From contig CACZAY010000027.1 in assembly GCA_902779265.1 (NCBI GenBank), forward strand, positions 1-43,044: 43,044 bases of DNA, read 5' to 3'. Of the stretch, positions 1 to 43,044 are shown piece by piece. Every line of letters starts with the position of its first letter. Position 1 is the stretch's first letter. Source of the stretch: an uncultured Bacteroidales bacterium. Its GTDB lineage: Bacteria > Bacteroidota > Bacteroidia > Bacteroidales > UBA3663. The translations under genes and the position numbers were made by a program. Below the pieces are notes generated by a model that was not told the origin of the DNA, did not search any database, and was given only the letters and a program-made list of their open reading frames with translations.

Positions 1-662
1 GTCACGCTCAATACACCCGTGAAGGCCGAACAGTCGCTCTCGAAGTCGCCGCGCACGTAGGGGAAGTTGATGGCCAATGTGCCTGCGCCCGTCAGTTTGG
101 AGATGGTTGTGGCCGATGCCTTTCCCGCGCCGAGCGTACCGCCCGCCTGCACCGTGACATTCTGCACCTGGCCGTCACCGCCGAGCTGGCCGCCGCTGCG
201 CACCGTGATGGTGCCCGTCGTGGTAGGGGCCGATGTATTCTGCGCCAAGATCTCGCCCGCATAGATATTGATGGGGCTGGCCGATGCGCCTGTCAGCGTC
301 AGCGTGCCGTCGCCGTATTTGTTGACCGTGGCCGATGAGCCGAACGTGCCGGCAAAGGTCTCGTCCGTGCCCAGATAGCCGATGTTCCAGATGCCCGTGC
401 CTAACGAACAGTCGGTGGCCGATGAACGCAGCGCGCCGATGCGTGCCGTACGGCTCGTCTCACTGCCGCTCTGGCTCGTGACATTGGCCACATAGACCCC
501 TGCACCCGGCTGCAACGTACCATTGGCCAAATCCAAGGCCGTCGTCACGCGGAACTGGCCGCTCGTCACGCTCAATACACCCGTGAAGGCCGAACAGTCG
601 CTCTCGAAGTCGCCGCGCACGTAGGGGAAGTTGATGGCCAATGTGCCTGCGCCCGTCAGTTT
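1..662 (-). CDS. C-terminal continuation (autotransporter-associated beta-strand repeat region) of the PL11 gene, in a different frame; runs off the window
   Basis: Frame starting at 662 reads KLTGAGTLAINFPYVRGDFESDCSAFTG...NKYGDGTLTLTG... with no stop seen before base 1; same repeat style as the upstream ORF. Confidence 0.75.
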
Positions 663-664
663 GG
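1..664. repeat. Exact 100-bp direct repeat (1-100 and 565-664)
   Basis: gtcacgctcaatacaccc...gcccgtcagtttgg occurs twice, offset 564 bp (in frame). Confidence 0.95.
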
Positions 665-3600
665 CTGGCCGCCGTTGACCGTCAGCGTCTTGTCCTCGCG
701 CACGTTGATGACATTGGTGATGACCGGCACGGCGCTCGTCGAGTTGTTGTTGAAGATGGTGAGCGCGGCGTTGCCCGTCACGTCGATGGTCGAGCCCGCA
801 CGGCCCAGGGTGGCATTCCATGCGCCCTGAGAGAGCGTACCGGCCGCGAGTATCGTGCCGCTGTAGCCGTTCGTGCCGCCATAGTTGAGGTTCAGCTGGC
901 CAGCGCCACGCTTGACGAGGACACCCGTACCCGTGAGGGCCGACTTGAGCGAGGTCGAACCGCTCGGGATGTTGAGCGTGGCCGTATCGGTGAGGACGAA
1001 ACTGCGGTCGGTCGCAGCGTTCGTGTTGTTGACGATGAGCGTCGCGCGGCCTATCTGGACCGTCGTTCCGGCGCCGAGACAGCTCTCCGTGCCGCGGTTT
1101 TCAAGGTTCTTGACCGATGTCGTTCCGCCGTTCAGGATGGTCTTGCCGGTATAGTCGCTGCGTGTCGCATTGAGCACGAGGCTGCCCGTGCCCTCCATCA
1201 CCAGGTCGCCCGAACCGCCGATGCCGCCCTCGCCCGTGAAGGTGTAGGTGCCGCTCGTGTGGGTCAGACGGATGCCATTGGCCACCATCTTATCACTCAG
1301 ATTGACAGTGCGTTGCGTGGACTCTTCGGGGAAGATGACCGCATCACCTGCGACGAACGAGGTTGCAGTGCCTGCCACGGTGAAGTTGTCGCTCTGGTAA
1401 TCCCAGTCGGCCGACTGCGCACCGCTCCAGGTGACGTCGATGGCGGCCTCGCGGGTGGCGCGAATGACGAGCACGATGTCCCGTTCGCGCACCTCGATGA
1501 CGTAGTTCAGACCCACCAGACCGCGCACCTTGATGTCAGCGGCATTGGCCGTCAAAGTCCCTGAACATGAGAGCAGTATGTATTCGCCCTCGCGCGGAGT
1601 CGCCTCGGCCGGGACGATGGAGAGCGTGTTGGTGTTGGCCAATGTCAAGTCGCCATTGACCACGATACGGTCGTTGCGCACCTCACCCTCGGTCTGGAGG
1701 TCGAGTTCGACATAGACACCGCCCGTGAGGGTCAGGTCGCCGCTCGTCGTGATGGTACCGAAGGGCGCATCGGCCGCGCCCGGAGCGAGTCGGCAGCCCT
1801 CGTAGTTCAGTCCACCCTCGAAGGTGACCGGACCGTTCAGGACCGCGTTGCCGGCCAGAGTGCCGCGGGCGCGCAGTTCAAGGTCATTGGCCAATGTTCC
1901 GTTCAAGGTCAACGTTCCCTCGCTGACGATGGTCTTGGCCGATGTCGCAATCGCACCATTCAAGGTGAAGTTGCCCGGCTGCGACTTGATGATTTCGCCC
2001 GAGCCCGCGATAGTTCCATTGGCCACAAAATCATGCCCCTTGGGGTTCATCATGTAGGTGGCCGATGGCTTGACCTCGCCCGTGATCTGGATGGCCGACG
2101 AGTTGTCGCCCGAGATGTCGAAGATGACACTCTGCCCGTCGCTGTAGGCCAATGCCTGCGTCTGGTCGAAGCTGGTGAAACTCTCTTGGCCAATGCCCCA
2201 CGCGCCAGAACGGTAGCGCGCCTCGGCCGTCAGCGTGGGCGGCAACGGAGGCAGCGGCATCTGTTCGCCCAGATAGAAGCCCGTGTTGGGATGCTGGTAG
2301 TAGCCGCGCGTGGTGCAGTCGCCGCGATAGTGTGGGTCCTGCTGGAGGCAGTAGATGCTGCGCGAAGTGGCGAGATTGGAGGTGTAGCCCACGAGTCCCG
2401 TGCTCTGCGAGTCATTCTGCTTGGCCAGGATGACCTCCTCGCGCCAGTCGCCCGTGATGTCGCCCATGAAGGCCGGACGCGTGCCTGTGCCGCCGTGGGT
2501 CGCCCAGCTGGACTCCTGCGAGAACTCGACGAGACGGCTCTTGCCGCGCACGGTCGTGACCATCAGGTTCGTGCCGTAGTTGCTGCCGCCCGGCGAAGAG
2601 AGTTCCTCGCGCAGGAGGTCGCCGTTCCACCACAGGCCCTCGAAACAGGTCGTGATACCCCACTGCGAACGGGTCTCGCCCGTCGCGTCGCCCTTGCTGT
2701 TGTAGATGTAATCGTCTGTGAAACTGTAGATTTCGTAGCCCTTGTGGTTCGGATCGACATCCATGCACGAGCCGCGTGCCACGTCGTAGATGGATGGCAG
2801 ATACCACTCCTTGATGCGCTCGCCCGTGGCCGCGTCATAAAGGCATTGGCCCAACAAGGCCGACTGCTGGATGGCATATCCCTCCAGGCCCGGACGGTCG
2901 GGGTCGATGTCGCTGATGATGAAACGGTCGCCGTGGGCCAGGCCGGTCGAGGTGTAGCGGTTCTGGGCCGGATTCACGCCGTAGCCGCCCGCCCACATCT
3001 CGTCGCAGCCGTCGCCGTCGCTGTCCAGGATGCGTATCTGGTGGAACTCGGCGCAGCCCGGACGGATAGGATTACGCACCCACGTGTGGCTGTGATGCCA
3101 GTTGGACGCAACGCCATTGGCCCAATCGAAATCCCACGTCAGGATGTAGCCGTGGTGCAGCTTGGTGTTGTCGCGGTCCTCACACTCCATGATGAGTGAG
3201 GGATGCACGCCGTCAAGATAGGCGATGCCGTAGTGGCCCACCATCGCGCCATATTCGAAACTCATGTAGTCCGCGCGGTTGTCACGGCTGTAGTTGTCAC
3301 CGCCTGCGCCTTCGCTCAGTTGGCTGTATATCAGTTCGTTTGTGGCCAATTCCGCTCCCGTCGCTCCGTCGATGACCGAGATATAGAACGGCGGATTGCG
3401 CCGAGTCTGCGTGCGGTAGTCGATGATGCCGTCATTGTCGGTGTCGGCCGATGCACTTCCGCCCACATACGCGCCCCAAGTCTCATGGGCCTTGTCCCAG
3501 AACCGCGTGCCGTCCGACGAACGGATGATGACCTCGCATCGGCCATCACAGTTGATGTCATAGGCCAGGACCATGTCGTTCTGACCGGCGCAGATGTTCA

Positions 3601-4237
3601 CGTTCGGGCCCATATCGACCGTCCAGAGCAGCGTTCCGTCGAGCCTGTAGGCCTGGATCTTGTGGCTTGTGGCCGATGTATTGTCCGACTGGTTTTCAGC
3701 GTCATCGCTATTGGCCGCACCCGCAAAGAGACGGTCCACGACCACGGCATCCACCTCGCCGTTGCCGTCCAGGTCCATGGGCCACACGAACTTCGTGCGA
3801 TAATCATTTCGGCCAATGACCTTATCGTCGAAATCGAAGTCGAACCACACGTTCGGCCACGCCTGCGTCCGATAGAGGAACGGCACACTCATCTCGCCCT
3901 CGACGCCATTGACGATGGCCGTGACGGCATATTCCGTATTGTCCGCAAGGGCCGATGGCGCATAGTTCGTCACCGCGAGCGGCTGGCTGTTCATCAGCGT
4001 CCAGGCCGAGCTTCCGGCCGCGCGCCGATAGACGTTGTAGGTCGTCCCTTCGGGTTCCTGGGCCAATTTACGCCACGAAATCAGCGAACTGTTCGTCCCG
4101 CCGGCCGATGTCACGCTGCGTCCGCCCGAACGATAGACAGCCACCACGCCACGACCCAACGGCTGCTGGAGGCGCTGGGCGGAGGCTGTGCCATTGGCCA
4201 AAACCAAAGTCAAAAGTGCAAGAAGGATTTTTTTCAT
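656..4237 (-). CDS. Rhamnogalacturonan lyase (PL11, YesW/YesX-like) with autotransporter-associated beta-strand repeats; frame broken at ~664
   Basis: Signal peptide MKKILLALL at 4237; LGRGVVAV, DLDGNGE, WTVDMGPN, HGD..IISDIDPDRPGLE, GDITGDWREE, QDPHYR...YYQ motifs; KRGAGQLNL-type repeats. Confidence 0.85.
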   Translation of the reverse strand: MKKILLALLTLVLANGTASAQRLQQPLGRGVVAVYRSGGRSVTSAGGTNSSLISWRKLAQEPEGTTYNVYRRAAGSSAWTLMNSQPLAVTNYAPSALADNTEYAVTAIVNGVEGEMSVPFLYRTQAWPNVWFDFDFDDKVIGRNDYRTKFVWPMDLDGNGEVDAVVVDRLFAGAANSDDAENQSDNTSATSHKIQAYRLDGTLLWTVDMGPNVNICAGQNDMVLAYDINCDGRCEVIIRSSDGTRFWDKAHETWGAYVGGSASADTDNDGIIDYRTQTRRNPPFYISVIDGATGAELATNELIYSQLSEGAGGDNYSRDNRADYMSFEYGAMVGHYGIAYLDGVHPSLIMECEDRDNTKLHHGYILTWDFDWANGVASNWHHSHTWVRNPIRPGCAEFHQIRILDSDGDGCDEMWAGGYGVNPAQNRYTSTGLAHGDRFIISDIDPDRPGLEGYAIQQSALLGQCLYDAATGERIKEWYLPSIYDVARGSCMDVDPNHKGYEIYSFTDDYIYNSKGDATGETRSQWGITTCFEGLWWNGDLLREELSSPGGSNYGTNLMVTTVRGKSRLVEFSQESSWATHGGTGTRPAFMGDITGDWREEVILAKQNDSQSTGLVGYTSNLATSRSIYCLQQDPHYRGDCTTRGYYQHPNTGFYLGEQMPLPPLPPTLTAEARYRSGAWGIGQESFTSFDQTQALAYSDGQSVIFDISGDNSSAIQITGEVKPSATYMMNPKGHDFVANGTIAGSGEIIKSQPGNFTLNGAIATSAKTIVSEGTLTLNGTLANDLELRARGTLAGNAVLNGPVTFEGGLNYEGCRLAPGAADAPFGTITTSGDLTLTGGVYVELDLQTEGEVRNDRIVVNGDLTLANTNTLSIVPAEATPREGEYILLSCSGTLTANAADIKVRGLVGLNYVIEVRERDIVLVIRATREAAIDVTWSGAQSADWDYQSDNFTVAGTATSFVAGDAVIFPEESTQRTVNLSDKMVANGIRLTHTSGTYTFTGEGGIGGSGDLVMEGTGSLVLNATRSDYTGKTILNGGTTSVKNLENRGTESCLGAGTTVQIGRATLIVNNTNAATDRSFVLTDTATLNIPSGSTSLKSALTGTGVLVKRGAGQLNLNYGGTNGYSGTILAAGTLSQGAWNATLGRAGSTIDVTGNAALTIFNNNSTSAVPVITNVINVREDKTLTVNGGQPN

Positions 4238-4269
4238 GATGTAACAGTTAAGTGTCGTAATTTTTGCTG

Positions 4270-4370
4270 CAAAGGTATCGATTTTGCCATTCTTCGCGGT
4301 TAAAAATAGTAACAAAGACGTACAAAATCGTACCAAACGGCACATTTTTGCCGAAAAAATGTTACATTTG
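4270..4370. promoter_or_regulatory. Divergent Bacteroidetes -7 promoter boxes
   Basis: TACCTTTG on minus strand (4270-4277) and TACATTTG on plus strand (4363-4370) match TAnnTTTG. Confidence 0.65.
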
Positions 4371-4400
4371 TGGCCGAAAACGACCGTTTCTCGCATTTTT

Positions 4401-6857
4401 ATGTATCAAAATCTAAAATCCGCCCTTTTTCTCCTCTCCGCGTGGCTCCTGTCATGCAGTGCGGTTCTTGGCCAATGCCTCGGCTATCACCCGCTGCCCA
4501 CCCAGGCCCAGCTGCCCGTGGCCGATGTCGATGTCATCATGCAGGATGCGGCCGGATTCATCTGGTTCGGCACGGCGGGCGGCGGTCTCTGCTGCGACGA
4601 CGGCTACAGCGTCACGGCCTGCAACAGCGAGACGGCCGGACGCAGCGTGATGAAGAGCGACGACGTGACCTGCATGGCCGAGGACAGCCTGCACCGCATC
4701 TGGTTCGGCACCCGCGCGGGACTCTACACGCTGCGCCGGGACATCGGCCAATGCCAACGCATTGAAAACGAACAGATCGGCGACCGCAAGGTGAACTGCA
4801 TCGCCGTCACGCCCGATGGTGCCGTCTGGGTCGGCCTCAGGCAGAACATTCTGAAGTTTTCGGCCGATGGCTCCCTCGTGAAGACGCTCTCCATTGGCCC
4901 CAACAGACGCCAGGAGCCGCGCGAGATGACCGTCGATTCCCGGGGCACGCTGTGGGTCACCGTCCTGCGCGGCGGCCTGATTACCATCGACCCGGCGACC
5001 GACTCGCTCACCCACCAGCCGTGGGACTATCCATCGGCCGCAAGCTACATTGCCGAAGACACCGTGCGCCACTGCTACTGGGTCGGCACATGGGGCGGCG
5101 GCATCGTGCGCTATCCCGCGATGCAGGTCGAACCCGCCACACTGCAATCCGTTGACCGCCACAAGTTTGGCAGCGAGGTCTATAACCTCTGGCTCGACCA
5201 CGAGAGCCGCCTCATGTGGGTCGCCACGATGGACGATGTCTATGCCTACCGCATGAGCGACACAATCCGCGAGGGCGAGCCGTGTCTCTCGACGTTCTCA
5301 TTGGCCAATGTCATTCCATCGGGCAAAAAACTCATCAACAAGCTCATCGCCGACCGGCGCGGAAATATCTGGGTGCCAGGCCGTTCGCCGCACACCTTCA
5401 TCATCACGGGCAGCCACGCCAGCGGCCGCATCCGCCGCGACGCCGTCCCAGCCATGACCCAGCAGGTCGGCTACCGCCTCATGGCCGAAAAAATCGCCAG
5501 CGAGGGCAGCTACTACTGGATCTACCAGAACCGCACGCGCCTCTCGCTCTACGACGCCACGACGGGCCAGCTTGCCTTTATGGCCAATGACGCCCGCCCC
5601 ACGCCCCTCTCCACCCAACGCCCGCTCGCCCGCTGCCGCACGATGGCCGGCGTCTGGACCTGCAACGGCAAACGCCTCGTCCACGCCTGGCACGACGGGA
5701 TGACCATCCATTGGGAGGAGGTGGCCGATGCCCTTCTCCCGCACTACATCTCGGCCCTCAGCGACGAGGGCGACGGCCGCCTGCTCATCGGGACGGAGCG
5801 CGAGGTCTTCCTCTACAACTACCGCGACAGTTCGCTCCAGAAGTTGGCCGATGCCGAGGCTGTCGTCCACCAGGTCGGGTTCGGGGCCGATGGCATTCTC
5901 TCCTACTCCACCGACGCCCAGGCCGCCCAGACCGTGACCGACGCCATCGGCCACATCTGGACCCTCAACCAGCTCTCCCTCACCGAGTTCAGTCCGCGCA
6001 CAGGCGCCACGCGCACCCTGCGGCCATCGGACAGGAACATCGCCATGGACTCGTTCACCGACATCACCCGAGCCGGCGACAGCATCTGTCTGGGCGGCAT
6101 CGGCGCGTTCTGCATCATCGGCTCCTGCCGCGAACTGGACTCGCCGCGCGACCTCGGCCCCTGTCTTGTCACCCGCTACGACACGCTGCGCGCCGTCCAC
6201 CTCTCAACGATGAACCACGCCCACGCCGCCGACGTCCACTTTGCCTACCGTTTCCGCCCGTCGGACGCATGGACGGAACTGCCGGCGGGCCAGAACGTCA
6301 TCGGACTGACGGACATCGGCCACGGGAAGACACCGCTTTACGTGCGCGCGACCGACGAATACGGCCTCTGGAGCCGCGAGCAGATAGTCCTCTCCATCTC
6401 GCGTCCCTGGCCTCTGCGTCCGTGGAGCCTTGCCATCGCCATCGGCGCCCTGATTCTCTACGGCTTGTGGGCGTGCCGGTTCCCATTGGCCAAAAACAGG
6501 ATGATGACGATGATGGCCGATGCTCCAGCCCGCCAGGACCCGCATTTCATGGAGCGTGTGGAGGCCCTCGTGAGCCGCAATCTGGCCAATGTCGATTACG
6601 GCGTGGACGAACTGAGCCGCGACCTCTCGATGAGCCGCATGAACATGTACCGCCGCTTTCAGGCCGAGTCGAGCGTCACGCCCTCCGAATACATCCGGCA
6701 GTACCGCCTGCGCCGCGCCTCCGAACTGCTGCGCACGACCACGAAGTCGGTCACCGAGATCGCCTACGAGGTCGGATTCACCTCACCGCAATACCTTGCC
6801 AAGTGCTTCCGCGACGAGTTCGGCATCACGCCCCGCCAGGCGCGCGGTGAGAGTTGA
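4401..6857 (+). CDS. Membrane-anchored AraC-family regulator (HTCS-like beta-propeller sensor + Y_Y_Y-like + TM + AraC HTH; no kinase or receiver)
   Basis: QDAAGFIWFGT, EDSLHRIWFGT, DRRGNIW propeller repeats; TM helix; TEIAYEVGFTSPQYLAKCFRDEFGITP. Confidence 0.85.
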   Translation: MYQNLKSALFLLSAWLLSCSAVLGQCLGYHPLPTQAQLPVADVDVIMQDAAGFIWFGTAGGGLCCDDGYSVTACNSETAGRSVMKSDDVTCMAEDSLHRIWFGTRAGLYTLRRDIGQCQRIENEQIGDRKVNCIAVTPDGAVWVGLRQNILKFSADGSLVKTLSIGPNRRQEPREMTVDSRGTLWVTVLRGGLITIDPATDSLTHQPWDYPSAASYIAEDTVRHCYWVGTWGGGIVRYPAMQVEPATLQSVDRHKFGSEVYNLWLDHESRLMWVATMDDVYAYRMSDTIREGEPCLSTFSLANVIPSGKKLINKLIADRRGNIWVPGRSPHTFIITGSHASGRIRRDAVPAMTQQVGYRLMAEKIASEGSYYWIYQNRTRLSLYDATTGQLAFMANDARPTPLSTQRPLARCRTMAGVWTCNGKRLVHAWHDGMTIHWEEVADALLPHYISALSDEGDGRLLIGTEREVFLYNYRDSSLQKLADAEAVVHQVGFGADGILSYSTDAQAAQTVTDAIGHIWTLNQLSLTEFSPRTGATRTLRPSDRNIAMDSFTDITRAGDSICLGGIGAFCIIGSCRELDSPRDLGPCLVTRYDTLRAVHLSTMNHAHAADVHFAYRFRPSDAWTELPAGQNVIGLTDIGHGKTPLYVRATDEYGLWSREQIVLSISRPWPLRPWSLAIAIGALILYGLWACRFPLAKNRMMTMMADAPARQDPHFMERVEALVSRNLANVDYGVDELSRDLSMSRMNMYRRFQAESSVTPSEYIRQYRLRRASELLRTTTKSVTEIAYEVGFTSPQYLAKCFRDEFGITPRQARGES

Positions 6858-6886
6858 TTTTTCTAAACTGTTCCCCGCGAAAAAAC

Positions 6887-6915
6887 GTAGAGACGTCACA
6901 TTGTGGCGTCTCTAC
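6887..6915. repeat. GTAG-type REP palindrome between convergent genes
   Basis: GTAGAGACGTCACA-T-TGTGGCGTCTCTAC; related copy at 30605-30630. Confidence 0.7.
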
Positions 6916-6944
6916 CTATTTTGTCCGTTTTATGGCCAATGGAA

Positions 6945-8504
6945 CTATTCCGCCGGATGGACAGCGCGGACGGGAATGCCGATGTTTCTGTACGAAGTGG
7001 TTACATAAGTTGAACCATTCTGAAACACAGCTTGAGAGACGCAGACAGGCCAATTTCTTCTCACTCCAGTTCCCCAATAATACGATTCCAACGTCTCTTC
7101 CTGCCAATTCGTGCCAGTCATGAAACCTGCAAACGAGAAAAAAATGCTCTTGCCATTGTAAGAACTGATGAGCTTTGCTCCAATCACGCCATCTTCGTTT
7201 ATTGCTTCGTAGGTACATGCGTTAAAGAGCTCTTGCCATTCGGCATCCGATGGAGTTCTCCACCCTCCGCCCCAATTGATGTGGGCTGCATCATCGGCCA
7301 ATTCAAGCACAGACAATGTGTCATAATAACCCTCGTAGCCATAACTTTCGGCCATTTCTTGCGGGACATATTTTGTCAATGTCTCTTGGGTGCCATTACA
7401 ATACTTGTATGTCTGCCATGAGTAGTCTTCTTTGGATTCCGTCTCTCCCCACGCAAAATAATCTCCGTATTCTTCTGGCTTGCTTGCGCCGACATTCATC
7501 GTCGCCCAAAGCAAGCCGCTGGGCAGACCCAAATCGACATAAACGTGGCCATCGACGATAGGCTCCATATTTTCCACGACGGCGTTGATCGTGAGCGGCA
7601 TGTCGCCCTGCACGCTGACGTTGATCTGGTTCTTGTAGCCGGAGATGAGCGTGACCTCGGCCGTGCGGCTGTACGATCGGGTGTTGCCGCTGATGGTGGC
7701 GGTGTAGTCCACGGTGAGCTGTGCCTTCGTGCCCGTGCCGGTCGAGGCGGGAATCATCGCGGTGCCGACGGTTGTGGTATCGGTCGAAAGCTCGACAGGA
7801 TTGTCCGTCTCGGCGCTGTGGAAGGCGTAGGTCGCGGCGGCATCGGCATTGGCCACAACCGCACCCGAACTGAAGGTCAGGGTGGCGGCACCGGGTGCGC
7901 TGAGCGTGAGGCCGGTGAGCGTGTGTGTGGTGCCGTCGGGCATGTTGGTCGCATTGGCCAAGACGTTGATGATGGTCTGCGCCATCAGGTGGCGGAACTG
8001 GAGCGAGACGCTACCGTTGTTGTCGTCTTTGCTGGCCGAGGCATAGGCCGCCAAGACGTCTTTGGTGCCGTCGGTGGTGATGGCCAATGTGCCTGTCGTG
8101 CCGTTGAAGGTGGTGCTTACGGCCGATGTGTTTCCGTCGGCCGGATAGTAGGCGTAGAAGGTGACCTTGCTGTTGTCGTCAGGCCAATAGGCCATCAGGC
8201 TGGTGTTGGCGGGCGAACTGCTGCCATCGCCGCTTGCGACGTATGTCCACCCATTGATGACGGTTGTGCGGTCCGTCGTGTTCACGGCATGGATCGTGAA
8301 GCCGCCGCCGCTATTGGACAGGGAGCTGATGGTGGCCTCCTGTGCGTTGTAGCCGCGTGTCGTCTGCGGCAGGTAGGTGGTGATTGTGATGGGCGTGCGC
8401 CCGTTCTCGTCCGGCAGGATGTTTCTCTCGCCGATTTCTTCATTGGAGCAGCTGCCCAATGTCACGGCTGCCATGGCAGCCAGAAAAAAATAACACTGTT
8501 TCAT
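6945..8504 (-). CDS. Fimbrillin-family (Mfa-like) lipoprotein with C-terminal VDLGLPSG (DUF1566/Fib_succ_major-like) domain
   Basis: Lipobox LGSC; YWP...FYAYYP, LQFRHLMAQ; VDLGLPSGLLWATMNVGA..GDYFAWGET, WRTPS..EWQEL, YYW, G.PVRAV. Confidence 0.8.
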   Translation of the reverse strand: MKQCYFFLAAMAAVTLGSCSNEEIGERNILPDENGRTPITITTYLPQTTRGYNAQEATISSLSNSGGGFTIHAVNTTDRTTVINGWTYVASGDGSSSPANTSLMAYWPDDNSKVTFYAYYPADGNTSAVSTTFNGTTGTLAITTDGTKDVLAAYASASKDDNNGSVSLQFRHLMAQTIINVLANATNMPDGTTHTLTGLTLSAPGAATLTFSSGAVVANADAAATYAFHSAETDNPVELSTDTTTVGTAMIPASTGTGTKAQLTVDYTATISGNTRSYSRTAEVTLISGYKNQINVSVQGDMPLTINAVVENMEPIVDGHVYVDLGLPSGLLWATMNVGASKPEEYGDYFAWGETESKEDYSWQTYKYCNGTQETLTKYVPQEMAESYGYEGYYDTLSVLELADDAAHINWGGGWRTPSDAEWQELFNACTYEAINEDGVIGAKLISSYNGKSIFFSFAGFMTGTNWQEETLESYYWGTGVRRNWPVCVSQAVFQNGSTYVTTSYRNIGIPVRAVHPAE

Positions 8505-8513
8505 AGTAGTATG

Positions 8514-8750
8514 CCCCCCACCCATCCTCCCCGAGGGGAGGTGTTTGACCATTCGGCCGAGGGGATAAACCGAATGGATGATTAGTTACCCAACTAAATC
8601 TCCCCGAGGGAAGACTTCTGCCAATGCAGACAAGATGGGGAAAATTTGTTATTGTTTAACTCATTATTTTTTTGATATTCATTGGCCAAAAATAGAAAAA
8701 AACGATTGACGGGGACTCTCTCCTCCCCTCTGGGAGGTCGGGAGGGGGTC
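8514..8750. repeat. Inverted pair of CCCCTCCC-type REP elements (8514-8541, 8720-8750) plus a partial copy at ~8600
   Basis: cccccacccatcctccccgaggggagg ... ctcctcccctctgggaggtcgggagggggtc. Confidence 0.75.
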
Positions 8751-8757
8751 GCTCTTT

Positions 8758-9981
8758 TTAGTAAAAGAATATATATCCCATCGTGATGGCCGCGATGATG
8801 CCGATGAGGTCGGCCGCAAGACCGTAGCCAGCCGCGTAGCGGAACCGTTTGATGCCCACCGAGCCGAAATAGACCGCGAGGACGTACATCGTCGTGTCGG
8901 TCGAGCCTTGGATGATGGACGCTACGTGACCTTGGAAGCTATCGACGCCGTAGTGTTCGAACACATCGAGCATCATGGCACGTGCTCCGGCACCGTTGAG
9001 CGGCTTGAGGATGGCGCAGGGCAGTCCGGCCACGAAATCGGTGTTCATGCCGATGGCCGAGAAGCACCAGCCGAGGCCGTCGGTGATGTAGGTCAGCGCG
9101 CCGCACTCGCGGAACAGGCTGATGCCCACGAACATTGCAATCTGATACGGGATGATGGTCACGACGGTCTGGAATCCCTCTTTCGCACCATCGACGAAGG
9201 TGCTGAACAGCGGAACTTTCTTCCACACGCCCACCAGCAGGAAGAGCATGATGCAACCGAACAGCAGGATGTTGCTCACCAGCGTCGAATAGAGTTTCAG
9301 ACTCTCCTCGTCGAGCGTCGCAAAGAAATATGAAAGTCCGCCGATGAAGGCCACCGCACCGCCGATGAAGCCCAGCAGCACCTTGTCGAACCGTATGCGC
9401 TGACGCAGGCAACACAGCAGCAGGCCGCCCAGCGACGAGCAGGCCGTGGCCAACAGCAGGGGCAGGAATATGTCCGATGGATTGGCCGCACCGTATTGCG
9501 CACGGTACATCATGATGGAAATCGGGATGATGGTCAGACCCGACGTGTTCAGGACGAGGAACATGATCATCGCGTCGCTCGCCGTGTTCTTCTTCGTGTT
9601 CAGTTCCTGCAGCTCCTTCATCGCCTTCAAGCCCATCGGCGTGGCAGCGTTGTCGAGACCAAGCATATTGGCCGACACGTTCATCAGGATGCTGCCCTGG
9701 GCGGGATGCCCTGCCGGAATGCCGGGGAAGATGCGCGAGAAGAGTGGATTGATGAGCCGTGAGAACTTGGCAATCACGCCGCCCTGTTCACCGATTTTCA
9801 TCAGTCCGAGCCAGAAACTGAGCACGCCGACCAGTCCGAGGCAGATTTCAAAGGCGCGCTTCGATGCCTCGAACGTCGTGTTCATCAGTCGGCTCCACAC
9901 TTCGACATCGCCCGTCAGCGAGCCGACAATGGCCATGATGAAGGCCACAACGAAAAAGAATAGCCAGATGTAGTTAAGCAT
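8758..9981 (-). CDS. Fused SpmA/SpmB-like membrane protein (nucleoside recognition domain)
   Basis: NMLGLDNAATPMGLKAMKELQ; GSTDTTMYVLAVYFGSVGI. Confidence 0.9.
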   Translation of the reverse strand: MLNYIWLFFFVVAFIMAIVGSLTGDVEVWSRLMNTTFEASKRAFEICLGLVGVLSFWLGLMKIGEQGGVIAKFSRLINPLFSRIFPGIPAGHPAQGSILMNVSANMLGLDNAATPMGLKAMKELQELNTKKNTASDAMIMFLVLNTSGLTIIPISIMMYRAQYGAANPSDIFLPLLLATACSSLGGLLLCCLRQRIRFDKVLLGFIGGAVAFIGGLSYFFATLDEESLKLYSTLVSNILLFGCIMLFLLVGVWKKVPLFSTFVDGAKEGFQTVVTIIPYQIAMFVGISLFRECGALTYITDGLGWCFSAIGMNTDFVAGLPCAILKPLNGAGARAMMLDVFEHYGVDSFQGHVASIIQGSTDTTMYVLAVYFGSVGIKRFRYAAGYGLAADLIGIIAAITMGYIFFY

Positions 9982-10015
9982 AGTTTATTTTTTTGTAGTT
10001 ATGTCGGGAGTTAAA

Positions 10016-12847
10016 TTATTTCTCCATGACAATCAGGTTGATGCCTTGACTGAGGCCGGCTGGAATAAGCACTTGGTCGCGCCGCACGAACGGGATGTCG
10101 CCGTACTTCTCGATGCCGGGCGAGGTACACAGGGCCGCCTTGTCGCCACGATTCTGGTTGAGGTCGCCCACCAGACGGTTGCGCCACGGATTGGTGAGCC
10201 GCAACTTGACGGGGAACGTGCATTGGCCCTTCTTGCTTTGGCCGATGCAGGTCGCAACGGCATCGGTGATGTCGAGCGCGTAGGTCGGATCCCAAACCGT
10301 GCCTAGATCGGAGTTGCCCACCCAGACGTGAGCCGTCGCACCCAAGGCCGGCAGGTTCAGTTTGAGGCGTTGGCCAATGTATTTCTCCGGCAGAGTGAGC
10401 GTCAGGTCGTATTCGAGCACGCCGCAATAGTATTTGATGTCGGGATTCTTCGATTCGGTGATGTCGCGTAGTTCGCTGATTTTCTGCGTCTTAATGTCTT
10501 TGTCCGATGGGAATGACAGCCGTCCGTCGGCCTTCGTGATGTGGAGCGTCTCGACGATGGCCGGAGCGAGCACTTCACGGTCGTACGAGGCATCGGCCGC
10601 AACCTCCTCACCGAAGAGGACAATGACCGCCTGACGTGGGCGCAGTTTGATGCGGTAGGCTCCGTCGCGGGGCGTCATCGCGTAGCGTCGGCCATCCATC
10701 GGGTCGAGCAGGACGGCACTGCGACCGACCTCGCGCGTGAATGTCACATCGGCCATCAACTCCTTGTCGTCCTGCATGTTGGCCAAGAAATAGGCATCCT
10801 TTCCGGCCCTCTTGCGGTGCAGGTAGTTGATGCGGCTGTCGTCGGCCTTGTCGGCAAAAACGACCTCGCGCTTGACCTCGGGCGCGGGCAGGAAATCGTT
10901 GTCGCCCCAGATTTCATTGGCCAACCGCAGCACTTCGGCCGATTCCTCCGCGTGGTTCAGCAGTCCGAGCGAGGCGACGGGTTTCACGCCGCACACCTTG
11001 GCTCCGGCCTTGTGCAGCGCGTGCAGTTGGCGCATGGTCAATAGGTTGATGGCCGATTGCCGCACGATGATATATTGATAATCAATGCCTTTCAGGTGCG
11101 GCCGCTGGATGACCAGCCGTCCGTCGCGGACTTGGGTTTCGGCCAATGCCTCGGCGTTGATGTACTGGTATTTCTGACCTTCGGGGATGAGGCGGGCAAG
11201 TTCGTCGGCCTTGCATTCGTTGGCCGGACGGCAATCGCCGATGTAGATCAGCGCATCGGCACACCGCTGTGCACCCTGCATCTGCTCCTGAATGCGCTGC
11301 TGCCATGTCCAGTAGGGCAGCGACTCGTTGAACCACGGATTCAGGCGGTTGAAGGCTTGGCCATAGATGCCGAGCGTGAAGCCCGGGCCGCGATCTTGCA
11401 TCTGGTGCACGTAAGAATGGAGCATCATCTTGCTCACGCCCTCCGAGTAGGCCTGGTTGGCGTATGGCACCAAATCCCACGGTGATTCGCTGTAGATGGC
11501 GGCACCGGTGTAGGCTTCGCTGGCCAAGATGGGTTTGTCGTAGAGCAGCGCGGCGTGCTGTGGCAGGATGTGGTTGAACGGCGCGGTGACCTTCGATGTG
11601 ATAGGGGTCTGCATGGCCTGCAGACGCGCCCAGAACTCGGTCATCGGCACGTCGCAGTACTTGTAGGTCGCCATGATGTCGCAGCCCGGAATGTCGTCCT
11701 TGCCGCCGTAGATGCCCTCGCTGTAGAGCAACATGCCGTTGGCGTGGCACAGGTCGGCCAAGTGCTTGAAGAAGTATTCCTCGATGAGTTCGCCGAGGGT
11801 GAGCCGGTAGTCGTGGATGAAGGCATCGCACGTTGTCGCGTCGAAGATGGCATCGCCCGCAAGCACAGGCAGATAGGGCAGCATCGAATAGCCGCGCCGT
11901 CTTGCAAACTCTTCGGGCAGGTGTTTCGTCCACGTCTGCAGGCGGCACTCCCAACTGTCCACAAGGAAGTAGGAGAACGTCTTGCCGCAATGCCGTCCGG
12001 CGGCCTTCATCACGTCGCGGTTGTAGTGGGCGAAATGCAGATTGAGGGCGGTGGTGTCCATCTTGTCGCACTCGAAACCGGCGCCTTCGGGTGAGGCCGG
12101 ATGGGTCTTCTGTCCCGTCGTGGTGTAGCCGAAACGCAGCACTTCGAACCGTTTTACCTCGCTGCTCAGGATGGAGAACTGCAATTCGGCTGGCACGGTC
12201 AGCACTCCGCGCTTGGCGTCAAGATAGGGCGTGAGGTCTTTCACATCGGCCAATGTCACAGCCCGCTTCAGCCCCACGGGATAGGCCAGCACGCACACGT
12301 CCTCGTAGTAGTTCGCCTTCGTCTCGGGCTGTGGCAGTTCGATTTCCATGCGTCCGTCGGCCAGACTCTGCAGTTCGCTGGCCCCCGTAATCAGCACTTT
12401 CGCGTAGGTGATGCCCTTCATCGAGTTTTCGGGCGCAATCCATGGGCCGCCGGTCTCGCTCCAGCCGTCGCAGTTGGCCGTGCCGATGGTCATGCCGAGA
12501 CGTTCTGCCTCGTCCAATGCCCAACGGAAAAGGTCGTACCACTCCGGCGACGCGAATTTCGCCACGGGCCAGGCCGACTCGTCGATGTCGCGCATATTTT
12601 CGGGTGCGACGTATTTTTCAAATGCCTTGAACTGCGATCCGAACGGCCGATAGACATTGAGGATTGTGGCATTGTCGATGCCGTTGGCCTTCATGGCTTC
12701 GAGGTCTTTGGTGATGCCCTCGCGGGTGATGTGGCCGTTCATCCAGTGCCACCATGTACCTGTGGCCGATGGCGTCTGGGCATTGGCCGTAAACAATGTG
12801 GCCGACAGTGCGGCGGTGGCGATTGCGGTGCGGAGATGGGTGCTCAT
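10016..12847 (-). CDS. Glycoside hydrolase family 106 (alpha-L-rhamnosidase-like)
   Basis: Signal peptide; WWHWMNGHITREGITKDLEAMK, GWSETGGPWI, DSWE, VPMTEFW, SEAYT motifs. Confidence 0.85.
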   Translation of the reverse strand: MSTHLRTAIATAALSATLFTANAQTPSATGTWWHWMNGHITREGITKDLEAMKANGIDNATILNVYRPFGSQFKAFEKYVAPENMRDIDESAWPVAKFASPEWYDLFRWALDEAERLGMTIGTANCDGWSETGGPWIAPENSMKGITYAKVLITGASELQSLADGRMEIELPQPETKANYYEDVCVLAYPVGLKRAVTLADVKDLTPYLDAKRGVLTVPAELQFSILSSEVKRFEVLRFGYTTTGQKTHPASPEGAGFECDKMDTTALNLHFAHYNRDVMKAAGRHCGKTFSYFLVDSWECRLQTWTKHLPEEFARRRGYSMLPYLPVLAGDAIFDATTCDAFIHDYRLTLGELIEEYFFKHLADLCHANGMLLYSEGIYGGKDDIPGCDIMATYKYCDVPMTEFWARLQAMQTPITSKVTAPFNHILPQHAALLYDKPILASEAYTGAAIYSESPWDLVPYANQAYSEGVSKMMLHSYVHQMQDRGPGFTLGIYGQAFNRLNPWFNESLPYWTWQQRIQEQMQGAQRCADALIYIGDCRPANECKADELARLIPEGQKYQYINAEALAETQVRDGRLVIQRPHLKGIDYQYIIVRQSAINLLTMRQLHALHKAGAKVCGVKPVASLGLLNHAEESAEVLRLANEIWGDNDFLPAPEVKREVVFADKADDSRINYLHRKRAGKDAYFLANMQDDKELMADVTFTREVGRSAVLLDPMDGRRYAMTPRDGAYRIKLRPRQAVIVLFGEEVAADASYDREVLAPAIVETLHITKADGRLSFPSDKDIKTQKISELRDITESKNPDIKYYCGVLEYDLTLTLPEKYIGQRLKLNLPALGATAHVWVGNSDLGTVWDPTYALDITDAVATCIGQSKKGQCTFPVKLRLTNPWRNRLVGDLNQNRGDKAALCTSPGIEKYGDIPFVRRDQVLIPAGLSQGINLIVMEK

Positions 12848-12909
12848 GCTGTGGGGGAAATGTTTGTTGGATTTTTTTTGTGGCTTTGGCCGATGGCTCA
12901 TAAAAGGAC

Positions 12910-12951
12910 AAGGCAATGTCCGTCAGCTTGTTGCACGTCGGACATCGCCTT
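12910..12951. terminator. Hairpin downstream of proC
   Basis: AAGGCAATGTCCG...CGGACATCGCCTT. Confidence 0.4.
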
Positions 12952-12969
12952 GACCCAAATCTTCTTGTC

Positions 12970-13670
12970 TTACTTTCCAGCCGCCTTCATCAGGCCGGCG
13001 ATGACAGCGTGGTCGAAGCCCTCCTTGGTCATCTCGTTCAGACCCTTGATGGTGATGCCGCCAGGGGTGCAGACCTTGTATAGAAGCCCAGTTCGATGGC
13101 GGCCTGCATGGCGGCCTTGATGTACTCGAAGGCGTAGGCGATGCCGCACGACGTGACGGCGGTACCGGCAGCCATCTGCTTCTCGTCGATGATGATGGCC
13201 GAGCCGAGTTCGTCGAACATCTTCTTGACCAATGCCTTGTTCTCGTCGCTCACCTTGTCGTTGAAGGCGATGAGCGTCGGGCTCTGCTTGATGGCGATGG
13301 CGGTGTTCGGGATGACGCTGACGAGCTGGAACGTGTCATCGGCCAGGAATCCGTTCAGGTCGGCGAACTTGATGCCGGCTGCGATGCTGATGATGAGCGG
13401 ACGGCGTTTGGCCAATGTGGGACGGATGCCCTCGATGACGGGCTGCACGAGCCACGGCTTGACGGCGGTGACAACGACATCGGCATCGGCCACAGCAGCC
13501 AGATTGTCGGTCGTGATGTTGATTTCAGGCACATCGGCCTTGATTTTGGCCAATGTCTCCTTGTTCGGTTCGCTTACGGTGATTTCTGCGGCCTTGAAGA
13601 CCGTTCCTGTGGCGAGGCCGCGGGCTGTAGCGCCGCCCATGTTGCCTGCGCCGATAATGGCAATTTTCAT
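12970..13670 (-). CDS. proC: Pyrroline-5-carboxylate reductase, interrupted by a frame-breaking internal deletion at ~13080
   Basis: MKIAIIGAGNMG, AVKPW, ISIAAG, PNTA; C-terminus KVCTPGGITIKGLNEM...AAGK* lies in another frame and ends at 12970. Confidence 0.9.
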
Positions 13671-13711
13671 AATTTTATTATTGTTTTGAACTTTGATTCG
13701 TCTGGAAATAT

Positions 13712-13742
13712 TTAACCACGAAATTCACGAAAAACACGAAAA
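13712..13742. repeat. Short tandem repeat (CACGAAA core x3)
   Basis: ttaaccacgaaattcacgaaaaacacgaaaa. Confidence 0.55.
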
Positions 13743-13763
13743 TGTTTTGTCCGCATGGCGAAT

Positions 13764-13794
13764 CTCCTCCCCTCGGGGAGGTCGGGAGGGGGTC
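13764..13794 (-). repeat. REP element GACCCCCTCCCRACCTCCCCGAGGGGAGGAG
   Basis: Near-identical to copies at 8720, 14717, 25791, 32047. Confidence 0.85.
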
Positions 13795-13796
13795 TC

Positions 13797-14660
13797 TCAT
13801 TTCCCGAACACCTTGATGTTGATGTAGCGTTTCGGGTGCGCCTTGATGTCGTTCACGAGGCTGTCAACATCGGCCAAAGTGCCTTCAAGTTGGCGGTGCA
13901 GTTCGTCGCTGTTGATGAGGCGGCCGGCCGTGCCCTGCGTGCTGTTGAGGGCCGACACCATGAGGTTGACCGAATCGAGCGTGGCGTTGGCTTGTCCGAT
14001 GATGTCGCGTATGCGGGCCTCGCGCAGTTCGACGCTGAGCGTGTCGAGGTTGGCGGTGGCATTGTTAACATTGTGCAGGATGCCGGGCAGTTCGCGGTTC
14101 AGGTCGGTGAGCGTGCGGTCGAGCTTGTGTGCCAAGGTGTTGACCGACAGCAGCGTCTCGTTGAGCCTTGTGTCGTGGACGACGGTGTTCAGCCCCGTGA
14201 GCAGCGAATCGACTTTTGGCAGCAGAGCCATAACTTTCGGCATTGCATCGGCAATCCCATCGGTCAGACCGGGAGCCATTCCACCGCCCAGAAGGGTGTC
14301 GCCGGCCGCCATAAAACCATTGGCCGCATCGCCCAAAGTCAGGTGGATGTTGCTGTTGCCCAAAAGGTCGGGCACGATGATGGCCGATGTGCCGCGTGGC
14401 AGTCGCAGCGACGGGTCAAGGTAGAGGCCGAGTACGACCTCGTTAGTCGCGTAGTTGTAGTGCATCGAGCCGACGAAGCCCACTTTGTAGCCGTTCAGTT
14501 TCACATGGCTCGACTCGGCCACACGTTCTACGTTGGGGCTCTGCATGTAATAGACCGTGCTGGTGTGCAGCTGTCCCTTCAGGAACTTGATGCCAAAGAC
14601 CATCGCGACGATGGCCACGATGGTCCAGATACCGATTTTTATCTCTTCTGCGCGTTTCAT
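13797..14660 (-). CDS. MlaD/MCE family protein
   Basis: EIKIGI N-terminal TM; VKLNGYKVGFV; DLLG; GTAGRLIN; DIKAHPKRYI. Confidence 0.9.
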   Translation of the reverse strand: MKRAEEIKIGIWTIVAIVAMVFGIKFLKGQLHTSTVYYMQSPNVERVAESSHVKLNGYKVGFVGSMHYNYATNEVVLGLYLDPSLRLPRGTSAIIVPDLLGNSNIHLTLGDAANGFMAAGDTLLGGGMAPGLTDGIADAMPKVMALLPKVDSLLTGLNTVVHDTRLNETLLSVNTLAHKLDRTLTDLNRELPGILHNVNNATANLDTLSVELREARIRDIIGQANATLDSVNLMVSALNSTQGTAGRLINSDELHRQLEGTLADVDSLVNDIKAHPKRYINIKVFGK

Positions 14661-14716
14661 TATTCTAAAGTTAAGAAATAAGAATTAAGAAATCCTTTTC
14701 ACTCCTCTTAAATTTC

Positions 14717-14747
14717 CTCCTCCCCTCGGGGAGGTTGGGAGGGGGTC
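14717..14747 (-). repeat. REP element
   Basis: ctcctcccctcggggaggttgggagggggtc, 1 nt after the amidase stop. Confidence 0.85.
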
Positions 14748-14748
14748 T

Positions 14749-16086
14749 TTACTTTATTCTGTTGCCGTTTTCGTCAAAGTGAACCGAAAATGCGTCGGGA
14801 AACGATTTGCGCACCTTGAGGATGGCCTGTTGCAGGTCACTCCGGTCGGCGGCCTCGCCGTAGGTGTAGCGGAAATAGCCGTCCACCTCGTAGCATTGCA
14901 CTGGCCACAGGCCCTTCAGCGCCGCATCGCCACGGTTGAAACGGGTCGTCGAACTCATGAACTGGATGCGGTAGCAGGAGCGTTTGGCCAACAGGGGAAC
15001 GGGCGCACCCACGGGAACCTCGGCAGGCGTTGTCGTGTTTGTGGCCAATGCCGTTGCCGTCTCGGACTTCTGCGTCGGGGGTGTCGTCGGGGCCGATGGC
15101 TCTGACTGCACCGGTTCATTGGCCACAACAACCGCAGCCGATGCGGGCTTCTCATCAACCGTTGGAGAGGCCGTCACAGGTTGAGTCTGGGTCGGGATTG
15201 TGGCCGATGGCGTTTCGTCCGCAGCCGCAGGGACATTGGCCAAAACCGGAACCTCGGACTCCTCACGCAGCTGACGGCGCTCCCAGTTGCGCTTGTACTG
15301 CTCAAAGCCCTTGAAGAGCGATGCGGCGAAGAGGTCCTGCGCCTCGGTCGAGTTGAGGAACTTCTCTTCGTTGTAGTTGGTGATGTAGCCCAGTTCGACG
15401 AGGATGGCCGGCATCGGGCTGTAGCAGAGCACGAAGATGTTCTTGTGTTTCACGCCGCGATCCAGCGCATGACTCTTGTAGCTCGACTTGCGCAGGGCCG
15501 ACATGATGTTGTCCTGCACGTAGTGGGCCACCTCCATGCTGTATTTGTTGTGCTTCTCGCGCTGCGCCTGACACAGGATTTTCGTCTCGATATCGACCGC
15601 TGTCTCGAAGTCGATCTGCTTGCCGTCGATGTCGAGATTCTCGCGCTCGATCATTGTCCGTTCGCGGATTCGCTTCTGTTCGGTCTCGCTCTTGCCTTGC
15701 AGGCCCGTGATGCCGAAGACGTAGGTCTCGACGCCCTTGGCCGAACTGCTCTGCGCCGAATTGACGTGAATCGAGATGAAGAGGTTGCCTTTGGCCTCGC
15801 GTGCGATGCGGGTGCGGTCGGGCAAGGTCGGATAGACATCGGTCGTGCGCGTATAGACGATTTTCACGTCGGGGTGGTTCTGTTCGATGAGTTTGCCGAG
15901 CTTGAGTGCCACGTTGAGCGCGATGGTCTTCTCGTCCTGCTTGAATTTGCGGTGCAGAGTGCCCGGGTCGCCGCCACCGTGACCGGGGTCAATGACGACC
16001 ACAAACTGTGACGCTGCAAAGACCTGCAACGCACCGAAGAACAGGGAAAAGGCCAGGACTGTCAGTCGGAAAAGATAGCGGCTCAT
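14749..16086 (-). CDS. N-acetylmuramoyl-L-alanine amidase (Amidase_3) with P/T/A linker
   Basis: VVIDPGHGG.DPG, EK.IAL, FISIHVN, MPAILVELGY. Confidence 0.92.
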   Translation of the reverse strand: MSRYLFRLTVLAFSLFFGALQVFAASQFVVVIDPGHGGGDPGTLHRKFKQDEKTIALNVALKLGKLIEQNHPDVKIVYTRTTDVYPTLPDRTRIAREAKGNLFISIHVNSAQSSSAKGVETYVFGITGLQGKSETEQKRIRERTMIERENLDIDGKQIDFETAVDIETKILCQAQREKHNKYSMEVAHYVQDNIMSALRKSSYKSHALDRGVKHKNIFVLCYSPMPAILVELGYITNYNEEKFLNSTEAQDLFAASLFKGFEQYKRNWERRQLREESEVPVLANVPAAADETPSATIPTQTQPVTASPTVDEKPASAAVVVANEPVQSEPSAPTTPPTQKSETATALATNTTTPAEVPVGAPVPLLAKRSCYRIQFMSSTTRFNRGDAALKGLWPVQCYEVDGYFRYTYGEAADRSDLQQAILKVRKSFPDAFSVHFDENGNRIK

Positions 16087-16099
16087 AATCTGCTAAAAA

Positions 16100-16167
16100 T
16101 GTCATGTTGAGTGGCTCAGAGCATCTCCAGATGATGATTGAGATTCTTCGCCACGCACAGAATGACA
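16100..16167. repeat. TGTCAT...ATGACA-bounded imperfect palindromic repeat (REP-like)
   Basis: tgtcatgttgagtggc...agattcttcgccacgcacagaatgaca. Confidence 0.5.
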
Positions 16168-16200
16168 ATGATGGGAATAATCTGTATGTGAATAATGCTG

Positions 16201-16248
16201 CAAATCTACTGAAAAACTTGCACAACTCCAAATTTATTCGTACTTTTG
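16201..16248. promoter_or_regulatory. Divergent -7 boxes for amidase and aroE
   Basis: TAGATTTG (minus, 16201-16208); TACTTTTG (plus, 16241-16248). Confidence 0.6.
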
Positions 16249-16290
16249 CGGCGTTTTCAACTGAAAAACCTCCGCAACTCTCCGAAATTT

Positions 16291-17058
16291 ATGAACGCAA
16301 AACGCAAATTCGGCCTTTTGGGTCATCCGCTGGGCCACAGTTTCTCCCGACAGTTCCACAACGACCGTTTCGCGCGCCTCGGCATCGATGCCGTCTATGA
16401 GAATTTCGACCTCGACGACATCGCCAAGTTGCCCTCCGTTTTGGCCAATGAACCTGACTTGCGCGGCCTCAACGTCACGATTCCGTACAAGCAGGACGTG
16501 ATGCAGTTCCTCGACGAACTTGACCCGTTGGCCGAGCGCATCGGCGCCGTCAATGTGGTGAAGATTGAGCCATCGGCCGACAGGAATACCCGCGTAGCTG
16601 GAGTGCGTCTGAAGGGCTACAACTCCGACATCGTCGGCTTCCGCGACAGTCTGCGGCCGATGCTCCACAGCGGCGAACGGGCGGCTCTCGTGCTCGGCAC
16701 GGGCGGCGCAAGCAAGGCCATCTTTGTGGCACTACGCGACTTGGGCATCGAGCCGGTCTATGTGTCGCGCACGGCGGCTCCTGGTCGCTTGACTTACAGC
16801 GATTTGACGGCCGATGTGATGGCCTCGCACCTCGTCATCGTCAACTGCACACCGCTTGGCATGTTCCCCAAGGTGGATGCCTGTCCCGACATTCCGTACG
16901 AGCTGCTCACGTCGTCGCACATCTGCTTCGACTGTGTCTATAATCCGGCCGAAACGCTCTTCATGAAACGTGCGGCCGAGCATGGTGCACAGGTCAAGTG
17001 CGGCTACGAAATGCTTGTCGGACAAGCAATTGAAAGCTATCGGATCTGGACAGAGTAG
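16291..17058 (+). CDS. aroE: Shikimate dehydrogenase
   Basis: GHPLGHSFS, GLNVTIPYK, IGAVN, GYNSD, LGTGGAS, NCTPLGM, VYNP. Confidence 0.93.
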   Translation: MNAKRKFGLLGHPLGHSFSRQFHNDRFARLGIDAVYENFDLDDIAKLPSVLANEPDLRGLNVTIPYKQDVMQFLDELDPLAERIGAVNVVKIEPSADRNTRVAGVRLKGYNSDIVGFRDSLRPMLHSGERAALVLGTGGASKAIFVALRDLGIEPVYVSRTAAPGRLTYSDLTADVMASHLVIVNCTPLGMFPKVDACPDIPYELLTSSHICFDCVYNPAETLFMKRAAEHGAQVKCGYEMLVGQAIESYRIWTE

Positions 17059-17330
17059 ACCCTAACCCCAGCCCTTCCCCGTTATGTAGGGGAAGGGAGT
17101 ATATACCAAATGAGGCGTTTTCTTTGGCCGATGATTTCTACCTTGATTATGGCCGATGGCTCACGTCCACAAAATGACCGCAGGGGACTGCCGCGCCATA
17201 TTTTGCAGGTCGCGAATCGTAAGGCTTGACTTCCTTTGCTTCGTTTCTTGGGTTTAGCCAAGAAACGAAGCAAAGGATAGAATAATTGATAATCTTTTAG
17301 CGAGAGTCCAGAAATGCCCTCCGCACAGGA
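17056..17330 (+). repeat. Structured dispersed element, copy C (internally deleted)
   Basis: Shares the GTTATGTA-loop hairpin, GCTCACG.CCACAAAA, TTTTGCAGG...AAGGCTTGACTT and TGCCCTCCGCACAGGA with the copy at 25824; 20-bp perfect stem at 17232-17277. Confidence 0.8.
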
Positions 17331-17357
17331 TAATAAAAAAACTAATTTTCATAGATC

Positions 17358-19415
17358 ATGAAACACATCTCTCTACTCGTATCTCTCTTTCTTGCGGCGG
17401 CATGCACATTGGCCGAGAACCTGAAAGAGTCATTTGAATCGGGACTGCCCAGCTCTGCGTCATCGGCCGAAACCACCGTGGCTTTGGCGTCGGGCGACTG
17501 GAAAATCAAGGGCGTCTATGCGAAGACGGACAACGGCTCGAAACGCGCCACGATGAGTGGCGGCGGCTACGTGATTACGCCCGAGTTGTGTCAGCCGGGC
17601 AACGTGTCGTTCAAGCATCGCGCATCGGGCAACGGCAAGAAACTGCTGGTCGAAAAGTCGGTCGATGGCGGCGCTACGTGGTCGGAAATCGGCACGGCGA
17701 CCATCTCGTCATCGTCCAACTACGGCAGCAGCTCGTTCAAGGTCAATTCGGATGAGGACGACACCGCCGTGCAAATCCGTTTCACCTGCCAGAGCGCGAC
17801 CATCTACTTGGACGACATCGACATCTCGTTGAACTCGGCATCGGCCAACATCACAGACGACGAGACACCCGATCCGACCTACATCACCGAGGGCATTCCT
17901 GTGCCGACACGGCCTTTCCCGACGCCTCTGCACGAATATTTCATTGCTCCCAATGGCAACGACGTGACGGGCGACGGCTCGTTCGAGAAGCCTTGGCTCA
18001 ACCTGCAATATGCCGTTGATCATGCCGTTGCGGGCGACCATATCGTCTGTCGCGGCGGCACGTACACCCCGACCTACAAGAAGGATGGAGAGAAATACAC
18101 TGTGCGCATCACGACTTCGGGTACGGCCGATGCACCAATCGTCATCCGCAACTACGAAAACGAACTGCCCATCTTCGACTTCAAGCAGCAGCTGTTGGAC
18201 AACAGCATCGGCGACCGCGGCATCCTCCTGACGGGCAACCACTGGTGGCTGTTCGGCCTGCACATCACCCACGCGGCCGACAACGGCATCAAGCTCGAAG
18301 GCTCGTACAACCGCATCGAGCGTTGCCAGTTCTCCTACAACCTCGACACGGGTCTGCAGCTCGGCTTCGGCCACGACTTCAGTGCGACGGGTTTCGGCTC
18401 GAAGAACGACGGCACGTATTGCGCCTACAACGACATCATCGACTGCGACTCCTATTATAATTGCGACTACGACAGCAACTACGGCTCGGATGCCGATGGC
18501 TTTGCCTGCAAGATGCACAACGGCAAGGGCAACCGCTTCATCCGTTGTCGCGCATGGCACAATTCCGACGACGCGTGGGACCTCTACGAGACCGATTTCA
18601 GCGTCGTGCTCGTAGAATGTTGGGCGTGGGAGTCGGGCAAGGCGGCCGACCACACTTGGGTCAAGGACTACGTGACGAAGGGCGGCTCGATGTCCTTCTC
18701 GGGCAACGGCAACGGCATCAAGCTGGGCGGCAACGGCACGGGCGGTTCGTCGCGGGGCATCCACTACGCGATTAACTGCATCTCGTTCGGCAACAACAAC
18801 GGCAGCTCGGTCAAGGGCTTCGACTGCAACAGCCACAAGGAGGGGCACGTGCTCATCGGATGCCTCGGCTTCGACAACAGCTACGACTTCATGTTCGAGA
18901 GCGGAGGTTCATCGGCCGACACCTATTTCTGCAACAACATCTGTCTGGGACGGCAGGAGATCTGTGTGGGCGGCGACGACTGGAATGCCATCGCATCGCC
19001 CATGTCGAAGAACGGCTGGACGAACCACCTCGTGACGGGCATCGGCCGCGAAGATTTCATTTCGCTCGACGAGGAGGAGGCGCTCAAGCCGCGTGCCGTT
19101 GACGGTTCCCTGCCGCGACGCTTCGGCCGTCTGGCTGCCGACAGCAAGCTCATCGATGCGGGCGATGCGACATACGAATCGACCTGCGGCGTCTATCAGC
19201 AGCTTGTGGCCGATTTCCCGTTCCTCGCTCGCACCGTCACCGGCCAGTCGCGCGACATCGGCCCTTACGAACGTCCGGCCAGCGATGACGTGAGCGAAAT
19301 CCGCGTAGTGAGGTCGGCGGACAAGAAAAGGGCCACAAAGGCTATCCGCAACGGCCATTTCGTCATCGAACATAACGGACTGACGGTCAACGCTATCGGC
19401 CAAAAAATGAAATAA
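17358..19415 (+). CDS. Polysaccharide lyase family 9 (PelL-like beta-helix), secreted
   Basis: Signal peptide; DADGFACK...GKGNRFIRCRAWHNSDDAWDLY; GNGNGIKLGG; short Bacteroidales-type C-terminal sorting tail (GQKMK). Confidence 0.85.
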   Translation: MKHISLLVSLFLAAACTLAENLKESFESGLPSSASSAETTVALASGDWKIKGVYAKTDNGSKRATMSGGGYVITPELCQPGNVSFKHRASGNGKKLLVEKSVDGGATWSEIGTATISSSSNYGSSSFKVNSDEDDTAVQIRFTCQSATIYLDDIDISLNSASANITDDETPDPTYITEGIPVPTRPFPTPLHEYFIAPNGNDVTGDGSFEKPWLNLQYAVDHAVAGDHIVCRGGTYTPTYKKDGEKYTVRITTSGTADAPIVIRNYENELPIFDFKQQLLDNSIGDRGILLTGNHWWLFGLHITHAADNGIKLEGSYNRIERCQFSYNLDTGLQLGFGHDFSATGFGSKNDGTYCAYNDIIDCDSYYNCDYDSNYGSDADGFACKMHNGKGNRFIRCRAWHNSDDAWDLYETDFSVVLVECWAWESGKAADHTWVKDYVTKGGSMSFSGNGNGIKLGGNGTGGSSRGIHYAINCISFGNNNGSSVKGFDCNSHKEGHVLIGCLGFDNSYDFMFESGGSSADTYFCNNICLGRQEICVGGDDWNAIASPMSKNGWTNHLVTGIGREDFISLDEEEALKPRAVDGSLPRRFGRLAADSKLIDAGDATYESTCGVYQQLVADFPFLARTVTGQSRDIGPYERPASDDVSEIRVVRSADKKRATKAIRNGHFVIEHNGLTVNAIGQKMK

Positions 19416-19440
19416 GGCACATTGGCCGTAAACAGAAGAA

Positions 19441-19483
19441 AAAAAACAGTCACCGGTGTTTTGGGCATCGGTGACTGTTTTTT
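19441..19483. terminator. Bidirectional rho-independent terminator
   Basis: AAAAAACAGTCACCGGTG-ttttggg-CATCGGTGACTGTTTTTT between convergent genes. Confidence 0.85.
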
Positions 19484-19499
19484 GTCGGATTGCGGAGTC

Positions 19500-21383
19500 T
19501 TACTTCTTGATCTTTGCAATGATTTGGGCCACAGTGTCGGCATTCTTCTGGAATTCGGCATTCTTGGTGGTCTTGGCCAATGTCTCCCACAGCTGTTTGG
19601 CGACGTTCAGGTTGCGCACGGCATCGCCATAACGGCGGATTTTCGCATCGGCCTGAGCCTGACCGCATTTGGTGTGAATCATCGCCATGTCCTGGCAGAG
19701 CTGTCCGTCGAGGCGCATGTTGTTCAGCACGACGAACTGGCGGATGACCTTCTCGTAGGTGCCGCACTCGGCCAACAGACCGCCCGTGCCATGCTGCATC
19801 GCACCGAGTTCGAGGGCTGCGTTGATGGCGAAGTGGATGACGCGGCCGTCGCGCGGATATGCCTTGAAGCAGTCGAGCGCGAGATTCATATTGGCCGTAA
19901 GCACAACGGTGAGATCGTGGTTCGACTTGTTCTGGCGACGGTAGTGCATGGCCAGCATGTGGTTCGTGACCGACAACGCAAGACGTTGCAGCAGGCCCTG
20001 AGGCGACATCCGTTCGCCGTCCTGCTTCTGGTATTGGCCGACGAGCTTCATCTGCAGGATCTGAGCCTCGACCAGTGCGTCGTATGCCTTGTCGTGACGT
20101 TCAACGTGGTCGCACAGTTCGCCCAGCGACTGGTAGAAGCCGGCCATCTTGGCGAGGTCGGCGGTGTCGAGCGATGAATAGTCGCCCTTCGGCTCGTCCA
20201 GAAATGCGTTGAGCAGGCTGATGGCAGGCTCGGTGTAGTTGGTGAACTGCTCCTGCAACTCCTTTGGAAGCGCGTAGTAGAGCTTGGCCATGTCGATGTG
20301 CTGGTTGATGATGTCTTCGGCGATGCGTCCGCGTTCCTCTTCGGTGCGCTTCTCGTCTTGCGTCTGAGCGCGTTCGGCCTTGACGATGGCCTCGAAGAGG
20401 ACGGCGATGGCCTTCGGCTGTGCCATCTCCTGACAGATTTTCAGCGCAATCCAGTATTGGCGAATCTGCTCGCTGCTGATGGTGAGCGGGTCGGCCTGCT
20501 GGAGCGGCGGCATGAGGTAGTTCATGGCAGCGATGAATGCCTGCTGGGCCTCCTGTTCCTGGCGGCGCATACGGGCGTTCTGTGCGATGCGGAGTCGGCC
20601 GATGCCCAAGATGACGGAAATCTCCTGATGGCCTTGGCCGATGAGCTCCTCGACGACCTGAGTGAGACGTTCGGCCGATGGCTTGATGAGTTCGGCATTG
20701 CCCACAATGTTCAGTCCGTCGTTGAGCAGAATCATCAACAGTTTGGTCAGATTTATTTTTTCGCCCTCGCAGCGCGGCATGTCGTAGATGCAGTCCTTCA
20801 CGGCCTGAGGCGCATCCTTCAGCGCCTGTCCGAGTGTGTTTACGGCCAATCGCAATTGCTCGCCCTCGGCCTGGCTGACGTATTCGGCAACGGCAGCCGT
20901 CTCGCCGCCATCGAGCAGCAGGTGGGTAATCTGCACATCGCGTACGATGTCGCCAGCCTCCTTGTGCTCAAGCAGGTAGTAGCCGAGGTCGCTTGCACAG
21001 CTGCGGTGGTTGCCCTCGTCGAGCATCTTGTCCAATTTTTCGCGTAGCTGCGGCGTGAAGTCGTACAACTTGCAGTTCGGCAGTTCGCGGTAGGCGAGGA
21101 AGGGCACGCCGAGCACGTTGTTCCACTCCTCGAAGGTGTCGGGATTGAATTCTTCGCCGATGACAGCCTGCAGGTCGGTGGCTCGCAGTCCGCCGATTGA
21201 TGTCAGGATGTAGCGCACGGGTTCGGCAATCTGGTCGTCGCCCAGAGCCTCGGCCGATGCCTTGATGTAGTCCTCGATGACCTGCGATTCGTCGTCGGTC
21301 AACTTTTCGGTTTTGGCCAAAATGGCCTTGATATTCTCGATTTTCTCGTCGTTGAGTGTTTGTTTGAATTCGTTGATAGTCAT
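19500..21383 (-). CDS. Hypothetical all-helical (TPR-like) protein
   Basis: 627-aa ORF with host-like codon usage and AT-rich upstream region; helical-repeat pattern. Confidence 0.7.
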   Translation of the reverse strand: MTINEFKQTLNDEKIENIKAILAKTEKLTDDESQVIEDYIKASAEALGDDQIAEPVRYILTSIGGLRATDLQAVIGEEFNPDTFEEWNNVLGVPFLAYRELPNCKLYDFTPQLREKLDKMLDEGNHRSCASDLGYYLLEHKEAGDIVRDVQITHLLLDGGETAAVAEYVSQAEGEQLRLAVNTLGQALKDAPQAVKDCIYDMPRCEGEKINLTKLLMILLNDGLNIVGNAELIKPSAERLTQVVEELIGQGHQEISVILGIGRLRIAQNARMRRQEQEAQQAFIAAMNYLMPPLQQADPLTISSEQIRQYWIALKICQEMAQPKAIAVLFEAIVKAERAQTQDEKRTEEERGRIAEDIINQHIDMAKLYYALPKELQEQFTNYTEPAISLLNAFLDEPKGDYSSLDTADLAKMAGFYQSLGELCDHVERHDKAYDALVEAQILQMKLVGQYQKQDGERMSPQGLLQRLALSVTNHMLAMHYRRQNKSNHDLTVVLTANMNLALDCFKAYPRDGRVIHFAINAALELGAMQHGTGGLLAECGTYEKVIRQFVVLNNMRLDGQLCQDMAMIHTKCGQAQADAKIRRYGDAVRNLNVAKQLWETLAKTTKNAEFQKNADTVAQIIAKIKK

Positions 21384-21431
21384 ATTATTTTAATTACAAA
21401 TTACTGATTACATATTTCGGTTTTTGCGTGT

Positions 21432-21764
21432 CTTCATTTCTTTGCCTTGAAGCAAAGAAACGAAGCAAAGAAAGTTCAAGCCTTACGTTGCGCGGCCTGC
21501 AAAAAGGTGGTCTCGCTCGCTTGTAAGCCAAACTCGGCCTATCGGCCTCAAACAGGGCTTACCGCTTCGCAATCCTCACCTTTTTACGGTCGGCCGCTCC
21601 ACTATGGCAGTCCTAACCCGCCGTTTCGTGGTCGTGAACCATTGGCCATAAACAAGATGGAAACCATTGGCCGTAAAAATAAAAATGTTGGCCATGTTTC
21701 TGTCTTTCTTTTTGTATATACTCCCCCTCCCTATATAACGGGAGGGGGCTGGGGGGTGGGTCTA
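21432..21764 (-). repeat. Structured dispersed element, copy A
   Basis: ~185-bp core nearly identical to the reverse complement of 25955-26138; begins at the nadE stop. Confidence 0.9.
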
Positions 21765-23801
21765 CTTCCACAAGGCGGAACTTGCGTCGCTCGGCATTCT
21801 CCAGTCGCCGCGTGGCGAGATGCTCACGGTGCCGACTTTCGGGCCATCGGGCAGGCATGAACGCTTGAACTGCTGCTGGAAGAAGCGGCGCATGAAGGTC
21901 GAGAGCCATTTGCGGATGGTTTCGTCGTCGTAGGTCGCATCGCGTTCGCCGGCATATTCGTCGCTCTGGAATGCCTTCTTGGCCAACATGAAAATCTTGT
22001 CGGCCGATGCACCGAAGCGGAAGAAGTGGTAGAGGAAGAAGTCGTGCAGCTCGTAGGGGCCGACGAGGTCTTCGGTCTTCTGTGCGATGTTGCCCTGCTC
22101 GTCGGTCGGGATGAGTTCGGGACTGATGGGCGTGTCGATGATGTCGAGCAGATATTTGCGCGTCTCCTCGCTGCCGCTCATGGCCACGTAGCGGACAAGG
22201 TATTTGACCAACGTCTTCGGGATGGAGACGTTGACGGCATACATCGACATGTGGTCGCCGTTGTAGGTGCACCAGCCGAGAGCCAGCTCCGATAGGTCGC
22301 CCGTGCCGATGACGATGCCGCCCGTCTGGTTGGACGCATCCATCAGGATCTGCGTGCGTTCGCGAGCCTGACAGTTCTCATAGGTCACATCGTGCACGCT
22401 CGGGTCGATGCCGAGGTCCTTGAAATGCTGGTTGACGGCGTCCTTGATGCTGATTTCCCGCGTAGTGATGCCCAGTGCCTTCATCAGGCCGAGGCTGTTG
22501 CCGTGGGTGCGCTTGCTCGTGCCGAAACCGGGCATGGTGATGCCGACGATGCGGTCGCGCGACCAACCCAGCTTGTCGAAGGCGCGTACGGTGACGAGCA
22601 GGGCCAATGTCGAGTCCAATCCGCCCGAGATGCCCACCACGGCGGTCTTGGCCTGGATGTGTTGCAGACGCGTCACGAGTCCCTGCACCTGGATGTTGAA
22701 GATTTCGGAGCATCGCGCCTCCATATCATCGGCCGAAGCCGGCACGAACGGACGTGGAGCCACGTAGCGGTAGAGTTGCTGCTCGAAGTCGGGGGCCTTG
22801 AGCTTGCTCAGCTGGATTGTCTGGTAGCCGCCCGTGCGAGGCAGGCTGTGCGAGTAGTATTCGCTGTGGAAATCGCGTGTCGAGGCAGAAGCATCGGCCA
22901 TAAGGTTGCAGAATGTGCTCTGCGTGCGGCGCAACACTTTCAGCTTTTCGACATCGACGTCGCGCACCAGAATGTGCGGCTCCATCTGGAAGCGTTCGCT
23001 CTCGCCAAGCAGTGTACCGTTTTCGGCGATGAGACCCTTGCCGGCAAAGACGAGGTCGGTCGATGACTCGCCGAATCCGGCCGAGGCATAGACATAGGCG
23101 CACACCAGACGACCCGACTGGGCCTCGATCATGCGGCGCAGATAGGCGTGCTTGCCCAACACCTCGTTCGAGCACGAGAGGTTGACGATGACCTGTGCGC
23201 CGGCCAATGCCATACGGTTCGACGGAGCCATCGGCACCCAAAGATCCTCGCAGATTTCGATGCCGACGGTCGTGCCCTCGAAGTCGAAAAGCAGGTCTTT
23301 GCCGATGCGGACGCGCTGTTGTACGCGCTTGCCCTTGCGGTCGGTCATCGAAAGTTCGAGCCAGCTGCCATCGGCCACCTCGACGCCCGACGCGAACCAG
23401 CGCGCCTCGTAGAATTCGTTGTAGGTCGGCAGATATATTTTGGGCACGATGCCTGCGATGACACCGTCGCCCAGCAGCACGGCGCAGTTGTACAGACGGT
23501 TGCCCACGGCCAATGGCGCACCCACCACGACGGCCATGTCGATGCCGCGTGTAGCCTCGGCCAGATGCATCAGGGCTTCACGCGCGACCTCAAGCAGCGG
23601 CTGGTGATGGAAAAGGTCGGCACAGGTGTAGCCCGTGAGCGAAAGTTCGGGGAAGGCGAGCAGCTGGACGCCGTCGGCATGTGCCTGACGGATGAGCTCG
23701 ATGTGCTGTTTCAGGTTATATTCGACATCGGCCACCTTGACAGTGGGGATGGCGGTCGCTACGCGAAAAAAGCCGTAGTCGGGAGTTGTTTTTTCCTGCA
23801 T
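21762..23801 (-). CDS. nadE: Glutamine-dependent NAD+ synthetase
   Basis: FPELSLTGY, EICEDLW, ISGGLDSTLAL, ENCQARER, GTGDLSELALGW, QQFKRSCLPDGPKVG. Confidence 0.95.
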   Translation of the reverse strand: MQEKTTPDYGFFRVATAIPTVKVADVEYNLKQHIELIRQAHADGVQLLAFPELSLTGYTCADLFHHQPLLEVAREALMHLAEATRGIDMAVVVGAPLAVGNRLYNCAVLLGDGVIAGIVPKIYLPTYNEFYEARWFASGVEVADGSWLELSMTDRKGKRVQQRVRIGKDLLFDFEGTTVGIEICEDLWVPMAPSNRMALAGAQVIVNLSCSNEVLGKHAYLRRMIEAQSGRLVCAYVYASAGFGESSTDLVFAGKGLIAENGTLLGESERFQMEPHILVRDVDVEKLKVLRRTQSTFCNLMADASASTRDFHSEYYSHSLPRTGGYQTIQLSKLKAPDFEQQLYRYVAPRPFVPASADDMEARCSEIFNIQVQGLVTRLQHIQAKTAVVGISGGLDSTLALLVTVRAFDKLGWSRDRIVGITMPGFGTSKRTHGNSLGLMKALGITTREISIKDAVNQHFKDLGIDPSVHDVTYENCQARERTQILMDASNQTGGIVIGTGDLSELALGWCTYNGDHMSMYAVNVSIPKTLVKYLVRYVAMSGSEETRKYLLDIIDTPISPELIPTDEQGNIAQKTEDLVGPYELHDFFLYHFFRFGASADKIFMLAKKAFQSDEYAGERDATYDDETIRKWLSTFMRRFFQQQFKRSCLPDGPKVGTVSISPRGDWRMPSDASSALWK

Positions 23802-23922
23802 ATTCTTCAAGGGTTGATGAGGGCGTCGAGGGGCGTGTTTCCATGCGTGGGGGGATGACGGCCAATGTCCATTTCCCGCCGCTGCGAGTCCCCCGTCAGA
23901 CCCTTCCTGAGTAAAAATCGCG

Positions 23923-24033
23923 CAAAGATACTCATTTTAAATTTATTCATTGGCCTTTTCGCTGAAAAATTTGAAACGTCGGCCGATTTTCCTCGAAAAA
24001 CAGATGCGATTCCGAAAAAATTCCGTATCTTTG
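23923..24033. promoter_or_regulatory. Divergent -7 boxes for nadE and rnz
   Basis: TATCTTTG on minus strand (23923-23930) and on plus strand (24026-24033). Confidence 0.65.
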
Positions 24034-24109
24034 TGGCCGATTGTCCGAAGCCGAGACCCGAATGACACGCGGCCGATGGGCATTGGCCAACACACACACG
24101 ACACATCAC

Positions 24110-25045
24110 ATGGATTGTTTCAACGTCACGATATTGGGTTGCGGCAGCGCCAAACCCACATTGCGCCACAGCCCGTCGGCCCAGGTCGTCGATTTCCGCG
24201 GCAACCGCTTTCTGGTCGATTGCGGCGAGGGCGTTCAGGTCGGCCTGTGCCGCAGCCGCGTGCCGATGGGGAAAATCGGCCACATCTTCCTGAGCCACCT
24301 GCACGGCGACCACTGTCTCGGCCTGACGGGGCTGATTTCGACGCTTGGTCTTGGCCAACGCACCGGCGAAGTCGTCATCCACGGGCCGGCCGACACGGAG
24401 CGGATTTTCAGCCCGCTGTTCAAGTTCTTCTGTCCGGACCTGAGCATGGAGGTGCGTTTCGCACCGTTCGACACGACACAGAGCTGCATCATCTACGAGG
24501 ATCACGCCCTCATCGTCCGCACCATCCCGTTGCACCACCGCGTGCCTTGCAGCGGCTTCCTGTTTGAAGAGAAGCAGCGCGACCGGCATCTGCTGCCCGA
24601 CCGTTGCGAAGAGCTGGGCATCCCCATCGCCTACTATCAGGGCATCAAGAAGGGAATGGACTGGACCGACCCCGAAAGCGGCAGAGTTGTGGCCAATGAC
24701 CTCCTCACGACACCCGGCGAACGCGGCCGCAAGTACGCCTATTGCAGCGACACCATCTACGCCGAGAGCGTCGTGCCCATCATCGAGGGGGCAGACGTGC
24801 TATACCACGAGGCGACCTACACGCACGACGAACTTGCCAAGGCGCGTCAGCGCGGCCACAGCACGGCATTGCAGGCGGCTCAGATTGCGCAGAAAGCCCA
24901 CGTCGGCAAACTGGTGCTCGGCCACTTCTCCGCGCAGTTCCTCACGGCCGAATCGGAACAGCCGTTGCTCGACGAGGCCCGTTCGCTGTTTCCCAACACG
25001 GTGTTGGCCAACGAGAAAATGACGATAGAAATCGGCCTTGAATGA
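24110..25045 (+). CDS. rnz: Ribonuclease Z
   Basis: ILGCGSA.P, DCGEG, HLHGDH, YAYCSDT, HEAT, HST, LGHFS. Confidence 0.93.
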   Translation: MDCFNVTILGCGSAKPTLRHSPSAQVVDFRGNRFLVDCGEGVQVGLCRSRVPMGKIGHIFLSHLHGDHCLGLTGLISTLGLGQRTGEVVIHGPADTERIFSPLFKFFCPDLSMEVRFAPFDTTQSCIIYEDHALIVRTIPLHHRVPCSGFLFEEKQRDRHLLPDRCEELGIPIAYYQGIKKGMDWTDPESGRVVANDLLTTPGERGRKYAYCSDTIYAESVVPIIEGADVLYHEATYTHDELAKARQRGHSTALQAAQIAQKAHVGKLVLGHFSAQFLTAESEQPLLDEARSLFPNTVLANEKMTIEIGLE

Positions 25046-25080
25046 ACTACGCGAGCAAAGAATCGTTGGCCGAAATTCAA

Positions 25081-25176
25081 GTATCGACCCTTTTCACTTC
25101 TTGAACTCCGCGAGTGAAAATCATCGGTCGAAACCCAAGTATCGTCCCTTTCACTCCCCTTAAACGCCCTTAAACA
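25081..25176 (+). repeat. GTATCGTCCCTTT-(TCACTCC)n pyrimidine-rich repeat
   Basis: Two copies (25081, 25139); related to 30309-30350, 30584-30650 and 31947-32002. Confidence 0.65.
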
Positions 25177-25178
25177 CA

Positions 25179-25832
25179 ATGCACATCGCAATCGCAGGCA
25201 ATATCGGCTCCGGCAAATCGACGCTCACGCGCATGTTGGCCAAGCACTACGGCTGGGAACCAAAGTTCGAGGCTGTGGCCGACAATCCATATCTGGAGGA
25301 CTACTACGCGGATATTTTGCGCTGGTCGTTCAATCTGGAGGTCTATTTTCTGAAACACCGTTTCGAGGATTTGCTCGACATCGCCCGATGCGGCCACGAC
25401 GTGATCCAGGACCGCACAATCTACGAGGGCGTCTATGTGTTTGTGGCCAACAACTACGCGCAGGGCAACCTCTCGCGGCGCGACTACGAGACCTTCATGG
25501 CACTGTTCGAGCAGATGATGGGACTTGTGCCCGAACCCGACCTGATGATTTATCTGCGCGCCTCGCTGCCCCACCTTTTCAGCAACATCCAGCGACGCGG
25601 CCGCGACTACGAACAGAGCATCAGTATCGACTATCTGCAAGGCGTGAACGAACGCTACGAGGATTTCATCGCCAATAAATATCATGGCCGCGTGCTGATC
25701 ATCGACAAGGATCCGCTCGACTTCGAACATAATCCGCTCGACTTCCGCTCGATTACCGACAGGATCGATTCGGCACTGTTCGGACTGTTCGACCCCCTCC
25801 CGACCTCCCCGAGGGGAGGGGACAGACCCTAA
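25179..25832 (+). CDS. Deoxynucleoside kinase (copy 1), C-terminus extended by REP sequence
   Basis: GNIGSGKS P-loop, QDRTIYE, PDLMIYL, RGRDYE. Confidence 0.92.
   Translation: MHIAIAGNIGSGKSTLTRMLAKHYGWEPKFEAVADNPYLEDYYADILRWSFNLEVYFLKHRFEDLLDIARCGHDVIQDRTIYEGVYVFVANNYAQGNLSRRDYETFMALFEQMMGLVPEPDLMIYLRASLPHLFSNIQRRGRDYEQSISIDYLQGVNERYEDFIANKYHGRVLIIDKDPLDFEHNPLDFRSITDRIDSALFGLFDPLPTSPRGGDRP
25791..25821 (+). repeat. REP element inside the 3' end of dNK1
   Basis: gaccccctcccgacctccccgaggggagggg. Confidence 0.85.
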
Positions 25833-26186
25833 CCCCTGACCTCTGCCCCTCAGCTAAAGCTTCGTCTTCTCGCTGAACGATTATCAATCGTTCTATTCGA
25901 TGCGAGGGTCCCGTTATGTAGGGGAAGGGAGTAAATACAAAAGGCTGTTAGGGTTATGGCCAACGGCTCACGACCACAAAACGGCGGGTTGGGACTGCCA
26001 TAGTGGAGCGGCCGACCGCAAAAAAGTGAGGATTGCGAAGCGGTAAGCCTTGTTTGAGGCCGACAGGCCGAGTTTGGCTTACAAGCGAGCGAGGCCACCT
26101 TTTTGCAGGCCGCGCAACGTAAGGCTTGACTTTCTTTGCTTACTTTCTTGTGTTAAGACAAGAAAGTAAGTGCCCTCCGCACAGGA
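25824..26186 (+). repeat. Structured dispersed element, copy B (with ~70-bp insertion in its first hairpin region)
   Basis: Aligns to copies A and C; 13-bp stem at 26139-26170. Confidence 0.9.
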
Positions 26187-26215
26187 GAATAAAGTAATTT
26201 GTAATTCATAAATAT

Positions 26216-26827
26216 ATGCACATCGCAGTTGCCGGAAACATCGGCTGTGGCAAGACCACATTGACCAAAATGTTGGCCAAGAGATATGGCTGGAAACCCA
26301 ATTTTGAGCCAGTTGACAACAATCCGTATTTGGCTGACTACTACGCGGATATGAAGCGTTGGTCGTTCAACCTTCAAGTCTATTTCCTGAGCAAACGCTT
26401 CAAGGATGTAGTCGAAATTTCGCGTAGCAAGGAAATCATCATCCAAGACCGCACCATCTTCGAGGATGCACGTATTTTCGCCCCGAACCTGAACGAGATG
26501 GGCATGATGGAAGACCGTGATTTCCAGAACTATTCCGACCTCTTCGACCTGATGATGAGCCTCGTCAAGCTGCCCGACCTGATGATCTACATCCGCAGCA
26601 GCATCCCGAACCTCATCGCCCAGATCGCCAAGCGTGGCCGCGACTACGAACAGACCATCCGCATCGACTATCTGACCGGCCTGAACAACCGCTACGAGGA
26701 GTGGATTTCATCGTACAAGGGCAAGGTCATCATCATCGACGGCGACACCTGCAAGTTCGAGACCAACCCCGAAGACTTCCTCAAGGTGACCGACCAGATT
26801 GACTCGGCCCTGTTCGGCTTGTTCTGA
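26216..26827 (+). CDS. Deoxynucleoside kinase (copy 2)
   Basis: GNIGCGKT, QDRTIFED, PDLMIYI, RGRDYE. Confidence 0.93.
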   Translation: MHIAVAGNIGCGKTTLTKMLAKRYGWKPNFEPVDNNPYLADYYADMKRWSFNLQVYFLSKRFKDVVEISRSKEIIIQDRTIFEDARIFAPNLNEMGMMEDRDFQNYSDLFDLMMSLVKLPDLMIYIRSSIPNLIAQIAKRGRDYEQTIRIDYLTGLNNRYEEWISSYKGKVIIIDGDTCKFETNPEDFLKVTDQIDSALFGLF

Positions 26828-26870
26828 TGCACGACAAATATTTTTGTTTGTTTAAGACTCATTTTTGTGT

Positions 26871-28268
26871 ATGCCAGAAATCAAATACCAATATGCATTC
26901 ATCGATGGAGATAATATAGTTTCCATTGATGAAATAACAGAAGATAACCGCAGCCAATACAAGTTTAGGTGCATTGGCTGTGGTAAAGAACTTTTGCCTC
27001 GTGCAATTAATAGCATATATAGAAGAGCGCATTTTTATCATAAAGAATTGGCAGAATGTTCTGGAGAGACTTATTTGCACAAACTTGCAAAAAAAATTAT
27101 TAAAGACAAATTTGACAACTCGAAGGAATTCCTGGTAGAATATTGTGTTAATGAGACCTGCAGCCAATCTGAATGTAATTACAGAACAATTAGATGCACA
27201 CAAAATCATTTATGCCAAACTGTAGATTTAAAGCAATTTTATGACACATGCACAGAGGAAGTTCCAATAGATGATTATATTGCAGATTTGTTGCTAACTA
27301 ATAGCATAGAACCAAATGTGCCTCCAATTTTGATTGAAATATGGGTATCCCATAAGTGCGACGAAGAGAAAAGGGAATCAGGTCTGAAGATTATCGAAAT
27401 AAAAATAAAGGATGAGCAGGATATAAAAGATTTAGGCGACAAAAGCAAGCTGTGCGAAAGTGAAAAGATTAAATTCTATTCTTTTAAGAGGGAGAAAGTA
27501 AAAAAACATCTGACAAAGATTCAGAGATTTTTGTATAATCCGAATTTAGGAAGTAATGGTTGTTTGACAGAAGTAGACTGTTCTATGGCGTCATACAAAG
27601 TTAGGTCAAATTCTCTTGTCGAACTTAACATTATAAATTCAGATAATTATGGAAAATGCGATATTTGGGAACCTTTAATATGGATGTCATTACATAAGGG
27701 ATTGCGTCGATGTAATATGTGCAAATTCTATTATGCGACGCAATATGAGTCTTCTGCGAAGTGTAGATTGAGTACAAAATATGGAAAGCCAGAATATCCT
27801 TCTATGGATGAAGCTGATAGGTGTAGCAGTTTTTCTGTTGACAAACGAAGAACTGCTTGTATAAGTTCTTTTTCTTTCGAAGAAGTAACATTAAATCCTT
27901 TGTCAGAAAAGCCTGAATATAAAGTTATAATTGCAGTTGGTCGTTATTTTGATGATTATAATTTATTTAAGAAAAAAATATTGTATTTTTTGTCCGAAAA
28001 AATTAAAACACATTTAATTGTTGTTATTCAATTTGATTCAGATTCTTACTTTATAAAACAATTATCAAAAGATTTGGAATTTATCATAGAACCACATAGT
28101 GCAGAATGGGGAAGGTATGGTTCACATGCCATTAAGGTTTCTAATGATGAAATGACTACTGAAGCAGATGCATTAATCGCTTTTTGGGATGGGAAAAGCA
28201 TTGGTATTGGAAATTTAGTAAATCAAGCCAAAAAAAAAGGAATTAAATACGCCGTAATAAATTATTGA
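26871..28268 (+). CDS. AT-rich CoiA-like Zn-finger/PD-(D/E)xK nuclease fused to a C-terminal DUF2493/YpsA-like SLOG domain
   Basis: CIGC...HFYH...ETYLHKLAK; IADLLL...ILIEIWVSH; KVIIA..R.FDDY, AEW..YG, N..M, DALIAFWDGKS.G. Confidence 0.7.
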   Translation: MPEIKYQYAFIDGDNIVSIDEITEDNRSQYKFRCIGCGKELLPRAINSIYRRAHFYHKELAECSGETYLHKLAKKIIKDKFDNSKEFLVEYCVNETCSQSECNYRTIRCTQNHLCQTVDLKQFYDTCTEEVPIDDYIADLLLTNSIEPNVPPILIEIWVSHKCDEEKRESGLKIIEIKIKDEQDIKDLGDKSKLCESEKIKFYSFKREKVKKHLTKIQRFLYNPNLGSNGCLTEVDCSMASYKVRSNSLVELNIINSDNYGKCDIWEPLIWMSLHKGLRRCNMCKFYYATQYESSAKCRLSTKYGKPEYPSMDEADRCSSFSVDKRRTACISSFSFEEVTLNPLSEKPEYKVIIAVGRYFDDYNLFKKKILYFLSEKIKTHLIVVIQFDSDSYFIKQLSKDLEFIIEPHSAEWGRYGSHAIKVSNDEMTTEADALIAFWDGKSIGIGNLVNQAKKKGIKYAVINY

Positions 28269-28280
28269 TTTCTCTGTTAG

Positions 28281-28931
28281 TCACGACAGCGTCATCGCCA
28301 CCACTGCACCCCAGTGGAACAGCGTCCCGAGGATGACGTGGATGTGCCAGATGCCGTGATAGTAAGGATGTTGCGGCTCCTTGTCGTGCACGAAGAAATA
28401 GACGCCCGACGTGTAGGCCACACCCTCCATCAGAATCAGCGTGATGGCGCGCAGGTCGATGCATTCGCGCACCGACGGGATGATGTAGAGAATCGACCAG
28501 CCGAGCACCAGATAGAGCACCAATGAGGTCTTGGCCAACCGCTCGAACAGGAAGATTTTCAGGAAGATGCCCGTGAGCGACAGTGCCCAGATGATGCCGA
28601 AAGCCGTCCAGCCCGCCACAAAATGGTCGTCTTCAATCAGGCCCATGCAGATCGGCGTGTAGCTCGATGCGATGAGAAGATAGACCGAACAATGGTCCAG
28701 GATGCGCAGCGACCGCTTGTTGCTGGCGTCGGGTCGGCTCCAGTGATAGAAGCACGAGGCCAGATACATGAGCAGCATACCCACGGTGAAGAACGTCGCG
28801 CCGAAAGCCATCTCCCAGTTCTTCGAGTAGCCCAACCAAATAATCACCCACGCGATGCAGGGCACCAGACAGAGCCCTACCGTGTGGGTGATTGCGCTGA
28901 ATTTTTCGCCTTTGCTGTGCTTGATGCTCAT
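28281..28931 (-). CDS. Hemolysin III / PAQR family membrane protein
   Basis: E..SAITH, SCFYH, LDH.SVYLLIASSYTP, YLVLGW, HGIWH.HV. Confidence 0.9.
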   Translation of the reverse strand: MSIKHSKGEKFSAITHTVGLCLVPCIAWVIIWLGYSKNWEMAFGATFFTVGMLLMYLASCFYHWSRPDASNKRSLRILDHCSVYLLIASSYTPICMGLIEDDHFVAGWTAFGIIWALSLTGIFLKIFLFERLAKTSLVLYLVLGWSILYIIPSVRECIDLRAITLILMEGVAYTSGVYFFVHDKEPQHPYYHGIWHIHVILGTLFHWGAVVAMTLS

Positions 28932-28947
28932 GGCCAATGGCGCAGCT

Positions 28948-30294
28948 TTATAGATTCTTCATCAGGAATGCCTTGAAGTCGGCAAATTCGCCAGACATCG
29001 GGAGCGACTGCTTCGTGCCGTTCATGAACTTCTGTAACGTGGCAGGAATCTCGACCTTCTGGCCGATGATCGGTTCGACCGTATCCTTGAACTTGGCCGG
29101 ATGTGCAGTTTCGAGGAAGACGCCGACCTCACCTGCGCGGAGTCCATCGACCAGAGCCTGATAGCCGCATGCGCCGTGTGGGTCGCAGACGTAGCCGTCG
29201 TTCTTCAATGCCGACTGCATGGCCTTCTTGATCTGCTCGTCGTTGTAGGTTGCACCGCTGATTTCGCGGCAGATGGCCTCATGAGCCTCCTCGGGCGTGA
29301 TTTCACGCTTCAGCTGCTGGCCGCCGCCATACAGGTTGACGATGCGGGCGAAGTTCGACGGAGCACCGACGTCCATCGCATTGGCCAATGTAGCCTGCGT
29401 GGCACGTGGGTTGTAATGACCATCGGCCAAATACTGGAAGAAGATGTCGTTGGCGTTGTTCGATGCGATGAAACGCTTGACGGGCAGGCCCATCTTGGCT
29501 CCGAACAGGCCGGCGCAGATGTTGCCGAAGTTGCCCGACGGCACGCAGATCACTACGTTGTCGGCTTTGCCGGCCTTCTTCAGCTGTGCGTAGGCGTAGA
29601 AATAGTAGAATGCCTGTGGCAGGAACCGCGCTACGTTGATTGAGTTGGCCGATGTGAGGAAGAACTTGTCGTTCAGCTCCTTGTCCATGAATGCCTCCTT
29701 GACCAGACGCTGGCAGTCGTCGAACACGCCATCCACTTCAAGCGCGGTGATGTTCTGGCCGAGGGTGGTGAACTGCTTCTCCTGGATTTCGCTCACTTTG
29801 CCCTTCGGGTAAAGCACCGTCACGTCGATGCCGGGCACGCCGAGGAAGCCATTGGCCACAGCCGAACCCGTATCGCCCGATGTGGCTACGAGCACGTGTA
29901 CGTTGCCCTTGGTGCTTGGGTGCTGCTTGACGAAGTAGCTCAACAGACGGGCCATGAAACGCGCGCCGACGTCCTTGAATGCGCAGGTCGGGCCGTGATA
30001 GAGTTCGAGGCTGTAGATCTGCTCGTTGACCTTGACCAATGGGATGTCGAACTGGAGCGTGTCATAGACAATCTGCTTGAGGTCGGCCTCCGGGATGTCC
30101 TCGCCGAAGAATGCCTTGGCCACCTCGAACGAGATTTCCTGCAATGTCATGTCCTGCATCCGCTCGAAGAACGATGCTGGCAGCGGATTGATGCGCTCGG
30201 GCATGTAGAGACCCTTGTCGGGGGCCAATCCCTTGATGACGGCATCGCTGAGGGTGACCTCAGGCGCGATGCGGTTGGTGCTGTAATATTTCAT
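28948..30294 (-). CDS. thrC: Threonine synthase
   Basis: GLAPDKGLY, LELYHGPTCAFKD, ATSGDTG, SANSIN, PSGNFGN, TAHPAKF. Confidence 0.96.
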   Translation of the reverse strand: MKYYSTNRIAPEVTLSDAVIKGLAPDKGLYMPERINPLPASFFERMQDMTLQEISFEVAKAFFGEDIPEADLKQIVYDTLQFDIPLVKVNEQIYSLELYHGPTCAFKDVGARFMARLLSYFVKQHPSTKGNVHVLVATSGDTGSAVANGFLGVPGIDVTVLYPKGKVSEIQEKQFTTLGQNITALEVDGVFDDCQRLVKEAFMDKELNDKFFLTSANSINVARFLPQAFYYFYAYAQLKKAGKADNVVICVPSGNFGNICAGLFGAKMGLPVKRFIASNNANDIFFQYLADGHYNPRATQATLANAMDVGAPSNFARIVNLYGGGQQLKREITPEEAHEAICREISGATYNDEQIKKAMQSALKNDGYVCDPHGACGYQALVDGLRAGEVGVFLETAHPAKFKDTVEPIIGQKVEIPATLQKFMNGTKQSLPMSGEFADFKAFLMKNL

Positions 30295-30378
30295 ATTCTA
30301 AGAGTTTTGAAAGGAAGTTAAAGGGGAGTAAAAGAGTAGTTAAAGGGACGTTTGCTGCATTTGTCCCGAACCTCGCAC

Positions 30379-30569
30379 TCATTCTTTTATCCCCTGGTTG
30401 TTGCAGATGCCTTGAACATAGGCGTTCAAGTACCCGCTCGCTCCCTCTAATTTATAATTCAAATCTTTTGCACAATCTTCTGTTGGTAGTTCGTGAATCG
30501 GAGCTTGTCCGCCTTGCCGAGTTCCTTTTGACTCTCTGCGATGATGTTGCGTAAACTGTTACGTTCCAT
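30379..30569 (-). pseudogene. Remnant of a four-helix-bundle (23S rRNA IVP/Avd-like) gene
   Basis: One frame reads IAESQKELGKADKLRFTN, the next frame DLNYKLEGASGYLNAYVQGICNNQGIKE*; both resemble parts of Prevotella four-helix-bundle proteins, with the N-terminus and middle missing. Confidence 0.6.
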
Positions 30570-30604
30570 TCTGGCGGCTTGAGCTATCGTCCCTTTCGCT
30601 CCCT

Positions 30605-30630
30605 GAGACGTGCCAATGGCGCGTCTCTAC
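30605..30630. repeat. GTAG-type REP
   Basis: GAGACGTGCCA-A-TGGCGCGTCTCTAC. Confidence 0.65.
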
Positions 30631-30653
30631 ACTCCATTTTCACTCCCCTTCTA

Positions 30654-31943
30654 TTACTTTTCGAGGAAGTCCCTGATGAACTGATCCTTCTCCAGCAGGC
30701 CGAATGCACCGTTGAAGCAGGCCTCTTCGTCGAACGACTGGACACCATCGGCCACAATCATGGCAGGGTCGGAGGCATCTTTTGACGGATGGTTCTGCCA
30801 GATGGCGAACGGCACAGGTGTCATCGTGTGCGTGCGATATTTGATTGGCGTCGGATGGTCGGGCAGAATGGCCACGCGCACCGGTTCTTCCCAGCTTGCT
30901 ACGCGGTTGAGGATTGGGCCGACGACCTTTTCGTCCAACATTTCGACGCACTGTTTCTTCAGTTCCGCATCGCCGTCGTGACCGGCCTCGTCGGTGGCCT
31001 CAACGTGCAGGAAGACGAAATCCTTGTCGCGCAGTTCGCGCAGTGCGGCATTGCGCTTGCCCTCGTAGTTGGTGTCCCACAGACCCGTCGCGCCCGGCAC
31101 TTCGACCTTCTTCAGGCCGCAATAGACGCCGATGCCGAAAATCAGATCGACGGCCGATATGACTGCGCCCGACTGGATGCGGTTGGGGAACAGCTCGTGC
31201 AGCGTCTGCATCTGCGGCCGATAGCCCAGGCTCCATGGCCAGATGGAATTGGCCGGGTCCTTGCCCTCCGCTACGCGATTTTTGTTGACCGGATGTTGGC
31301 CGAGCACCTCCTGGCTCCACAGGATCAGGTCGCGTAGCAGCTGCGCCGTGGCTTCCGATTCTGTATTTTCGGCCGATGGCATTTCCGGACGCCACGGTTT
31401 GCCGATGCGGTCGTGTGGCGGTGTGCATCGAACGAATTTCTTGCCGCCGCGGATCTTGAGCAGATGGCGGTAGCTCACGCCCTCGAAGAAGCGGATTGCG
31501 TTCGGGTCATTGGCCAAAATCGGGTTGTCGCTGTGCTTGGCGACGAATTCCGGCAGGCGCTGGTTGAGGTGTTCGATGAGCACGGCGGCCTCTTCGTTCG
31601 AGATGTTGCCGGCCGAGTGGTTCTTGATGTTGTCGCCCTCCAGACAGATGATGTTGCAGCGCATGGCCACTTCGTCGTCGTCGATGCTGACCTGCATGGA
31701 GGCGGCTTCGAGCGAGCCGCGACCTTCAAAGACCTTGGCCACGTCGTAGCCTAAAAGTCCGAGGTGGGCGATTTCGCTGCCTGGGTGGAAACCTTCGGGC
31801 ACGGTGACAAGTCGTCCGTTCACGCCTTCGCGGGCGATGCGGTCTATGTTCGGTTTGTTGGCCGCCTGCAGCGGTGTCTTGCCGCCCAACATGTCGATGG
31901 GTTCGTCGGCTGCGCCATCGGCCAAGATGATGAGATATTTCAT
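30654..31943 (-). CDS. Cofactor-independent phosphoglycerate mutase family protein (ApgM-like, proposed homoserine kinase)
   Basis: DGAAD, KTPLQAA.KPNID, PGSE.A, GRG.LEAAS, HVEATDEAGHDG, PDHPTP; located between thrA and thrC. Confidence 0.85.
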   Translation of the reverse strand: MKYLIILADGAADEPIDMLGGKTPLQAANKPNIDRIAREGVNGRLVTVPEGFHPGSEIAHLGLLGYDVAKVFEGRGSLEAASMQVSIDDDEVAMRCNIICLEGDNIKNHSAGNISNEEAAVLIEHLNQRLPEFVAKHSDNPILANDPNAIRFFEGVSYRHLLKIRGGKKFVRCTPPHDRIGKPWRPEMPSAENTESEATAQLLRDLILWSQEVLGQHPVNKNRVAEGKDPANSIWPWSLGYRPQMQTLHELFPNRIQSGAVISAVDLIFGIGVYCGLKKVEVPGATGLWDTNYEGKRNAALRELRDKDFVFLHVEATDEAGHDGDAELKKQCVEMLDEKVVGPILNRVASWEEPVRVAILPDHPTPIKYRTHTMTPVPFAIWQNHPSKDASDPAMIVADGVQSFDEEACFNGAFGLLEKDQFIRDFLEK

Positions 31944-31946
31944 TTT

Positions 31947-32002
31947 AAAGGGTATTTAAGGGAAGTGAAAAGGGAGTGAAAGAGGAGTAAAAGGGACGAT
32001 AC
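31947..32002 (-). repeat. GTATCGTCCCTTT-(TCACTCC)n repeat abutting the start codon
   Basis: Minus strand reads GTATCGTCCCTTTTACTCCTCTTTCACTCCCTTTTCACTTCCCTTAAATACCCTTT. Confidence 0.65.
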
Positions 32003-32046
32003 CATCGGCTGTTCCCTCTTTTTTGCCTTCGGTTGTGACTTCCCGC

Positions 32047-32077
32047 CTCCTCCCCTCGGGGAGGTTGGGAGGGGGTC
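32047..32077 (-). repeat. REP element
   Basis: Identical to 14717-14747; 3 nt after the thrA stop. Confidence 0.85.
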
Positions 32078-32080
32078 ATT

Positions 32081-34481
32081 TTATCTGATATTCGCGATGC
32101 TGATGATGTCGGCAAAGACACCGGCGGCGGTCACTGCGGCACCTGCGCCGTAGCCCTTGATTTCCATCGGCTGCTCCTTGTAGCGCGCTGTGGTGAGCAG
32201 GATGACGTTGTTCGAGCCCTCCAGACGGTAGAACGGATGCTGGTCATCGACCTCGCGCAGTTCTACGCGGGCCTTGCCGTCCTCCAGTGTGGCGACGAAG
32301 CGGAAGCGGTGACGCTCCTTCTCGGCCTTCTGGCGCATCTGCTCGAAGTGGGCATCGAGCTGCGGAATCTTCTGCCAGAACTCCTCGACAGGGCCTTCGA
32401 AATACTCGTCGGGGATGAACAGGTGCTTCTCGACATCCTCCTTCGAGATCTTGTAGCCGGCCTCGCGCGACAGGATGACAATCTTGCGGATGACGTCGCT
32501 GCCGTTCAGGTCCATGCGCGGATCGGGCTCGGCATATCCGGCCTCGCGTGCCATGCGGATGGCCTTGCTCATCGGGACATCGGCCGAAAGCACGTTGAAG
32601 ATGTAGTTCAGCGTACCCGAAACGACGGCCTCGATCTTCAGGATTTCGTCGCCCGAGTTGCGCAATGCGTTGATGGTCGAAATGAGCGGCAGACCGGCAC
32701 CGACGTTGGTCTCAAACAGATATTTGATGCCACGTTTGCGGGCGGTGCGCTTCAGCTGGCGGTAGTTCTCGTAGTCGCCCGATGTGCTGGAGCATCGACT
32801 CGTAGATGTTGGCGATTTCGGCCGATGCAGTACAATCGACAAACACGGCGTTGAAGACGTTCATCTCGGTAATCTTCTCGCGGATGATTTCCGGCGTCGA
32901 TGGCTCGGTGCTCGCGTTCAGCTGCTCCTCCCAAGTGGCAAGGTCGATGCCGTCGCGGTTGAAGATGCAGTGGCGGCTGTTGCTCAGGCCGACGACGCAG
33001 AGCTTCAGGTTGCGGTGCTGCAACAGATATTCCTGCTGCTTGTGGATCTGTTCGAGCAGGCTGCGGCCGACGAGACCCACGCCCGTCAGAAATATGTTCA
33101 GCACGTTGTAGTCCCACAGGAAGAACGAGTCGTGGATGACGTTGATGGCCTTGCGCAGGCTCTCCTTGGTCGTCACGAACGAGATGTTTGTCTCCGATGC
33201 ACCCTGTGCGCAGGCGATGACGTTGATGCCGTTCTGACCCAGGATGCGGAACAGCTTGCCGGCGATGCCCGGCGTCTGCTTCATGCGCTCGCCCACGATG
33301 GCGATTGTGGCCAAGTCATGCTCGGCCGTAATGCTGTTGATTTCGCCGAATTCAAGCTCCTTGGCAAACTCGCGGCGCAGGATTTCGACGGCGCGGTCGG
33401 CGTCACCGTTCTTCATGCCGATGGTCGATGAGTTCTCGCTCGATGCCTGGCTGACGAGGAACACCGAGATTCCGTTGTCGGCCAATGTCGAGAAGATGCG
33501 CTTGTTCACGCCAGTCACGCCCACCATGCCGAGACCCGAGATGGTGACCAAAGCCGTGTCGTTGATCGACGAAATGCCCTTGATGAACTTGCCGCTCACG
33601 TGCTTCGGATTGGCATGAATCAAGGTGCCCGGCGCGTCGGGATTGAACGTATTCTTGATGACAATCGGGATGTTCTTGTGATAGACAGGGAAGATTGTCG
33701 GCGGATAGATCACCTTCGCGCCGAAGTTACACAGCTCCATCGCCTCGACGAACGACAGTTCAGGAATCACGTAGGCCGTGTTGATGACGCGCGGATCGGC
33801 CGTCATGAAGCCATCCACATCGGTCCAGATCTCAAGCAGCTCGGCATTGAGCGCGGCTGCCACGATGGCTGCGGTGTAGTCCGAACCGCCACGACCCAGG
33901 TTTGTCACCTCGCCCGTCTTGCTGTCGCTCGAGATGAAGCCGCCCATCACGGCAATGCCCTTGTGGTCGGCAAATTGGCCGATGACATTCGGATTCGTAG
34001 CGTCGAAATCGCACACGTTCTTGCCGTACACGTTGACCGTCTTGATGATTTCGCGGCTGTCAACCCATTTTGCGCCGTTGATGACGGTGGCGATGATGCG
34101 GCTTGAGATACGTTCGCCGTAGCTGACCACGGTGCAGAGCGTCTTGGCCGACAGTTCGCGGATCAGGTAGATGCCATGATAGATGTTGCTCAGCTCGTCC
34201 AATGTGCCCGTAATGAAGAGTTTCACGGCGGTGAGGTCTTCGCCGTCAAGCAGGCCGTTCACTACGTCAAAATGACGCTGGCGGATGAACTCAAATTCCT
34301 GTTCGAATGTCTTGTCGCCCGCAGCAGCCTTGTTGGCCGTTGCAATCAGACGGTCGGTGATGCCGCCCAGTGCCGAAACGACGACGATGACGGGCTCGTT
34401 ACGGCTCTCGACGATTTGTTTGACATTCTTGATGCTTGCGATGGAGCCCACCGAGGTGCCTCCTAACTTCAATACGTGCAT
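32081..34481 (-). CDS. thrA: Bifunctional aspartate kinase/homoserine dehydrogenase I, interrupted by a small deletion at ~32783
   Basis: [29 protein letters not shown] domains, FVDCTAS; second frame has [33 protein letters not shown]. Confidence 0.92.
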
Positions 34482-34516
34482 ATTTCCTTGATGTTATGAA
34501 TTTCTTATTTGGGGCA

Positions 34517-34524
34517 CAAAGATA
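34517..34524 (-). promoter_or_regulatory. -7 box for the thr operon
   Basis: TATCTTTG on minus strand. Confidence 0.6.
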
Positions 34525-34729
34525 ATAATTTTTTCTCAATATGCCGCTTTTTCGGCCGACATTCCTGACAAATTGCAATTATTTTTGGCCAATTTGTTTG
34601 CTGAATGTTTAAAATGACTATCTTCGCACTCTTGAAAAACCTTCGCGAATGCCCTCCAAGGCCGTTTTTTGACCCCATTTCCGCCCGAAAACGCCATTGG
34701 CCGACATTCCATCAAAACTTTTTTGACCA

Positions 34730-35236
34730 ATGGAAATCCAACTCATCCGCATCGTTGAAGACACCACCGTCGATGGCCCAGGCTGGCGCACCAGCGTCTA
34801 TTGTGCCGGCTGCCGACATGCCTGTCCAGGCTGCCACAACCCCGAAACCTGGCCGTTCACGGCTGGCGAGGCCGTCTCTGTGGCCGATGTCTTTGACCGC
34901 ATCGCCCAGACCGAGGGCAACGTCACCTTTTCGGGCGGTGACCCCATGTATCAGGCCGAGGCATTCACCGAACTGGCCCGCCGCATCACGTCCGAGCTGC
35001 ACCGCACCGTATGGTGCTACACCGGCTTCACGTTCGACGAGGTCTTGGCCGATGCCACAATGCGCCGGATGTTGCCCTATCTGGAGGTCTTGGTCGATGG
35101 CCCGTTCATCGCGGCCGAGCGCGACCTCGACCTGATGTTCCGTGGCTCGCGCAACCAGCGACTGGTCGATGTGCAGGCCTCACTCAAGGCTGGCCACGTC
35201 GTCGAATTCGAGTGGGATCCGCGTCCGAAATTCTAA
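34730..35236 (+). CDS. nrdG: Anaerobic ribonucleotide reductase activating protein (radical SAM)
   Basis: VDGPGWR, CRHACPGCHNPETW, SGGDP, WCYTG, LVDGPF, FRGSRNQR. Confidence 0.93.
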   Translation: MEIQLIRIVEDTTVDGPGWRTSVYCAGCRHACPGCHNPETWPFTAGEAVSVADVFDRIAQTEGNVTFSGGDPMYQAEAFTELARRITSELHRTVWCYTGFTFDEVLADATMRRMLPYLEVLVDGPFIAAERDLDLMFRGSRNQRLVDVQASLKAGHVVEFEWDPRPKF

Positions 35237-35239
35237 AAA

Positions 35240-36040
35240 TTACTTGTAAGGAACAGGAATCGTGACGTGTTCCGTGCCATCGTTTCGAATAAACTTGAAT
35301 CGTATCTCCTTTTTGTCAATTATGGCCATTTTGACAATAAGGTCAGAAAACAATACATTGCGATTTTGTTCAAGGTAAGATTGCAGATATTGTTTCGTGA
35401 CGGATTTGATGTCCTTAATCTCTGGTAATCCAACAACAAATTCCAAAGTGTTCTTCTTTGAATCGGCCGAAATGTTTTTTAGGGTACAAGTACCGAAAAC
35501 CGGTTGCGGCAATTTGCGCTGCCTTAATCGTATGATGTCATCCCAGGACACTTTGCTACAGCGGAACTTTTCACCAGCCTCATAGGCCAGCTCATACTCT
35601 TTTACAGAGACTCGGGTAGAGCAAATAAAATGATTATTTGATGTGTAATAATCGAATCGCACATTTATCTCATTGTCAAGTACGAGTTTGACCTCTTTCA
35701 GCCCCTGCCATGCATCCATCGCAAAGGAAAACAGAAGCAATTGATTCAAGCATGAAAGTTCAATGCCGTCTGTAGATGGTGCAAGATTTTGTTTATTTTG
35801 GATTGTAATCTTGAAAATGGCAGTATCCGAAACAAGCGTTATTTTCGTTAATGACATGTCTTTGCCACCATGCCAATCCCAAACGCTTGGCAGACGCTTG
35901 TTGGTTTCTTCAATCATAAATTCAATAACCTCTCTTTGTGTATTTTGGTCGGCCAAAACAAAATTGTTGTTCATTGAAATGCAGAACAAGGTCAAAACTA
36001 CAGCAATCAATTTTTGTTTTAAACAGAGAAGTCTTTTCAT
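35240..36040 (-). CDS. AT-rich hypothetical exported protein with an apparent two-fold internal repeat
   Basis: 266-aa ORF; hydrophobic N-terminus; ATGA overlap with the upstream gene. Confidence 0.65.
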   Translation of the reverse strand: MKRLLCLKQKLIAVVLTLFCISMNNNFVLADQNTQREVIEFMIEETNKRLPSVWDWHGGKDMSLTKITLVSDTAIFKITIQNKQNLAPSTDGIELSCLNQLLLFSFAMDAWQGLKEVKLVLDNEINVRFDYYTSNNHFICSTRVSVKEYELAYEAGEKFRCSKVSWDDIIRLRQRKLPQPVFGTCTLKNISADSKKNTLEFVVGLPEIKDIKSVTKQYLQSYLEQNRNVLFSDLIVKMAIIDKKEIRFKFIRNDGTEHVTIPVPYK

Positions 36041-37374
36041 AGTTTTATATTTTCTTTTGTATCAATAATGTGTAGTCCTAAATCTTCATAATCAACTCTT
36101 TCTGCGTGCAGCATCAGTCGCGTAGCGGGCTTGGCAAAATAGAGCACATCGCCCACAATCGGATGGTCGAGGCCGAACGGCGAGGCCGCATGGAGCCGCA
36201 GCTGGTGCGTCCGACCCGTGACGGGGAAAAATTCGACCAACGTAGTTTTTTCATTGCGGCCAATGACGTTGTAGCGCGTCACGGCCTCCTTGCCGAACTG
36301 CCAATCCACCGTCTGTCGCGGACGGTCGTCGGGATTCGGGCAGATGGGCAGCGAAATCACACCGCAATCGCTTGGCAGCGAGCCTTCGAGCAGGGCCACG
36401 TAGCGTTTGCGGATTTTCTTTTGCTCGAACGCCAGCTGCAACTCCTTGTGCGTCTGCGCATCCTTGGCGGCCAACAGCAATCCCGAAGTCGCCTGGTCGA
36501 GCCGATGCACCAGCATGAAGGGCAGACGGCAGTCGGGATAACGCCGTTTCAGCCAGCTTTCGACGTTGGCCAATGTCGTGTCCTTGGCCGGCACGCTGAG
36601 CATTCTGGCCGGCTTGCTGACGGCGACCATCCGCTCGTCCTCGTAGATGATTTCCGGCTCGTCAGTGCAGCTTTCGACGCTTGGAGCATCGGCCAATGAA
36701 TCTCCCAACATGAACGACAGCAGCGGACTGCATTTCTCGATGCAGCTCGGATAGAATTGCCCATGCACGCGGCGGATGTTGCGCGGGCTGCGACCGTACC
36801 AGAATTCGGCCAATGCGACAGGTTTCAATCCGCGGCTGAAGGCCGCCTGGAGCAATCTCGGTGCGGCACATTCGCCGGTTCCGCCCGGGGGCAGGCCGCG
36901 CTTGGCATCGGCGAAAATCTGAACGATGTTGCGGTATGTGCCATCGGCCGAAACCACATCGAAATGGCGGAAAATCTCGCGTTGCAGGGCGATGCTCATC
37001 TCGCGGCGCATCTGGCGAAGTCCGGCAAGTTCATCGTTGTGCGTTTTTTTGTTGTCGGCCAATGCTTCAATCTCGCCGATTTTTCTGTTTATCTCGCTGA
37101 TTTCCGCATCCTTGCGCAGGTAGAAGTCATCGGGCGCGGCGAGGTCGTAGATGGGCGGCACGAAGTATCCGTTGGGGTCGCTCAGGCCGTTCACCACGCC
37201 GCTGTAGGCGCGTAGCACGGTCCCGTCGTCGCACAACAGCACGCCGAGCATCTTGCCCTGTTCGAACAGCGGTGCCCAGTCGGGACATTGGCCGATGTAC
37301 AAACAAAGTTCATCCGCAGCCCTCTTCAACAAGGGATGCGGATGATACAGATATGGGTTATTGATGTTTGCCAT
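36037..37374 (-). CDS. RluA-family pseudouridine synthase (long Bacteroidetes form)
   Basis: GKMLGVL, PPGGTGECAAPRLLQ, VHRLDQATSG, TGRTHQLR. Confidence 0.9.
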   Translation of the reverse strand: MANINNPYLYHPHPLLKRAADELCLYIGQCPDWAPLFEQGKMLGVLLCDDGTVLRAYSGVVNGLSDPNGYFVPPIYDLAAPDDFYLRKDAEISEINRKIGEIEALADNKKTHNDELAGLRQMRREMSIALQREIFRHFDVVSADGTYRNIVQIFADAKRGLPPGGTGECAAPRLLQAAFSRGLKPVALAEFWYGRSPRNIRRVHGQFYPSCIEKCSPLLSFMLGDSLADAPSVESCTDEPEIIYEDERMVAVSKPARMLSVPAKDTTLANVESWLKRRYPDCRLPFMLVHRLDQATSGLLLAAKDAQTHKELQLAFEQKKIRKRYVALLEGSLPSDCGVISLPICPNPDDRPRQTVDWQFGKEAVTRYNVIGRNEKTTLVEFFPVTGRTHQLRLHAASPFGLDHPIVGDVLYFAKPATRLMLHAERVDYEDLGLHIIDTKENIKL

Positions 37375-37380
37375 CAACGA

Positions 37381-39660
37381 TTAGTCCTGGTTGCCGCCAC
37401 GGTAGTCGGGACGGTTGCCGAAGTCGCGGCGCGGACGATCCTCGCGACGTGGACGGTCGCCGAAATCGCGACGTGGACGCTCACTACGATCTTCGCGGCG
37501 TGGGCGTGGCTCGAACTCGGTGTAGCCTTCCGGCTTCTCCTTCAAGACCTTCGATGAGAGACGGAACTTGCCGGTCTTCTTGTCGATCTCGATGAGCTTG
37601 ACGGTGACGACGTCGCCCTCCTTGATGCCGGTCTCCTCCATCGAGTTGTAGCGCTTCCAGTCGATCTCGCTGATGTGCAGCAGACCGTCCTTGCCAGGCA
37701 TGAACTCGACGAATGCGCCGAATGGCTGGATGCTCTTGACCTCGCCGGTGTAGATTTCGCCCTCTGCAGGCAGGTCAACAATAGCCTTGACCTTGGCCAT
37801 AGCGGCATCGATGTTGGCCTTGTTCGACGAAGAGATTGAAACGCGGCCCTTGCCGTCGGTCTCGTCGATGGTGATGACGGTGTTGGTCTCCTCCTGGATG
37901 CCCTGGATAATCTTTCCGCCAGGGCCGATGATTGCGCCGATGAACTCCTTGTCGATGTCGAATGCAACCATGCGTGGAGCGTGGTCCTTGAGGTCCGGAC
38001 GGTTCTCCGGCTGAGCCTCCAACATGCAGTTCAGGATGTGGGTGCGACCCTCCTTGGCCTGATTCAGAGCCTTCTCAAGAATCTCATAGCTCAGACCGTT
38101 GCACTTGATATCCATCTGGGTTGCGGTGATACCCTTCTCGGTACCTGTGACCTTGAAGTCCATATCGCCGAGGTGATCTTCATCGCCCAAGATGTCGCTC
38201 AATACGGCATACTTCGGTGAATTCTCATCCTTGATCAGGCCCATTGCGATGCCCGACACAGGACGGATCATCGGAATACCGGCATCGCGGATGGCCAATG
38301 TGGCACCGCAGGTTGTTGCCATTGACGATGAACCATTGGACTCAAGCACGTCCGAAACGACACGGACAGTGTAAGGGAAGTCCTTTGGAATCATGCCCTT
38401 GACGGCACGCCAAGCCAAATGGCCGTGACCGATTTCGCGTCGGCCGACACCACGCTGAGCCTTGGCCTCGCCCGTTGAGAATGGAGGGAAGTTATAGTGC
38501 AGCAGGAAGCGGTCATATTCGTTGCGGAGAACGTCATCGACCAGCTTCTCGTCGAGTTTTGTGCCCAATGTGCAGGTAACGAGAGCCTGAGTTTCGCCAC
38601 GGGTGAAGATGGCTGAACCGTGAGGGCCTGGGATGTAGTCAGGCTCAATCCAGATAGGACGAACCTCGTTCAATGCACGTCCGTCGAGACGGCTGCCCTC
38701 GTCGAGTACGCAGCGGCGCATAGCCTCGCGCTCCACGTCGTGGAAGTAGCGCGCAATCATGCCGAGCACCTCCTCGTCCTCCTGCTTCTCCTCTGGGAGA
38801 GTGGCGATGAAGTTGGTCTTGACCTCCTCGAAGGCGGCCTCACGCTCGTGCTTGTTCTTGTTGCCGCTCTTGGCGATGTCGTAGCAAGGCTGGTAGCAGA
38901 AGTCGTGGCAACTCTTCTGGAGCTCCTCGTCGTTCACCTCGTGGCAATATTCCATAATCGGCTTGCCGACAGCCTCCATCAGTTCCTTCTGCACCTGGCA
39001 GTGAACCTTGATGGCCTCGTGGGCAGCCTTGAGTGCGCCGAGCAGATCCTGCTCCGACACCTCGTCCATTTCGCCCTCGACCATCATGATGTTGTCGTAT
39101 GTTGCGCCGACCATAAGGTCCATGTCGGCCTGCTTCATCTGCTCGAAGGTCGGGTCGATGACGTATTCGCCGTTGATGCGGACTACGCGGACTTCAGAGA
39201 TTGGACCCTCGAACGGGATGCCAGAGACTGCCATTGCGGCCGATGCTGCCAGACCGGCCAGTGCATCAGGCTGGTTCTGCAGGTCGGAACTATACATGGT
39301 GACGTTTACAAACGTCTCGGCGTGATAGTTGCTTGGGAAGAGTGGACGCAGCGCGCGGTCGATGAGACGGCTGGTCAGAATTTCATAGTCGGAAGCCTTG
39401 CCTTCGCGCTTGGTGAAACCACCAGGGAAACGGCCTGCCGAGGCATACTTCTCTTTGTACTCCACTGTGAGCGGCATGAAATCGGTGCCGGGAGTAACGG
39501 TGCGCGAGGTGCAGACCGTGGCGAGCAACATTGTTCCGCCCATACGGAGTTCTACAGCACCATCCGCTTGCTTTGCAACCTTACCTGTTTCGAGTGTGAT
39601 GGTACGGCCATCGCTCAAGGTAATGGTTTTTTTGATTGGATTAACCAGATTGTTTACCAT
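37381..39660 (-). CDS. pnp: Polyribonucleotide nucleotidyltransferase
   Basis: [37 protein letters not shown]; KH and S1 domains. Confidence 0.97.
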
Positions 39661-39702
39661 AAAATTGTTTATTTTTCTTTATCCTTTAGAGATTTTCGGG
39701 CG

Positions 39703-39813
39703 CAAAGGTAGCATTTTTCAGACGAAAGGCCAAAAGAAACGATGAAAAAATGATTTTTTACTACAATTTTTCCGAAAAAGGCTTGGATTCTCCTGAAAAT
39801 TCGCTTATCTTTG
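39703..39813. promoter_or_regulatory. Divergent -7 boxes
   Basis: TACCTTTG (minus, 39703-39710); TATCTTTG (plus, 39806-39813). Confidence 0.65.
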
Positions 39814-39935
39814 CCGCCGGTTTATTCCAATTCGTGCTGGGCCGATGCCTTTGAGTTTCCCGGAACTCAATGTTATCGGTCCTTGTAAAATTGACTTTCC
39901 GTCCCGACGGGAAGCCGCAACCGAACACCAAAACA

Positions 39936-41162
39936 ATGCGTACAATTTTCAACGTCAAGGACGCTTTTGCTGCCTTGTCTCTTTTTGCACTTTTGCTGAC
40001 CAGCTGCGACAACCGCCGCCTGGCCACAATCGAAGGAAACATCGCCGGAGGTGATGGCCAATTGCTCATTCTCGAGCATCTCACCGACGGTGCCCCCCGT
40101 ATGGTCGACACCCTCCGGCTGACGGCCGACGGCCAGTTCCGTTTCCGTCCCGAAGTGGAGCCCGGCCCCGACTTCTTCAGCCTCCGTCTGGGCAACCAGT
40201 CCATCTCATTGGTCATCGACACCCTCCTTTCTCCGGTCAAGGTTTCGGCCAATGCCAGCAGCTTGATTTCCAGCTACGAGGTGGGCGACTCGCTGAACCG
40301 CGAACTGCGCGACGCCGTTTCGCTGGGCAACCGCCTGCGCGGACAGATCGTCGCCGTCAACCAGACGTTCAACCAGGGCGGCATGGAGCGGCAGCAGGCG
40401 CGCGACTCGATTCTCACATTGGTCGCCGACTATAAGCAGAATGTCCTGTACAAATATATATACAGCAATCCGGCTAGTCCGGCCAGCTACTACCTGCTGT
40501 TCGAGACTGTGAACGGTCTGGTGATTTTTGATGCCAATGCGCCACAGGACCTGCGTGCTTTCGGGGCCGTCGCCACAAGCTGGCGCTTCAACTATCCCGC
40601 TTCGCCGCGCAACAGCGTGCTCGAGAAGATGACCATCGAAGGTCAGCAGCGCCGCCGTGCCGAGGTTGCCAGGGCCCAGAAGGTCGATTCATTGGCCAAC
40701 GCCATTCCTATTGAGACCCGCAATTTCCCCGAGCTGAACCTCCCAAACGCTGATGACCGCGCAACGTCACTCACGGCATTGGCCGACAACAGCAAGGGTC
40801 CTGTCCTGGTGGATTTCACGGCCTATTTTTTGAACTTTTCGCCGGCCCACAACATGGCATTGGCCGAAATCTACAAGAAATATGAGAGCCAGGGTCTGAA
40901 GATCTACCAGGTCTGCCTCGACTACGACGAGCACTTCTGGAAGACCAGCTCGGACAACGTCCCGTGGACCACCGTGCGCGACCTGAGCACGAGCTACGAC
41001 ACGCAGGGCAACATCCAATACTCGGCCGCAGCGATGACCTACAACGTCAAGTCTCTGCCCACGACCTTCATCATCGGGGCCGATGGCACACTCAAGGCCC
41101 GCATTGACGGTAACGACGCCAAAATTGAGGCAGAATTAAAGAAAATTAACATGCAGAAATAA
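39936..41162 (+). CDS. Lipoprotein with DUF4369-like and TlpA/thioredoxin-like domains lacking CxxC
   Basis: Lipobox LTSC; VLVDFTAY, YKKY...GLKIYQV.LD....WK, YNV.SLPTTFII. Confidence 0.8.
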   Translation: MRTIFNVKDAFAALSLFALLLTSCDNRRLATIEGNIAGGDGQLLILEHLTDGAPRMVDTLRLTADGQFRFRPEVEPGPDFFSLRLGNQSISLVIDTLLSPVKVSANASSLISSYEVGDSLNRELRDAVSLGNRLRGQIVAVNQTFNQGGMERQQARDSILTLVADYKQNVLYKYIYSNPASPASYYLLFETVNGLVIFDANAPQDLRAFGAVATSWRFNYPASPRNSVLEKMTIEGQQRRRAEVARAQKVDSLANAIPIETRNFPELNLPNADDRATSLTALADNSKGPVLVDFTAYFLNFSPAHNMALAEIYKKYESQGLKIYQVCLDYDEHFWKTSSDNVPWTTVRDLSTSYDTQGNIQYSAAAMTYNVKSLPTTFIIGADGTLKARIDGNDAKIEAELKKINMQK

Positions 41163-41219
41163 ACGATAATCGTTTTTCATCCGTTTTGATACAGTAACCA
41201 AGAAACACATTCTTATATT

Positions 41220-41690
41220 ATGGCAGTAAGTTACATGAGCGAGGAAGGCTACAAGAAGATCCTCGAAGAAATCAACTATTTGGAAAGTGTTGAACGTCCA
41301 AAGGCAAGTGCAGCCATCGCCGAAGCCCGCGAAAAGGGCGACTTGAGCGAAAATGCAGAATACGATGCAGCCAAAGAGGCCCAGGGTAAGCTGGAGAGCA
41401 AAATCGCCCTCCTGAAGGATCAGGTGGCCAATGCACGCATCATCGACGCATCGAAGCTGAACGCCGACAAGGTGCAGATCATGACCACTGTGCGTCTGCT
41501 CAACAAGAAGATGAAGAAGGAAATGACCTACACCATCGTGGCCGAGAGCGAAGCCAACTTCCGCGAAGGCAAAATCAGCGTAGCGACCCCAATCGCCAAG
41601 GCTCTGTTGAACCACAAGGTGGGCGACGTGGTCGAGGTGAAGGTGCCGGCCGGCGTGCAGGAACTTGAAATTCTCGAAATCTCCATCTGA
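41220..41690 (+). CDS. greA: Transcription elongation factor GreA
   Basis: GDLSENAEYDAAK, ISV.TPIAKALL. Confidence 0.96.
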   Translation: MAVSYMSEEGYKKILEEINYLESVERPKASAAIAEAREKGDLSENAEYDAAKEAQGKLESKIALLKDQVANARIIDASKLNADKVQIMTTVRLLNKKMKKEMTYTIVAESEANFREGKISVATPIAKALLNHKVGDVVEVKVPAGVQELEILEISI

Positions 41691-41706
41691 AAACCGCGTA
41701 GCAGCT

Positions 41707-42099
41707 ATGACAATTTTCTCGAAAATCATTGCAGGTGAGATTCCTTCGTACAAGGTTGCGGAGGATGACCTTTTTTATGCCTTCCTCGACATCAATCCGG
41801 TGGCGAAGGGCCATACGCTCGTTGTGCCGAAGCAGGAGGTTGACTACATCTTCGACCAGAGCGACGCCATGCTCAGCGCGCACACTGTGTTTGCCAAACG
41901 TGTGGCATCGGCCATCAAGAAGGCAATTCCCTGCAACCGCGTCGGCGTGGCCGTGATGGGTCTCGAAGTGCCGCACGCACACATCCACCTCATCCCGCTG
42001 AACAGCGAGGGCGACATGGACTTCCGCAAGGAGCATCTGAAGCTCTCGCCTGAGGAGATGCAGGAGATTGCAGCCAGCATTGCAGCTAATTTTGAGTGA
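41707..42099 (+). CDS. HIT family protein
   Basis: TIFSKIIAGEIP, FLDINP, GHTLVVPK, HAHIH triad. Confidence 0.93.
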   Translation: MTIFSKIIAGEIPSYKVAEDDLFYAFLDINPVAKGHTLVVPKQEVDYIFDQSDAMLSAHTVFAKRVASAIKKAIPCNRVGVAVMGLEVPHAHIHLIPLNSEGDMDFRKEHLKLSPEEMQEIAASIAANFE

Positions 42100-42135
42100 G
42101 AAATTCCCAGTTGGGCAAAACCGTAATTTTACAAT

Positions 42136-42825
42136 ATGAACAACGAATTCTATAAGTTCGCCACGTGCAATGCAGGCGTCAACGGCCACATGCTGGACGA
42201 CTATATGCGTTTCCAGAGCAAGACGTTGCAGCCGCGTGCATCGTACATAAACCCAAGCATCATCGAAGAGCGCCAGCTCAATGTCGCCCAGATGGATGTC
42301 TTCTCGCGCCTGATGATGGACCGCATCATCTTCCTCGGCACCGAGATTGACGAATACAGCGCCAACGTCGTACAGGCACAGCTGCTGTTTCTCGCGTCGG
42401 CCGAGGGCGACAAGGATGTCGTGATGTACCTGAACAGTCCCGGCGGAATCGTGAGCGGCGGATTGGCCATCTACGACACGATGAACTACATCTCGTGCGA
42501 CGTCTCGACCGTCGTGACCGGTATGGCCGCCTCGATGGCATCGGTGCTGCTCGCTGCCGGAACCAAGGGCAAGCGTTTCGCCCTGCCGCACAGCCGCGTG
42601 ATGATTCACCAGCCGTTGGGCGGCACTCAGGGTCAGGCCAGCGACATGGAAATCGCCGTCAACGAAATCAAGAAGCTCAAGGGCGAGCTTTACCAGATTT
42701 TGGCCGACTGCACCAACCAGCCGATTGACCGCATCGAGCGTGATTGCGACCGCGACCACTACTTGACCGCGACCGAGGCTCTTGAATATGGAATGATTGA
42801 CAAGATTTTTGAGAAGAAAAGATAA
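42136..42825 (+). CDS. clpP: ATP-dependent Clp protease proteolytic subunit
   Basis: DVFSRLMMDRIIFLG, YLNSPGG, GMAASM, MIHQP, DRD. Confidence 0.96.
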   Translation: MNNEFYKFATCNAGVNGHMLDDYMRFQSKTLQPRASYINPSIIEERQLNVAQMDVFSRLMMDRIIFLGTEIDEYSANVVQAQLLFLASAEGDKDVVMYLNSPGGIVSGGLAIYDTMNYISCDVSTVVTGMAASMASVLLAAGTKGKRFALPHSRVMIHQPLGGTQGQASDMEIAVNEIKKLKGELYQILADCTNQPIDRIERDCDRDHYLTATEALEYGMIDKIFEKKR

Positions 42826-43044
42826 ATGGCAGGAAAAAGAAACGAAGATAGATGCAACTTCTGCGGCCGTGGCCGTGGCGAAGTGAATCTGCTGATTTCC
42901 GGAATCGACGGCTACATCTGCGACGAGTGCGCCGAACAGGCTCATGCCATCGTCAACGAGGCCTTGAAGCAGCATGACGAGCATTCGTCGGCTATGGACA
43001 TGGACTTGAGCGAACTGCCCAAGCCGAAGGACATCAAGGCATTC
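42826..43044 (+). CDS. clpX: ClpX ATPase subunit, 5' part (runs off window)
   Basis: MAGKRNEDRCNFCGR...LLISG..GYICDEC...LPKPKDIK zinc-binding domain, immediately after clpP. Confidence 0.92.
   Translation, partial: MAGKRNEDRCNFCGRGRGEVNLLISGIDGYICDECAEQAHAIVNEALKQHDEHSSAMDMDLSELPKPKDIKAF

Follow-up and report, generated by a model that had tools for sequence, protein, structure and literature searches.

One uncultured gut species of the order Bacteroidales, from the rumen, carries a short asymmetric word, GGCCRATG, throughout its genome at a density like that of HIP1 in cyanobacteria or of the uptake sequences of Neisseriaceae (DUS). No such word was described for Bacteroidales in the literature searched, in line with the original prediction, which knew of none in the order. 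In the 2.80-Mb assembly (G000; a draft of 221 contigs, 83% complete, with a genome-wide GC of 0.546), we counted 8,764 copies (3,128 per Mb, 3.1 per kb, or about one in 320 bases) versus 135 of the reversed control word, and the ratio of observed to expected numbers against base composition was 32-49. Copies numbered 4,348 on the forward strand and 4,416 on the reverse, where the control word had 60 and 75. Of the 169 contigs with a length of 5 kb or more, 167 contained one or more copies per kb; the word is not limited to the contig in which it had been noticed.

Coding copies numbered 6,442, versus 851 in a synonymous shuffle, 1,499 under a dicodon model, and 359 in a codon-order shuffle. 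Codon usage does not explain the excess, and the phenomenon is genome-wide and situated at the DNA level, as had been predicted with the dicodon null named beforehand as one of the refuting tests.

The word in the analysed window

Within the window, which is the whole stretch of 43,044 nt that was analysed, GGCCRAT occurred 183 times, versus 16.6 expected from shuffles (sd 3.85; largest shuffle 26), and CATYGGCCRATG had seven matches, versus 0.03 expected (Table 1). The local details of the original prediction were largely reproduced. Thirty-two GGCCRAT sites were counted in bases 1-4240, where about 30 half-sites had been estimated, and the GC of the first 4 kb (0.62-0.63) agreed with the estimate of ~62%. 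Intergenic sites expected near 8680, 12888, 17126, 21640, and 34587 were located at 8681, 12888, 17126, 21641, and 34587, six sites were found where about six had been placed (23850-24090), and all six of the listed 12-mers were present, together with a seventh.

Table 1. Features of the window
Feature	Position	Strand	Remark
GGCCRATG field	1..43044	85 on +, 67 on -	152 copies (~3.5 per kb), both genic and intergenic
Double-armed site CATTGGCCAATG	1885..1896		sequence match
Double-armed site CATCGGCCAATG	4742..4753		sequence match
Double-armed site CATTGGCCAATG	5299..5310		sequence match
Double-armed site CATCGGCCAATG	12244..12255		sequence match
NAD synthase gene	ends 23810	-	borders AT-rich divergent spacer
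AT-rich divergent spacer	23860..24088		six GGCCRAT sites; NAD synthase gene to metallo-beta-lactamase-fold gene
Metallo-beta-lactamase-fold gene	from 24041	+	borders AT-rich divergent spacer
Inverted pair GGCCGATG-GG-CATTGGCC	24071..24088		example of the 8-14 nt convergent pairs
Motif-free stretch	25038..28931		3.9 kb, low GC (0.40 at 26-28 kb)
Double-armed site CATTGGCCAATG	29379..29390		sequence match
Double-armed site CATCGGCCAATG	36687..36698		sequence match
Double-armed site CATTGGCCGATG	37286..37297		sequence match; absent from the original prediction

An origin in artefact or composition (codon or dipeptide usage, GC, assembly error, or contamination) was refuted, and we give it practically no weight. 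It could draw on the mild 3-8-fold excess of the word over the reversed control in congeners, which may itself be codon-driven (GCC-GAT-G), and on the share of the coding copies that the dicodon model yields. None of the nulls reproduced the count, however, and spacers were denser in the word than genes. In addition, a comparable excess was absent from the 400 other genomes of the order (401 surveyed), and positions 1-20000 of the window were covered by contigs from four independent studies, the pieces listed differing at ~1-8% of positions.

Repeat unit and reading frame

The unit had been predicted to be a highly iterated palindrome, and this part of the prediction was not upheld. Among 27,154 GGCC sites, 7,736 were one-armed and 512 two-armed, versus 707 two-armed sites expected under independence of the arms. 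A second arm is thus no more frequent than chance pairing of independent arms would give, and the repeat unit is an asymmetric 8/9-mer, (Y)GGCCRATG, rather than a 12-mer palindrome. Position -1 was a Y in 83-90% of sites. The sequence flanking the 8-mer had little information content, with a weak extended consensus G-N-CATYGGCCRATG-N-C (G at 64-66%), and some spacer copies belonged to longer palindromes (GACATYGGCCRATGTC, 21 occurrences).

The coding copies were locked in frame, with GCC forming a codon whichever way the word lies (nCA-TYG-GCC or nnG-GCC-RAT-Gnn), and the two gene orientations were equally used (2,613 vs 2,568). AAT:AAC was 1223:171 in the context G-GCC-_-G and 9,598:23,238 overall, and the peptide and codon consequences foreseen for the word hold. 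The predicted likeness to HIP1 and to DUS and USS (the latter of Pasteurellaceae) extends to density and behaviour. Like the uptake sequences, GGCCRATG is short, asymmetric, hyper-abundant on both strands, and frame-restricted in genes with excess protein change; coevolution of USS and the proteome is described in the part of the source available (PMC2817400). It differs from them in its ~3 copies per kb, its palindromic core YGGCCR, and its over-dispersed spacing.

Position relative to genes

Spacers of 20-150 bp (GC 0.39) contained 7.3 copies per kb, versus 3.1 per kb in genes, and the density was 13.0 per kb in convergent, 5.5 in tandem, and 3.1 in divergent spacers. The maximum lay 3-20 nt past stop codons, where the copies keep phase with the upstream reading frame; they precede the real terminator hairpins and do not make them up. 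Inverted pairs at 8-14 nt from start to start accounted for only ~160 of the 8,545 neighbouring pairs. In DUS and USS, too, copies concentrate at the 3' ends of genes, and inverted pairs are a further feature of theirs.

The spacing of the word was over-dispersed (VMR 1.29 in coding windows, CV 1.39 overall), and no regular short-range spacing was found by these measures in the 221-contig draft; the periodicity reported for HIP1 is on the kb scale. There was no strand skew with the direction of replication, unlike in Chi and KOPS/AIMS; plus and minus counts were about equal on each of the eight largest contigs, and strand counts correlated with GC skew at 0.37 (54 windows). Low-GC islands (bins with GC <0.42) had only 0.28 copies per kb, and three low-GC methyltransferase genes had none; recently arrived DNA is without the word. 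This scarcity in foreign DNA and the weaker form of the word in a sister lineage are further likenesses to DUS and USS. A separate family of ~200-bp hairpin repeats is also present in the genome.

Copies of the word might be selected binding sites of an abundant DNA-binding protein, such as a nucleoid-structuring, 'self'-marking, or transcription/3'-end factor, in which case natural selection on the number or placement of sites would build and keep them, with no bias in transmission or repair. The strong post-stop preference in phase with the upstream frame, the weak extended consensus, and some conservation of synonymous positions within the word agree with this explanation. We regard it as unlikely: thousands of genic copies in both orientations, with their amino-acid cost, are hard to justify site by site, close congeners manage without the word, neither regular spacing nor a strand polarity like that of Chi or KOPS was seen, and no candidate protein was found.

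Comparison with related genomes

None of the 38 congeners came close to the density of G000, and only the partly introgressed sister species G032 was intermediate. Most congeners had no abundant word of any kind rather than dialects, which is unlike DUS and USS, and GGCCRATG was strongly avoided in some relatives (40 copies vs 166 of the control in G001; 3 vs 172 in G020). A signal equally strong in all GC-rich Bacteroidales had been named as refuting the prediction, and the survey showed none. The prediction is narrowed in that the word is no trait of the order, being confined to one species lineage and not even genus-wide.

About one-fifth of a 500-kb sample of G032 was 88-98% identical to G000, and the remainder lay in the ordinary congener range of 70-85%. 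The near-identical parts showed a G000-like density of the word. In segments of 60-85% identity, G000 had 2.4-3.5 copies per kb and G032 had 0.9 per kb, with 463 sites only in G000, 79 only in G032, and 80 common to both. The differences at G000 sites comprised all substitution types at all eight positions, including transversions at every position, and gaps amounted to only ~3% per position. An amino-acid change was found in 216 of the 275 coding sites restricted to G000, versus 948 of 1,896 control windows. A directional process in this lineage makes copies through common point substitutions, with all types represented. The process acts on both strands wherever constraint allows; within genes the copies occupy only frames that are tolerable to the protein, and still at an amino-acid cost.

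There is also modest evidence that copies are kept once made. In the low-identity segments, 67 of 153 G032 sites were intact in G000, versus ~11% expected from a divergence of 24%. Third codon positions in high-identity segments differed in 66 of 729 cases (9.1%) inside the word and in 562 of 4,456 (12.6%) in the flanks (p = 0.006), and a conservation test restricted to the window gave a modest signal (identical 8-mers 0.811 vs 0.737, n = 90).

The longer palindromes around some spacer copies, the clustering at gene ends, and the presence of the hairpin repeat family would suit an origin from a small palindromic repeat (REP/BIME-RAYT, NTS-Ssn, or MITE), the copies being its insertions or what is left of them. 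Such an origin is very improbable and, for the coding copies, close to refuted. About three-quarters of the copies are genic and in frame, the flanks of the 8-mer are nearly uninformative, and the orthologous alignments show an origin by substitution, in all of which the word is unlike these repeats; neither Y1 transposase (PF01797) nor GIY-YIG (PF01541) had a match in the incomplete G000 assembly. The Neisseria NTS, associated with the single-strand nuclease Ssn, is a 28-nt extragenic hairpin in hundreds of copies according to the available part of its description (PMC11893778). As far as that description goes, both would be lineage-specific abundant sequences with a link to DNA exchange, and GGCCRATG can form a hairpin by its palindromic core; GGCCRATG differs as a mostly genic 8-mer in thousands of copies, in a genome without a GIY-YIG match.

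Candidate machinery and repair

The word could not be traced to a cognate methyltransferase or to a dnd, pilus, Ssn, or RAYT gene. The GGCC-type methyltransferase and the dnd genes proposed earlier did not appear, as C5 methyltransferase (PF00145) had no match in the 83%-complete G000 assembly, and DndC (TIGR03183) had none in any of the five genomes searched, unlike what Dnd phosphorothioation at GGCC involves. Competence genes, proposed to co-occur with the motif, did not discriminate: ComEC was present in all five genomes tested, high- and low-motif alike, and nothing in the five exceeded the cut-off for the pilus/T2SS ATPase family (PF00437). With a completeness of 83%, the assembly is without even UvrC, so a cognate enzyme may be missing from the data.

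Of the five PF01555 methyltransferase genes identified in G000, three have a foreign look. Another is an orphan found across the genus, with orthologues of full length in 35 of the 39 genomes and no swap of the recognition region. A gene for a Vsr mismatch endonuclease has native composition, looks long-resident, and adjoins no methyltransferase. Across 39 congeners, neither Vsr (20/39) nor C5 methyltransferases (17/39) track motif density, and five species poor in the motif (G014, G003, G010, G040, and G011) have Vsr homologues that are full-length and 48-61% identical. In E. coli, very-short-patch repair by Dcm and Vsr raises CCWGG through T:G to C:G changes only, at one position and with small excesses. 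The resident Vsr gene recalls this system, from which G000 differs in the involvement of all positions and substitution types, the lack of a C5 methyltransferase match, and the presence of Vsr in low-motif congeners. T variants one step from the word are also not selectively depleted, except GGCTAATG (n = 12), the scarcity of which may be caused by a general rarity of CTAA. Since gains include transversions at every position, Vsr alone is insufficient.

In a HIP-like ratchet, a methyltransferase or another enzyme would recognise YGGCCR(ATG), and modification- or sequence-directed repair would keep site-completing mutations and correct site-breaking ones; the word would then stem from repair, as its by-product or tool, and not from DNA exchange. 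We consider this possible but doubtful. Cyanobacterial HIPs reach 500-2,500 per Mb (PMC4390886), and the density of GGCCRATG lies at or above this range. HIP1 (GCGATCGC) and its alternates share a GC-rich palindromic core with the word, in which the frequent Y at -1 completes YGGCCR. The independent arms, the Poisson-like or over-dispersed placement, and the higher density where constraint is low agree with a ratchet, and in Elhai's model every position of the recognition site is open to gains (PMC4390886). The native-composition Vsr and the conserved orphan methyltransferase are resident candidates, and the incomplete assembly could hide a cognate enzyme. Moreover, the sporadic, single-lineage occurrence resembles that of the 'exceptional HIPs' GGCGCC, rCCGGy, and GCsGC (PMC4390886), and conservation beyond codon effects, modest here, is described for HIP1 in the available part of PMC5861425.

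Several observations stand against such a ratchet. Its asymmetry sets the unit apart from HIPs and from the sites of type II methyltransferases. The word strongly prefers the 3' side of genes and peaks after stop codons, whereas HIP1 has no gene-level positional association in the part of PMC5861425 available. No cognate methyltransferase was found in G000, the orphan is widespread and unswapped, Vsr and C5 methyltransferases do not follow motif density, and the T variants are, GGCTAATG excepted, not depleted.

DNA exchange as a possible driver

Our best guess, placed ahead of the HIP-like ratchet and offered tentatively, is a molecular drive of the uptake or recombination type. A putative DNA-exchange protein, which takes up, processes, or recombines DNA of the same species, would prefer fragments with the asymmetric word, so that gaining a copy would raise the chance of an allele to be passed on and fixed above that of an allele losing one. 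The asymmetry, strand parity, lack of replication skew, 3'-end enrichment, inverted pairs, and scarcity in low-GC islands would fit such a drive, and the near-identical segments of G000 and G032 represent active DNA exchange. A precedent within Bacteroidota is Riemerella columbina, a naturally competent species with a preference for DNA of its own kind, its uptake sequence being undefined in the part of the source available (PMC7965970).

Other observations weigh against an uptake-type drive. The conservation signal is modest, introgressed segments would be motif-rich under any mechanism, and no gene points to competence, ComEC being non-discriminating; unlike the bearers of DUS and USS, G000 has no match to a type IV pilus ATPase, and the putative recogniser would have to act without this pilus. 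Classical uptake sequences occur at ~1 per kb, about one-third of the present density. The spacing is over-dispersed, and evenness would be expected if returns per fragment diminish. The two arms on one GGCC are independent, which is the outcome expected of a process that is purely local. The core resembles a methyltransferase target, YGGCCR being typical of restriction-modification, and the word is avoided in some relatives.

More broadly, the data might reflect a hitherto unknown sequence-specific step of DNA exchange or repair in a pilus-less lineage of gut Bacteroidales, in which a recogniser would read YGGCCRATG and bias the alleles taken up, recombined, or repaired; we hold this with considerable reserve. 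If true, the bias would have altered the genome, along with its proteins, at about 1 base in 40, and may also channel large-scale introgression between the species and its sister.

The motif-free stretch of the window is common to the sister species G032 at 94-97% identity. It codes for two deoxynucleoside kinases and an HlyIII-family protein, as well as for a 467-aa protein with a weak CoiA_N match.

Abundance and exact form of the word

The window contained seven copies of the 12-mer palindrome CATYGGCCRATG, against 0.03 expected, and 183 copies of GGCCRAT, against 16.6 expected. All copies located in the original prediction were confirmed, and one additional 12-mer was found at 37286. Across the whole assembly under study (G000, of which the window is contig C27; 2,801,557 bases in 221 contigs, 83% complete, GC 0.546), the four most frequent 8-mers were CATTGGCC, GGCCAATG, GGCCGATG, and CATCGGCC. 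GGCCRATG, hereafter the word, occurred 4,348 + 4,416 = 8,764 times, or once per 320 bases, compared with 60 + 75 copies of the reversed control, which is the word spelled backwards. The enrichment also extended beyond this contig, with at least one copy per kb in 167 of the 169 contigs of at least 5 kb. Additionally, positions 1-20000 of the window were covered by contigs from four independent public ruminant-gut studies, the listed pieces of which differed at roughly 1-8% of positions. Because of this independent coverage, the sequence is not a one-off assembly artefact. The stretch was also represented in public metagenomes of 14 studies (20 rows). An artefact of any kind is hardly credible as an explanation.

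The 12-mer palindrome first proposed as the repeated unit was rejected. Among the 27,154 GGCC sites of G000, 7,736 carried one arm and 512 carried two, compared with 707 predicted by independence. Since the arms on GGCC behave independently, the unit is the asymmetric YGGCCRATG, and the word is one half of that palindrome. A position table over all copies showed eight specific positions, as well as Y at -1 (83-90%), with little information outside, and single substitutions in the word lowered the count 10-40-fold, all but A/G at position 5. A weak added preference (G-N-...-N-C, 64-66%) was found around the 12-mers. Mobile repeats as the source of the copies are highly improbable.

At position 5, GGCCAATG (4,899) was favoured over GGCCGATG (3,865) in G000, and GGCCGATG was favoured in a sample of the sister species G032 (453 vs 216). 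At differing sites in diverged segments of the two genomes, G in G032 with A in G000 was found 65 times and the reverse 10 times. A shift in the favoured word could account for this bias, as could C-to-T changes within the CpG of CATCGGCC.

Placement in genes and spacers

Gene models were obtained with a crude codon-score ORF picker (1,787 ORFs, 81% coding), and most gene-based counts were restricted to the 1,473 ORFs scoring at least 40. Genic copies were frame-locked, with GCC read as a codon in both orientations: 2,613 copies lay in the frame nCA-TYG-GCC and 2,568 in nnG-GCC-RAT-Gnn, and of the remaining four frame and orientation classes, three had 67-259 copies and sense CATYGGCC in frame 2 had 843. 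The AAT:AAC ratio was 1223:171 in the context G-GCC-_-G vs 9,598:23,238 overall. The 6,442 copies observed in genes compare with 851 when synonymous codons were shuffled within genes, 1,499 under a dicodon model that kept the amino-acid sequence, and 359 when codon order was shuffled. A codon or dipeptide origin is therefore rejected, since the genic count exceeds every null and spacers are denser than genes, and the early view that codon usage is insufficient passed the dicodon check. In pnp, recoding was found beside Ala GCC: Ser is TCG after GCA, a codon that is GCT in most congeners (ASA), and at the TLA site Leu CTN is replaced by TTG. The pnp comparison covered 20 of the 29 relatives' fetched loci, partial loci being excluded.

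The word also occurred in AT-rich intergenic DNA, as originally noted, with 7.3 copies per kb in spacers of 20-150 bp (GC 0.39) vs 3.1 per kb in genes. Among spacers of 30-300 bp flanked by well-scored genes, convergent, tandem, and divergent spacers held 13.0, 5.5, and 3.1 copies per kb, respectively. A sharp maximum was located 3-20 nt past stop codons, the peak being at +7 for CATYGGCC (52 genes) and at +11 for GGCCRATG (34 genes). These copies sit upstream of real terminator hairpins, in the order stop codon, copy, hairpin, and their contexts included full or extended palindromes, a T-run with GGCCRATG, CATYGGCC with an A-run, and inverted pairs with a gap of 0-6 nt. Over roughly the first 30 nt past the stop, forward copies kept the phase of the upstream frame (+11, +14, +17, +20; range +3 to +35), which is the phase they hold inside genes, also after TGA, where the frame does not remain open. 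Read-through or recoding behind the phase was not supported, as the preference was strongest after TGA.

After TAA or TAG, the same frame was open longer than the other two (median 24-25 vs 12-17 codons; at least 60 open codons in 24-27% vs 13-17%), and this was absent after TGA in G000. The open frame may stem from split genes or pseudogenes, from assembly errors, or from shortcomings of the crude gene model.

The median gap between copies was 172 (CV 1.39), and counts in 600-bp coding windows were over-dispersed (VMR 1.29); thus, no regular short-range spacing was found among the G000 copies. A Chi- or KOPS-like polarity was rejected, as the two strands held similar numbers of copies on all eight of the largest contigs. 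Selected protein-binding sites are an unlikely origin of the copies.

Phylogenetic distribution

The table below gives, for genomes of the genus, how often the 10-mer CATTGGCCAA (counted in all 39) and the 8-mer occurred.

Copy numbers of the 10-mer and the 8-mer word in genomes of the genus
Genome	10-mer copies	8-mer copies
G000 (assembly under study)	1,739	8,764
G032 (sister species)	389	5,299
G039 (congener)	81	1,193
G014 (congener)		511
The other 34 congeners (G014 among them)	4-55	
G001 (congener)	0-3 (with G002)	40, under its control of 166
G002 (congener)	0-3 (with G001)	

The abundance is not order-wide: among 401 genomes of 236 genera, the next totals were about 1,000-1,170, in genomes of 4.4-4.9 Mb. 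Moreover, hyper-abundant 8-mers of any kind were found in none of the congener samples from G014 (200 kb), G039 (106 kb), G001 (39 kb), and G005 (35 kb), the last two of which are small. Because other genomes of the order and genus are low and these samples hold no abundant word, the trait belongs to one lineage and not to a family of dialects. The relatives are uncultured Bacteroidales of ruminant and horse guts, and PNPase was 88% identical in Candidatus Liminaster caballi.

The word was nearly missing in G001, G002, G020, G026, G076, G191, and other relatives (0-40 copies vs 110-270 of the reversed control). Such scarcity resembles avoidance of GGCC or YGGCCR under restriction, and enzymes against this core therefore seemingly circulate in the group. 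In a viral scan for closely spaced inverted pairs, at least 117 stretches were found, and none of the 80 fetched loci was motif-dense (median 0.41/kb), a result that is not informative on phages of this host.

Gain and maintenance relative to the sister species

The pnp gene of G032 was 96% identical to that of the window, compared with at most 84% in the remaining congeners, and the window was syntenic with one G032 contig at 90-98% identity. A 500-kb sample of G032 was a mosaic, with about one fifth, in blocks tens of kb long, at 88-98% identity to G000, about 30% at 70-85%, the ordinary congener level, and the rest unaligned. Of the near-identical portion, at least 53 kb was in synteny with the window. 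The mosaic suggests a large recent introgression; a chimeric bin (4% contamination) is less likely.

BLAST comparisons used a greedy non-overlapping choice of HSPs of at least 300 bases (mosaic and segments) or at least 500 columns (window), and sites with gaps or close to alignment ends were excluded. In segments of 92-100% identity, both genomes had about 3 copies per kb, with 178 sites shared, 17 only in G000, and 12 only in G032. In segments of 60-85% identity, G000 had 2.4-3.5 and G032 0.9 copies per kb, with 80 sites shared; the comparison for site gain against a relative, proposed originally, gave 463 sites present only in G000 vs 79 only in G032. Between G000 sites in these diverged segments and their G032 counterparts, differences affected each of the eight positions and comprised all substitution types, including transversions. 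An amino-acid difference was found at 216 of 275 G000-only coding sites vs 948 of 1,896 control windows, and codon positions 1+2 differed at 20.4% inside sites vs 15.6% in flanks (p = 3e-8).

Of the 153 G032 sites in diverged segments, 67 were intact in G000, compared with about 11% predicted from 24% divergence, and third codon positions of near-identical segments differed less inside sites (66/729) than in flanks (562/4,456; p = 0.006). A conservation test on the window only was not significant (0.811 vs 0.737, n = 90), and no strain difference fell in an 8-mer among the 40 listed of 1,271 in public runs, where about one was expected. The excess of G000-only sites, together with the intact G032 sites and the conserved third positions, indicates that the lineage gains the word and, more modestly, retains it. 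We are thus almost certain of a lineage-specific directional process at the DNA level, with gain, some maintenance, and a protein cost.

Candidate machinery and mechanism

The cognate genes anticipated for such a system were not found to track the trait. No C5 methyltransferase was found in G000 (83% complete), and such genes occurred in 17 of the 39 genomes of the genus, unrelated to density. DndC was present in none of five genomes, and competence genes were not discriminating, with ComEC in all five and a pilus ATPase in none. No gene for Ssn (GIY-YIG) or RAYT (Y1 transposase) was found in the 83%-complete G000. The GIY-YIG search also revealed a UvrC-like ORF of about 650-700 aa in three of four relatives and not in G000. 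Genes missing from G000 carry little evidential weight, since not even UvrC gave a match in this 83%-complete assembly.

Five PF01555 methyltransferases were identified in G000, three of which look foreign. One orphan of 310 aa, YhdJ/PRK11524-like and located on contig C24, looks native; it was not supported as the determinant, as full-length orthologues were present in 35 of 39 genomes and conserved throughout, with no swapped region. A 919-aa ORF of G000 gave a weak PglX-like match. A single standalone Vsr gene of native composition was found in G000, on contig C48. Vsr occurred in 20 of the 39 genomes of the genus without tracking density, and homologues of 48-61% identity were present in the low-motif congeners G014, G003, G010, G040, and G011. 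No gene among those searched accounts for the trait.

A methylation or repair ratchet like that proposed for HIP, the highly iterated palindrome of cyanobacteria, is less likely than not, ranking only slightly below the molecular drive treated next. It would account for the YGGCCR core, for the density, and for the local independence, and it agrees with the model of Elhai, in which gain is possible at any position of the recognition site, according to the accessible text of the source (PMC4390886). The cognate enzyme was not found in the 83%-complete G000, and the unit is non-palindromic. A version based on Vsr only is excluded, as all substitution types were seen and Vsr is also present in low-motif congeners.

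An uptake- or recombination-type molecular drive on the word may be responsible, and we rank this tentative reading first because the word is asymmetric, because its placement 3' of genes and, for a minority of copies, in inverted pairs resembles that known for the uptake sequences of Neisseriaceae (DUS) and Pasteurellaceae (USS), and because the lineages of G000 and G032 demonstrably exchange much DNA. It also ranks first because, as far as the accessible text of the source extends, self-preferring natural transformation exists in Bacteroidota, there without a defined uptake sequence (PMC7965970). Against such a drive stand the pilus genes not found in the five genomes tested, the over-dispersed spacing, and the independence of the two GGCC arms. 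The density of the word, three times that of classical uptake sequences, also speaks against it. Some explanation outside those considered has a small probability.

The word behaves as a hybrid of DUS/USS and HIP, differing from the former in that a pilus with its receptor was not found and from the latter in that it is not a palindrome. We filed it as a hyper-abundant driven oligonucleotide in a phylum for which no described case was found. A literature search, with subscription journals outside its coverage, found no description of the word, or of an uptake or HIP-like sequence, in Bacteroidales, and searches with four 8-mers gave primer noise only.

Significance of the word

To our knowledge, research on short words of such extreme abundance has covered only three bacterial groups, namely Neisseriaceae, Pasteurellaceae, and cyanobacteria, and the mechanism of HIP1 is still disputed after 30 years. 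The present word would independently extend the phenomenon to a fourth phylum, Bacteroidota, and to a lineage abundant in ruminant guts. The gradient is favourable, being extreme in one species, intermediate in a partly introgressed sister, and absent in 37 congeners; therefore, the causal gene should be findable by association, given complete genomes. Together with public metagenomes, it allows drive and selection to be told apart. Should the word serve as a signal for uptake or self-recognition, it would be relevant to DNA exchange among gut Bacteroidales and to DNA delivery into their uncultured members. The word is also a practical marker of native vs foreign DNA in G000 and could aid binning and the detection of introgression.

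Foreign DNA and other features of the window

Foreign DNA was poor in the word. Density was about 4 per kb where GC was 0.56-0.60 and dropped to 0.28 per kb where it was under 0.42, and three low-GC methyltransferase genes had no copies. Further features of the window are listed below.

Positions of other features in the window
Feature	Position	Strand	Content or further location
Low-GC island	25038-28931		Two paralogous deoxynucleoside kinases, 467-aa Cys-rich protein, HlyIII-family protein
Repeat of about 200 bp	21440-21655	+	Family also on G000 contigs C8, C23, C22
Repeat of about 200 bp	25954-26149	-	Family also on G000 contigs C8, C23, C22
Pectin-degradation set	659-4396, 10019-12916, 17358-19412		

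The low-GC island (3.9 kb, GC 0.40) was motif-free and 94-97% identical in G032; the motif absence is uninformative on rate, because there are too few near-sites. Its 467-aa protein had only a sub-threshold match to CoiA_N and no family in NCBIfam or PADLOC.

The repeat family is represented at least five times in G000 and six times in the G032 sample. The pair in the window is inverted and about 92-94% identical, enclosing 4.3 kb. The repeat itself folds into an extended imperfect hairpin (z -2.3 and -3.4), had no match in Rfam, and looks like a MITE or a small RNA.

The pectin-degradation set comprised a rhamnogalacturonan lyase of family 11 (with a weak PATR repeat match), a GH106 alpha-L-rhamnosidase, and a Pel9A-like beta-helix protein, and was adjoined by an AraC-type hybrid regulator and an Mfa-like fimbrillin. 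This set is consistent with a plant-fibre-degrading member of the gut Bacteroidales.
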